Source of the DNA: Leidyana gryllorum EB-2025a
Lineage: Eukaryota; Protista; Apicomplexa
Assembly (NCBI GenBank): GCA_048772705.1
Contig: JBLWGC010000204.1
Coordinates: forward strand, 62,001-126,000
Length of the DNA stretch: 64,000 bases
Reading direction: 5' to 3'
The notes under the pieces are model-generated. The model ran no database searches. It saw nothing but the letters and a program-made list of their open reading frames with translations, and was not told where the DNA came from. Both the position numbers and the translations under genes were made by a program. Below, one piece after another: positions 1 to 64,000 of the stretch; within the stretch, counting starts at the first letter, position 1, and each line of letters opens with the position of its first letter.

Positions 1-326
1 GTTGTGCCAGGCTTCGAGACTGGAGAGACCACAACGGCGGTCTTCCACACTGAGGAAAGACCAGCAGCGGCAGTCTCTGCGGCTGGAGGGACCACAGCGG
101 CTGTCTTCCATATAGAAGAAGTAACAACAGCGGCAGTCTCTGCAACTGGAGGGACCACAGCGTTAGTCTTCCACACTGAGGAGATGCCAGTGACAGCCCT
201 CGGGACTGGAGGGACCACAGCAGCAGGTCTGGCTGGTGGCTTCCAACAGCTCCGATCAGTCTGCTTCGATATGTGTGCAGAACCACCGAGGCGATCGGGG
301 CCGATCAATGGGGGGAAGTCATCCAT
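1..326 (-). CDS. 5' part of a gene running off the window start (MDDFPPLIG...), with a 21-aa tandem repeat; possibly another cluster member
   Basis: ATG at 326; frame open to base 1: MDDFPPLIGPDRLGG...WKTNAVVPPVAETAAVVTSSIWKTAAVVPPAAETAAAGLSSVWKT. Same strand as the helicase array. Not in the ORF track because there is no stop in the window. Confidence 0.6.
   Translation of the reverse strand, partial: MDDFPPLIGPDRLGGSAHISKQTDRSCWKPPARPAAVVPPVPRAVTGISSVWKTNAVVPPVAETAAVVTSSIWKTAAVVPPAAETAAAGLSSVWKTAVVVSPVSKPGT
21..228. repeat. ~63-bp imperfect coding tandem repeat (3-4 units)
   Basis: accaca(a/g)c anchors at 28, 91, 154 and 214 (period 63, 63, 60). Confidence 0.8.
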
Positions 327-510
327 TCTCGGGGTTCAAATCAAACAACGGGATCGTCAACCACCCAAAAACTGTAATAAACACGAGCCGAACCGTACAT
401 AAAATAGCAATCATGTGAACTCAACTTATCGCTCAGATCGTTTATGAGATCGCAATCAGCCATAACGGCTTTGGAATCTCTCGCTGACCACATACTTTCA
501 ACCTTCGCTA

Positions 511-3459
511 TCATCGAGATGGTCTCTTCCATTTGCTTTTCATTGCAGGGTAGACGCGGTCGTCGCCCGCCAAACTCGGGAAGTCCTCTTCTCCACGATT
601 CTCCTCGACCCGAGCGGCCGCCTTTGGTGGTGGAGCCCGAGGAGACTGCGGTTTCTTTGTGGGTGCAAACCGAGCCTTAGGCCTCGCAGCACCGGAGGGT
701 GCTGTGTTCCCTCGAGACACTGTTGTATTGGAGGATTTTCCGGGCGACACGTTGCCGTTAGACCTCCTATCCCTCCATGGTGTAGCCTTGGAGCCCCCCC
801 GCTGCCAAATGGGGCTGCTCGCTTTGACTGTCCCGGAGGGGTTGCTCGCTTTGACTGTCCCGGAGGACCCCACGGGCCATTTCGGTGGTCCTCGTGGTGT
901 CTTCTTGACCCCTCCGTCGGGCTCCAGGGGTGGGGCAGCGGCGCCTCGTACCACCGTCGGTTGCGGAGGATCTCGAACCCCCCCTTCTCCAGCCGGATTA
1001 ATCCTGACCTCAGGGTGAGTCGTGACAGTGTGCTTTCCACCACCATGTTTCCCTCGGTCCGGTCCGCCAGCAGCCTTCCACTGCGCTGTCTTCGACGGAG
1101 TCGACACCTTCCCCAATAGGGATGGGAACTGGTTGGCGTTCTGCATGTCCGGCAAGCTCGAAAGCTCTGGAGGAGCGGTGGGTCGAGTGGGAGAGTCTCG
1201 GGGCGTTCGTCGACCGCCTCTGGAGAATGTTCGACTCCCTGTGGTGGGTTGTAATGCAAAACGGACACAGAGATCGTCATAACGTGATCTCCATTTGTTT
1301 GATTCAAAAGCGGACCCACAATCTGTGATCTTTCCAGACTGTTGTATGTGGGTGTACAGCGAGTCGAATAGAGGATTACATCCGAATGTGTTCCAGTTGC
1401 CGAAGATGGCCAGATGCTTACGAGCTCTCGTCACGGCGACATTTAGTCTGTTGGGATCTTTAACAAATCCAATGCTCTTATTCGGATTACATCGGACGAG
1501 GGTGAGGATGATAACATCTCGTTCCCCGCCTTGGAAGCCATCGACAGTGGACACTAAAATCTTCTTGTCGAGGCCTTCTGTTCGGAGCCCAGCGTCGTCG
1601 GCGATGAGCTCTTCGATTAATCTAACCTGTTTCTTGTAGGGAGCGATAATACCGATGTCGTTCAATGACTCGTTCAACGGTAACAGCTTCTTTCGCAGAT
1701 ACTCCAAGGTCAGAAGAGCTTCGCCCAAATTGCAGTAGCTGTGCTCCTCGAGATATTGAAGCTCGGACTGCTTAGCAGTCAGCAGAGTGGATGAATCGGT
1801 CACAGCTTTCAGTTCCGGACAGTCTTTCTCCACAGTGTTGAACCACTCCAAAACAGGCAGCGTTGGAGACACTCTTATGTCTCTAACAGAATGATGTGCC
1901 ATGACGCGTCCGTGGTAGAACTGTTTCGAGCTCCAATCACTAATGTGCTGATTCGATCGGAATTGGACTGTGAGCATTGTCGAGAGATGACGCGACTCGT
2001 CTCTCATCAATTGACCCATAAGTGTTGTTCCCTCAATGTCAGTATTCTTTACAGTTGGGCCCAGTTGGTGGTGATCGCCAGCCAAAATCAACTTGGCGCC
2101 TTTTTTCACGGCAATCAGAGCATCGATCTCCAGACATTGGGCCGCTTCGTCGATTATAACGTATTCAAATTCAACGTTTTTGAGCTTCTGACTCGAAGCA
2201 GAATTGCAGGTCGTGAAGATAGCCCGAGATCTTCTGAGAACGCTCTCATTGATCTCACGCCGAAGACGTTTCTCCCGCATCGAGACTTCCCCGAATGTGG
2301 TCGCAGTGGGCAACGAGTCCATTATGTCGACATCCTCTTCATCAGAATCCAACTCGATCCCCAAAGCTTGTGCTGCCGCCTTCTCTTTGGCCTGTCGCGC
2401 GGTGGTCAGGGAGAGCAATAGCTCGTAATGTGGATCATCCTTGATGGCCGACGAAAAGAGCGTTGAGTGCACCGCTGGACTCGCTTTATGCGGGGCAGCG
2501 ATGCGGAGCAACCAGGATTTTTCCACCTGTTTGAACTTCAGCATTCGTTCCAGCAAGTTATCACACGCCACATTCGACCCCGCACATACTAATATCTTGC
2601 GGTTTGGAGAGTACAATATGAGCGACAATAAGAGTGTTGCCAGAGTTGTTGTCTTTCCGGTTCCAGGAGGTCCGTGAAGGATCGACACTGGACTCCGAGT
2701 CAATAGAAATTGGACCGCCTCGGTCTGGCCGGGTGCGAGTCCCTCGGGAAGTACAGAGACTGGCAGAGGTATGATGGAAGCGGGACTCGACGACTTGAGG
2801 ATGAAGCTCAACAGGTATGCAGAGACTCCCTCCGGGTCCTCAATACTCTTCAATAGGCGCTGGCGTTGCTTATGCGTAGCGTCGTTGCCTTTGATCCCCA
2901 CCGTCACAGTCGACGAGGTCAGTTGGCCCAGGAGCGACATTGTCAGAAAGGCGGTATCCAGACTGACTTGAACTGTCTTTCTATCAACACGATGCACGAC
3001 CGCTCCGACAATCTCTTTCACGTCTGCCAGTGCTTGACCTCGAGTGTTGAGAGCCTCTTCGTGAAGCACACAGGCATCACCTCTCTTGTACTGTACAAAG
3101 GGGATCGGGCACCCATCCACCGATTGCAGTATAAGGACATGCCGTCCCCTCTCTTCTGACGGTCTATGAGTACGAAGCCGTAGACCCTGAATCGCTTGAC
3201 CCTTCTGGACGAGTCCGTCGGCTGTGATTTTGGTACGGAGGGCATTGTTCTCGTTTGTTTCCTCCCGCAGCTCCGCTTTGATCAGCAACGCCTGCTGATC
3301 TTTCCACTGTTCGAATTCACCTTTCGTCACTCCTCCTTGGCTCTCATCGGTGAGACGAGACTCGCGACTGTGGAGCGTAGCCGTCTCGGTCGTAGAGGGT
3401 TTCAAAGAGAGACCGAAAGGGGTGTCGACAGCCACCGGTGCCAATGTGGGCCTCACCAT
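511..3459 (-). CDS. IGHMBP2/Hcs1-like SF1B (Upf1-like) helicase, copy 1, intact motifs, disordered basic C-tail
   Basis: HGPPGTGKT (I), CAGSNVACDNL (Ia), IIDEAAQ (II), LAGDHHQLGP (III), LTVQFRSN (IV), STVDGFQGGERD (V), RLNVAVTRAR (VI). The N-terminal LLIKAELREE...GLVQKG resembles the IGHMBP2 N-terminus. Confidence 0.92.
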   Translation of the reverse strand: MVRPTLAPVAVDTPFGLSLKPSTTETATLHSRESRLTDESQGGVTKGEFEQWKDQQALLIKAELREETNENNALRTKITADGLVQKGQAIQGLRLRTHRPSEERGRHVLILQSVDGCPIPFVQYKRGDACVLHEEALNTRGQALADVKEIVGAVVHRVDRKTVQVSLDTAFLTMSLLGQLTSSTVTVGIKGNDATHKQRQRLLKSIEDPEGVSAYLLSFILKSSSPASIIPLPVSVLPEGLAPGQTEAVQFLLTRSPVSILHGPPGTGKTTTLATLLLSLILYSPNRKILVCAGSNVACDNLLERMLKFKQVEKSWLLRIAAPHKASPAVHSTLFSSAIKDDPHYELLLSLTTARQAKEKAAAQALGIELDSDEEDVDIMDSLPTATTFGEVSMREKRLRREINESVLRRSRAIFTTCNSASSQKLKNVEFEYVIIDEAAQCLEIDALIAVKKGAKLILAGDHHQLGPTVKNTDIEGTTLMGQLMRDESRHLSTMLTVQFRSNQHISDWSSKQFYHGRVMAHHSVRDIRVSPTLPVLEWFNTVEKDCPELKAVTDSSTLLTAKQSELQYLEEHSYCNLGEALLTLEYLRKKLLPLNESLNDIGIIAPYKKQVRLIEELIADDAGLRTEGLDKKILVSTVDGFQGGERDVIILTLVRCNPNKSIGFVKDPNRLNVAVTRARKHLAIFGNWNTFGCNPLFDSLYTHIQQSGKITDCGSAFESNKWRSRYDDLCVRFALQPTTGSRTFSRGGRRTPRDSPTRPTAPPELSSLPDMQNANQFPSLLGKVSTPSKTAQWKAAGGPDRGKHGGGKHTVTTHPEVRINPAGEGGVRDPPQPTVVRGAAAPPLEPDGGVKKTPRGPPKWPVGSSGTVKASNPSGTVKASSPIWQRGGSKATPWRDRRSNGNVSPGKSSNTTVSRGNTAPSGAARPKARFAPTKKPQSPRAPPPKAAARVEENRGEEDFPSLAGDDRVYPAMKSKWKRPSR

Positions 3460-3566
3460 CTCAACAATTCCCCCTCTAACTTTCTCACCAACCCCTCAGA
3501 TGGTGGAAGGTGTTATAGTGAGCTGTCCTCCCAAAAGAGGGTTTATTGTACCACTGCAACCCTACG

Positions 3567-6416
3567 CTACCCTTTGCAAACGGCTGCTTGGACGTCATTT
3601 TCCCGCGGACTGTGAGTTGGTCCATGTCTCACACAATATCCCACCAAAGGTTTGGCGCCGCGAGGCGAGGCGTTACCGAGCTTCGACCCGCTTCGCGAAC
3701 CATCAAATGGTGTTACTGTGGAGACATCGATCACTTTCAGAGAGCTTCGGACCCCGGAGTCAGCAGCATCTGGGTGGAAATTTCGGATTGCATCGAGGAA
3801 CTCTTTATCGTCAACACCAGCAGCCTCAAAGTGTTTCAGATCCCACTTCGCGATTTGGGCTTGATGAGATGCCATCCAGTTTGCATTGGGGAAGGCGTCA
3901 ATGGCTCTCGTCAATTTTCCGTTTCGCCGAATATACTCGTAGAGAGATCTGTAAGTGTGTAACGAATTGGCTGTCGGCCGGTGTCCAATGATCACAATGT
4001 GCTTTCGTGCCAGTGTGACGGCTCTATGGACTCCATTGGGTCTCGTGCAGTATCCGACGCCTTCAGGGGTGATGAAGCTGAGAGGCGTGAGGATTATTAC
4101 ATCTTTCGCTTCCGCTCCCAAATGCTGCACTGTGAAGGATGAGATCTTGGCACGCAACCGGGAGGATTGTAATTCAGTGCTCTCTCTCAAGAGCGCATTG
4201 ATCAATTTAAGTTGCTTCCGAGAAGGAGCGAGAATACCAATATCTGTGATTACCTCACAGAGGGGCACAAGGAATTTGAGCAAATACTCCAAAGTCAAAC
4301 GAGCTTCAATCGGGCATTGGCTCAGATGCTGATAGGGTTGGCGCTTTTCGGGCGACTTGGGAGAGTTGAGAGCAGTATCATGTGGGTTTAGTACACAGTC
4401 CGAAGGTGCTTTGTTTATCCATTGCCAAACTGGGAGTGTCTGCGACAGTCTGATGTTTCGGACGGAAGGGTGGGCGGTGAGCTGTCCACTATAGAAATAT
4501 TCGGAGATCCAATCACTGATGAGCTGATTTGATCGCATTTCTTCTGTTAGCGGTATGAGGAACTCGCATGGATTCTTTTCCGACAGTGGTTGGGGATAGG
4601 TGGATTTCCCCCCGTTAAGCTTCTCGAGAATGGGGCTCAATTGCGGCTTGTCCCCCGCCAACACCACCCTGATGCCCTCCTTTGCCACAGCGCGAACTCT
4701 TTTCCCTTGGCAGAATTCTCCGTCGAGGATGACGTCAGTAAAATGCCGATGTTTCAACACTCGGCTCCCAGCCATTTGAGTCACACAGAAGACAGCTCGG
4801 GCCTCGCGCACAATGTCGTCCTTGACTTCCTCCAACAACGCCTGCGATCGACTCTGCAGCTGAGCAACATTCGATTCGATGCTCGCTATCTTTTGCGCTT
4901 CTCCACATTTAGAAAGCTTCTTTAGTTGCTGCTGTATACGGCGTTGAATGTCATTTCGTTGTACAAATTTGGGATGGAGCTTCCGACGTGAAGACCACAG
5001 TACAGTATCCAGCGGTCCGCCGCTTTTCTCGGCTGTTGAGAAACGCAAGATTTCTGATGTGTCCACTCCACCCAAGTCAAGCACCTTTTTTAGCAAGTCG
5101 TCGACAAGTGGACCGCATTCCGCGCACACTAAAATCTTGCATTCGGGAGACTGAAGGCGGTACCGTATATACTCCGCCAGTACTGTGGTCTTTCCGGTCC
5201 CTGGAGCCCCGTAGAGAATGGATAATGACTCCTGGGAGACTAACAAGGAGAAGGCATCGTACTGATGCCTGGTGAGACTTTTCGGAATGGTAGAATTGGG
5301 TATGTCTCCCCCAGTTGCGGGATATTGACGCGGCGCCATGGAAGTTGTGCCGTCATCATTGGGACTTTCGCGGCTCTCCATGTCTCGTGGTACCACAGGG
5401 CTTTGACTTGAAGAGGTCTGATCGCCACCGCTCGCCTGGGCGATTGCAGCGGGTACCACTGTGGTGGTCAATGCTTGTGCACATCGTGTAGGGAGGGGAC
5501 GCACTTCTGTGGTCTCAATGTCAATTGATACCCCCGAGTCTCGGGTCGTAAAGTGGTCATTGGTGGTGGGCGATAGGTTGATCGTGTCTGTCGTCAGAAA
5601 CTTCATCATTGTTTGTACACATTGTGGGTTAGGGAGGATGAAGTGCGTAGCATCTCTGGTAATTTGCACCCCAACGGCATCGACAGTGATTGTCGTGTTA
5701 GAGACGACTCTCTCGTGGGTCTTCGACCCTCCTCGACGAAGTCTACACAGAGGGACGCCTTTACATTTCACATGAGCCATCGACTGTCCATTAGGCATTT
5801 GGAAGACCACTGTGATTCTGCCTCCCTCGTCATTCACCGGAGAGCCATCAATGACTGAACTCTCCGGCCTCGAGCCGGGAGACGCGACGTTGGAGTGCCA
5901 GGCCGCTTCCACCGCGACGTCTCCTTTCTTCTCAGTGATGTTCGACCACGCTGGGGTGGCATTGCTCTTCTGACACCCCGACAGTGGTGAGAGGGTCGAG
6001 GAGTGTCCGCCGCCGTCTCTCCCCTCGGTAAGGGAGTGAGACGACAGTGCTGTCTCTTCGGGACCCCCGGCGGCGTGGGAGACTTGAGATCTGAGTCTAA
6101 CACTCCCCGAGGGCACCGACGCGACTACTGAGAAGTGCGTATGTCGATCGACGCTGTGCGTGAGTGGTAAAAAGCCATCCAACAGAACGGGGCAATGCCC
6201 TCCAGTCTTGGAAGACACCAGAATTCGTAATGGTGTATTCAGGCTCGACTCGCAGTTGTCATTCTTACGCCTCGACATCCATTCCTTCACGGCTCTGAAG
6301 GCCGTTTGACACATAATGGCTAGGGAACAGAGACAACCGATTTTTCCCAGTTCTGAACTACCATTGATCAGAGAGCTCAACACCGAAGGATTGGCGGCTA
6401 AACTTTGTGATGTCAT
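3567..6416 (-). CDS. IGHMBP2-like helicase paralog, copy 2, catalytically degenerate (pseudo-helicase)
   Basis: Keeps YGAPGTGKT and LAGDKPQLSP, but Ia=CAECGPLVDDL, II=ILDGEFCQ, V=FTVQHLGAEAKD and VI=GVHRAVTLAR. The 949-aa ORF is intact; start may be ATG 6314. Confidence 0.85.
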   Translation of the reverse strand: MTSQSLAANPSVLSSLINGSSELGKIGCLCSLAIMCQTAFRAVKEWMSRRKNDNCESSLNTPLRILVSSKTGGHCPVLLDGFLPLTHSVDRHTHFSVVASVPSGSVRLRSQVSHAAGGPEETALSSHSLTEGRDGGGHSSTLSPLSGCQKSNATPAWSNITEKKGDVAVEAAWHSNVASPGSRPESSVIDGSPVNDEGGRITVVFQMPNGQSMAHVKCKGVPLCRLRRGGSKTHERVVSNTTITVDAVGVQITRDATHFILPNPQCVQTMMKFLTTDTINLSPTTNDHFTTRDSGVSIDIETTEVRPLPTRCAQALTTTVVPAAIAQASGGDQTSSSQSPVVPRDMESRESPNDDGTTSMAPRQYPATGGDIPNSTIPKSLTRHQYDAFSLLVSQESLSILYGAPGTGKTTVLAEYIRYRLQSPECKILVCAECGPLVDDLLKKVLDLGGVDTSEILRFSTAEKSGGPLDTVLWSSRRKLHPKFVQRNDIQRRIQQQLKKLSKCGEAQKIASIESNVAQLQSRSQALLEEVKDDIVREARAVFCVTQMAGSRVLKHRHFTDVILDGEFCQGKRVRAVAKEGIRVVLAGDKPQLSPILEKLNGGKSTYPQPLSEKNPCEFLIPLTEEMRSNQLISDWISEYFYSGQLTAHPSVRNIRLSQTLPVWQWINKAPSDCVLNPHDTALNSPKSPEKRQPYQHLSQCPIEARLTLEYLLKFLVPLCEVITDIGILAPSRKQLKLINALLRESTELQSSRLRAKISSFTVQHLGAEAKDVIILTPLSFITPEGVGYCTRPNGVHRAVTLARKHIVIIGHRPTANSLHTYRSLYEYIRRNGKLTRAIDAFPNANWMASHQAQIAKWDLKHFEAAGVDDKEFLDAIRNFHPDAADSGVRSSLKVIDVSTVTPFDGSRSGSKLGNASPRGAKPLVGYCVRHGPTHSPRENDVQAAVCKG

Positions 6417-6536
6417 TTCAAGTCTTTGTAATCAGTTCAAGCGAGCGTCTAACAAAGTGGACAACGGTCACAATTAACGACTACAGACGATTGATGACTT
6501 GAGCGTGAATTAAGCGGGTTGAGTCACAATTTGAGA

Positions 6537-6664
6537 CAAGACTCCTCGCGATGATAATGATATTCCAATTTGAAATTCAAAGGATTGATTCTCTCACCGT
6601 CTCTGTCAGATTTCAATCTTTCAAATTTCAGATTGGAATATCATTATCATCGCGAGGAGTCTTG
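6537..6664. repeat. 128-bp inverted repeat/hairpin (52-bp arms, 24-nt spacer)
   Basis: 6537-6588 vs reverse complement of 6613-6664: outer 33 bp perfect, 4 mismatches in total. Confidence 0.95.
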
Positions 6665-6674
6665 AGATCGCGTC

Positions 6675-6799
<125 letters not shown>

Positions 6800-6852
6800 C
6801 AGCGTGGCCGTATTGCAGTCTCGAAGCGTAGACTGTGACGACGGGTGGTCTT

Positions 6853-9186
6853 TCAGGCGGTGTCAGCGCAGCCCAGATCGGGGCCTGCCAACTTGAAGGT
6901 TTCAAGGATTGAATAGTACTGCGCTTCCCAGTCTCGGTCGGGGAAGAGATCAGTGGCAGTGGATATAAGGCCTTTCTTTTGTATATGAGCCTGGATGGAC
7001 TTGAAAAGAGGTGTGGTATCGTAGGTGGCCCAATTTCCGACAATGAGGAGATGCTTTTGAGCTCTCGAGACGGCAAGATTGAGTCTGTTGGGACTTCTGA
7101 CCAAACCGATACCTTTAAAGTAGTTACATCTCACAAGGCTGAGAATGATAATATCGCGTTCTCCACCTTGGAAACCATCCGGCGTTGAGACCAAAATATT
7201 CTTTGAGAGTCCGGACGATTGGAGTTCGTCCGAGGCATCGATCAATCGTTGGATTAGTTCAATTTGTGTTCTGTACGGCGCGACGACTCCTATTTTGATG
7301 TCAGCAATTTTCAGAGGCAACAGAGTCTTGGACAGATATGCCACAATTATAAGAGCTTCGCCCAGGTTACAGAAAGTGCTCGGCTCCAAATGGTGCAGTT
7401 CTTCAGGTCTATGGGGGCGAAAGGTTGCCGAGCATCGCTTTTCCAACAACTCTGGAGAGTCTTCCGGCGTTGTCACGATCCACTGGAGAGTCGGAAGTGT
7501 TGGAGACACTTTGATATTTCGAACAGAGGGATGAGTGGTAACTTTGCCGCCGTAAAACTGCTTCGAGATCCAACTGTAAACGTCATCATTACATCGGAAC
7601 TGCTGTGTAAGCGTTGTTGTTATATTTCGGCCCTCATCCGCCATCAACCGTCCCAGAAGGGTCGTTCCTCCCATAGTCTTATTTTTCACGATGGGCGCCA
7701 GTTGAAGGGGATCACCAGCCAGAATTACCTTCTTGCCGCGTGTCACCGGGATCAACGAGTCAATTTCCAAACATTGGGCCGCCTCATCGATAATAACGTA
7801 ATCAAAGGTGCGGTTAAGGCGAATTGGATCCAAAGCCATATTGCAAGTCGTGAACACCACTCTCGCTTTGTCCAAGACACCCTCAAAGGCTTCCCTCAAT
7901 TCTTCTCGGGCTGTGAAGGGGTCGACGAAAGGCCGATTCTCGTTGGAGTATGGAGCAGTCTCGGTGAGACGCTCGCCAACTGCTTTATTGGCCTCCTGCC
8001 AGCAGTCGGGATGATTCGGATGATCCCGTGAGATCGATCGGAGTGACATGTCCTCCGTCGCGGGGTTTGGTTTTGGAGAGGCCGCAATACGTAGCAGCAC
8101 GGAACTGTCGATTCTATTCAATTTGCGCAGTTGTTGGTGCACATTGTCCACAGCGACATTGGATGCCCCGCATACCAAAATTTTGCATTCGCTGTCTTGC
8201 GAAAGTAAGTAACAGATCAGATGTATCAGAACTCTGGTCTTTCCCGTTCCGGCGGGTGCGTGGAGTACCGCGATGGGACTTCGATCACGCAGAAAACAGA
8301 ATGCCTTGAACTGATCTCTAGAGAGCTCTTTGGGTCGTGTCACGGCGGGCATCCGGAGGACTCCGGGCGACCGTAGCGGGTCCAGAATGAATCTCATAAG
8401 CATCCCAGGACGCGAATGGGTTCTCTCGATATCGTACATTACAATTTCACGTCGATGATGGGTCAGCATGGGATGGCCGATGGCCAAAGTTACAGTATCT
8501 GACGATAATTGACGGATCAATACGTCCGTATTGTCACGTCTCAGAATAGTAACCTGAACCACAAACTTGTTGACTTTGAGAACCACAGCGTCAAGAAGAA
8601 CGGGTGTATTCCCAAGTGTGACACCCGCGGTGGTCGGGTTCTCGCGGTACAGTATGCATAGATCTCCTCTTTTACAATTTACAGAGGGTACCTTCTTTCC
8701 GTTCCACATTTTGAATATTAGAGTATCTCTTCCTCTGTCAATAGACGCTTTGTCGGTAATAAATTGCAGGCCTCTGATAGCTTTGTCCCTATTGGCCAGA
8801 TCAGTCGCCGTGAGCTTGGCAACTCGAGCCTCAAAGGCATCAATACACTGCTGTTTTTCGGCAGCAATGAGCGCATTTTGACACGTGATCCATTTAATGA
8901 ACTTGGCTTCAGGTGATGACTGGTCGATAGTTCGAGGTACAACTGCTTCAAACACTTGCGTCTTGTCTCGACGCCATACCGATCTAGGCGCTGGAAAAAT
9001 TGACTGCTTACTTTCAGCAGTCGTAGCCGGTATCTGAGCATTCGTAGCCGAGCTCTCAAAGTGGTTAGCTTCATTGTCACACTTAGTCAAGTGGTCTTCA
9101 AAGTCTGACACGAGGTCATCAGTAGCAAGTTTCTCTTCGGACCCGTGAAGCCACTGTTTGACGGCATTGTATGACCGTTGAACCAT
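6853..9186 (-). CDS. IGHMBP2/Hcs1-like SF1B helicase, copy 3, essentially intact motifs
   Basis: HAPAGTGKT, CGASNVAVDN, IIDEAAQ, LAGDPLQLAP, LTQQFRCN, STPDGFQGGERD, RLNLAVSRAQ. Confidence 0.92.
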   Translation of the reverse strand: MVQRSYNAVKQWLHGSEEKLATDDLVSDFEDHLTKCDNEANHFESSATNAQIPATTAESKQSIFPAPRSVWRRDKTQVFEAVVPRTIDQSSPEAKFIKWITCQNALIAAEKQQCIDAFEARVAKLTATDLANRDKAIRGLQFITDKASIDRGRDTLIFKMWNGKKVPSVNCKRGDLCILYRENPTTAGVTLGNTPVLLDAVVLKVNKFVVQVTILRRDNTDVLIRQLSSDTVTLAIGHPMLTHHRREIVMYDIERTHSRPGMLMRFILDPLRSPGVLRMPAVTRPKELSRDQFKAFCFLRDRSPIAVLHAPAGTGKTRVLIHLICYLLSQDSECKILVCGASNVAVDNVHQQLRKLNRIDSSVLLRIAASPKPNPATEDMSLRSISRDHPNHPDCWQEANKAVGERLTETAPYSNENRPFVDPFTAREELREAFEGVLDKARVVFTTCNMALDPIRLNRTFDYVIIDEAAQCLEIDSLIPVTRGKKVILAGDPLQLAPIVKNKTMGGTTLLGRLMADEGRNITTTLTQQFRCNDDVYSWISKQFYGGKVTTHPSVRNIKVSPTLPTLQWIVTTPEDSPELLEKRCSATFRPHRPEELHHLEPSTFCNLGEALIIVAYLSKTLLPLKIADIKIGVVAPYRTQIELIQRLIDASDELQSSGLSKNILVSTPDGFQGGERDIIILSLVRCNYFKGIGLVRSPNRLNLAVSRAQKHLLIVGNWATYDTTPLFKSIQAHIQKKGLISTATDLFPDRDWEAQYYSILETFKLAGPDLGCADTA

Positions 9187-9224
9187 AGTGATCCAAATCT
9201 TAGAGCCTTTCTCTTTTAAACAAA

Positions 9225-9254
9225 CACTGCACTGCAGTGCAATGCAGTGCAGTG
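9225..9254. repeat. Short perfect inverted repeat built of TGCA units, upstream of helicase copy 3
   Basis: cactgcactgca-gtgcaa-tgcagtgcagtg (12-bp stem, 6-nt loop). Confidence 0.8.
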
Positions 9255-9420
9255 CACGGCGTCTCCCTTTTCGGTCGAAGCCGTCTCCCTATTTTTCCTG
9301 CAAACCCGTTCAATTTGGCAAATGAACGGGAGACTCTGAGACAATTAACTACTCGAACCGAACATCTCATCGATTTCGATACAAAATAGACTCTGTTGTT
9401 GTTTGAGTCTCCTCTCGGTT

Positions 9421-9555
9421 CGTGTGTGTGTGTGTGTGGGCAATTTATGTGGGTGGATGGTGAGTGTGTGTGGGCGTGGCGTCTCTCGCTTTATGTGTGT
9501 GTGTGGGCAATTTATGTGGGTGGATGGTGAGTGTGTGCGTGGGCCTGGCGTCTCC
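9421..9555. repeat. GT-rich direct duplication (~66-bp unit x2)
   Basis: tgtgtgtgggcaatttatgtgggtggatggtgagtgtgtg...ggcgtctc occurs twice in tandem. Confidence 0.85.
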
Positions 9556-9621
9556 TCGATCACGCGTGGGGCGTGCGGGTGGTGAGTGGTGAAGATGCGA
9601 CTAGGTGCCCCAATCTTCTCA

Positions 9622-12495
9622 TCACTGGGTCTCGTCGGCCCATTCCGTCTCGTCGGTCGACTCTGTGTAGTCGTCTTCGGAGTCGTCGTCAGAGCCGTTC
9701 TCGCCGACAGGTCGCAGACTAAAGGCTTTGAGTAACGGAAGATAGTCCGTCTTCCATTTGCCGTCTGGGAAGAGATCGTTGGCGTCCAGGATCTCGCCGT
9801 TCTTCTTCACATGGGAATAGAGAGACTTGAAGTAGTAGTAAGAGCGGAAAGTTTGGCGATTGGCCACGATCACGAGATGTTTTCGAGCTCTGGTGATCGC
9901 AACATTCAGTCTATTTGGCTCTTTCACGAATCCGATACCCTGATAGGTATTAGATCGGACGAGACTGAGAAGAATTACATCGCGTTCTCCTCCCTGGAAA
10001 CCGTCAACGGTCGATACCAAAATCCTTCCAAACAGTTTTGAAGATCTTAGATCGTAGGATCTACGAATGAGATCCTCAATTAATAAAACTTGTTTCTTAT
10101 AGGGAGCTATTATCCCAATGTCATTGAAAGCTTCTTCGAGAGGCAACAGGGTCTCGTGCAAATACTGCACAATTAAGAGAGCTTCCCCCAAATTACAAAA
10201 GGAGTGCTCTTCCAAATGATGTAGCTCGGCTGGTTTGGTAGTAAGGAAGGTGGAGGAGTCTGTGACTGCCTTCAGCTCGGGACAGTCTTTGGCTGGAGTG
10301 GTGACCCATCGAAGAATTGGGAGTGTCTCGGACACTCTGATATCGCAAACCGATGGGTCAGCTGTGACTTGTCCATCGTAGAACTCCTCCGAACTCCAAT
10401 TACTGATTAGTTGATTAGACCGAAACTGCACCGTTAGCATTGTCGACAAGTTTCTTTCTGTATGTTCCATCAAACGGCCCATAAGGGTCGTTCCTCCAAT
10501 GGTATTGTTCTTTACAGTTGGCCCAAGCTGGTGATGATCTCCAGCCAGAATCAATTTTTTTCCGCGTTTCACCGCAATGAGAGCATCGATCTCCAAACAT
10601 TGGGCCGCCTCATCAATGATAACATAATCAAATTGAACCTCGTCGAGGTCACGGCTGGCCGCCGTGTTGCACGTTGTGAAAACGGCTCTCGCTTTTTCAA
10701 AGATGTCGTCCAAAATACCTTTGCGGACGCGGCTTTCCGTCTCCGAGAGGTCAGCAAACATTCGAGCTCCTTCGTCGTTTGAATCATAAGACTCGTCGTC
10801 GCTGACTTCTTCTACCACCTCCCCCAACTCTTTCTTCACCTCCTTCTCGTACTCGCGTCGCGCTCGGATGGCTTTCACCAAACTCTCGTAATTGGGGTGC
10901 TCCCTTACGACCGAAGTAAGCACCACAGGATACACCGGTTGAGCGAATCTATGAGGGGCGGCGATCCGTACAAACCAGGATCGATCGGCCCCTTCCATCT
11001 TGAGCATCCGCTCCAACAAATTATCCACTGCCACATTGCTTCCTGAACACACCAGAGTCTTGGAGTCAGGAAACTCAGTCATGAGATGAAAGATCAGAGA
11101 GGCGAGAGTGGTGGTCTTCCCGGTCCCAGGAGGGCCGTGGAGGATGGAGACGGGTCTTCGGGTGAGCAGAAAGTCAAATGCCTCCTGCTGCCCGGTACTG
11201 AGCCCCGAAGGCGTCTGGTTGGACGACGACGATGGCGGTCTGTCGACTATTCGCGCAGGCCCCGCTGAGGCCTTCAGGACGAATTTCATCACTGGTCGGA
11301 ATCGCAGTTCGATATCCGTGAGATCCTCTAACATTGCTTTACGCCGCTCGTGCGTAATCAAATTGATGCCGATGCCCAGAGTGATCTTGGACGATTCTAA
11401 TTTTCGAATCAAGTCGCCTTTGCAAAGCGATACCGGAATAGTCACATACACCACGTATTTGGTCACCCGCAGTACCACAGCCTTAACAATCGGCTCTATG
11501 TCTGCGAGCGTAGCGCGGCTATTCCAGTCGTCCCCGTCTTCCGAATGCAGAGTACAGGGATCCCCCCGCTTATATCGCACAAATGGTATTTGTCCACTAC
11601 CGGTCAATTTTAGTATCAGCATTTCCCGCCCCCTCTCCCCGGAAGGTCTGTGGGATCGATACTCCAAATTCTTGATGGCCCCACCCTTTTTGGCCAACCC
11701 CGCCGAGGTGATCTTGCTGAGTAGCGCCGCAGTTTCATCGACTTCTTGCCGCTTTTCCGCAATAATCAACTCCTTTTGAAAGACCTTCCAGTCTTCAAAT
11801 CCGGCTCGCGGTGACAACATTGCCACTGCCCGCTTCTCCGGTATGCGCGAGACACTGGGCTCCCACTGGGGCTCACGTCGGGTCCATACGGCGGGTGGGC
11901 GGCGTTGAGGCACAGGTAGCGCTGGCCACTCCGCATCATCGAGATGTGTCGAAGTTGTCGTCGACACTCCTCCCATGCATACGAAAATGTCATCATTGAA
12001 GCTGCGGAGGAAGTTTATGCTCCGACTCCCTTCGGCAGCCGGCCAAACGCATTCGTCCTCGTCCGAGGCAACTTTCGATTCGGTATGACACTCCTCCTCC
12101 TCCTCCTCTGTATCCCCAACCACTTGATGGTCATTGGCGTCGCCGTCGTCGCCGTCGTCGTTGTCGCCGTCGCCGTTGTCGCCGTCGTCACCCCCGTCGT
12201 CTGGGAGTGGTGAGGTTGTCTCCGTATCCTCAACGACTTGGTGCTCGCGAAAGACGTCGTGCGACTCGGGTGGAGACGTCTCATTTTTGGGGGGGTGGCC
12301 GGTGTGGGGGTCTGGGGCTGCTGAGTCAGCGTCCACGATCAGCGGTGGAGCAGTATCAGTGTTGTCGACGTCCTGCCCGCCCCCTTCAGAGGGTGAGGAG
12401 ACGTCAGGCAAAGGGGAAGGTCGATGAGCGGTGAGTGTCCTACTCCTTTCGATCCCCAGGAGATGGTGAAAGGTTTTCGAAAAGAGTCGGAACAT
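9622..12495 (-). CDS. IGHMBP2/Hcs1-like SF1B helicase, copy 4, intact motifs, acidic disordered N-extension
   Basis: HGPPGTGKT, CSGSNVAVDNL, IIDEAAQ, LAGDHHQLGP, LTVQFRSN, STVDGFQGGERD, RLNVAITRAR. First ATG is at 12495 (the ORF track starts at TTG 12501). Confidence 0.92.
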   Translation of the reverse strand: MFRLFSKTFHHLLGIERSRTLTAHRPSPLPDVSSPSEGGGQDVDNTDTAPPLIVDADSAAPDPHTGHPPKNETSPPESHDVFREHQVVEDTETTSPLPDDGGDDGDNGDGDNDDGDDGDANDHQVVGDTEEEEEECHTESKVASDEDECVWPAAEGSRSINFLRSFNDDIFVCMGGVSTTTSTHLDDAEWPALPVPQRRPPAVWTRREPQWEPSVSRIPEKRAVAMLSPRAGFEDWKVFQKELIIAEKRQEVDETAALLSKITSAGLAKKGGAIKNLEYRSHRPSGERGREMLILKLTGSGQIPFVRYKRGDPCTLHSEDGDDWNSRATLADIEPIVKAVVLRVTKYVVYVTIPVSLCKGDLIRKLESSKITLGIGINLITHERRKAMLEDLTDIELRFRPVMKFVLKASAGPARIVDRPPSSSSNQTPSGLSTGQQEAFDFLLTRRPVSILHGPPGTGKTTTLASLIFHLMTEFPDSKTLVCSGSNVAVDNLLERMLKMEGADRSWFVRIAAPHRFAQPVYPVVLTSVVREHPNYESLVKAIRARREYEKEVKKELGEVVEEVSDDESYDSNDEGARMFADLSETESRVRKGILDDIFEKARAVFTTCNTAASRDLDEVQFDYVIIDEAAQCLEIDALIAVKRGKKLILAGDHHQLGPTVKNNTIGGTTLMGRLMEHTERNLSTMLTVQFRSNQLISNWSSEEFYDGQVTADPSVCDIRVSETLPILRWVTTPAKDCPELKAVTDSSTFLTTKPAELHHLEEHSFCNLGEALLIVQYLHETLLPLEEAFNDIGIIAPYKKQVLLIEDLIRRSYDLRSSKLFGRILVSTVDGFQGGERDVILLSLVRSNTYQGIGFVKEPNRLNVAITRARKHLVIVANRQTFRSYYYFKSLYSHVKKNGEILDANDLFPDGKWKTDYLPLLKAFSLRPVGENGSDDDSEDDYTESTDETEWADETQ

Positions 12496-13953
12496 TAGCA
12501 ATGATGAGTTCTTTGAGGGCTATTTTTGGTCTTTGTGTTAACGTTTGTTTGGTCGCACAGGTTTGTAAGATCCTCAAGTGTTCTCGTGGCTCACTCATGT
12601 TGCAGAGCGGCCCCAGCTATGTATGAGAGGGCGAGAGGATAAAAAAGAATAGAATAGCATGGCTGTGCCAATGTGTTGCGTCCCTTTCCACGAGTATCTG
12701 AGCCCCAAAGTGGGGGTTAGGTCTGACGAGCGTGAGGGATACACAGAACAGACTTTTGATCATTCAGCTTCTCTGACGGGTGATCAAGGGAGCGATCTTA
12801 GATCAATATGCATCCATCGATCTGCGTAGATTGATCGAGTTGTAAGGTTGTCAGTGGCAGGTGGGCAGTTTGGCGTCGATCTATCGGGCGATCGGGTCGC
12901 CAACTGTAGACTTCTCACCATGTCCACCATCATGTATGTAGACGTCGGCCGAAACCATCATCATTTGAGGTGTGAACCTTCCTCCCGTACGCCACCGAAG
13001 GCGGAATTGTAGTCAGCAGAAACAAAAGTCTGGGCTAAATATATGCGGCCGAGGTTTTAGCCAAAGGAAAAAACTCTGACAAAGGCGTATTTACTTGTGA
13101 ATGCCACATCGTATGCTTCTGCGTCGAGGAGCAGAGCGCGATTGGGTGACGTTGAAACTTAAAAAGATAGCAGTAGGCCTCCGAGTGTCTTACACTGTAC
13201 TCTGTGGGCGAACGGGGGTGATTAATTGGGTGAGTGTACAGATTCATCATTGAGGAGCCTCCTTCTAAAGTTGGGTGAAACAACAATCTCCCGCTCAGAA
13301 TCGTCTGTCCAAATGGCCTCTGCGTTTTGTGGATGTGGATGAAGTGATATGCGAAGAAATCTTGATGATACGGTGAAATGACCCAGGATATACACATACA
13401 GAGGGGGAAAGATTACGATGTGCCTCGTTGTGTAAGATGGAACAAAATGAGCGGTCGTAGAACGTAGAGGACGGACGAGCTCCACTTGCAACAACAAGAG
13501 AAAAGAAGAGGATAGTACAAGTTAGGAAGGCAAGAGTCAATCACTTCGTCGCTCCGTTCGATCATTCGACCGACCGGAGGCTGGCTCATCCGAACAACAT
13601 GGGCAATCAATCAATCAAATGAGACTCTGACCAAGAACTCAGGTCTCTGTCCGATATCGAGATTCCTGCACTCTGTCTTAATCTTAATCTCAATCTCTCT
13701 CTCGTGCGTTCTCGCCCCCTCTCCCTTCCTCGTAATGGACATTACGAGGAAGAAGAGGAAGGAGATTAGAATAAGCATTCCCGAAAAAGAAAGAGGGGTC
13801 CAACTTTGAACCGGTGCCATAAATCCATCTGTCCACGGCTGAGAGAAGTACATAGAGTAACGATGAGATAGAAACACCAATATATTACAACACGACACGC
13901 CCTCAATACCCTCTCATACACAAAAGGATACTGAGAACATTCATAAAGAGGGA

Positions 13954-16164
13954 TCAGCCACTTGACGGCCAACGGTTCAGAGTACCGCTGGTTACAGTTG
14001 TCGAAGACTTATCGCCCCAGTCATCTCGTCTCATATCACCACTACCGCCGACACTTCCCGAGTGGCCAACATCTTCCGCCTCAGATACCGTACGGCGAGC
14101 AGATGAGAATGAGCAATTAATCAGACCACGCTGTGGACAACTGTCGCTGGAATACTGTGAAGGATGTTGTTGATGTTGAAGAAGCTGACGTTGCTGTTGG
14201 GCATCTGGCGTATTATGAGGGTGGTGGACTGCTTGTTGTGGTGAGTGTTGTGGTGAATGATGTTGTTGTTGGTGGTAGCTGTCGGTATGTGGCTGATGAG
14301 CTCGCGGATTGATGTCGTAGGGGGCCGTGGGATGGAGCTTCTGAGATTGTGGACGGTCTGGTGGTAGCGGTGTGTCTTCGTGAGCATAATGATGGTGTCG
14401 ACCATTATTAGCCCGCCCGCCAGTAGTGTTAGCGTAGTTCATCCTCCGATTGTGTTGATTGTTGTTACCGTTAGGATGGTAACTATGCCTTCGAGGGGCT
14501 GTGTGATGAGGGCTATTACGCTTCTCCGGGTAACAACTCATCGTTCGTTTGTTGCGTTGTTGCCACGTAACCCCATAGTGGTCGCGTCTCCGCTGCCTAT
14601 CACGAATTTCGATAGGCTCATACCCACCATTAAGTTGTTGGCGTGCTTGGCCTTCATTTATAGGATTCTCAACCCAAATGGGCTGCGATGAACGACTACC
14701 ATATTTGCCTCTGCCGCCCCCGCCTCCCGGGCCACCACCACCACCGCCACGACCCCAGTTCATGCCTTGCCGTGCCCTCCGCTTTGGAGGGCCATTGTAT
14801 TGATAGTTCCTGTTGTGATTGTGGTGCTGATCAAAATTATGCTGTCCTTGACGGTACTGCCGCTGGCCAGAGTCAAATCGGGCAGAATCCCTCACGAAAG
14901 AACCTGGGCGACGTCTATCGTCGTGCCGACCACCGTATCTCTCCCGAGCGCCAGCATACATCTGGGCCTCAGGCAAGCGATAGTCACGCACGCCTCTTCG
15001 AGGGCCCTCCCAGGCACCTCCACGACGTGTACCCCGAGTATTCAGGTTACCTCCATGAGAATGGTGGTATTCAGACATATTGGTCTCGAGAATGGGGTCC
15101 TTACAACTGGACCCTCCCCTCTGATGATCTTCATCTTCTTCCCAACCACCTTCGTAGTTGGGAGGGTAGTGATGCTTTGTGGCAACTTCCGGGCGTGAGG
15201 CAACCATTGGGCCACGATTTCGTGTATCAGAACGACGAGCGTTAGACCCGCCACCCCGACGGCCTTGGCCGCGGTCGTTATGGCTAGGCGCAGATCGGTA
15301 GGGGACCGTCGACTGATAATCATCATGACCACGTACATGGCCATGACCACCGTTGCCGGCCGGCCCTCGATCCCAATCCGCTCCTCGCCCAGCTCCATAT
15401 TTCTGCCGGCCACCACGCCAATCAGAAGAGAGGTTATGGGTTCCCAAACTCTTCGAATGCCAGGTCCCCGCTGAACGCGCTCGATGCGCACTGTACTCCT
15501 CTATCTCCCATTTGATCATTGATGAGTTCCGGTGCGAGCGCGAGTTTGTAACTCCTGGAGGTCCTTCTCGCAAACGTCTGGCAGCGTCCAAATAGTGCGT
15601 ACAATGTTGTGCCTCATCTCTAGACGCAGGTCGTTGCGCTGACGAAGGACTATCTCGATTGTGAGCATAAGTATCAGCTTGTGAACTGGAAACTTCGGAG
15701 TGCCTTTGGTCCGACCGCCGCCTGTACGGGGCTTCGGAACACGCAATACCCCCCTCACCACCCCCGAACATATGGTCGGAAGGCGTCTCAACGCGCTCAC
15801 ATGCAACGTGCTGATGTCGGGGAATTGATTGTTCGCAGAAGTCCGCCAGCGATGTGCCAATCCTCGTGCCGACCGCCAATATGGGGGTCAACGGTAGTTG
15901 GTAGTGGTAATGTTCGGTGGTCAAGTTCTGATCTAATAGTGTCTCGCCATTGAAGAAGGTAGTAACGGACAGTGTTCCAGCCTCCGAACAGATTTCGTCC
16001 GAATGCCCATCCTCTACCCCTTCTGCCGCCGAAAGGTGATCATGCGAGCACTCTAGAGCCATGTACGTTGCCGTCGTGTCTTCCACGCTCCGATCAGACA
16101 TTGTGTCCACAACTGTATCACTAGTTAGACGCAATTGTGAGTTCGAAACCACCGTGACCACCAT
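13954..16164 (-). CDS. Low-complexity RG/RGG-, Gly-, His-, Asn- and Gln-rich protein (prion-like, probable RNA-binding)
   Basis: 736-aa ORF; e.g. RGQGRRGGG, NWGRGGGGGGPGGGGGRG, HQQQHHSPQHSPQQ. Confidence 0.75.
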   Translation of the reverse strand: MVVTVVSNSQLRLTSDTVVDTMSDRSVEDTTATYMALECSHDHLSAAEGVEDGHSDEICSEAGTLSVTTFFNGETLLDQNLTTEHYHYQLPLTPILAVGTRIGTSLADFCEQSIPRHQHVACERVETPSDHMFGGGEGGIACSEAPYRRRSDQRHSEVSSSQADTYAHNRDSPSSAQRPASRDEAQHCTHYLDAARRLREGPPGVTNSRSHRNSSMIKWEIEEYSAHRARSAGTWHSKSLGTHNLSSDWRGGRQKYGAGRGADWDRGPAGNGGHGHVRGHDDYQSTVPYRSAPSHNDRGQGRRGGGSNARRSDTRNRGPMVASRPEVATKHHYPPNYEGGWEEDEDHQRGGSSCKDPILETNMSEYHHSHGGNLNTRGTRRGGAWEGPRRGVRDYRLPEAQMYAGARERYGGRHDDRRRPGSFVRDSARFDSGQRQYRQGQHNFDQHHNHNRNYQYNGPPKRRARQGMNWGRGGGGGGPGGGGGRGKYGSRSSQPIWVENPINEGQARQQLNGGYEPIEIRDRQRRRDHYGVTWQQRNKRTMSCYPEKRNSPHHTAPRRHSYHPNGNNNQHNRRMNYANTTGGRANNGRHHHYAHEDTPLPPDRPQSQKLHPTAPYDINPRAHQPHTDSYHQQQHHSPQHSPQQAVHHPHNTPDAQQQRQLLQHQQHPSQYSSDSCPQRGLINCSFSSARRTVSEAEDVGHSGSVGGSGDMRRDDWGDKSSTTVTSGTLNRWPSSG

Positions 16165-16319
16165 GCTTCACAGCTCAATCCACATCTATACTTTGGACCA
16201 CAATGAATTAATAGTTTTGCAGATATGTGTCTCCCTCCGCGCGTGCGAAAACACAAATGTCAAACCACCTAAGCAACCAGTTTTCCCCCTACCACCAGCG
16301 ATTTGTCTAGTCTGACTGT

Positions 16320-16349
16320 GTCAGATCAACCACACCCGGTTGATCTGAC
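16320..16349. repeat. Perfect 12-bp stem hairpin, followed by (GT)~9 at ~16404-16421
   Basis: gtcagatcaacc-acaccc-ggttgatctgac. Confidence 0.8.
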
Positions 16350-16512
16350 CGATCAAGTGATAAGTGCTCCAAACTTGTTGTCCGAACAACGGACCCATTT
16401 TACGTGTGTGTGTGTGTGTGTGGATCAGCTTGAGCACCGGTCAGTATTTTAATAGGTATCAACTAGCAAGCAGGTCTGCATCATACATATATCATTGCAT
16501 GTAATCAGAGGT

Positions 16513-19500
16513 CTAACTAGGCAGATTGGATGAGGAGGATGAAGAAGTTCCCGTTGTGGATTGTTCTCGGTCCATTGAGTATGTTGCCCATAGGGCCTTG
16601 TCAACGTAGTGGGGGGCTGTGACAGTGAGGCAGGCGATACTAGCGGCCACCGCCAATTTCAACAGATCTTCCATGAAGAGATCGGGTCTGAGATGCTGTC
16701 CAAAAGAGCGGGCGAGATCTTTTAGTTGAGTATTCTCAGCATAGTCATCACGCGCAGTTTGAGGACAGCCCCCATTTCCCAGCATTAGATTGTCGCTCAT
16801 GATGGTGAGCACCATTTTCCTGATTCCCATTTTCCATTCATTGGTTTCCTGTGTTTGAGGAGTCATCATTGGGGCACTCTCACGCGGGGATTTTGAGGAT
16901 CTGATTTCACGTCTGGGGGAGGCTACCAGGAGGGGCCACTCTTCAGCAACACCATTCGCACCCGCAGGATGTTTGGCTATCTGCGAGAGGATCCAATTCT
17001 GCGATGTTTCGGTCATCGCTTTCAGAGCTTTCGGGGAGTCTTCCAATAGTTGATAGGCAGTTGATAACACTGAGGGGCCTGAGATCGCGGCCAATTGGAG
17101 AACCCCCAATCGACGATGTACTTCGTCGTTCCACGCGAAGGTTTTGGGGCACATGGATTTGATAAGGGAGCGTTCGAGGATCGATAAGATGGTCCAGACA
17201 TTGAAACTTATGCGTCCTCGCTGGTCGTTTGAGAGCACAACACCCGGTGTCTTGGGCGGGATGGGGTCTTCCCAATCGTTGTCTGACTCAGCAGTGGGCT
17301 CAGGTTTGTGTGGCACAACGTCAAGACTCAGACCTTCAGCTATTGCTCTTCGAAAACGCATGGAATCTCTGACGGGGTGATATTTAGGTCGTGGGGGAGA
17401 GAGAACCGGGGAACAAAGGTCGGTTGGAGGTGAAGTGAGAGAGAAGGAATGGGCTGTCGCGAATCCGGGGGGAGGGGGAGAGAGATTTCGTGTTGTGGAA
17501 CAGTCAGGTAGCATACGTAGAGTGCTCCGTACCAGTTGGATTGGATTGACGTTTGTCGATAGGTGACTGGTGTTGTTGTTAGAATACATCGTTACATTGG
17601 AATTAGCTCTTCCATCGGTTCGCTTGCCTTTGCCCCAGCTGCTGCGGGTCCATCCGGGTGTTATAGGACGTCCCGCTCGGTCAGTTTGACACACGCCGTT
17701 TCGGAAGTTGGAATCATCTCCCGTACTCTGGTCCCACCGATACCCACCTTTGGCCCGATTTGCAGCTCCTTGCGGCAACGGTTGCTGCTGATGCATTTGC
17801 TGGTTGTAGGAGGTCTGCAACACAGTCTGAGGTGCCACGGTCTGTTGCTGAGGAGGAGCCACATTCTCCAAGTCTCCACTGTCGACATAGTTCATTGCGG
17901 TTTCAAACCCTGAAAACACTTTGGTCCACACCACTCACCCACTTGTTCCAACTTACAGTCTTGTTGATTCAACATGTTCACCCGTGTCGGCTGTTGTCTG
18001 GCGGTCTGTGGTTGGGGGGCTTTTGTGCGACGTTCCAGCCGTCCTTTGGCGGTCGATTCACCGGGTACGCCCATCAGTTGACGCTCCGTCAGGCTTCCAC
18101 CGAGACACAAGTGCTCTTCAAGATGTGTGGCCGCCCACACTTCTTCTTGTTCCGGAATGCGAGCCAAAGCCGGTTGCACTTTCGGTGAGCTCAATCCCAG
18201 CATGCGCAGCTTGTTCACATCATCCGGGCCCGCCCAGGGACCTGTCTGCTGACCATCCGGCGGGGGCGGCGGCGGTATGGACTGCATCGACGAGCGCATT
18301 CGGCCCGCATAGTGGTTTCCAAGCTGACATTGCGCTGCACCCAACGTCTGGGATGGAATGTGCGTCGGCGCCTGAAAGTGGCTGATCACGGTGTTGTGGT
18401 CCTGAGATTGGTATATCTGGTGTGCAGCTGTCCTGGACTGCAGTTGAGTGGACCAAGTAGGCCTGAAGCCGTGACCTGTCACGTAGACACCACCCGGAGC
18501 CTGAGAGCAACGGTATGTGGCGTCGGCACGCGAAGGCATCACCTCTGTATATGCGGCTTGAGAGTTTGCGTCAATGTATTCACCACCACACTGGGGAACG
18601 AGAGTGTTGTCGGCGACCAAGTCGAATTGGTTCTCAGCTGGTTGATTCCAAGGCTCAGGAACTTTTGATCTGTCTGTAGGGTTGTGGGCACCAAACTTCT
18701 CCTCCCACATTCTTACCGTCCGACTTTTCTGCCTTGGGAGGAATTTGGAAGTAATCATAAGCCCACCAACTCTGCGGATGGGTCAGAAGTGATGGACCGT
18801 CCGATCCAGCGGGCGACCAGTTCGGGTCCTTCGAACGCTTCACTCTGTGGGCCCTGGCTCCATCTTCCAGTAGCAGGGAGTCAATTCCCGAAACCACACA
18901 CTCATGAAGGTCCTGCCAGTCTTCGTGCTCGTTTTGTTTCTCCTTCTCCACCGACGGGGTGCCCACTGTACCCCACCGTGCCCTCGACTGTTTCATCCGG
19001 GCAGCCTTCATCTGCCGGTGGGTCCGGACCCTCGGGTACAACCCCTCACACTGCGGTCGTCGCTGCACACTGAACCCCCTACTGCTCCGTCGTCGGTCGG
19101 GTGTTACAAAGGTATCACCCAAACTGACAGGCGACGACGGAGACACTGACGGTGGTGAGGGTAACATGAAAGCAACGGGCCGCTTCCCGGACGGCGGAAC
19201 CATTCGGGTCGGAGATGATTTCCTGGCGGGGCTGGTAAGTTTCCCACCCGCCGTACCTTCGCGTTCCCCTGTTGCGGACCCGTTCGGGTCGGGGACGACA
19301 TGTATTGTCGGCGGAGAAGACAATGGAGACGACGAGCGCGGAGACGACAAAGGCGACGACGAGCGCGGAGACGACAAAGGCGACGCGCCGAGGGCCTCTG
19401 CTTCCAACTGTCGTAACCTATCTCTGACGGCATCGGCGTCCAGTTGTCGTAGGGTATCTCTGAAAGCCTCCACCTCCTCTACTCTTTCTGGAGAGCCTGA

Positions 19501-22500
19501 GCCATTGACGACATTTCGCCAGGGTACGGGCATCTTGAGTCTCGAGCCGACCGCCGCGTTCCATAGCGGGCTGCCTGTCAGCTGGGGTTCGGGTAGCGGA
19601 GGTGGCTGACCGATCTCCTCGCCGGTAGTGATCTCCTCGATCTGTGTCTGGAGATCGGTATTCATAGAAATCTTTTCGGTCTTGAGTGTCCAAGGCAGAT
19701 CGGTCTGGGACGGCTGCCCTGAAGTACTCCTTAAGGCGACATTGGCGGGCAGATTTCGGTCGGATTCTCCGCCCTCAGGCCGCGAAGGCTCTTTGCTCGC
19801 ACCAGTAGAAGGTAACCGAATGATTTCCGTCTCTGTAAAACTGTCCTTTGGACCTCCTTCCGCCCCTTTCGTGGCGGTGTTTCGCGGGGTCGCCCTCCCG
19901 TTGCGCTTCTTTCGGGGACTCTCCCTCCCGGATTTGGTCGGCTTCCGCGGACTCTCCGTGGCAGTCTCCACGTTCTTTTGAGAAGTCTCTGCCACATTCC
20001 GTGGTGTGTTTGAGTCTGTGGTAACGTTGTTCCATGGAGTCTTAGTCTGAGCGGTGATGGCTTCGGGGAATGCCGGAAGAACGGGGACCTTATTACTTCT
20101 CCAGTCCTCCAGTGCCCAATTGGACTGTGAGTCTCGTCCTTTGTCTTTGGGCGAATTACGAAGTCTGGAAGTCGGAGAATCTCGAAGGCGTGCCCTCGGC
20201 GAATCACGATTTCGGTGCTTCGGGTCCCGAACTTCCACCCAGGGGGCTCCCGACGACCCATCGTCGTCGTCGCAGTCGCCACCACCACCGAACTCTGGAC
20301 TGCGCTGCTCGACTGTTTGCTGTTCTTTGCACCACGCCTCCAGATTCTCGAAGGCCTCTTCCACCTTCTGGTTGGACTCCGACTCCACTTTGTTGGCACC
20401 AACGCTCGGCGACTCATTGACCGGAGAGAGTATGCCGAATCGAGGAGAACTTTTCGCTGGAGAGCTCGCACCCCCGTCAGCCGGCCCCTTTGCAGGAGAG
20501 CTCACAACAAACGGTTTAGTTGCCACAGCGGCAGCGTAAGATTTGGGACCCGGCCGGGAGGGACTCATTGCAGTCGGCCGCTCCACTCCAGTGGCAGCAG
20601 CAGGCACGCCTTGAGTGTACGAGATCGGAGAATGCCCGGTTACATGAGCGAGGATCTCTTCCTTTGACTTCTTCCACTTGTTATGTTGCGCTCTGGCGGT
20701 GACTGGAGGGTTTGCCGCAGCCTGACTGATCCCGACGGGCCCCTCTGTCTTCGAGGAGACTTCCACCGCTTCAGTCGTTCCGGCAAATGTATCATGTCGA
20801 CGAGGACTCGAATTGGGTGAAGATCCCGGGTTAAGTGAGGATTTCAGCGTTGAAGTGTTGTCGGCGTATTTCAATGCGAGCGAAAGGCCGTCTTTGATCA
20901 TCGACTGCTTTGTGGTTGGCCTCGGCCGTGACACACTTTGACTTGCCGCCTTCTCCACTACGGAAGCCCATGTCGGAGAGGCTGGCCAGATAATCTTCTG
21001 ACTGCCGACATCCGCCTTTTCAGCCACCTTCCGCTGTTCCTTATCCTTCACCACGGCTCCGTCGACGCCACTCGTCTTCGGCTTTGTGCTTTTCTTCGCC
21101 TTAAGAGCTCCACTTTCCGTCCATTTGGCCATCGCTTCTTTCACCGCGAGTGAATACTTCCTCCGCGGAGACGGCGCATCTCCCGAGAGAGCAGCCCCGA
21201 CACCTTTGCTCGGAGCAGAAACCTTCTCGGCGGGCACAGATTCCTCGGGTACAACCGCTGCTGCAGTCTGCTGCAGCGTACTCGTCGCTTCCGCCTGCTG
21301 AGAGGGTAAAGCTTCTAGAGCCGTCTCCCGAGGTAAAGCAGCAGCGGACGCCGTCTCCTTGAGCACAGTGGTAGCGACCGCCGTCTCTTGGGGTACAGCA
21401 GCAGCGGAGGCCGTCTCTTCGGCTACAGCAGCAGCAGCAGACGGCGTCTCGTTGGGTACAGCAGCAGCGGGCGCCGTCTCCTCCGCAACAGCAGCGGGCG
21501 GTGTCGAATTCTTCACCAAAGTTGGGGCACCCGATTCCTTCGGGGAAGGAAGTGATGGCATCTTCTTGATCGGCGCGGGGGCAATTGTCTCCTTGGGTGA
21601 AGCACTGGCTGCTGTCTTCTTGGTTGAGGCAGTCGGCCCCGTCTTCTTCGAGGAGCCGGTCATTGAGGTCTTCTTGGACGGAGCCGGCTGCTTGGACAGA
21701 GCAGGCGGCGGTGCCTTTTTCGGTGAGGAAGCCTCGAGAGGGGGCAAAGTGGCTTCGGGGAAGTCGGACGACGGCTTTGTCGCGAGTGATTTCGATACGA
21801 TAGAGGGGTTAGAGCCAGACTTAGCGGCACCTTTCCCATTGGTCGCTCCTTCGACCGCTCGCACCACCTCATCCACTGTCATGGGAGGAGCGTTTGCCAT
21901 CTGTGAGGCTTTGGCTGTGTCCTTCTTCTTGCTCTTGCCATTCGACTTCTTAGCGGTCGCCTTGCCGGTGGGCTTGCTCTCGGCTTTGGTTGTGACTCCT
22001 GATCGAGTGTCGGCCTCTTTCTTGCGTATCTGCTCGCCGGTCGATACTGTCGTCCGGCTCTCAGATCTATGGGAGTCGAGCGGCTTCAGGGCATCCGGAG
22101 TTTGGAACGGTCTACGAGGAGCCGGAGGGGCTCCGGCTAAGCGAGTGCCGGTGCAGGGCTCCTTGGTACCAAGTTTCGCCAGCTTGGCCTCGACCGCGAA
22201 CGGATCATCCAGAGAGTCGTCGAAAACGCAGTCTCCTGGCGCCCCTATGTCCGAGACATCATCGGACTCATCAAAGGTGGCTTGTCTCCAAGCTTTCATG
22301 CGTTCGAGGTCATTCGGCATGAAGGCATCCAGCCCACCCGGGATGCATCGACGGCCCATTTGACTGCTGTCTGGACGACCCTCACTTCTGGCGCACTCCC
22401 AGCAATCCGAAGCGGCTGTTGACGGGCGGTCGCCAGCCCCTCCGTTTCGGAGTACACCGTGTTTGGGTCGCAGGAGCCTCTCGCTGCTCTTCCGTGAGGT

Positions 22501-25500
22501 CGGTCTGGAAGTGGAGGCACCACTGTTGAGCGCCGACTTGGGCTCCGGTAAGATCGGTTTGGTGGGCTGTTTAGCTCGACGCGTTGCTGACCACGGATTC
22601 AGAACGACGAGTCGATGTCGCAAGATACTCTCCGTAGTGGCCGCATGATCCTTGAGCCTACCGCAGGTACCCATGAATGCATTGACTGGTTTGGCCAAAG
22701 GAATTCGGGTGGCCTGCCGAGCCTTTGAAGAGGGCGGAATATGCGGTGCCAGTCGCTTGGACTTTTTCCCAGGCTGTTTGGCCTTGCGAGCGGCCATCTC
22801 GGGGCTGCCCAGAGACTTGACAACATGGACGGTTGGACCTCCGGGAGCCAGAGGAACTGCCATGACAATCTCCTCGGGCACTCCGGGCAGATCCGCTATA
22901 GTGCGCAGCTTTCGAACTCGATCAGCAGACGTATCGACCCTCTTCTGAGTCCAATCGACCTCTTTCTCATACACATCGAGTCTCCGTTCGAGAGTCATAT
23001 TGTCAGCGAATGTCACGGGTTTGCGTTGTTCGAGTTTCATCATGACGCGCGCATAAGGAAAGATGTCCTCGAAGCGGCCTGGAAATATGTATTTGCGGGT
23101 GTTGATGTTCTTCGGCAGATTCATCCGAAGTAACGTCCCCCGGCACGGTCTGTAGGTTTTGTAGAAACAGTTGGTGGTCTCCGTGGGTATCTGGTGGCCA
23201 CCGACAAAGTCAACATCCAGCGGCTTTCCTGTGATGAGGCGCTCCACTGCCTCCCAATTGCCGGTGATGAAGCGTACGTGGCCGCTCATGCGAGTCAATT
23301 GAATGGAATAATCTCCAGAAAAGTCATCTTTCCAGACAGAATTCACACGTGTACCAGTGAGGACGCCATAGTGAGTCGCAAAGACCTCAGCGGGAGGGCT
23401 GCAGAATAGTCGCAGTCGGCTGGTGTTCCTGAGATACAGTGTTGCTTTATCGCCCTTGGCATTGACTTCTAGATGGCCTTCGGCCTCTCGCAGCCCACCT
23501 ACAACCAGTCACCACGACAAGTCGTGGAAGAATAATGAATGCTCACCATACACGGGGAAGGAGTCCTCGCCGTCCTGGATTTGACCAACCACTGGCGGGG
23601 GTTTCCTGCGGGGTGTCGGTCCGAGGGGAAACTGGTCAGACCTGTGAGCTGTACAACATGTGGAGTGACTTTTGCGGACATCGATTGGCACCTACGCGGA
23701 TACTCGTATTCGGCCCACGGCATATAGACTTTGGCGCCCGGCCCGACCTCCAAGTCAGAACCGGCACTCAGGACTTTGATCGGATGGTCTCCACTGAGTA
23801 GCTGAAGAGCGGGTTGCTCCACTCGCAAGAACCATCGCTTGCCATCACTTCGCAGCAGCTCCACCTCGTGTTGGTACTTGGGATCGCCTCTGAAGGACTT
23901 TAGGCGGAACTTGGTGGGGACTACCCATGTGTCCTTTCCAATGAAATATCGCGCTCCGGTAAAGTCTTTCATAGTGAAGGGTACGCACTCATCCTTCGAG
24001 CGGCACACGAGGATCTTGCAGGGATCACAGTCTTTGGTGTCGATCGCGGGCTTGTCATCCAATTCTCGTTCCCAGAAAGAGGCGATATATCTACGTCTCT
24101 CCACAAATTGTTGGCGGTACGTCTGTTCCCACTCCGCTTTGGTCAGTGAGGCAATCATTGAGCGCATTCCACCGAGCACCTCAAAGTGGATGTAATAGTG
24201 GTCAGGTCTCATCGGGACGTCATGTTTGGAGAGGGACACCCATTTATTGACAACGAGTGCCGGTCCGTCCATCCATCTCGGTATCTCCCCAACCAAAGTC
24301 TCCGGTACCGGTGGCAAGGTGAGTTGAGTTGACTCCCGAGGTTGGTCAAAACCACCTTTCACATAACCCATATACTCGGCTGTGAAGGTTCTGCCCAAGT
24401 CCATACGCATCACCTCGTAGTTATCCATTGTCTTCCAGCGAGGAGTCGAGCGGGCGGGTTGGAATAAGGACCATAGTGCCCATAGCGGCTGTGCGAGCTG
24501 AAGTTTAGAAGACGGACCCTGGATACGGACATCGTCTGGGCACGGGAGTTCTTTGATGGGCGGATAGTACATGACTCCCTTGACGAGTCGTTCAATTCTC
24601 TCGGGATGTGGCCGTCGCTCGAATCTCACCCCTTTGACTTCTCGGAAGTCGGTGTGCACATCGTTCATAAACTTGTACTTTGCGACCTCGGTTGCCCGGG
24701 GAGGATCCTCGGCATTGAGTATAAGATATCTGCTTTCCAAGAACGAGTGGAAGCACGAGTAGAAGGGGCTCAGTGAGGTGATGCGAGGTATGTTCCCGAA
24801 AACATTGAAGATCTGTGTAGCTCCCAACATACAGAGGAGGAAGTCGGCTGGAGACATTAAGTGTCCATCACAACTCGTCGTGGCCCCAGCCACCAACGAG
24901 ACCAATACAACTTCAACAGTCTGGAATCTCAGTCTCTCAGGCGGCCACACATAGAGTGTTTCCTCGTCCAGGAAACGGTCTAATCCATACTCCTTCTGCA
25001 ACAGATAGTTAAAATAATCACGTTGCTTCTCGTGATCAGATATGATCGCAATCTTCCAGCCGTGAGCCAGAGTAACTTCCCAGTAGTCTCGCAGACTCAT
25101 CATCACTTGAAGCGCCTCAGCCCGATTCACGTGATGGTTGGCATCCCAGCTGATGGGTTCGTCGCCACTCCACACAGAGTGGTCGAAGTCCCACGTGGCA
25201 CTGTCAATCCACGCGAGGCTTGGGACGGATGCATCGACCCATGTGGGGGGCCGCTCGAGTCCGTCATCATGAAAGTGGTCGGGTCCCAGGAGATGGTGAA
25301 GAGCGGCAACAGTTAAGCCTGGCACATGGGTAGGGAGGGTGGACCGATAGATCATGCGATGTTTCTTGTCCAATTCTTGTCTCATCATGAAACAGACCAT
25401 TGAAGGATAGGGAGTATACATTCGTTTGAACGGGTGAAGAGTGTGTTCCAAGCGTTCACGCGGCAAACCGTCATCAATTAGGATGCAGCTCGAACTGCGT

Positions 25501-27006
25501 GAGCTCGGGATAATTGTGTCCAATTCGCTCGTGGAAGCAGCGTCTACCACAATAACATAGTCAAATATACGTCCCTGGCGCTCCATTTCGGTCGGTACAT
25601 TCTCAACGACGCCCAAACACGTGTCGAAACAGACCTCCGCCTCCCAGATCAAACGCATTCTTTCAGTGCGCAGGCCTTCTGGCACAAAGACGTCATCGTC
25701 GTACCGGAAGTCCTTATAGATGTTGCGTTCCGGCATCTCTAACAATCTATTGCGATCTTGCGGAGCCAACCCATGGCAGACACGAGCTGGGTGACCATAG
25801 GGAATGTCTTCCACACACAAGTATTGAAGGTATAGGGGTACACACTTAGGTGAAGAGAGAATGAGACACCTTCTGCCTCTGAATTGATCTGTTGACAGGG
25901 AGAAGAATATTGAACGGTCGCGCCGCGTCTCACCAATTGTGTGCCATAGTATCTTTCTACTTGTGGCTACCACCAGAATGCGAGGACTGCGCTCGTAGAG
26001 CTTCTGAATGGTCGAGAAGATCGTTCCGATGTGATGGTGGCCATCTGTAGCCCTGATGACACTGTACGGCTGCGTTGCGGCGGCCCCGAAGACGGCCTTC
26101 CTCATCGCATCGGAGAGACTCCGATCCGTCACCAGCAATCCGGAGTCCAGGAGGGCCAGATTGATGTGGGCCGGCGGCGGGCCTTCGGCCACAAAGTCTA
26201 CAGATGGGCTGCAGTAAAGAGAGAGAGAAATGAGATGGATATTTCGGAGAGACTCACTTGGCCAAACGACTTCTGACCCATCGGAAAGTCTCGACGAGGC
26301 GGATGTTGTCGATCGATCTGCGTTCGGATTGAGTGATGGTGAAGGTGGAGCTTTTGTGCAGATCGAGAGCAATAACATCAACTGCGTGAACCACCACTTG
26401 GATGGCTTTCCGGCCAGAGATGTTGAGGAGGTATCCTACGGCACAGACGGTGTCCAGTGACAAATCATAGTTGGCTACAGAGTCGACGTGGAGGTCTACT
26501 CGGTGTATGCGGTTCAAGCCAGGGCCACTGACATTGAGGTGTCGGCGTTCGGATTCCGGCACAATAAAGGTAAGTATACTTGTATGTTTCCCGGAGTACA
26601 GATTGTCGCAGAGTCTAAGGCCACGAAGTCGCCACGTTATGCATCGATCGAATAAGTCCAGATTGTGCGGCTGGTATCGTGCGGCTGCGTGTTCTGCCAC
26701 ATCTTGTACTATACTGGAGAAGTGAGGCCGGATCCATTTCTCTATTGCTGGAGCAATAGGCCTCTCAATGAGGTTGGGGGGCTCTTGTTCTTGCCCGTTC
26801 CCGAACAATAAGAGAGCAAAGAGCTCGTCAAGATCCCATCTTTGAGATTCATAGAGCAAGTGAGGATGTAGAATGTCGCGATTTTCGAATAGCCGCGCCA
26901 TTCTGGGTCCCGTTACTCTCCGCGATACTTTGGAAGGATAGTCCCGGACATTGATATGATAAGCAGGCGCCGATTCTGGCACGGATAGATATCGTTTCCC
27001 AACCAT
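16513..27006 (-). CDS. Giant ~3,419-aa protein: N-terminal degenerate Upf1-like helicase fold, unknown globular region, long disordered region and C-terminal helical domain (6 exons)
   Basis: GT-AG introns 26209-26257, 23649-23695, 23499-23546, 18674-18716 and 17910-17956 (43-49 nt) join the ORF-track segments in frame; spliced length 10,260 nt. Helicase remnants: RILVVATS, EAEVCFDTC, FDYVIVVDAAS, NRAEAL, IAIISDHEKQR, VEVVLVSLV. Confidence 0.78.
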
Positions 27007-27279
27007 TGTTGATTAGCTAACTACTAAAGAGGGGCGGTCGGGCGGGCAGGCAGAAGAATAGGTAAACAATCACTTTTTTTAAAGCTTCTGGATTCAGTGT
27101 TAGTGTGAAAACCCTTATCTTGAAGGGGGAGGGCTTGTCGTCGTCGATAGCGCGCTCAGCGAAGCAAAATCCACTTTGGGCACACACTGACTCAAAAAAT
27201 AAGTGACACTCTTGGCCGCCATCACAGTATGAGACTACACTGTCTGTCTCGTATATATGAAACTCGAACAACTCTATCG

Positions 27280-28281
27280 TCAATCGTCATCGTCTTCCAC
27301 GCTGCCGCCGAGGCATCCGGCTAGAAACGGCAGAAGGCGTGCGAACAGAGGCATGGGTTTTGCCCTCTCGAAGCTGATCGCCTGCGTGTTTCTAACGGTT
27401 CCTATCTGGCTGGCTTTCCGGCCGACGGCACCAGAGACTGACGATGGCACCCCGTCATTGGCGGTAGTCGTTGTACTCGCCATACTCAAAGACCGATGTG
27501 GAGACTGATCGCCCCCACTGCCCGGTACCTCTGTATATCCTTTGATTGTCCGCTGGTCTTTGATGGCGAGAGGCGGGGGGATGTCTGCAAGCCTGGAGAC
27601 GACTAGATGACTGGGTGTCCTTTTCCCCAAAGTCGTCGACTGTGTTGCCGCTATCTGTGCCCGACTGCCAAATGAGTGGATCTCGACGTGAAAGTCGGAC
27701 TCTCGATCTCTATTGCCTGGGTGATGGGCGTAGACGGATAGAGTGTCGGAAACACTGACTAAACTCTGGATTCTTGTAACTCGGCGAGGGTCCAGAAACA
27801 AGGGCGTCGCCAACTTGATGACTTCCTCCACGGTCTCCGGGAGAGCTACCAGATCCCAAAGTTCCCACATTCCAAGGAGAGTGTGATCGCGGCCACGGCA
27901 TATGATGGTACGTCTCTGTACTTTCCGGTTGCTGAAGTACTTACACAAAACAAACCAGTGCCAGCTCCCTCGGGCCAAACGCATAGAGATGTGAGAAGCC
28001 CTGAAGGCTGGATCTATATCACCCAAACGCTCGAACACGCGCTTCACCAAAGAGGCTCCATTGTCTACACACCGAAATAAGGTGTGTAAGACTGTATCCG
28101 CCTGGTCAACTTGATCCTTTGCCAGACCAAGTTGTATATTACAATGCGCAGTCATCATGACGACAAAAACAAACACACCGGCACTCTGCTGTCCCACACA
28201 TTTCCGTTCCAACAATGGATTAATATTGTTCGAGTCTGTGATAGAGAAAGAGAGAAGAGAGAATAACAGCAACGCTAACAA
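27280..28281 (-). CDS. Hypothetical protein
   Basis: 333-aa ORF with globular-looking composition; no motif recognised; real start probably the internal MMTAH. Confidence 0.5.
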   Translation of the reverse strand: MLALLLFSLLSFSITDSNNINPLLERKCVGQQSAGVFVFVVMMTAHCNIQLGLAKDQVDQADTVLHTLFRCVDNGASLVKRVFERLGDIDPAFRASHISMRLARGSWHWFVLCKYFSNRKVQRRTIICRGRDHTLLGMWELWDLVALPETVEEVIKLATPLFLDPRRVTRIQSLVSVSDTLSVYAHHPGNRDRESDFHVEIHSFGSRAQIAATQSTTLGKRTPSHLVVSRLADIPPPLAIKDQRTIKGYTEVPGSGGDQSPHRSLSMASTTTTANDGVPSSVSGAVGRKASQIGTVRNTQAISFERAKPMPLFARLLPFLAGCLGGSVEDDDD

Positions 28282-28290
28282 GAATCTGAA

Positions 28291-28995
28291 TTAGCTCGCG
28301 ACCACATTGGCGAAGGGCAAAGCCTCAGCAACTGCCGCCTGAATGTTCTCCGGTCGCAGATGGCTCTGGAAATCAGTGTTCTTCGCGTACTCCGCGAGCT
28401 TCTCTACTTCAGCCAATGAGGGGGCGTCTTGGTCTACCAATAAACGCACTTGAGCACTCAAGTGCTCAGCTTCAGCAATGACATCATTGTCGAGCATCTC
28501 CACCGGGATGGGTACCTCCACGAACCGGGGAACATAGATAGGTACCTTCACCACACGGTACTTGGGACGCAGAGTTGGCATCACGAGTTCGTATTGAGTC
28601 TCAGTGGCAACAGGAACGGGGATAGTTCTCTCAACATCCTGAGGCACTTCAACAGTCACATATTCGGGAACTTCGACGTTCACGTAGTGGGGAACTTTCA
28701 CCTCCTTCACGACCACTTTCTCTTGAATGTCGGGAACTTCAACCACACGCTCCACGGGGACTTCTTTGTACTCGATTTCAGGCACCTCCACTACTTTCTC
28801 TTTGTACACAATCTTTGGAACTTCCACAATGCATTCCTGGTACTCAATCTTGGGCACATGTGTCACTCGCTCCTGGTACACAATCTCGGGCACCTCCACA
28901 ATCTTTTCGATGTACTCAATTTCCTCAGTTGCCATTGGAGGCTTCGTAGTGGCACTGCTCGTAATCCGACTGTCGTTGTGGTCTGTGGTGGTCAT
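28291..28995 (-). CDS. Alveolin / inner membrane complex (IMC1-family) protein
   Basis: Repeated EKIVEVP / EKVVEVP / ERVVEVP Val-Pro-Glu motifs typical of alveolins. Confidence 0.9.
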   Translation of the reverse strand: MTTTDHNDSRITSSATTKPPMATEEIEYIEKIVEVPEIVYQERVTHVPKIEYQECIVEVPKIVYKEKVVEVPEIEYKEVPVERVVEVPDIQEKVVVKEVKVPHYVNVEVPEYVTVEVPQDVERTIPVPVATETQYELVMPTLRPKYRVVKVPIYVPRFVEVPIPVEMLDNDVIAEAEHLSAQVRLLVDQDAPSLAEVEKLAEYAKNTDFQSHLRPENIQAAVAEALPFANVVAS

Positions 28996-29225
28996 CGTCT
29001 AAACCGGAACCCAAAAAAACAAATTAAAACACATCTTAACAACGACTTGAACACAATGACTTCAAGAATCGATCTTCTCTCCTCCGACACTTAGTCTCAA
29101 ACGCCCAACAGACACAAATTAATTTACCCAAACACTCTCCCACATCTCAGCGATTTGTGTGACGCGCTCTCCCCGACCCCAGCGACATTTTCTTACGCAC
29201 CGACACAAAGACTTTTTGGTGTGAC

Positions 29226-30934
29226 ATGGGGGTCAGTCTGCATATTGCTCTTCTCGGACACGTAGACGCTGGAAAAACAACGCTAGTTGAGGCTCTGGGA
29301 CGCCGGGCCATCTCGACCTGTCATTCCACAGCTTCTTTGGATCGCGCTCCCCAGAGCAAACAACGGGGGATCACTCTGGACTTGGGTGAGATACGAACGA
29401 AAAGCGGCAACTGGCCAAAATACAGCAATCACATCACAGGGTTCAGCGGCATCACTCTGGCCAATGACACCAGCGTGTGTCTCGTCGACGCTCCGGGACA
29501 CACATCTCTGTTTCGGTCGGTGGTGGCTGCCGTGCAGGTGGTCGACGGCGCACTGATTGTGATCGATCTGCAAAAAGGAGTCCAAGAGCAGACAGTGGAA
29601 TGCCTCCAATTGGCGGCCGCCTTTCTGGAACGCGTTCTGATCGTCTTTTCCAAGGCCGACCTCGTTCAAGATGCAGCCGCCACAAAGAGCGCTCTGCTCG
29701 CTAAAGGACTGACCGCAGTGTGGTCGAAGCAGCTCAAAGCGCGGGGGAAACTCGAGTTCGCCACTGTCTCCTCCAAAGAGGTGCAGGGAATGGACAGCAT
29801 ATTGCAGTGGATGTCGCGAGTTGCTGACCCACCGCCAGTCCGCGACCTCGACTCCCAACTAGTCGCCCCTGTGGATCACCACTTTGTACTCGCGGGTCAA
29901 GGAACCATCGTCACCGCCACTGTGGTCAAAGGAAAGCTTAAGATTGGAGACTCTGTTCTCTTACTCAAAGCCAACGCGACGGGAACAGTCAAACGGATAC
30001 AAAGTTTCACCAAAGACATCGACACAGCGGTGGCCGGCGACAGAGTCGCTTTGTGCATACCCGGCCTCAATCTCAAGAATGTAAGTCCCAAAGTCCTCCT
30101 TCCCGATGGGACGGACTCCACATAAACTCGTGCCCGACAGGCGACCAATAGGGATGTATTGGTTTCGCAGCGAGGGGGAGACAAGCTGCGCACCACTTTT
30201 CTCGTCGTGAGATTGAAGCGGTTCCATCGGTTTCGCGGCGAAGTGAAGGGACGGTTTGAAATGCTGATTTGTCTTTCCCATTTCGCGGTGATGGCTCAGA
30301 CACTATTGCTGTGGCCCGATCCCAGCAGCGAGGACACGGAGACGGCGGATATGTGGGCGAAGGCCCGCTATCTGTCTCACGCTTGGGAGGCGGGAAGTGA
30401 AGCTGACACTGTTTTGGCTTTAATGCGAACGCATAGACCTGTTCTGGTAGGGCTCGGTGTCTCTCTCGTGTCAAAATACGGGCGTCACAGGCTCAAGAAA
30501 GGGCGCGCTTCATTGTTTTGAGTGAGGGCAAAGAGAGCGACCAAAGACTAGCCTTTGTTGGTACCGTACTCAAGTCGGGAGACGACGAAGAGAGGAGGGT
30601 GAAATCGGACCTGCGGGTGATTCGATCTTCAGTCTTAACGGGCGAAATCGAGAGAGTAGATGAGAATGGCAGGTGTCTCATCGTCAAAAATCTCTTTGCG
30701 GCCGTTGAACACGTCCGCGCGTATCTGAACCATCGCGTCTCCATCGTCTCTGAAGTGAACGATCAGCAAACCGTTTTGGCCAAAGGAGTGGTGGCGAGAC
30801 CCTTTGCAAAGAAAGGCAAATGCGAGATTGAATTAGACGCACCTTTTGTCGACCGTTCTCCCGAGGAGGGCTGTAAGGTGATATTGGAGCACACCAAATC
30901 GGTCGATCTGCGCGGCTTCTGGGGCCCCAAATGA
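29226..30934 (+). CDS. EEFSEC: Selenocysteine-specific elongation factor (eEFSec/SelB)
   Basis: GHVDAGKT, DRAPQSKQRGITLDLG|FS, DAPGH, VDHHFVLAGQGT, GDRV, SK...RLAF, PFAKKGK. Introns 29386-29439 and 30081-30140, plus an unresolved one near 30480-30535. Confidence 0.85.
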
Positions 30935-30948
30935 GCGATCACCATTTC

Positions 30949-31524
30949 TTATCTGTATGTATGCGACATCAAACAACGTCTTGACGACTCGCCCTCACGG
31001 ATTAGTTTGTTGAGTCCCGCAGTCAGTTTCTGGAATGGCTGCACTCCGCCGTGTTGACCGGGATGAGCCGGTTGGCTGGGAGGAGGCGGAGCAGCGGCGG
31101 AGGGCGCAGCGCCGGGGGGCTGATTCACCACAACCTGTTGCCAGGGATTAGCTTGTTGAGAGGGGTACGCAGGATAGTTCGGGGCCCCTCCGCCTTGACA
31201 CATCGGCGGCTGTTGGTGGTATCCGGGGGGAACATGATGTCCGGGCGGGGGATAGGTGGGAGGGACCTGGCCCGGTCGTTGATAACCACCTCCTCCTGGC
31301 TGAGTGTAGTTCCCTTGAGGCGGCGGGTAGTTCGATTGAGGAGGATAGTTTCCTTGGCTTGGATATGCTGGTTGTGGGGGCTGTTGGCCCTGTGGGCGAG
31401 GGACGTGAGACAGACCAGAGAAGGTCGGAGGGTCCGTAGGTTGGACTGGCAACGGGTTGTTGGCAGCTGGTGGGGGCGGAGGATTGTAGCCACACAGTGG
31501 CTGCAGTACCGCTTGGGTTGCCAT
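30949..31524 (-). CDS. Pro/Gln/Tyr/Gly-rich low-complexity protein
   Basis: MATQAVL...YPSQGNYPPQSNYPPPQGNY...; 3' end may be spliced. Confidence 0.55.
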   Translation of the reverse strand: MATQAVLQPLCGYNPPPPPAANNPLPVQPTDPPTFSGLSHVPRPQGQQPPQPAYPSQGNYPPQSNYPPPQGNYTQPGGGGYQRPGQVPPTYPPPGHHVPPGYHQQPPMCQGGGAPNYPAYPSQQANPWQQVVVNQPPGAAPSAAAPPPPSQPAHPGQHGGVQPFQKLTAGLNKLIREGESSRRCLMSHTYR

Positions 31525-31561
31525 GACGAGGGGGGTGTGTGACAAAAAAGTGAACAACTAA

Positions 31562-32509
31562 TCAGGGCTGCTTGGAGACCAACTTGACTGTACGAGGTCG
31601 AGACCAATGTCCGCCGCCCGTTGTGCCATCGTCTAATTTAAGCGATCCTCGTAGCAATGAGAAGTCGGTGAAAAGCATACGCATTGACGATGAATCGGTT
31701 ATTTCGTGTTGAACATCCACCTCTTCCCCCAAACCGGCGATTGCCTTCTCCTCAAGAACCCGCCGCTCCAATGTACTCAATAAGCCGTGCCACTCTGCGT
31801 TAGACACATTAACCAGCAGATCCAGAAGTGTTCGTGTGACATCATTCAGATTGTACCGTTCCTCCAGCTTTAGTGAACTGGCTAGAGACTGAACAGCCGT
31901 CGGTGTCCGCAGATTCACTCCCAGATGGAGGCCGAGTGTAGTGTATGCGTTCTCCGGGAGGGCCGTCAAATTGGGCTCGAAGCTCAGGCTGAACTTCCCC
32001 GCGTCTGCTGTGTGCTCTTTGAAGACGGCAAAGCCTTTGTCAGTCCTCGGGAGGTCGCAAAACATCCCTCCTATCTTCGAAAATCCCACGACCAAATCGT
32101 TGGGGTACTTCATCTTGACATCGGTCGAGGAGAGTTTCCTCAATTCCAGCGCGATGGAAGCGCCGAGTACAGAGGGCAACCCCTCAAGACACGTCTGTCC
32201 ATCATTCTCCGCGTCAGCGTTCAGCGAGCGCACGGCTGATGTGGGCACTTTGAAGAGGAAAGATCCAAAGAAGTTTCCCCCCTCCGGTACCCATTCCCGT
32301 CGTTTCCCATCTGCCCCATAGGTCCCAACACCCGCGGTCTGATAACCACAGGATAAGAGTACAACTTGATGGGTGTTTAGGAACTGAACATATTCAGACA
32401 GCAGAGGGTCGCGAGATATCGACAGATAGGTACTCGGTAGGGACTCGTGATGAATGTGAACAAACGACGACATTGTTGGGAATTCGCAAAAGGAGAAAGT
32501 CTCAATCAA
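31562..32509 (-). CDS. Biotin-protein ligase (BirA/HCS)-like, paralog A
   Basis: LPST, QTAGVG, W..EGGNFFGS, KYPNDL, KIGGM, GVNL match the BPL motif order. Confidence 0.78.
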   Translation of the reverse strand: MIETFSFCEFPTMSSFVHIHHESLPSTYLSISRDPLLSEYVQFLNTHQVVLLSCGYQTAGVGTYGADGKRREWVPEGGNFFGSFLFKVPTSAVRSLNADAENDGQTCLEGLPSVLGASIALELRKLSSTDVKMKYPNDLVVGFSKIGGMFCDLPRTDKGFAVFKEHTADAGKFSLSFEPNLTALPENAYTTLGLHLGVNLRTPTAVQSLASSLKLEERYNLNDVTRTLLDLLVNVSNAEWHGLLSTLERRVLEEKAIAGLGEEVDVQHEITDSSSMRMLFTDFSLLRGSLKLDDGTTGGGHWSRPRTVKLVSKQP

Positions 32510-32522
32510 TCACACACTAATG

Positions 32523-33413
32523 CTACGCCTGAGTCTCCAGCTTTATGGAACGAGGCCGAGCCCATTGGGGCGATGAATTTGCATTGTCTTCAATCGCACC
32601 GAGTTGAAGAGCCCCCAACCGAAGAGAAAAGCAAAGCAGACGCATCGGTACCGCGTCCGTGTCTTCAACCGAATGTTGCACTCTGACCACTTGGTTCAAT
32701 CCGGCGACAAGTTGATGTGTTTCGGCTTTCTGCTGCAGATCGATGAGAACGTCCTTCCACTGTCTCTGCGTAAGAGAGACCCACAGATTGCACAGTGCTC
32801 GGGTCAGCTCGCCCAGACTGAGGGAGGTGATTGCTCCTGCGATGCCCGCAAGAGATTCAGGCTGCTGTAAATTGACTCCCAAATGGAGACCAATCAGCGT
32901 TTGCGCACCGTCGGGTAACGCGTCAATGTTGGGAACAAAAGTCAAAGTTGAAGACTCGTCGTAAAGGGCGTATCCTTGGACGCCACGGGGTGGTTCGCAA
33001 AGCATCCCTCCCACTTTGAGGTTGTCGAGGAGTATGTCATTGGGGTATTTCATTTTCAAGTCTCGTCCCGAGAGCCTGCGGAGTTCCAGCGTTACTGCGG
33101 CTCCCAGAACGCATCGTATTCCTTCTCGACAAGTCTCTTCACTCGAGCTCTGATCGCTGGCTTCCAGAGAGCGGAGCGCCGCGGTGGGCACCTTGATGAG
33201 GAAGGATCCCATAAAGTTGCCAGACTCTGTGACCCATTGGCGGCGACTTCCGTCAGCATTGCAGGAACCTACGCCAGCCGTTTGATGGTCACAAGAAAGG
33301 AGGAGAACATTGTGGTCAGACAGCAGTTCCATGTACCTGGACATGGTGACTGGGTCTGACATTTGCAGATAGGTGCTCGAGAGCGAGCGGTAGTGGAGGT
33401 GAAGGAAGGACAT
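32523..33413 (-). CDS. Biotin-protein ligase (BirA/HCS)-like, paralog B
   Basis: LSST, QTAGVG, W..ESGNFMGS, KYPNDI, KVGGMLCE, GVNL; collinear with paralog A. Confidence 0.78.
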   Translation of the reverse strand: MSFLHLHYRSLSSTYLQMSDPVTMSRYMELLSDHNVLLLSCDHQTAGVGSCNADGSRRQWVTESGNFMGSFLIKVPTAALRSLEASDQSSSEETCREGIRCVLGAAVTLELRRLSGRDLKMKYPNDILLDNLKVGGMLCEPPRGVQGYALYDESSTLTFVPNIDALPDGAQTLIGLHLGVNLQQPESLAGIAGAITSLSLGELTRALCNLWVSLTQRQWKDVLIDLQQKAETHQLVAGLNQVVRVQHSVEDTDAVPMRLLCFSLRLGALQLGAIEDNANSSPQWARPRSIKLETQA

Positions 33414-33544
33414 TATTGATTGATTGATGTGAGAGAGAGGTTTGCACGCAAAAGTCAGAATGCGGTATTATTTGGGACATTTTCGAGTCGATGACTTTGT
33501 TCATGGGTGCGATGGTGGCGGAATTGAGGGATAAAAAGGAAGAG

Positions 33545-34120
33545 TCACTCTAAGTGGCTATCTGTCGAGTCTGCAGGTGAGGAGGCCGCCGTGAGGGGGT
33601 CCTCCGAGCCCTCGTACTGCGTGGCATCGTCATCGTTGAGGGCGCATTGGAGATACGATTTGCTAAAGTAAGGTCGAAACCCGGGCCGCAGTACCAACCG
33701 AGAAGTCCTTGTTGGATCGGCGGTGTCCGGATACTCTATCCAGAGTTCCAAGACATGGAAGATTGCGTCGTCTACATCTTCTTGTGTGGTGAGCGATGAC
33801 GATAATTGATCTGCTGGAATATCACATCGGATGCGGAACCCCACGCGGATAGGTCCTTCCAGCGATTCACTGGGAATATCCAATGGGGCACTGAGCCTTT
33901 GTACCGGATGTCCCCACACTGTGACGTGACATCGCCCATGTTTGAACGGCTCCAATAGTGGTCGACCATCAACGATCTCAGGTACCGATCCATCGTCACT
34001 GTGCCAGACCGGCGCCTTTTTGGCACTCTGCTTTCGCGTTGGGGGATATCTGCACTTTGCCGCCCGGCCTCCTTTGATCGTCGCGGTATCAGTCATACGG
34101 GCGGCCACACTTTCTGTCAT
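33545..34120 (-). CDS. Hypothetical protein
   Basis: 191-aa ATG-initiated ORF, no recognised motif. Confidence 0.5.
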   Translation of the reverse strand: MTESVAARMTDTATIKGGRAAKCRYPPTRKQSAKKAPVWHSDDGSVPEIVDGRPLLEPFKHGRCHVTVWGHPVQRLSAPLDIPSESLEGPIRVGFRIRCDIPADQLSSSLTTQEDVDDAIFHVLELWIEYPDTADPTRTSRLVLRPGFRPYFSKSYLQCALNDDDATQYEGSEDPLTAASSPADSTDSHLE

Positions 34121-34323
34121 ACGTGAGATCGTTATGTATCAATTTTCCTCCCAATTCTCCTAAAGGAAAATGTAGTGATAAGTACCGGTGTCACTCTCTC
34201 TGAAAAGGAACGAAGAACGGTAGTGGGAAGGCGCGAGCCGAGATATTCGCGGACGGGAGCGCCTCCCCCCGGCGGAGCTGTCATTCCATCCCGCGCTCTA
34301 ACAGCCAGAGAGAGCGTGGGTTG

Positions 34324-46007: not shown

Positions 46008-47008
46008 CTTCCTTTTTTTCGCAAAGTCACTCAAAACCGGTTTTCCACTACGAATAAATGTCACGCCCATCCGGTTCCTCCTCGAATCGCTATATTCTCG
46101 CCTCCAATGCTACAATGCGGTTGGCTACTTGGAGAATAGACATGTCTTTGATCTGGTCGATGACTCTGGCAAGCGCTGCGCGCGGAGTTTCAGCCTTTGT
46201 CTCAGGCTCTTCTGGACGAGCCCTATCCGAGTCCACATCAATTGCACTTTCCGGTGTCGCTCCGCCAATGTCCTCACTCATATCCGTCGTCTCCCACCCG
46301 TCTCTCTGTTGCCCCGCCGAGCAGGAATCCAATTCTTTCCTTTGCCCCGAAAGGGGTCGTTCCGTCAGACTCCATCAATATAAGTTTCTCCACGAGCTCC
46401 GTCGGTAATCGCGTATAGTCTCCAGTCGTTCCCAAAAGACGCTGTCGCGCTCCGTACCAGAGATCCGTCCACACATCAATATAGCGTTGCCCTCCAGTCG
46501 GATCTAATTGATCACAGCTGCGACTCGCCGCCGCCTGCCATTGGAGCTTTCGACAATGTAATATTTCACCGCTCCGGTGTCTATGGTGGCTTTTGATTTC
46601 TCTGGCGTGAAATCCGCCCCAGATACATCCACTCTTCCACAAATGACCGGAGGGTCACCGCCACACTCCACCCCAACGCCCTTTTGCCCAGAACCCTCAA
46701 ATCGGGTATTACCGTCTCCAGAGGCTCGATGTCCACAAGCGCTATGCTCTCGTGGCCACGAGCACATAGATAATCACTCAAACTTTCAATCCACCAATCT
46801 CTACCAACAAAGGTACTGTGGTGTTGGCGAGAGCACCCCCCCACTCAGCAGATTCACAATAAGCCCTCCCCTCATCCCGCGGAGGGATGAAAGCTCAGAC
46901 TGGCGCTGGGTGTATCTCACTACAGATGACATCTCGGCTACTCTTTCTCACACCGAAAAATATATTTTTCTGTCAGTGTCAAAAGTTGTCTATTCGGCGT
47001 GATTCAGA

Positions 47009-48193
47009 TCAAAAGGCATCATACGCCCCCACATCCCCCAATTCGACTTGGGGGGAGGAACTCTCGAGCGTAAGATACTCTGGTGCTTCCTCTGAGATAT
47101 CGCTTTCCTCCAAAAGCAGTTTTGAGCTAGCGCGCTCACTGGCTTTGATTGTATCTATCTTAAGCTTCTGTTCTCTCGCCTTCTTCACCGCCTTTGAGAC
47201 CTTCTCTGGCTGTATACTTTTATTGTCCTTTTCTGACGCCTCAGCGTCTCTCTTAAGCCCTTCTCTTCCACTCTGGAGTACGCTGGCAGCAGCTTGCTGA
47301 AGTTCGCGGCGTAACTCCACAAACTCGGCAGCGGTTCCAATTTCACCTTCCTCAGCCTCGATCACTGTGCTGCCTGAGAGTCCCGTTTGGTGGGAGTGAG
47401 TGTGTGCCTCTGTCTGCTGCTCGGTGTCTGTTGTGACCAGATCGTTTTCGTCGGGCGATCTCTCAATAATGTATACGTATCCATCAACCGGCCACTTCTC
47501 CATCAGTGCGTTCGTTACCGGACGTTTATACCGATCCACTCTGGGATGAGAGAACTCCATTCTCTTCCCACTCCAAGTTTCCAGATAGAAACTCACTTGA
47601 CCAGTATTGATCAAACGCGCTGCATAAGCACCGGCCTTCTCTGGGTGGTCGGCCGGTACAATTGCAGTGGCAGAGTTCCCGTAATGATTGATGGCCACCA
47701 AGTCGAACCCTCGACGTCTCATTTGTCGGAGATGGGGCCAAATTGCCATCAATTTGTCCCCTCCCTCTCGTGGGAATTTATCAGTCATCTTCCCCGCCGT
47801 CAGCAGCAGCTTTCGAACTCTGTGGCACCCATAAGTGGTATGAAAATCTTTGTCCAACACTTTGAAAGGCCCCCACGAGACTGGCGACAGCACCGATGGA
47901 TGAAGACGCTTCTCTCCAACGGGTTCCACCAGTCCCAAAGGTTCTCCCACGTTTAATGGCTCATCATCCGACAGAGGCCAAGTCGACCGGTAGACTCCCT
48001 CGAGTTGTGGAACTAACCGCTGGCGGACAGATCGCCTCAACCCTCCGAAACGGGATAAACTTTTCGGCCTCGATCCTTCCTCAACGACTTCAGAAATGGG
48101 CATTCCGTCGCTGACTTCCCATCTTCCCGCGGTTTGAAGGCACAGTGCTCCAAGGAGAGACGCGAGAACCTGACGGCCAGACCGGGAGGGCAT
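47009..48193 (-). CDS. Hypothetical protein with putative signal peptide
   Basis: 394-aa ORF, N-terminal hydrophobic stretch VLASLLGALCLQTAG. Confidence 0.6.
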   Translation of the reverse strand: MPSRSGRQVLASLLGALCLQTAGRWEVSDGMPISEVVEEGSRPKSLSRFGGLRRSVRQRLVPQLEGVYRSTWPLSDDEPLNVGEPLGLVEPVGEKRLHPSVLSPVSWGPFKVLDKDFHTTYGCHRVRKLLLTAGKMTDKFPREGGDKLMAIWPHLRQMRRRGFDLVAINHYGNSATAIVPADHPEKAGAYAARLINTGQVSFYLETWSGKRMEFSHPRVDRYKRPVTNALMEKWPVDGYVYIIERSPDENDLVTTDTEQQTEAHTHSHQTGLSGSTVIEAEEGEIGTAAEFVELRRELQQAAASVLQSGREGLKRDAEASEKDNKSIQPEKVSKAVKKAREQKLKIDTIKASERASSKLLLEESDISEEAPEYLTLESSSPQVELGDVGAYDAF

Positions 48194-48262
48194 TCAGAAT
48201 ACTTTCCCAATAATCCTTTGTGAGAATTCTTTTTGATACTCAAAGCCAGAGAGTCGCTCGTC

Positions 48263-49096
48263 TCAAAATCCTTCTTCCTCCTCCTGACAGCTTTCAGCCA
48301 TCAGCGCTTCACTGACCGCCCCTGTTCCATCGATCACTTCCTTTCCCATGAGCGGCCCCAAGTGCTTCCAAAACAAGTTCGATACGAAAGTCCAGAGTCC
48401 GGTCTGCTGAGCTGTTCCCTCAGTTTGTTCCTCTTCTTGGGCTATTTGGTCAGGGGGGACCGGAGCACCACACCGGGGAACCTTCAATGCTGAGAACTCC
48501 ATCATCTGTCCCTTTCTTGTCAGAACGTGAATACTGCAAATGCCATCTTCTATTCGCTTCTCCAAGGCGGACAAAGCCGCCATTCCATCGTCCCAGTTGT
48601 AAACAAAGTACTTTGACGTCTGGTGGTTGATACCAAAGAGACACGCGTACTTGGGCGTCTCCACCAGGTGGTTCCACAAGGCTCTCAGCTCTGGGATCCC
48701 CCATATCCGCTTGGGTGGGATACCTTTCGCAGCAAGCATTGCAGCCACTCGCTCTGCTCGTTTCTCCTGCCGGTAGTAATGCTCGGCGTAGCGAGGCTCA
48801 TCTCTGGGCACCGACACTCCTCCATTGTCCACCTGAATTCGGGGAACTCCCGCTAATCGATAGTACTCTCCCTCGTCATCCTCAGACATTGAGTCTTCGG
48901 AAATGTCATACGTTGCACAAACGGACGCACTTTGCACTCCAACGCTGAGAAGAAACAGCGGACCCGCCGTCACAAGTCTTGATGGGGATACTTGAACAAC
49001 TTTCATTTTCCAGACTATTGTCCAAAAATTGGCAAAAAGGGTCACTCGAAGCCCCAGACACATAGCAGTCTTGTCGAAAGGTGACCCCCTTACCAC
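48263..49096 (-). CDS. Hypothetical protein, possibly secreted
   Basis: 277-aa ORF; internal MKVV...PLFLLSVGVQSA is a likely start and signal. Confidence 0.55.
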   Translation of the reverse strand: MVRGSPFDKTAMCLGLRVTLFANFWTIVWKMKVVQVSPSRLVTAGPLFLLSVGVQSASVCATYDISEDSMSEDDEGEYYRLAGVPRIQVDNGGVSVPRDEPRYAEHYYRQEKRAERVAAMLAAKGIPPKRIWGIPELRALWNHLVETPKYACLFGINHQTSKYFVYNWDDGMAALSALEKRIEDGICSIHVLTRKGQMMEFSALKVPRCGAPVPPDQIAQEEEQTEGTAQQTGLWTFVSNLFWKHLGPLMGKEVIDGTGAVSEALMAESCQEEEEGF

Positions 49097-49657
49097 TGAA
49101 CTTTGGAACAGACCGAATGATGCGGGAGTGCCTCCGTTGTTGACCGCTACCGATCAGTCTCTGATGCGGCCGATTATCCGCAGATTACATTTTCGGGATC
49201 TAAGCTGGTGGTGCCTTATGTGTTACATACATAGCCTGGTGCCCTTCCATACCGGATGAGGGCCTCACACTCAAAAAAGATGACATCCGAGCGCAAAGTT
49301 ACTTTATACGCTGCGGTTTTGCCACTCGCAGAGATCACCTCAGTCACTGTTCGCCAACTTCTACAGCACACACACACACATATATAGGGCAGTACGCGGA
49401 AGACAGAGATTGTACTTTATTATGCAATATATTAATGAATTGGCGTTTTTACCTCGGATCGCGACCATTCCCCCGTCGCGGATGAGGAGCGCGGCGTCGG
49501 TTCACGGCTGTGGGGTATATTGAAGAGGAGTAGGTGGCCGGTACCGCCAGCGGGAGCGCGAGAGAGTATAGGCAAAAGAAGACCAAACAGGATTTATCGA
49601 AAAACAAAACTCTTTTGGTGATTTTTTACCGCTCTCCAGAGGTGTCTTCGCAGCAAA

Positions 49658-50312
49658 ATGGACAACGCAACTCAGCAGCAGGCCGTCAGTGAGGTCTCAA
49701 AGATTCTGGCCGAGGTCGTGGAGAGCACCACCTCTGCCGAGGTGCGCGCTGCCGTCCAGGCGATCAAGGTGGTGAAGGTTAAGGAGGTGGAGGTGGACAG
49801 CTCGAGAAAGGTAAGATTGCAAATAGTCCATTGGTCACATAATTATGTGTTTTACGTCAGGCGTTGGTGGTCGTCGTCCCCTACACTACCTATAAGACCC
49901 ACGTTAAGCCCAACCACCAGAGACTTCTGACCGAGCTCGAGAAGAAGAGCAAGCGCCATGTTGTCATCATCGCTCACCGCGCGATCATGAAGAAGAACAC
50001 CAAGCGCCCTGGCCTCCGTATTCGTCCCCGGTCCCGAACTCTCACTTCCGTCCAAGATGCCATCCTGGTAAGCCGCCCCCCCTTCCTTCCCTTTCTACTC
50101 CCGCTCTCCAGGAGGATGTGGTCGGCCCTACCGAAATTGTTGGACGGAGAATGCGCGTCAAGGTTGACGGCACTCAGATCCACAAGATCCTCCTTGACCC
50201 CCGGGATAAAACCAAGGACAACTTGGAGGAGAAGCTCCCCACTTTCGCTGCTGTCTACCAGACATTGACCAGCAAGCGGGCCGTCTTCGACTTCCCCGAA
50301 TACACCCTCTGA
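49658..50312 (+). CDS. RPS7: 40S ribosomal protein eS7
   Basis: ELEKK...HVVIIAHR, RPRSRTLTSV, PTEIVGRR; introns 49811-49860 and 50068-50111. Confidence 0.95.
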
Positions 50313-50706
50313 GCTGCATGATTTGCTGAATTCTTTTGGTGGGTTGCGTGGAGCGAACTAAACAGCTGCGATGTGCTTGGCGGAGATCCGCGAATCACAA
50401 CAACACTAGTAGTGCACCCAAACCCGGACACTCTGCCGCCCCCAACACGCACACATCTGGGCCCCAGTCCAGTCAGTGAACGGACGAAAGAGCGATCTCG
50501 CGCACCTGCTGATCTATCTCTCGCCATCTTAGGTATCATGAGATGGTATCCTCAAAAAAAAGCGAGCCACCTGCACCCCCGGCGCGCCCACAATTCGAGC
50601 GAGCCCGACTTAGATTAATACTAAGCGGCGCTGAAGCGTAATATTGTAGTCCAATGTTCTGTGCGAGTGTTGTGTTGGAAGAAGCTAACGACTAACGAGG
50701 GGTCAG

Positions 50707-52120
50707 TCAGAAAGTTTTCCTGGCCATATTCGGGATTCCAAGCCCTATACAGCTCAATACTATCTGATTATGACGTTTGACTTTCTCTATCTCCTCTCGG
50801 TCTTCTACGATGCCTTCTTCCGCTTCTTCTTCCTTATTGCTACCCTCACCTTCATCTATTGGCTGCTCTACATCTGCATCATGCTCCGCTAACCGCCGGG
50901 CAAACGACTCCACATTGAATTTGAACTCAAGAAAGTCGTATAGCAAACGCATCAGCTCGACACTGTGTGGGGTCAATCGCCCAATCACCGCCTATAGGGA
51001 GAAATATGTGCATCACTATCAAACTGCTGCCACCCCTTACCCGACACGGCCCGTGATCCTCCGCCAGTGCCATGTATAGTATTGGAATCCATTGGAATTG
51101 TGAGTCGCACACTCCACCTTCCATTATTTCCGACAGCAGCCGGCAAACCGCGCTTTCGGCAACTTCGCAGGACGGCTCATCGCGCTCGTTCTGTCCACCG
51201 CTCACATTCGTTGTCAACGCCCCCTTCTTCTTCTTGCTGAGAAGCTCCTCTATCTTATGTTTCGCCAAAAAACGGCTTTGAAGCTTCTCGGCGGCACCAC
51301 TTCCACCCTCCCCCGATTCGGCGAGGGTGTCCATGACTTCGTCAGCCGTGTAGCAGAAGCCTTTCATCGTCTCTGCATACAGACTCACACCCATTCCCCG
51401 CGACTTCCCCGCTTTCTCCCCCGTACAAAGATCGCCTGCGATCTCCACGTGGTTCAGCATATCCGAGAGGATGCCCCGCGCCCGGTCAACGGCTCGCGTG
51501 GCGAACAATGGACTCAAGTGGCAAGTGAAAACAGTGCCCTTCACGCTCTTAACTCGACCAGCTCTAAGCAGCTGAAAAGGCTTAATGCGCTTCACAGGCC
51601 TACACCGGAACCGAACTCGTCCTCCACCTTCTGGCAAAAGCCCACGTCTGATAATGTCCAATTGGAAATCGGCTTCTTCAAGGCCACATTTCTGTGCCAA
51701 TGTGAATGCCCCAACGCGAAAAGAATCAACCGTAATATCCTTGGGATGATCAGTTACTCCTCTCAGCACAATGTCCACACCGTTTTTGCAGAAAGGACCA
51801 ATCATCATTAAGAACTCCAAACAGTACGTCAGACCGCGTTCCTTCGAGCAAAGCAGCGATTCGGTACCTTCCTCACACCCTTCCAGAAGCCCAGGGGTGA
51901 ACTCGAGCTCCAGTAAAGTCTTCTCGTCCATCTTCATCTCAATACCGTCACTCAACTTTTCCACCAGCCGCATGATGTCTCCCTCATGGGCGTGCAGACC
52001 TGGCCGCTCCGAGTCGTCCACTCGAATGTCCGTTATATGGATTGGGATGCCTGTCAAACATGACAGGGCAACGCGATGCCGGAAACCGGCACTTCCTGTA
52101 TACTTCCGCACCCGCTCCAT
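50707..52120 (-). CDS. RCL1: RNA 3'-terminal phosphate cyclase-like protein RCL1
   Basis: FRHRVALSCLTG, PGL, GPFCK, LRGVT, RRGLLPEGGG, C.GLG..N; intron 50992-51040. Confidence 0.9.
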
Positions 52121-52133
52121 CAGAGCAAAAAAG

Positions 52134-52667
52134 TCAAAAATCCGTCTTCGGCCGTGGATTATACCCAGCCAGCACTGGTAGCTTGGACCTCAACTTGCTA
52201 ATGAATAATTCACGTTGTGCAACTGTGCCCAATGCACGATTGTTCCCTTCCAGTGCACTTGAGATTTCCCGTAACTGTTTGTCACGTCATTGCTGTAACC
52301 CACAGGATAACCTTACCGCATCGGAGGTCGCATGGAGTAATTCCAGTTCTCCTCGTAATGCTTCAGCTCCCTGTTGGAGATGTCTCTATCACATAGTTAT
52401 TATCTAACTCACCCATTCCCCTTCATCCATAGCCTCGCTGATCAGATACTTCTCTACCAAGTCTTGGGTCAAATGCAGATGTCTAGTGATCGCAGGATGG
52501 AAGACTATAGTTGTTCGCAATTCGTGGCCTACTCGCTCTCCGGTTCTGAATTTTGATCGGACTAGCTATACTCCAATACCCTCACTCTCACCTATCAACT
52601 GTAATCGGATCTTAGAGACCACCGCGGCACTGGTGAGTCCTATCAGAAGACTCAACGCGGCTCGCAT
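52134..52667 (-). CDS. Small putative secreted protein (139 aa, 4 exons), absent from ORF track
   Basis: MRAALSLLIGLTSAAV signal; GT-AG introns 52562-52591, 52371-52412 and 52275-52316 give one open frame ending at TGA 52134. Confidence 0.45.
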
Positions 52668-52693
52668 GTCTCGGGGCGCCACACGTGTGTGCC

Positions 52694-55600
52694 TCAATGA
52701 CGGGTCTTCTTAGTCAACGCTTTGTCGGATTTCGTGGCATTTGTACGACCAATCGGTGGCCAGTACTTCGTACGGCTCGCCAAAGGGAACAGAGCGTCTT
52801 GGACTGAGTATGGCTTCTTCTGCCAATCAGTCTGGATGAAGTCTTCCACTGTGTGCGGTGCATTTCGCACAGGATTATTGTCCGCCGGCTGCCGGATAGG
52901 GCTGATTTGAACTCACGCCTCTCCTACTCACCCATTGTCCTGACGCGATCCGAGCAGATTCCTCGGCAATCTTGATTATCGCATCGGCGAAGGCGTCAAG
53001 CGATTCCCTAGAATGCTTCGGCTGCACACGGCACGAATCGCACCAAACTTACTTGTTCTCGCACTCCGTCGGCTCTATCATCAAAGCTTTGCGAATGGGC
53101 CAGGACATGGTGGGCGCATGGTATCCATAGTCCATCAGGCGTTTCGCAATGTCCTCTTCGGTCACATCGGCCTGTGTGAGAGCTTTGAGATCTAAAATAA
53201 ACTCGTGGCCGCAATAATCTTCCTTTCCGTGGCAGACGCTTAAGCCAGCAGTGGTTAGGCGGTGTTTGAGATAGTTGGCGTTCAAAATGGCTGCGCACAA
53301 ACGTCAGGACTTGCGATTGTGATAGACTCACCAACTTGACTTGATCTTTGAAGCCCCTTCTTCCCCATCATGAGGAGGTATACCCAAGGTATCGCGAGTA
53401 GACTGGCGCTACCCAATGGCGAGTGCGTGAAACTGACAATCTCATCTCCCGAGATGTTGCCGGTTTCCAGCCCCATTTGTTGTAGCAGTCGAGGATTTGA
53501 TTGGAAGTGACGGTGGGAAGGTAGGAACTCGCGAAGTTTGGCGGTGACACACACTGGGCCGACGCCCGGCCCTCCTCCGCCATGCGGGATGCCAAATGTC
53601 TTGTGGAGATTGAGATGGCAAGCATCAGCACCGATTTTGCGCGGGTTTGTCAGCCCCATTTGAGCATTCATGTTGGCGCCATCCACATAGACTAGGGCGC
53701 CGATTTGATGAACAAGGCGGGTAGCTCTGAGATGAATTACAGGAATGAGAGCAGTTGCGCTGGTTGTTGACTCACTCTATGACTTCTTGCTCGAAGATCC
53801 CGTGCGTGGACGGATAAGTTACCATGAAGCATCCAACATCCGATCCGTGCTGGTCCAGGGCCTTGCGCAAATGGTCTAGATCTATGTGACCATTCGGTTT
53901 GAGATTGATCTGCACCACCTCAAAGCCGGAGAGGGTCGCTGAAGCGTTGTTTGTGCCATGTGCAGAAGCTGGGATCAGACAGATTTTCCGGTTGGCTTGT
54001 CCTGTGGCTTTGTGATACTCTCTGATTGCATACAAGCCGGCCACCTCGCCTGCGCTTCCAGCGTTGGGCTGCAGCGAGCAGTAGTCCAGGCCGGTTATTT
54101 GACAGAGGAAGGTCGCAAGCATGGATGCGATGAGCACTGTGCCCTTAGTCTGCCACACAGGCGCGAGAGGGTGGGTATTCTGGAGTGTTGTATTGGTGAA
54201 GGCTGCAGTGATGCCGGCCGATGGATTATGTTTCATTGTGCAGGAGCCCAAAGGGATCATGGAGTTTTGGAGGCCTATATCTTTGTTGCCGAGTTCGTTG
54301 ACCCAGCGCAACATATCGGTATCGGATCTCCCGGTCTTCCAGCCGTCTTTCTCGAGGAAAGGGCTCGAGCGCACTACTGGAGGCGATCGGGGCAGCGGTA
54401 CCGTGGCACAGCTGAAGAGGCTGAGTTCACGGGCCGCCTTATAGAGGGCATGCAGGACTTGTTTGTAGACATCTTCGTCGCAGAGTAGCTCGTCGACGTG
54501 GATGCGGCAGACTCCGCGGTGAATATCATAGGCGAAGTTCAGCTTGCTATCTTCAGCCCATTTCCGAATGACTCCGAGATCACGTCGTCGAATTCCCACG
54601 ACACCAAAATGGCGTCCATAACGGAGCCAGCTGTTCTCTCCTTCGACACTGAAGCCGAGCTCGCGTGCGGCTTCAGCCAGCTCCGAGGTTCTAGAGTACA
54701 CTTTCCTCGCTAATTCTTTGATTGCGTCAGAGCCTTTGTATGCCACCCAAAACTGAGCCATTACAGCTGGCAGTGATTGCGCAGTACAGATATTAGAAGT
54801 CGCATTCTCTCGTCGGATATGTTGTTCCCGAGTTTGTAAGGCGAGACGGTATCCCTTGCGCCCATTGGCGTCTTCAGCTACGGCCACGAGCCTACCGGGC
54901 AGCTGCGTAGAGCGTGAGAGAGTTGCTTGCTATAAGGAAGTGTACCTGACGGACTAGCTCATTGGTTACAGCAAAGTAGGCAGCTGCGGGGCCTCCCGTT
55001 CCCATGGGAACACCAAATCTGCGGGGTGGGTGAATGTGTGAGAACGAGAGAATGCTGATCACCTTTGGCTGGAGCCGAGCACTATGTCAGCTCCCTGGCG
55101 GCCTGGGGGCTCGAAGAGGACCAAGGCGAGGGGATCGGTGATTGCAATTACTTTGGCTTTGAAGTCATGGCATTGACTAGCTAAGCGGCTGACATTTGAG
55201 ACGATTCTGCCAGCAACGTCTGGTGTTTGGTATAGCACCGCCACTACGTTGTCCATTCCAGGCAGTCCATCCAAGAGGTCAAATTCGCGTACAGAGATAT
55301 TGAGAAACTTGAGACGAGTTCGCAGTACATCAGTGATCATCGGGCATACACCTCGATCGACCAGGACGGATATTTTCCCATCTTCCAGATCGGATGTGCG
55401 TTTGGCCAAAAGAACTGCCTCAACGGCAGCTGACGCGACATCCAGTAGCCCGGCGTTTGCCACCGGAAGGCCTGTGAGTTCGGCAAAGATATTCTGAAAG
55501 TTGTACAACGCCTCGAGACGCCCTTGACTAATTTCAGCTTGGTAGGGGGTATACGCAGAGTACCAAGCCGGGTTAAGGAGAACATTGTTGACCAGCACTG

Positions 55601-56096
55601 CAGGAGTGTGTGTGTTGTAGGAGTGGGCTCCGAGGAAAGACCGCCAATTCCTCTCATTGAGACTGAGAACTTCTCCCAGAAGTTCCTGGCCTCTGCGTTC
55701 GCTCAGACCTTCCTCTGGCAGTCCTCGGCCCAGATCGTCTTCGGCTGGTACGATCGCACTACGGGCGTAGGGGATCACCTTGTCGGCCAGCTCATCCAAA
55801 GAAGTCATGCCCACGGCTTTCAACATTTCGGCTATCTCGCTGTCGCTGGGCCCCAGCATCCGGCTTACATACGACCCGTCACCGGCCGGAAGTCTGTCCC
55901 CCAATCGTCCATGATCTATACACACTGACCGATCGAGGAGAGTGCGCGCTTCCGGGACGTCGGTGGCCGGAGGCTGTGAGGTGGGTCTGTAGATGGCTTC
56001 AACGTCATTTGCGATTCCTAAACCCGTCGTCAGCAGTCGTCGATGGAGTCGCCAGGACAGCGACAGCTTGGAATGGGATCCTTGAACTGGCAACAT
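52694..56096 (-). CDS. GLDC: Glycine dehydrogenase (decarboxylating), glycine cleavage system P-protein
   Basis: YTPYQAEISQGRLE, RLALQTREQHIRRENATSNICTAQ, MIPLGSCTMK, SAHGTN, DGANMNAQ, PLP lysine HLNLHKTF, HGGGGPG, MIEPTE; Arg/Ser/Leu-rich transit-like N-terminus; multiple short introns. Confidence 0.95.
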
Positions 56097-56135
56097 CGGC
56101 AGTCCCACGTGCGGAAATACTACCACTTTTTTGTG

Positions 56136-56955
56136 ATGCCTAGGGTCGGTGTTCTGGGTGGTAGTTTCAATCCCGTGACTTACGGTCACCTTCTGCAGGC
56201 CTCAGAGCTGCTCAGCTTTGCGGTAACTTCTGATCCAGAAGTACCCTTTTTCGACTGTATATACCTGCTACCGTGTGGAGATGATAGGTACTTTTCGAAC
56301 ACCAGTTGCGATCGGAACTATCTATCAGATATGACAAGAGTGTTACCATTCCGGCTGCTGAGCGATTGAAGATGCTCGAAGCGGCAGTCGATTGGTACAA
56401 ATCGCAATATGGACAGCATTTGCAGCTGCAAGTGTGCGACTTGGAGATCCAAAATGGCAGCTATCTGCCGACAGCCGAGGTCCATCGACAACTGACGACT
56501 CTGCAGCCCGACACAGAGTTTCATTTCGTCATCGGGGACGATCTGCTGTCTCGTTTTTCAACGTGGTAAAGGTGGAAACTTTGGCCCACACATCACATTC
56601 TCTCTCACAGGAAACAACCACAATACCTCTTGGACAGTGTGCCCTTTGTTGTCTTGGAACGAGATGGAGCCCCGAGGAGCACCTCCGGGGATACTCCGCT
56701 CCTCAGGAAACTGCTCCATGTTGCTGATGTTGCCGTTCGCCCCGTGACAGCAATGTCGACCAGCTCTACTGACATTCGTCACCGGGCGGCTACCTTTTGG
56801 AGCAAATCCAACGAGCCCAAGTTGACCGATCTCCAGGTATGCGAGAGGGCGATTCGAGCAACACACTTCCTTAATTTCAGACGCTGATGGCCGGAGTCCT
56901 CGTCCCTCCTGTCACCCTTGCCATCTGGAACAATAAGTATTACAAGGCCTCGTAG
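56136..56955 (+). CDS. Nicotinate/nicotinamide mononucleotide adenylyltransferase (NadD/NMNAT-like)
   Basis: GGSFNPVTYGH (HxGH-type), FVIGDD...W, TSSTDIR; three short introns. Confidence 0.85.
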
Positions 56956-56985
56956 TGTAACATCCATAAAATGTATGTGGCACCT

Positions 56986-58091
56986 TCATCGGTTGTGACG
57001 CCCTCGCCCGGGAAGATCAGAGCCTCTGGTCCTCGGGCGCGTATCTCGAAGTGAATTTGACACCTCCGATGTCTTAGTTTCATCCTGAGAGTCTCGCGGT
57101 CGGCAGTACCACGGCACGTTGTGCGCTTCTTTCGAGAAACTGCTCTCAGCCCCCTTCTCGTGCAGCAACGCCGACAGCTGCTCTGCGTGGACCTTCCGTC
57201 GTTCTTGATCAGCTCTCTCCTCGGCTTCGAAAAGATGTATATGGCGCTTCACTCTCCTCTCCCCACTCCAGCTATCCCTTCTGCTCAAGACGACACGAGA
57301 CGGCTGGTGACGTTCTTCTCTCTCCTCGTCACGCTGATCGCCAAATCGCTCGTCAACAAGTCCCCTCCGTTCCTTCTCAGGGGAGGCATCAACTCTATGG
57401 CCCCAATCCCGCCGTCTCTCTGCCGAAGGCTGGGAGTTCCCCTTCTCGAGTGAATCTCGGCGTCTCTCATCGCGCGTCTCTCTCCGTCTCTCATCGCGAG
57501 TCTCTCTGCGTCTCTCATCGCGAGTCTCTCTGCGTTTCTCATCGCGAGTCTCTCTGCGTTTCTCATCGCGCGTCTCTCTCCGTCTCTCATCGCGAGTCTC
57601 TGACCACCTCTTCTCGCATGGATCTCGGCGTCTTTCATCACGAGTGTCCCGACGTTTCTCGTAGATTTCTCTGACTGACGGAGGTGTCCGGGGACGGCAA
57701 TGCGGAGGCATCAAGTCCTCCGCTGGACGCACTGGAGACGGTGGCTCAGGGGAGGTGGGTCTCTGTTCGACTCTCTCGTGCGCCAGAATAGTTGGAGAGA
57801 GGGGTTTGTGGCGTTTCTCGCCATTTTCAGCGTCAGGATGGGAGGAGGGTGGCTCGGTGCGTCTTCGTTTGCGGAGAGCTCCTAGGCTCTGGTTGAGGCG
57901 AGCTTCATTGATTTGCTTTTCCTCTTCACGCCTTTGAGCTTCGGCTTTTGCTTTATCCTTGTCAACTTTGAGTCTGAATTGCACCACGGGTTGTATGGTG
58001 TGGGGTTGGGTTTTGTTGGTTACCGATTGTCGAGATTGTATACATTCCAAGACTTCTGGAATAGGATATTAAGTCCTCCGTGGCCTCCCAT
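56986..58091 (-). CDS. LENG1 / CIR N-terminal domain protein with RRETRDE repeats
   Basis: Exon 1 MGGHGGLNILFQKSWNVYNLDNR; intron 57974-58023; HLF and PWY motifs. Confidence 0.8.
57458..57600. repeat. 21-bp coding tandem repeat (RRETRDE x ~6)
   Basis: tctc(t/c)gcgt(c/t)tctcatcgcg units. Confidence 0.9.
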
Positions 58092-58119
58092 TTGACTTTT
58101 TTGGGTAACGTATATCTAT

Positions 58120-59544
58120 ATGACAGGTTGTGAAAGTCCCCCGTACCAGTCGACGAGTACTCGGCTAAGTCTGAATCGTCTATTGGCGAAAACCAAAAGC
58201 TGGGCTAGAAGACGAGATCGTTGTGAGGATGGTAAGCGGCCTCGACGGACCAGTCGATTTGACGCGTTTTGGCGATTGGGCCAGCACAGTATGTTGCTTG
58301 CACCTTGGATGTGTATTGTGGATGTGATGTCTTGTTAGGCGCCGATACAGCGGACGAGGACACCAGTAGTGGGTCACCTGGGATCCAGCGGGCGGGATCT
58401 GCTGGTTTGAGTCCGTCCTGGGTGGGTGATCCACCCGAGTGTGAGGCCGAGATTGGGGCAAAACACGCTGTTTCAATGACTTGGGCATCAACCCATGACT
58501 CCTCGTCATCTGTGGGGAACTCGCCGTCATCTGTTCACGTGAATACAGTGCGGGATGCACAGATTTTGGACAATATGTTTAAGCTATTGGATGACAGTAA
58601 CCCAGCTGTGCGCGAGAAGGCACTTAGTACGGTGTTCCATCTCGCCCAGTCGTCTCCGGCTGCTAGAGATAGTATTCTGGCTGCCGGTGGACTGCAGCCC
58701 ATTCTGAACGAAATCCAACGAGAGGGTCCGGCTGACGCTCAGACCGCCCGGGCGCTGTTCCATTTATGCATCGGGGATCCGTTACCACCTTTTAATCTGG
58801 TTGTACAGGCGTTGCCCAGCTTCCAACGTCTTCTGGTCAGCAGTGATGACGAAGAGGTCTTGGTGATCATCTGTTATGCTGTGGCTGAACTCACAACGCA
58901 CAAAGATCCGCACGCATCAAACTATATCAATAAGATTATCCCCCCTCCGCTGCACACCCGTCTGATTTCATTGTTAGCTCACGAGTCAATTGATGTTCGA
59001 TTCCGCACTCTCGTTTTGCTGCGGGCAATGGCCTCTGCAGATCGGATTCACGGAAGCAAAGGTGAGTGGAGACGGCTGTCGTCGTTCTGAGACTTGGGGG
59101 CTGACAGAGTCAGGCAGCTATTGCGCCGATTGGTTTCCGCATGACATCACCAACTATTTGCGTCGTGCTTTGAGAGCACCAGAGTTACAAGACGAAGTTT
59201 TAGAGGTCACTCAGGCCTTAATGGTTAATCATTTCGATAGATTACTACGATCTGAAGATTTAATGCGAAAGTACTTTGCTGTCGTTAGCTCCAGAATGGG
59301 ATTTGAGGCTCGCGCGCTCTCGAGTCTGTGTTCGGTTATGCGTCACGCGACTCCGGATCAGGTGTGAGACTTTCGCCATACACTTTTATGCTTTCTTCAG
59401 GTTCGGTTTCTGCGGGACGTTGGATGTGCGGATGTGGTGAAACAAGGAGTGGAGGACACGGTGACTATGGAACAGTGTCACAAGGAATTGGATAAATTGT
59501 ACATTCAGCTAAAATCTACAGGTCGCAAGAATAGAGGAGGGTGA
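58120..59544 (+). CDS. Divergent, truncated importin-alpha-like ARM-repeat protein
   Basis: LLDDSNPAVREKAL...RDSILAAGGLQPIL, LC.GDPLPP...ALPSFQRLL..DDEEVLVIIC resemble importin-alpha ARM repeats; introns 58289-58338, ~59062-59113 and 59362-59400. Confidence 0.7.
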
Positions 59545-59643
59545 ACTTCAACTCTCCTCCCATTCATGTTGGTGGAGAAGAGTTGGCGGATGCTGTTGTT
59601 CCACACCCGTCTCCCCTGCTGGCTCGCCTCCCATCTGATGTTG

Positions 59644-60060
59644 CTAGTCCCTTGCCGATGAAGGAGAAGAACTGTTATTGGAAGAAGTTTCACTCCCGAG
59701 CTCCGAAGACGCCTGTTCTAATCCCTCCTCGCTGCCCATCGGGCTGCTATACGTTTCCTGAAACATGGAGGTGTCGCCTAAATATTCCTCGATATCGCGC
59801 TCAGTTATCTCCATATCTTGTTGCTGCTGCTGCTGCAAGTGGGGCAGAGAGTACATGATGGGGAATTGACGGGCAGCGTCATGAGCGGCCAAGATATCCG
59901 CCGCCATGGAGTGAATGATCGGTCGGTCAGACGGGCGAAAGCATCGACAGTTCAATGCATTGCGGCTCTGATCAACCTCAGGGAGGAGACGAACCACCTC
60001 GCCTCCTGTCAAATGCTCCTTGAAAATCTGCACGTCTTCATAGCTCAGCCAACTACTCAT
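59644..60060 (-). CDS. Hypothetical protein
   Basis: ORF with polyQ and acidic/Ser-rich tail. Confidence 0.4.
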   Translation of the reverse strand: MSSWLSYEDVQIFKEHLTGGEVVRLLPEVDQSRNALNCRCFRPSDRPIIHSMAADILAAHDAARQFPIMYSLPHLQQQQQQDMEITERDIEEYLGDTSMFQETYSSPMGSEEGLEQASSELGSETSSNNSSSPSSARD

Positions 60061-60095
60061 CCCCACCAGTAGCAGCAATTTTTTATTTTCTCAGA

Positions 60096-60605
60096 ATGCT
60101 ACTGCCTCGAATCGAGACCTCGAGACCGTCCCGGCCGTCTTGGCATCTCGCCGTCGCCGTCGTCGGTGCCTTCTTCCAGCCCTCTTCCCACCGAGCCGAA
60201 GTATACTATGCGCCTGACGGCCAACCCGTCGTAGTGCTTACGAGGCGCTCTCAAAGTCTCTGGGGCCGTCTCACAGGCAAAGTCAAGGAGAAAGTGCAAG
60301 TTATGGGGCCCCGCCCCACCATACAGGTCCTGAACCCCGGAGAAGATAACCCTCCCGGTCCAGACGGCGCCATCACGGTATACAATATGGAAGCTGCACT
60401 TCGCCAAAAACCAGTCTGCACACACAAGAAGCAACAAGGAGCGCACTCTCACTCCCCCAAAGTACACCACGTACACCATTGCCTACAGCAACAGGAGCAG
60501 CAGCAACAACAGCAACAACACGAAACGCTAACGCCTCATTGCCAACATCACGTTCACTCGTATCGCGACGAGTGTCTCACAGGCCAATGCCGCGTTCGTA
60601 AATAG
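60096..60605 (+). CDS. Hypothetical protein with His/Gln-rich tail
   Basis: 169-aa ATG ORF. Confidence 0.45.
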   Translation: MLLPRIETSRPSRPSWHLAVAVVGAFFQPSSHRAEVYYAPDGQPVVVLTRRSQSLWGRLTGKVKEKVQVMGPRPTIQVLNPGEDNPPGPDGAITVYNMEAALRQKPVCTHKKQQGAHSHSPKVHHVHHCLQQQEQQQQQQQHETLTPHCQHHVHSYRDECLTGQCRVRK

Positions 60606-60775
60606 CCAATAGTCGCGCCCGATTGTGCGTATCAAACACCGATCTTCCGATAACAAACCTCTGATATATAAATCTATGTGTTCCCACAGTGTCAAACCCC
60701 ATCCGTTCTGTCCAGAGAAAAAAAAAGGTACTGACGCTCAACTGATTTTCGGAGTTCAGTTCCGGAGTCCTCACC

Positions 60776-60938
60776 ATGGCTCATGGATCTTCGCGCTACA
60801 AGAAGGCGCGCTCTAAGATGCGCTGGAAGGTGAGTCTTTGCTTCATTGAACACACTTTAACCCCCTCTGCAGTGGAAGAAGAAGCGCACTCGCCGTCTTC
60901 AACGCAAACGCAGAAAGATGCGCGCTAGGTCCCGATGA
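60776..60938 (+). CDS. RPL41: 60S ribosomal protein eL41, copy 1 (39 aa)
   Basis: MAHGSSRYKKARSKMRWK|WKKKRTRRLQRKRRKMRARSR; intron 60830-60872. Confidence 0.95.
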
Positions 60939-61763
60939 GCGACCGGAGAGGGGTCACTGAATTGACCCCAACGAAGAGAAGGCAATGCTTAACAGTGTGT
61001 GTCGACTCTTCTTGATGTCTATTAACGCTTTCTAACTGACTGATATTAACCTGACATCTATTATTCCCTATCACGCAACTCTTTCTCAATCGGACGAGGG
61101 GAGGTGGAACTTAGCGAGCGAGCGGGCAATCGTTACTAACAGTACTCGTAGAGGAGCACCAGAACAGCGACAGCTACAACAATAACAACACCAACAGCAG
61201 CCTGCAGACTCGGCAGACTCCTGGGCGGCCGTTGCACCGGCGGCGTCGACTTGACTACGCAGCGGACGGAGAGACTAAGACTGAGGCTGAGACTGAAAGA
61301 CAATGACTCGCTCGCTCGCTCGCTCTCTGACCGACTGTGGTGAAGGGGATGTGAACATCATCATTAGACTGAGCGATTAGTCTCGCTTTGTAGGGAGTCT
61401 CCAGGTTCGCCAGATTGACTGTGCAAGCTCACTGAGATAGAGACGGCACAAGTGGCGATGGGGAGATACATTGTAGATGATATTTGATAGTTAGAGTTCA
61501 CTGGTGCAGTCGCACAGAAGTCTTCAATAGTCTCTCAGCAACAGTTTGTCACTGTTGGTGACCGATTGTGAGGTGAATTTGTCAGCAAAATGCCCAGGGA
61601 AGGCACACGCACACGTGTCCAGAGTCACAGGATAGGGCGTGAGAAGGCGTGGTACACAGTGGAGTGAGAGTGGCAGAAGCACACATTCGGTGAGCCATGA
61701 CTGAGACGAAACGAGCGGAGGGTATATCCGGGAGATTTCGCTTTTTTCTGACACCGACTCAAG

Positions 61764-61944
61764 ATGGCTCACGGGTCGTCCCGGTACAAGAAAGCGCGCT
61801 CCAAGATGCGCTGGAAGGTGAGTGGGCGATTGTTTGATTGGTTCTGGCTGATAACTGCTTTTGTCTTTGATCTCTCAGTGGAAGAAGAAGCGCACTCGCC
61901 GTCTTCAACGTAAGCGCAGAAAGATGCGCGCCAGGTCCCGTTGA
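61764..61944 (+). CDS. RPL41: 60S ribosomal protein eL41, copy 2 (identical protein)
   Basis: Same peptide with synonymous differences; intron 61818-61878 at the same position. Confidence 0.95.
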
Positions 61945-62078
61945 GGGATAGGCTGTTTGCACTAGTCTGTAACAATTGAGCTAGTGTGCCTTTGACGCCT
62001 TTATTGTGATACTGCATCATCACCATTAACCAAACCCCATACCGCTAGTGTCACAAAAAGACTTCCATTTCTGTTGAT

Positions 62079-63557
62079 ATGTCCAACCGCCCTATATGTA
62101 CGCGCTATCAGCGAGGCTACTGTCCATTCGGAGACGGTTGCCGTGACGGCGCCCACCCACCCAAGCAACAATCCGCCTTTGCCGCCAGTAATGCGCTCCC
62201 CAGCAATGTGAACCCCTTCGGCACCATCTCGCTCTCTGGGCTGGTGAATACGGCACCCCGGCTGGGAGGAATGACCACTATGCCGACGCCGGTCCCCTTC
62301 GGTTCAGCGCAGCCCACAATGATGAACAACAACCCGTTCGCGGGCACCACCCAAAATCAACCGGCCCAGGCACCACTCCAAACAGGAGGATTCTTCAGCG
62401 GCGTGAGTCTTCCCAGCTACTCCAGCACCGCTCAGACCACATCAACCGCTCCGGCGAACCCATTTGGAGGTAATTCCAATGCTGCCGCTTCGAAAGCAGA
62501 TGGCTCAGGGGGAGGAGCGGTCGCGGTCCGTCATACGCCCGCAGTGTTCGGAACCGTCTCCTCGGCCTTTGGAGACCTCTCTGGGGCTTTCCCCGCTATG
62601 GCGTCGACTACAGCCACCAACACTGCGACGGTCAATCGACCCTTCGGAAGTGTATTGAATACGGTGAGTTGAATGTCATTCTGAAACTGACAAAGCTCTC
62701 TCGCCTCAACGCAGACAACTTCGGCACCGGCGAATCCATTCGGGCTCAAAATGGGCACAACACCCATCCCAGCTTCGTTTGGAACCATATCTGCGGACTC
62801 TCCGTTCGCGTCAGCCTTCAGTGCTTTTGCTGTGCCAAAGCCACCCTCGACTGTGGGGGCGGCTGCAGCCCACCCAGCAGCTGCGCCGGCCCAAACCGTC
62901 CCCAATTCAGGGTTGTTTGCCACACAGAGTGTTACCGGTCCGACCACGACAGGTGCGCCCACGACATCTTCCTTCTTCTCGCAGGCTGCTGCGGCTGCAG
63001 CCGCACCATCTCAGACGCCCAGCGTACCGATCACGACGGAGCCAGTAATTCAAGTGGCCACAGCGCCTGTGGTGGAGACGACAGCAACACCAGCGGTTCC
63101 CGTGGTGGTAGAGACGTCAGCAACAGTCCCCGTGGCAGAGACGTCAGCAACAGTCCCGGCGGCCGAGACGTCAGCAGCACTCCCCGTGGCAGCGGCAGCA
63201 GCAGTCCCGGCGGCCGAGACGTCAGCAACAGTCCCGGCGGCCGAGACGTCAGCAGCACTCCCCGTGGCAGAGACGTCAGCAACAATCCCCGTGGCAGCAG
63301 CCCCAGCGATTCCCGTGGCAACAAAACCAGTGATACCCGTAGCTGCGAAACCAGCTCTTCCGACATCCCAGGAACCGACGTTCCCCAGTGGTTGGGTACC
63401 CACGAAGGCAGAAGAGAGTTGGATGCGGAGTTTGGAGATGTCACAGTTGGTGGGGCTGACAGTGTCGGTACCCAAGTCTGCGGATCCTGACTGGTGTCGA
63501 GCTGAATGGCAGAGGTCCTCCTTTGGGTTGGGAGGCATCCCTGAAGCTGTAGTGTAG
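62079..63557 (+). CDS. CCCH zinc finger FG-nucleoporin, NUP42/CG1/Amo1-like
   Basis: CTRYQRGYCPFGDGCRDGAH, many NPFG/AFG/SFG motifs, C-terminal FGLGGIPE; intron 62664-62714; internal AETSATVP repeats. Confidence 0.75.
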
Positions 63558-63588
63558 TGTTTTAGAAGGTCAAAAAGGACTTTTGGTA

Positions 63589-64000
63589 ATGACGGGCTTC
63601 AATGACGAAGATGAATTCCTCCCTGACTCAGAAGCTGACGATTATGAGGCTGAGGATAGGTGTTACGCCATACCAGAGCCTGATGAGCTGCCTACCGTGG
63701 TAGAGCCTCTGCTCACTGAGAATAGTGAGGACAGGTGGGCGATGGGGCAGGGACACTGTCGGCGGCATTTGGTTGGTGTTCAGCATCCGTCACAGCCAAG
63801 GCAGATATGTGATACGGTCTCCTGAAGATATATCCGCCGTAATGGCCGAGGAAATGCGGAAAGCGCAGTGCATGATGGCGGCCTTGGAACCCACCTGGGC
63901 GGGAGAACCCGACCCAATCGTGACGCCAGTAATCATCGAGGGTATGCTGGCACGAAGAGGGTGGCGGGCCGACACGGTGGTCGAGGACTTTGTGTACAGT
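63589..64000 (+). CDS. 5' part of a possible Ariadne-type RBR E3 ligase (truncated by window end)
   Basis: Acidic N-terminus followed by EDISAVMAEEM...GMLARRGWRADTVVEDF, resembling the Ariadne UBA-like region; RING domains are not in the window. Confidence 0.4.

Follow-up and report, generated by a model that had tools for sequence, protein, structure and literature searches.

Tandem genes for IGHMBP2/SMUBP-2-type helicases, with pseudo-enzymes: a probable lineage-specific expansion in a gregarine-like apicomplexan

Six tandem, intronless genes for SF1B helicases of the IGHMBP2/SMUBP-2 type (H1-H6) are located on the minus strand of contig C204 in Leidyana gryllorum EB-2025a. The locus is probably an old, lineage-specific tandem expansion of such helicases in a gregarine-like apicomplexan, and what is new here is this lineage-specific helicase expansion together with its pseudo-enzymes. 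IGHMBP2 is normally a low-copy helicase with one or two genes. A genome-wide count of the copies, which had been proposed as a check in a preliminary description of this DNA, detected the six array-type copies on C204 and zero elsewhere in the genome. The window, i.e., the whole stretch of 64,000 nucleotides that was analysed, holds H3 to H6 and the 5' end of H2, and H1 and most of H2 lie beyond its edge (C204:56580-61984). The four adjacent SF1B helicase genes of the preliminary description therefore stand for the window, but not for the total, which is six. Its alveolate host was borne out by an IMCp alveolin gene (28291-28995) and by a housekeeping protein whose best named match is from a Gregarina species (44% identity). 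The features of the locus are listed in Table 1; no tRNA or Rfam genes were found in 1-30000.

Table 1. Features of the helicase locus, in coordinates of the window.
Feature	Position	Strand	Remarks
H2, 5' end	1..326	(-)	ATG at 326; open frame runs through the window edge; Pfam AAA_11/AAA_12
H3, 982 aa, intact	511..3459	(-)	AAA_11 5e-49, AAA_12 2e-46, 1B domain
H4, 949 aa, degenerate paralog, ORF intact	3567..6416	(-)	AAA_11 1e-20, AAA_12 6e-15
Hairpin, 52-nt arms	6537-6664		Upstream of H4, intergenic 6537..6797; sequence unique in genome
(TG)60 tract, (CA)n on the coding strand	6678-6797		Upstream of H4
H5, 777 aa, nearly intact motifs	6853..9186	(-)	AAA_11 4e-39, AAA_12 3e-37
H6, ~957 aa, intact	9622..12501	(-)	First ATG 12495; AAA_11 1e-50, AAA_12 6e-46
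Low-complexity protein ORF, 736 aa	13954..16164	(-)	No known domain
Giant gene, predicted exons 3-5, or separate downstream gene, ~2,300 aa	16513..23498	(-)	Open frames
Candidate intron, 47 nt	17956-17910	(-)	GTAAGT
Candidate intron, 43 nt	18716-18674	(-)	GTAAGA
Giant gene, predicted exon 2, ~886 aa	23547..26208	(-)	Dead Upf1-like helicase domain, then ~385 aa without known relatives
Giant gene, predicted intron 1, 49 nt	26257-26209	(-)	Donor GTGAGT at 26257, CAG end at 26209
Giant gene, predicted exon 1, 249 aa	26258..27006	(-)	ATG 27006; without detectable domain

The RecA1/RecA2 core, represented by the Pfam domains AAA_11 and AAA_12, was detected in all six copies, with scores of 56-173 bits (cut-off, 27). 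Pairwise identity among the copies is only 24-56%, so an assembly artefact as the source of the array is ruled out. Based on alignment A1, from which all motif states were taken, motifs I, Ia, II, III, IV, V, and VI are intact in H1, H2, H3, and H6, and the deviations in H5 are minor (P-loop APAGTGKT; SRAQ in motif VI). H4 retains the P-loop GAPGTGKT and motif III (GD..QL.P), and the other motifs are altered: motif Ia reads CAECGPLVDD, a glycine is inserted between D and E of motif II, motif IV (EMRSN) has lost the glutamine and kept the arginine, DGFQG of motif V is gone, and TLAR is found in motif VI in place of TRAR. The H4 ORF continues without interruption through 949 codons despite ~32% identity to its nearest paralog, which argues for selection on translation and thus for constraint on H4. 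The preliminary description had distinguished three motif-intact copies and one degenerate copy, and this was correct for H3, H6, and H4 and too generous for H5; H4 is the pseudo-enzyme that it had placed within the array.

The subfamily assignment is supported by domain, structure and tree evidence. The SMUBP-2/HCS1 1B barrel (PF21138), N-terminal of the core, scored above its cut-off in H2 (38 bits, genome search), H3 (34 bits, genome search; 29 bits in the search of the window ORFs), and H6 (28 bits, genome search) only, and the N-terminal regions of H1, H4, and H5 align with the same region in A1. Against solved structures, the top match of H6 was human SMUBP-2 (4b3f), with 202 bits across the whole core, followed by UPF1 (154), DNA2 (126), SEN1 (125), Aquarius (85), and ZNFX1 (71). 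In the maximum-likelihood (ML) tree, all six copies clustered with IGHMBP2 sequences, apart from the UPF1 and SEN1-like genes of the genome, and formed one clade with two copies from a relative (support 100/99). The tree holds no MOV10, ZNFX1, or DNA2 references, and those families were judged from the solved-structure scores, among which MOV10 has no reference. By both lines of evidence the copies are not split among different ancient SF1 subfamilies, an outcome that the preliminary description had considered. The nearest match beyond the copies of the array and the relative was 32% identical among 5.8 billion proteins, and no array-type helicases were found in JGI metagenome contigs, so that the lineage-specific expansion claimed earlier is upheld.

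UPF1, Aquarius, SEN1-like, and canonical IGHMBP2 genes are each encoded separately elsewhere in the genome. The array clade was placed as sister to the canonical multi-exon IGHMBP2 (95/96); this placement depends on one 386-aa exon with a long branch (1.53) and could reflect long-branch attraction. The copies branch in the order H1, H2, (relative a, b), (H3, (H6, (H4, H5))), parallel to the order of the genes on the chromosome, which points to stepwise tandem duplication. H4, sister to the adjacent H5 (96/86), has the longest branch (2.81 against 0.31-1.06 in its sisters).

In comparison with human IGHMBP2/SMUBP-2 and yeast Hcs1, the array copies share the AAA_11/AAA_12 core throughout and the 1B barrel in H2, H3, and H6, and they fall inside the IGHMBP2 clade. 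They differ in number, with six tandem intronless copies plus a canonical gene in place of one or two genes, in a ~20-aa insertion between motifs IV and V of the array clade, in long copy-specific disordered tails, and, for H4, in the alteration of motifs Ia, II, IV, V, and VI. No copy has a Pfam match to R3H or the AN1 zinc finger at E 0.01, and low-complexity tails are found instead; the C-terminal R3H and AN1 domains are the architecture of animal IGHMBP2 and are not universal in the subfamily. The superfamily fold and motifs are also common to MOV10/Armitage/SDE3 and ZNFX1, helicases of a kind that the Argonautes encoded in this genome could employ, but H6 is far closer to IGHMBP2 than to ZNFX1, and neither MOV10-type nor NFX1 zinc-finger domains were found in the Pfam search of the window helicases.

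The tails carry short motifs of several kinds. The N-terminal tail of H2 begins with MDDFPPL and has about six 21-aa Trp-containing repeats, with 63-nt DNA repeats at 2-224 within the 5' end of the gene. The C-terminal tail of H3 (250 aa) is basic and Pro/Gly-rich and ends in EEDFPSL, and the N-terminal extension of H6 is acidic and Asp/Gly/Glu-rich. Trp motifs are present in the disordered tails of H1-H3, H5, and H6, and acidic motifs of the FPxL/WPAL type in H2, H3, and H6, the strict form [DE]DFP[PS]L being confined to H2 and H3. The DNA pattern for EDFP[PS]L is rare across the genome (6 matches versus 1 in the control).

The largest neighbor of the array is a putative giant gene made up of five abutting or overlapping open frames on the minus strand, from 27012 down to 16516. 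Judging from the sequence, the frames could be spliced together through four short introns typical of the genome, to encode a protein of ~3,400 aa. Canonical frame-restoring introns of 43-49 nt, as in the UPF1 gene of this genome, are present at three of these junctions. The junction near 23500 is ambiguous, because the intron with the best signal keeps the frame and meets a stop 9 codons on, which splits the giant gene. The product of exons 3-5 is mostly Ser/Ala/Pro/Thr/Lys-rich low complexity with the internal repeats D3 and D7, and its last ~250 aa look structured.

The helicase fold of exon 2 was revealed by profile comparison. Exon 2 aligned with the helicase profile by hhalign over 292 columns stretching from motif II through RecA2 (probability 95.6, E 1.3e-8, score 76; best of 40 shuffled controls, 29.6), with significant homology at 24705-25652. 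All ten of the best listed neighbors in the protein-language-model search (Atlas) were AAA_11/AAA_12 proteins (score 0.95-0.96), the Pfam matches to AAA_11/AAA_12 were sub-threshold, and the single-sequence AlphaFold model was uninformative (pLDDT 34). In the hhalign columns, DE of motif II has become DA and motifs III, V, and VI can no longer be recognised; the RecA1 half, N-terminal of motif II, aligned non-significantly, although in register with the P-loop, where it reads TDGHHHIGT. The fully degenerate helicase fold that the preliminary description had seen in a giant gene is confirmed by the hhalign and Atlas results. The top single pairwise match of the domain was H5, but the array profile (70.5) and the canonical IGHMBP2 profile (71.9) scored equally well, so that descent from the array is not established.

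H4 and exon 2 resemble inactive helicase modules with regulatory or scaffolding roles, such as the C-terminal cassette of Brr2 and eIF4AIII, the ATPase-locked RNA clamp of the exon junction complex, in keeping the helicase fold with lost or disabled catalytic residues. Brr2 (Ski2-like) and eIF4AIII (DEAD-box) belong to other superfamilies, whereas the dead units here are separate paralogous genes, and one of them is fused to ~2,500 aa of low complexity.

Between H6 and the giant gene lies the 736-aa ORF, which is rich in R (11%), G (11%), S (10%), H (7%), and Q (6%), with 22% R+G. It has five isolated RGG and three di-RG motifs, a Gly run, and a Q/H-rich C-terminus. RGG-box and RG-rich proteins are defined by clustered di-/tri-RGG or tri-RG motifs, and the ORF contains zero tri-RGG, di-RGG, or tri-RG. 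Of the RGG/prion-like protein proposed earlier, the R/G/S/H/Q-rich low complexity was retained and the strict RGG box was not. As for synteny, the sole available contig of the relative (6.7 kb) contains two tandem helicase copies, and no counterpart of the R/G-rich gene or the giant gene was found on it.

The probable tandem expansion can be extended to a history and to roles for the products. An intronless copy of the intron-containing IGHMBP2 of the genome, possibly a retrogene, would have arisen, and H1 to H6 would have followed from it by successive duplications along the chromosome. As judged from the family, H1, H2, H3, H6, and probably H5, in spite of its changes in motifs I and VI, are most likely 5'-to-3' translocases that use ATP to move on RNA (or DNA) and remodel ribonucleoproteins. 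The copies are distinguished mainly by their tails (acidic, basic, Trp-repeat, and [DE]DFP[PS]L), which probably direct each of them to different partners. H4, having lost the motifs for hydrolysis and coupling, can probably still bind nucleotide and RNA but not unwind, and it may serve as a clamp, a decoy, or a regulator. The far more diverged dead helicase of the giant gene, together with its long low-complexity part, suggests an RNA-binding scaffold. What the data establish is the family, the motif states, the monophyly, and the number of the copies; enzymatic activity, RNA substrates, the roles of the dead copies, and any link of the helicases to their R/G-rich neighbor are inferred.

Alternatively, active and dead helicases could, together with the disordered R/G-rich protein, form one co-regulated module with a role in RNA surveillance, in RNP granules, or in a defence against viruses or transposons that is linked to small RNAs. 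The dead copies would then act as decoys or regulators, and the condensate scaffold would be supplied by the low-complexity proteins. This is rather unlikely in our assessment, and the reading of the locus as a "system" is speculative. Argonaute/Piwi proteins are encoded in the genome, enzymes and pseudo-enzymes are adjacent, and Trp and acidic motifs recur in the helicase tails, all of which fit a common function. However, tandem duplication is sufficient alone to explain the adjacency of the helicases, and neither the R/G-rich protein nor the giant protein has any of the helicase tail motifs. Counterparts of the two were found neither near the helicases of the relative nor in any database searched, a non-coding gap of 1.45 kb separates H6 from the R/G-rich gene, and this ORF, besides its want of di-/tri-RGG, shows no enrichment of Trp beside Gly. 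Upstream of H4, H5, and the R/G-rich gene there is a (CA)n tract with a hairpin after it (four of the six CA/TG runs in the 64 kb), an arrangement that would fit a role in RNA silencing and favor co-regulation. The shared orientation does not add to this, since most long ORFs throughout the window, and in the 20 kb preceding it, are likewise on the minus strand; the cluster genes all share this strand, as described earlier, but co-orientation is a property of the region and not specific to the cluster. The independent extra duplication in the relative and the strongly unequal branches fit the birth-and-death evolution of defence families, but the paralogs, at 24-56% identity, are old and not in rapid turnover, and the IGHMBP2 subfamily is, to our knowledge, outside the known silencing helicase families. 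More doubtful still is a gregarine-specific RNP module in which active helicases would be loaded onto target RNAs or remodel them, dead paralogs would act as clamps, and low-complexity proteins would build a granule, feeding an Argonaute pathway against active transposons or RNA viruses under co-regulation by the shared (CA)n-hairpin architecture.

It is also conceivable, but distinctly improbable, that H4 and the helicase-like part of the giant gene are functionless, decaying relics of duplication, that the R/G-rich ORF and its giant neighbor either have nothing to do with the array or are in part modelled wrongly (as one gene in place of two or more, or as coding where the low complexity is non-coding), and that only four or five helicases matter. 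The branch of H4, 3-9 times longer than those of its sisters, would agree with decay, as would exon 2, for which phmmer found no match among 1.84 billion representatives; low-complexity ORFs can remain open through composition, and the best-signal intron at the second junction would divide the giant gene. Yet intact ORFs of 949 (H4) and ~886 codons (exon 2) are very unlikely at such divergence without selection, and H4 has selectively retained its P-loop and the conserved residues of motif III. The canonical short introns at three of the four junctions, and the frame preceding the first ATG of exon 3, which resembles ordinary protein, likewise speak against mis-modelling.

Apicomplexan genomes are reduced, and their known expansions are mostly of surface or secreted proteins; therefore, the sevenfold expansion of a low-copy RNA/DNA helicase is unusual here. 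The locus offers a natural series for the passage of an Upf1-like helicase into a pseudo-enzyme, including one pseudo-helicase whose ORF is intact and a giant disordered protein to which a dead helicase is fused. For the poorly studied gregarines, in which Argonautes are still present, the locus points to RNA biology that is specific to the lineage. Should the genes cooperate, they would make up an RNA-surveillance module of a new kind; otherwise, the locus is still a clean case of stepwise tandem duplication, the order of which can be read both in the tree and on the chromosome.

The four adjacent SF1B helicase genes that the preliminary description had placed on the minus strand of the window (C204:62001-126000 of the genome G000, which comprises 15.5 Mb in 237 contigs) were confirmed by Pfam, and the array was extended to six: a genome-wide scan, with which Pfam agrees, revealed two further same-strand copies, H1 and H2, directly beyond the window edge, which cuts the H2 ORF (its ATG is at window position 326). 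Six copies of this type on C204 was also the result of the genome-wide count, as a search with the array profile recovered neither an extra copy nor a remnant elsewhere. Each of H1-H6 is a single uninterrupted ORF; the genome's canonical IGHMBP2 gene and its UPF1 gene contain short introns.

Coordinates of the features discussed (window positions unless a contig is named)
Feature	Position	Strand	Evidence or content
Helicase H3	511-3459	-	Pfam AAA_11 and AAA_12 far over threshold
Helicase H4	3567-6416	-	Pfam AAA_11 and AAA_12 far over threshold
H4 upstream	6537-6797		(TG)60 and hairpin with 52-nt arms
Helicase H5	6853-9186	-	Pfam AAA_11 and AAA_12 far over threshold
H5 upstream	9225-9537		two short TG runs and 15-nt-arm palindrome
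Helicase H6	9622-12501	-	Pfam AAA_11 and AAA_12 far over threshold
R/G-rich ORF	13954-16164	-	composition; no Pfam match, even at E 10
R/G-rich gene upstream	16320-16421		(GT)9 and 12-nt-arm hairpin
Large gene, junction 4 intron	17956-17910	-	GTAAGT ... CAG, 47 nt; frame restored
Large gene, junction 3 intron	18716-18674	-	GTAAGA ... CAG, 43 nt; frame restored
Large gene, junction 2	near 23500	-	several candidate introns; ambiguous
Large gene, junction 1 intron	26257-26209	-	GTGAGT ... polypyrimidine ... CAG, 49 nt; frame restored
Alveolin (IMCp, inner-membrane-complex) gene	28291-28995	-	
Canonical IGHMBP2, single multi-exon gene	C230:907155-909473		
UPF1 gene	elsewhere in genome		UPF1 zinc-binding and 1B domains
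Aquarius gene	elsewhere in genome		
Three SEN1-like loci	elsewhere in genome		

Among solved structures, human SMUBP-2 matched H6 along the entire core, 1B region included, with 202 bits, as against 154 for UPF1, 126 for DNA2, 125 for SEN1, 85 for Aquarius and 71 for ZNFX1. A maximum likelihood tree (32 rows, 660 columns, LG+C20+F+G4) was rooted on the genome's own UPF1 and SEN1-like rows; MOV10, ZNFX1, DNA2 and Aquarius were left out, and the genome's multi-exon genes were entered as single exons. In this tree, H1-H6 and two copies from a relative form a single clade (100/99), sister to the canonical IGHMBP2 exon (95/96), a relation to be read with caution as the exon is long-branched. The array may have originated as a retrogene. 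Both sit among eukaryotic and bacterial IGHMBP2-type sequences, with the UPF1 and SEN1-like rows outside that set. The six copies belong to one IGHMBP2-type clade and do not fall in different ancient SF1 subfamilies.

Branching within the clade runs H1, H2, (relative a, b), (H3, (H6, (H4, H5))), which is the physical order on the chromosome too, a hallmark of duplication step by step in tandem. The relative is represented by a single 6.7-kb Logan contig (ERR10900114_5740) with two tandem copies on one strand, which pair with each other in the tree; at least three lineages are therefore older than the split, and duplication continued in both genomes. Outside the two genomes, the top match among 5.8 billion proteins was 32% identical. 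No further array-clade loci were found in metagenome contigs by a single-protein scan, and an alignment scan of such contigs returned distant relatives only (23-34% full-length identity). The contig with the RTC gene of the relative comes from another sample, has other neighbours and carries no synteny information. No relevant publication on an expansion of IGHMBP2 or other helicases in gregarines or Apicomplexa came up in a literature search. The proposal of a lineage-specific expansion that includes pseudo-enzymes is supported by the clade, by the low identity of the top outside match, and by the motif losses in H4 and the dead domain of the large gene described below.

In the helicase alignment, H1, H2, H3 and H6 possess the full motif set (GPPGTGKT, DEAAQ/DEAGQ, GDHxQLGP, QFRSN, TVDGFQGGE(R/K)D and TRAR), and H5 shows mild deviations (APAGTGKT; SRAQ in motif VI). 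In H4, GAPGTGKT and, in motif III, GD..QL.P are retained, but motif Ia is without its SN..A signature, motif II has an extra Gly between Asp and Glu, motif IV is EMRSN (Gln gone, Arg kept), motif V is without DGFQG, and motif VI is missing its first Arg. The window had been said to hold three intact helicases and one degenerate; this stands for H3, H6 and the degenerate H4, but H5 is better called mildly deviating. The terminal branch of H4 measures 2.81 substitutions per site, compared with 0.31-1.06 in its closest sisters, and its 949-codon ORF is still intact. Because an intact ORF at such divergence is unexpected without selection, we infer that "pseudo-enzyme" fits H4 better than "pseudogene". 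H4 is predicted to bind nucleotide and RNA but to show neither hydrolysis nor unwinding. With 24-56% protein identity among the paralogs, synonymous sites are saturated for dN/dS.

Neither the R3H nor the AN1 domain was detected in the array copies by Pfam. Their tails are copy-specific and disordered: H6 has an acidic tail, H3 a basic one rich in Pro/Gly, and H2 one with Trp repeats. The N-terminal tail of H2 (window 1-326 and C204:59459-61984) consists of about six 21-aa repeats with the core S-(S/V)-W-K-T, encoded by 63-nt DNA repeats. W-basic motifs resembling these repeats are scattered through the tails of H1, H3, H5 and H6. A [DE]DFP[PS]L motif, present at both termini of H2 and at the C-terminus of H3, is a possible short linear motif for a common partner. 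The motif is rare, with six genome-wide matches to the EDFP[PS]L DNA pattern against one in the control. One more copy of the [DE]DFP[PS]L type was seen within the Aquarius helicase gene (C216:66806).

The large gene (27006-16513) comprises five long open frames that abut or overlap, with frames alternating, and the candidate introns at junctions 1, 3 and 4 resemble the 47-58-nt introns of the genome's UPF1 gene. At junction 2, the strongest signals (GTGAGC ... TTGTAG, 48 nt) leave the frame unchanged, with a stop nine codons further on. With such an intron there would be two genes, one of about 1,145 aa with the dead helicase and another downstream of it, and the alternative, a 53-nt or 62-nt intron, would yield a single protein of some 3,400 aa. 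Joining is mildly favoured, since the next frame, over the 73 codons that precede its first ATG, resembles ordinary protein. Searches were run exon by exon. Apart from the exon-2 domain, the gene consists largely of Ser/Ala/Pro/Thr/Lys-rich sequence with internal repeats, and exon 1 did not match the helicase profile.

Exon 2 (886 aa) stayed below significance in Pfam (AAA_11, E 0.03; AAA_12, E 0.12), matched no solved structure, and had no homolog either by word-index search or by exhaustive phmmer against 1.84 billion representatives. Profile-profile comparison with the helicase alignment, by contrast with its 40 shuffles (top score 29.6), gave a score of 76 (probability 95.6%, E 1.3e-8) over 292 columns that begin just ahead of motif II and run to the point where RecA2 ends. 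A protein-language-model search with residues 1-520 returned AAA_11/AAA_12 helicase clusters only (scores 0.95-0.96, 185-198 shared features); residues 521-886 had no match in the Atlas search. Every aligned motif is non-catalytic, in accordance with the fully degenerate helicase fold earlier ascribed to this giant gene, and ahead of motif II the exon is in register with the P-loop region, where the alignment is not significant. From its sequence, the domain is judged to be Upf1-like and dead. It fits the profile of the array and that of canonical IGHMBP2 equally well, so that either could be its source; the top single pairwise match is the array copy H5. An AlphaFold model from the single sequence was unusable (pLDDT 34).

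Between H6 and the 736-aa R/G-rich ORF lie 1.45 kb in which no convincing ORF or RNA gene was found. The composition of the R/G-rich ORF (R 11%, G 11%, S 10%, H 7%, Q 6%) includes just 11% hydrophobic residues beyond position 150. It contains five isolated RGG, three di-RG and a Gly run, and its C-terminal part is Q/H-rich (top 60-aa window: Q+N 30%, Q+N+H 48%). The product is plausibly an intrinsically disordered protein, and the former label "prion-like RGG protein" is loose, as di- and tri-RGG boxes are absent. A role of its Trp motifs as Argonaute hooks is not supported: there are 3 GW/WG among 11 Trp, about chance at 11% Gly.

Upstream of H4, H5 and the R/G-rich gene, the coding (minus) strand shows a recurrent order of elements, in which a (CA)n tract comes first and a hairpin or palindrome stands between it and the ATG; these sites hold four of the six CA/TG runs (at least 5 units) of the 64-kb window. 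The 128-nt hairpin upstream of H4 is unique in the genome, which ruled it out as a repeated mobile element.

The GC content is about 52-58%. An RNA 3'-phosphate cyclase-like housekeeping protein of the window has its top named match in Gregarina sp. (44% identity), then in Vitrella (39%); on these matches and the IMCp gene, the organism is judged to be an alveolate with gregarine affinity that has no close kin among sequenced species. The IMCp ORF is followed, after one stop, by a same-frame 333-aa ORF without a Pfam match (27280-28995, minus strand); candidate explanations for the pair are two separate genes, read-through, and a problem in the sequencing or the model. At 55059-56189 (minus strand) lies an exon for the glycine-cleavage P-protein (PF02347, 1e-70), an enzyme that many apicomplexans are not known to possess. 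A strong strand bias, with the majority of long ORFs on the minus strand, extends over 75 kb or more of C204 (window 27000-58000 and C204:42001-62000) and points to long runs of co-directional genes in this genome.

That these genes form an RNA-surveillance, granule or antiviral system is a hypothesis that we consider rather unlikely. All cluster genes do lie on the minus strand, as had been pointed out, but so do most long ORFs of the window and the preceding 20 kb, and co-orientation is therefore uninformative. The adjacency of the helicases is likewise accounted for by the way in which the copies arose. Further against a system, no tail motif is common to the helicases and the R/G-rich or large genes, and the relative's short contig has no detectable counterpart of either gene. 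Weakly in favour are the (CA)n and hairpin arrangement, together with a short (CA)5 between the two helicases of the relative, the unequal rates and ongoing duplication in the helicase family, and the occurrence of Argonaute/Piwi genes in the genome. Three genes with a Piwi domain, clear in two of them and weak in one, were located (C121:208175-209125, C121:41751-42719 and C43:450907-452273), and their presence makes it probable that Argonaute-based RNA silencing operates in this gregarine-like organism.

Follow-up and report, generated by a model that had tools for sequence, protein, structure and literature searches.

The closest described counterpart of the gene reported here is the helicase IGHMBP2/SMUBP-2, whose structure has been determined (4b3g; PMC3505976). 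The predicted core of the giant protein resembles it in having two collinear RecA-like domains that can be followed from a pre-Walker Q-like segment to the end of RecA2. However, all of the ATPase motifs have been lost from the giant core, which scores below the Pfam thresholds for AAA_11 plus AAA_12, and no 1B barrel, R3H domain or AN1 zinc finger could be recognised. The giant protein is also five times as long, and about 1,800 of its residues are disordered. A second point of comparison is yeast Utp25p, a DEAD-box-like pseudo-helicase in which the fold is kept, the motifs are degenerate and the role is structural or that of an adaptor (PMC9539457). The giant protein is like Utp25p in that a helicase fold appears to be retained while the catalytic motifs are degenerate, but it belongs to SF1B whereas Utp25p is an SF2 DEAD-box protein, and it is far larger, has no known complex and appears to be lineage-restricted. 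The reading favored in this study, with a probability of about 0.62, is that the locus is one six-exon gene of a gregarine-like apicomplexan, encoding a dead IGHMBP2-type core and a long disordered tail that together would form a non-catalytic scaffold or adaptor.

The earlier note on this DNA had claimed that five GT-AG introns restore one frame of 3,419 amino acids, and this was borne out on re-derivation. On the minus strand, the path from ATG 27006 to the stop at 16513 becomes a single 3,419-codon frame once five introns of 49, 47, 48, 43 and 47 nt (introns 1 to 5) are removed, and the phases of the six exons sum to that number. The neighboring reading frames are most likely joined by five short introns into one 3,419-residue protein, laid out as follows (positions are those of the window, the whole 64,000-nucleotide stretch that was analysed).

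26258..27006, minus strand: exon 1, 249 codons plus 2 nt; start codon ATG 27006 (A at -3, G at +4); N-terminal region that looks ordered
26209..26257, minus strand: intron 1, 49 nt, GTGAGT...CTGCAG; pyrimidine-rich, GC 0.43 against 0.58 in the flanks
23696..26208, minus strand: exon 2, 837 full codons; degenerate helicase core and start of an unassigned globular region
23649..23695, minus strand: intron 2, 47 nt, GTAGGT...GTACAG; the least certain of the five
23547..23648, minus strand: exon 3, 102 nt, 33 full codons
23499..23546, minus strand: intron 3, 48 nt, GTGAGC...TTGTAG; in-frame stop inside at 23511-23509
18717..23498, minus strand: exon 4, 1,593 full codons; first ~210 residues ordered-looking, the rest low-complexity
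18674..18716, minus strand: intron 4, 43 nt, GTAAGA...CTACAG
17957..18673, minus strand: exon 5, 238 full codons; Gln/Pro-rich, low-complexity
17910..17956, minus strand: intron 5, 47 nt, GTAAGT...TTTTCAG
16513..17909, minus strand: exon 6, 464 codons plus TAG stop; an AT-richer intergenic region follows

Actual splicing of the five introns is something we infer from sequence statistics, chiefly codon usage and the rarity of strong introns, and it is in this form that the claim of one spliced gene stands. Codon usage in each exon was best in the proposed frame among all six, and at the level of control genes. The mere presence of an in-phase GT-AG of 40-50 nt was rejected as evidence for splicing because it is seen at roughly every second ORF-pair junction in the window. 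A strong intron of that size (GTRRGN...YAG) was much rarer, being found at 7 of the 277 plus-strand junctions in the window (~2.5%), but it was present at all four testable junctions of the giant gene, which supplies four of the 11 found among 177 minus-strand junctions. The GC content of the introns (0.43-0.51) was similar to that of intergenic DNA, against 0.54-0.58 in the flanks. Additionally, homology anchors two local introns, both in a glycine-cleavage P gene, at lengths of 44 and 43 nt. They start with GTGATC and GTACAC, so the donor consensus of this genome is loose, and this counts against the gene model. Intergenic spacers (273 and 348 nt) were found at the two ends of the gene only. 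An upstream ORF (~28150-27280) and an alveolin gene (28291-28995) were each considered as a further exon and rejected, as a stop and the 273-nt AT-richer spacer come before ATG 27006.

Four tandem IGHMBP2-like helicases (hel1 to hel4) lie in the same neighborhood and on the same strand, at window positions 514-12501, and they clearly belong to the family, hel1 matching IGHMBP2 4b3g at 7e-54. They share disordered tails with the giant protein and are its closest sequences in the whole genome, though identity to it is only 18-22%. Because these four IGHMBP2-type helicases form a same-strand tandem array 14 kb downstream, the core of the giant most likely came from a local duplication. The core occupies protein residues ~276-751, and its features are the following.

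24705..26132, minus strand: degenerate core of a Upf1-like/IGHMBP2-type SF1B helicase; spans both RecA-like halves (exon-2 residues 26-501)
26025..26051, minus strand: remnant of motif I (Walker A), with ATDGHHHIG in place of the paralogs' GPPGTGKTT; Lys and Thr lost
25533..25547, minus strand: relic of motif II, VDAAS where paralogs have DEAAQ
24810..24830, minus strand: remnant of motif VI, with MLGATQI in place of the paralogs' VTRARKH; neither arginine kept

Derivation of this core from a Upf1-like SF1B helicase, as the earlier note had proposed, is supported by profile alignment, BLASTP against the neighbors, language-model neighbors and fold searches, all searches having been run exon by exon. 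When a 50-sequence IGHMBP2-family profile was aligned with exon-2 residues 26-501 using hhalign, the probability was 97.4% (E 1.1e-11, 427 columns), and the profile-profile alignment paired this segment with hel1 236-716 across both RecA-like halves; against the four cluster helicases the hhalign probability was 94%. BLASTP of the core against the neighbors gave E values of 4e-8 (hel3), 1e-6 (hel1) and 2e-6 (hel4), and hel3 was the sole non-self match to the giant protein in the whole-genome search. A helicase profile scored 18.6 bits with hmmsearch, against a maximum of 3.2 bits in 2000 shuffles, and the best ten language-model neighbors in the Atlas were all AAA_11/AAA_12 helicases (0.94-0.95). 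MAFFT alignment with the paralogs placed every motif position, with motifs I-VI collinear. An SF1 fold match was also looked for, and IGHMBP2, UPF1 and Sen1 ranked first: the top Foldseek match of the AF2 exon-2 model was IGHMBP2 4b3g at 9e-11. The model is poor, however (pLDDT 41.9, TM 0.18-0.24), and the match is not independent, since a 5-row alignment that included the helicase paralogs went into the model. With VIA-align the same model gave Z 14-17.5 for Sen1, UPF1 and IGHMBP2, and 176 residues of its RecA2 half superposed on UPF1 at 3.4 A. Pfam AAA_11 reached 14.8 bits on the core (E 0.025), below its 27-bit gathering cut-off, and AAA_12 (27-bit cut-off) did not match the giant protein; apart from the weak AAA_11 match, Pfam and NCBIfam gave nothing over any of the pieces.

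The helicase region had been put at the N-terminal ~800 residues, and the part that holds is the core; the first ~275 residues had no match in Pfam or NCBIfam. Exon 1 showed no similarity to helicase N-termini by hhalign, though the stretch preceding the Walker A position is of comparable length, ~305 residues in the giant against 266 in the paralogs.

Alignment also confirmed the substitutions that had been read from the sequence, namely the replaced Walker A, the change from DEAAQ to VDAAS and the arginine-free motif VI. Three of the four tandem helicases keep all catalytic motifs, whereas the giant core has lost them. Motif V reads PPERLRF instead of TVDGFQG, and motif III lacks its Gln and is broken up by an insert of 7 residues. 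What the core has kept is the P-loop Gly (G56), the motif III Asp and Pro, the motif IV Arg and the hydrophobic skeleton of both RecA-like domains. Without the Walker A Lys and Thr, the Asp-Glu pair of motif II, the Gln of motif III, motif V and the arginines of motif VI, the protein could not act as a motor. Several motifs, Ia and V among them, contact RNA in Upf1-like helicases, and both of these are eroded in the giant core. A pseudoenzyme combines a homologous fold and lost catalytic residues with an intact coding gene; this combination was found here, with open frames that reach 1,617 codons, which supports the classification of the giant protein as a pseudo-helicase.

No relatives of exon 2 were found by an exhaustive HMMER search of 1.84 billion protein representatives, by word search, among PDB sequences or in a metagenome locus scan, and a word search with exon 6 found none either. 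A relative at ~50% identity has kept the tandem helicases, but a counterpart of the giant was not found there.

Several other explanations of the locus were weighed against the six-exon pseudo-helicase gene. An unlikely variant, though one worth bearing in mind, is that the gene has only four introns, with a single 53-nt intron (GTATGG 23551 to TAG 23499) replacing introns 2 and 3 together with exon 3, which would lengthen the protein by ~14 residues. The frame arithmetic works, the acceptor is shared with intron 3, and removal of intron 2 is not forced, as the upstream frame runs through it without a stop. However, the donor GTATGG is poorer than GTGAGC, and exon 3 has a codon score of +3.8 bits in the proposed frame against -4.6 bits for the read-through, though such short stretches do not allow a firm decision. 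It is improbable that the locus holds two or more genes, for example a ~1,150-residue pseudo-helicase ending at the stop 23499 followed by disordered-protein genes starting at ATGs 23289, 18758 and 17895. An in-frame ATG is present in each downstream ORF, which counts against a single gene, ATG 17895 overlaps the upstream stop as ATGA, and a search with a 9,951-base query for RNA runs that might link the ORFs listed none. But the ORFs overlap or abut without a spacer, whereas real spacers in this area are 110-1,450 nt long and AT-richer, and a strong short intron lies at every break (chance ~2.5% per junction). Additionally, the 69 codons before ATG 23289, the first in the large middle ORF (exon 4), score +11.1 bits, which is in the coding range (the intergenic 95th percentile is 1.5 bits), and therefore the large ORF needs upstream exons.

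That the breaks are not introns, but frameshift and nonsense mutations in a dead helicase copy that became fused with downstream junk, is very improbable. The paralogs appear to be intronless and the giant copy has five breaks, all of its catalytic motifs are lost and no relatives were found, all of which such a decaying duplicate would explain. However, the breaks all fall on canonical introns that have the local size and a reduced GC content, every exon shows the codon usage of a gene, and at ~20% paralog identity unconstrained frames of 978 and 1,617 codons could not have stayed open; a 1,617-codon open frame is expected by chance at only ~1e-25 given the local base composition. The retained P-loop Gly, motif III Asp and Pro and motif IV Arg could also be taken to mean that the protein is still an active NTPase or helicase with a non-canonical nucleotide site. 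This is scarcely credible, because the Walker A Lys and Thr, the motif II Glu, motif V and both motif VI arginines have all been replaced together, and no SF1 helicase known to us functions in their absence.

Under the six-exon pseudo-helicase reading, the core is followed by these regions.

23697..24704, minus strand: ordered-looking region past the core, exon-2 residues 502-837, running on through exon 3 into exon 4
21320..21495, minus strand: tandem repeat 1, 30-nt unit x 5.3, encoding decapeptides of the ETA(S/P)AAAVP type
19311..19385, minus strand: tandem repeat 2, 27-nt unit x 2.8, encoding SSPLSSPRS nonapeptides
16555..17229, minus strand: C-terminal region predicted to be all-helical, exon-6 residues ~227-451, holding the EEWPLL motif

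An unrecognised globular region of ~500 amino acids had been claimed after the helicase part, and a region of ~580 ordered-looking residues (protein residues 750-1330) was found there. For exon-2 residues 502-837 the fraction of order-promoting residues was 0.35-0.47, but AF2 gave a pLDDT below 50, and there was no family match in Pfam or NCBIfam and no signal against the helicase profile. The claim of more than 1,500 disordered residues with two repeats holds, as ~1,800 residues are low-complexity, basic and SP-rich, and both tandem repeats are real. Exon 4 beyond its first ~210 residues is rich in Ser, Ala, Pro, Thr and Lys and net basic. The helical C-domain agrees with the AF2 prediction of helical secondary structure for the C-terminal 270 residues, though this comes from one model with a pLDDT of only 40. 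A lead from the Atlas toward an ankyrin-like or helical-repeat identity for the C-domain (score 0.90, 140 shared features) was rejected as too weak.

The model proposed here is that an IGHMBP2/SMUBP-2-type helicase was duplicated locally and that the highly diverged copy became residues ~276-751 of the giant protein. Loss of the catalytic residues with retention of the RecA hydrophobic skeleton would have left a non-motor core, which could serve as a static binding module, while the tail, basic and probably phosphorylated, would act as a multivalent platform, the two making up a scaffold or adaptor without catalytic activity. The scaffold may act together with the neighboring helicases and an RGG-rich protein. 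This function is conjectural, and the putative nucleic-acid binding, if any, may come from the basic disordered tail more than from the core. An acidic-[FW]PxL motif occurs once each in hel1, hel4 and the giant. A bolder proposal, which we regard as a long shot, is that the giant acts as the non-catalytic hub in a helicase island specific to gregarines, where it would bring the neighboring active IGHMBP2-like helicases together with the RGG-rich protein, perhaps by means of this motif and the dead core, in a lineage-specific RNA-protein assembly, with the same-strand gene block evolving and being regulated as a unit.

Gene callers that work from ORFs would report five unrelated hypothetical proteins here, and the helicase ancestry would go unnoticed. 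The giant gene does not open a long-standing question. If the six-exon reading is true, it would illustrate clearly how tandem duplication of a motor protein can lead to a very large protein without enzymatic function, here in a lineage of parasites that has been little sampled.

The window is eukaryotic: it holds an alveolin (IMCp) gene (28291-28995) and very short introns, among them a homology-anchored pair of 44 and 43 nt in the glycine-cleavage P gene. It belongs to a 15.5-Mb assembly. The locus studied here, called the giant, lies in the following order of genes.

~28150-27280, minus strand: gene of ~290 residues, flanked by the alveolin gene and the giant
27006-16513, minus strand: the giant locus, second in minus-strand gene order
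16164-13954, minus strand: RGG-rich gene, directly after the giant
12501-514, minus strand: hel4 to hel1, tandem helicase genes, with strong AAA_11/AAA_12 matches in all four

A family search with the ~290-residue gene gave no match, and its C-terminal tail is acidic (EDDDD). When hel1 was compared with human IGHMBP2 (4b3g), the match (7e-54) covered the entire helicase domain of hel1. In hel2 (3570-6416, minus strand) Walker A is retained as GAPGTGKTT and DGEFCQ replaces DEAAQ; this gene may be a partly degenerate copy because its AAA_11/AAA_12 scores are much below those of the neighbouring helicases.

The minus-strand stop map of the giant shows, over three frames, a chain of overlapping or abutting open segments with lengths of 252, 978, 60, 1,617, 296 and 473 codons. 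Reading the junctions directly gave exactly the five introns that the earlier note had proposed to restore a single frame.

26257-26209, minus strand: intron 1, 49 nt, GTGAGT..CAG
23695-23649, minus strand: intron 2, 47 nt, GTAGGT..CAG
23546-23499, minus strand: intron 3, 48 nt, GTGAGC..TAG
18716-18674, minus strand: intron 4, 43 nt, GTAAGA..CAG
17956-17910, minus strand: intron 5, 47 nt, GTAAGT..CAG

The intron phases agree, and the sum after removal is 3,419 codons. A search for RNA runs that cover this locus listed none, and the splicing of all five is inferred. About half of the window's ORF-pair junctions have a bare in-phase GT-AG pair 40-50 nt apart, so such a pair by itself proves nothing. 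A donor that fits GTRRGN, paired with a YAG acceptor at 40-50 nt, was found at only 7 of 277 plus-strand and 11 of 177 minus-strand ORF-pair junctions; four of those 11 belong to the giant, and several such junctions in the window are real introns of other genes. Introns of this kind at 4 of the giant's 4 testable junctions, where ~2.5% is expected per junction, are far beyond chance.

A locus of two or more genes is one rival explanation; the spliced gene has further support. Six-frame codon scoring ranked the proposed frame best for every exon of the giant (0.05-0.13 bits per codon, against 0.07-0.11 for held-out control genes). The introns have a GC content of 0.43-0.51 and their flanks 0.54-0.58, with intergenic spacers at 0.44-0.51, and true AT-richer spacers (273 and 348 nt) are present only 5' of ATG 27006 and 3' of stop 16513. 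Between intron 3 and the earliest in-frame ATG of the 1,617-codon ORF lie 69 codons that score +11.1 bits (known genes, median 13.7; intergenic 95th percentile, 1.5), so the ORF's own ATG cannot be its start. At 17892-17895 (minus strand) the last ORF's first in-frame ATG and the stop of the ORF before it overlap as ATGA; this is probably a coincidence given the eukaryotic context and the location of that ATG near the start of exon 6, past intron 5. Intron 2 is the weak spot of the gene model: one 53-nt GTATGG intron with the acceptor of intron 3 could take the place of intron 2, exon 3 and intron 3, but codon usage favours the version with exon 3 by ~8 bits across ~30 codons.

In the 348-nt spacer, between the giant's stop and the ATG of the RGG gene, a ~30-nt hairpin comes after a (CA)11 tract (16320-16425, minus strand); this (CA)n-hairpin element was assigned to the latter gene, and the giant's own upstream spacer has none. 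Antisense to the Ala-rich repeat region, a 334-codon ORF (21359-22363, plus strand) has a codon score of about zero, below that of the sense frame; most likely, then, it is a mere shadow cast by low-complexity sequence rich in GC.

The spliced model was searched and folded one exon at a time, so results refer to single exons. Pfam gave a sub-threshold AAA_11 match on exon 2 (14.8 bits, E 0.025), and BLASTP aligned 314-355 residues of it with hel3, hel1 and hel4 (4e-8, 1e-6 and 2e-6) at 20-24% identity. A profile of the four neighbouring helicases scored 18.6 bits on exon-2 residues 186-505 (maximum in 2,000 shuffles, 3.2) and was marginal on residues 1-185 alone (p ~0.04). With a 50-sequence IGHMBP2-family profile, exon-2 residues 26-501 aligned with hel1 236-716 (97.4% probability, E 1.1e-11, 427 columns), which takes in the Walker A half as well. 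Against the whole genome the sole match of exon 2 besides itself was hel3, and its best ten language-model neighbours were all AAA_11/AAA_12 helicase clusters (0.94-0.95). The AlphaFold model from a five-row alignment was poor (pLDDT 41.9). Foldseek nevertheless placed IGHMBP2, UPF1, ZNFX1, Dna2 and Sen1 on top (9e-11 and weaker, TM only 0.18-0.24), in line with the Upf1-like fold expected earlier; VIA-align gave Z 14-17.5 for the IGHMBP2/UPF1/Sen1 family and ~11 for generic DEAD-box RecA matches, with the RecA2 half on UPF1 at 3.4 A across 176 residues. These fold matches are corroboration and not independent proof, because the alignment behind the model included helicases.

The motifs of this core compare with those of the paralogs (hel1-hel4) as follows.

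Motif I: GPPGTGKTT in paralogs, ATDGHHHIG in the giant
Motif Ia: partly kept, ILVVATS in the giant
Motif II: DEAAQ in paralogs, VDAAS in the giant
Motif III: GDHHQLGP in paralogs, DDG, a 7-residue insert and HTLHP in the giant
Motif IV: FRSN in paralogs, YRST in the giant
Motif V: TVDGFQGGERD in paralogs, PPERLRFQTVE in the giant
Motif VI: VTRARKH in paralogs, MLGATQI in the giant

What remains is mostly a hydrophobic skeleton, and the replaced Walker A, the change of DEAAQ to VDAAS and the lost arginines of motif VI had all been read correctly before. By its aligned sequence the core appears to meet the usual definition of a pseudo-helicase, like yeast Utp25p, which belongs to a different superfamily (PMC9539457).

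The earlier note had described the N-terminal ~800 aa as helicase-like. This holds for exon-2 residues 26-501 and not for the first ~275 residues (exon 1 and 25 residues of exon 2), which look ordered and in which similarity to the paralogs' 1B-barrel region was not found. The globular region said to follow spans residues ~752-1330, from the end of exon 2 through exon 3 into the first ~210 residues of exon 4; its composition looks ordered and family searches gave no match, as claimed, but its structure model is of low confidence. A Cys cluster (C-x2-C-x5-C-x5-C; 23985-24029, minus strand; exon-2 residues 727-741) after the core, with no family match, may form a metal-binding knuckle. The sequence from residue ~1330 up to exon-6 residue ~200 is of low complexity: order-promoting residues fall to 0.08-0.30 and Ser, Ala, Pro, Thr and Lys abound, and both tandem repeats were confirmed in the DNA, as the proposed disordered stretch would have it. 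The net charge of exon 4 is ~+58, and it contains 36 SP dipeptides. The last ~230 residues, described as a helical domain, are indeed predicted all-helical, but at a pLDDT of only 40; an ankyrin-like lead is weak. Three proteins encoded on the minus strand each contain a single acidic-[FW]PxL motif: hel1 in its tail (EEDFPSL; 514-3459), hel4 at its N-terminus (DAEWPAL; 9625-12501) and the giant in its C-domain (EEWPLL; 16516-17907; shuffle expectation, ~0.05 per protein).

Relatives of exon 2 were not found by word search, exhaustive HMMER (1.84 billion representatives), or in PDB or metagenome contigs, nor were relatives of exon 6 by word search. In a control search with hel1 a single relative, encoded on a 6.7-kb Logan contig, reached 50% identity and all others 30-35%; the databases therefore contain one sparse relative of the organism at best, and the giant's orphan status is owed partly to sampling. 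On that contig (ERR10900114, 2157-6661), from a related organism, two helicases with 50% and 48% identity to hel1 lie in tandem, so the array is older than the species Leidyana gryllorum EB-2025a. The contig has no match to any part of the giant gene.

The best-supported reading is that the giant would have derived by duplication from the adjoining helicase array, then lost motor function and acquired introns along with a very long disordered extension. Were it instead a decaying pseudogene, an unconstrained copy only ~20% identical to its paralogs could not have retained open frames of 978 and 1,617 codons, which argues that it is maintained as coding sequence. An active enzyme of a non-canonical kind is a further rival, and an unlikely one. 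The favoured reading is a non-catalytic scaffold or adaptor. It may or may not bind nucleic acid, since motifs Ia and V, which contact RNA, have eroded too. As a scaffold, the giant's dead core would provide a static binding surface, and its basic, SP-rich tail would serve as a multivalent platform that is probably phospho-regulated.
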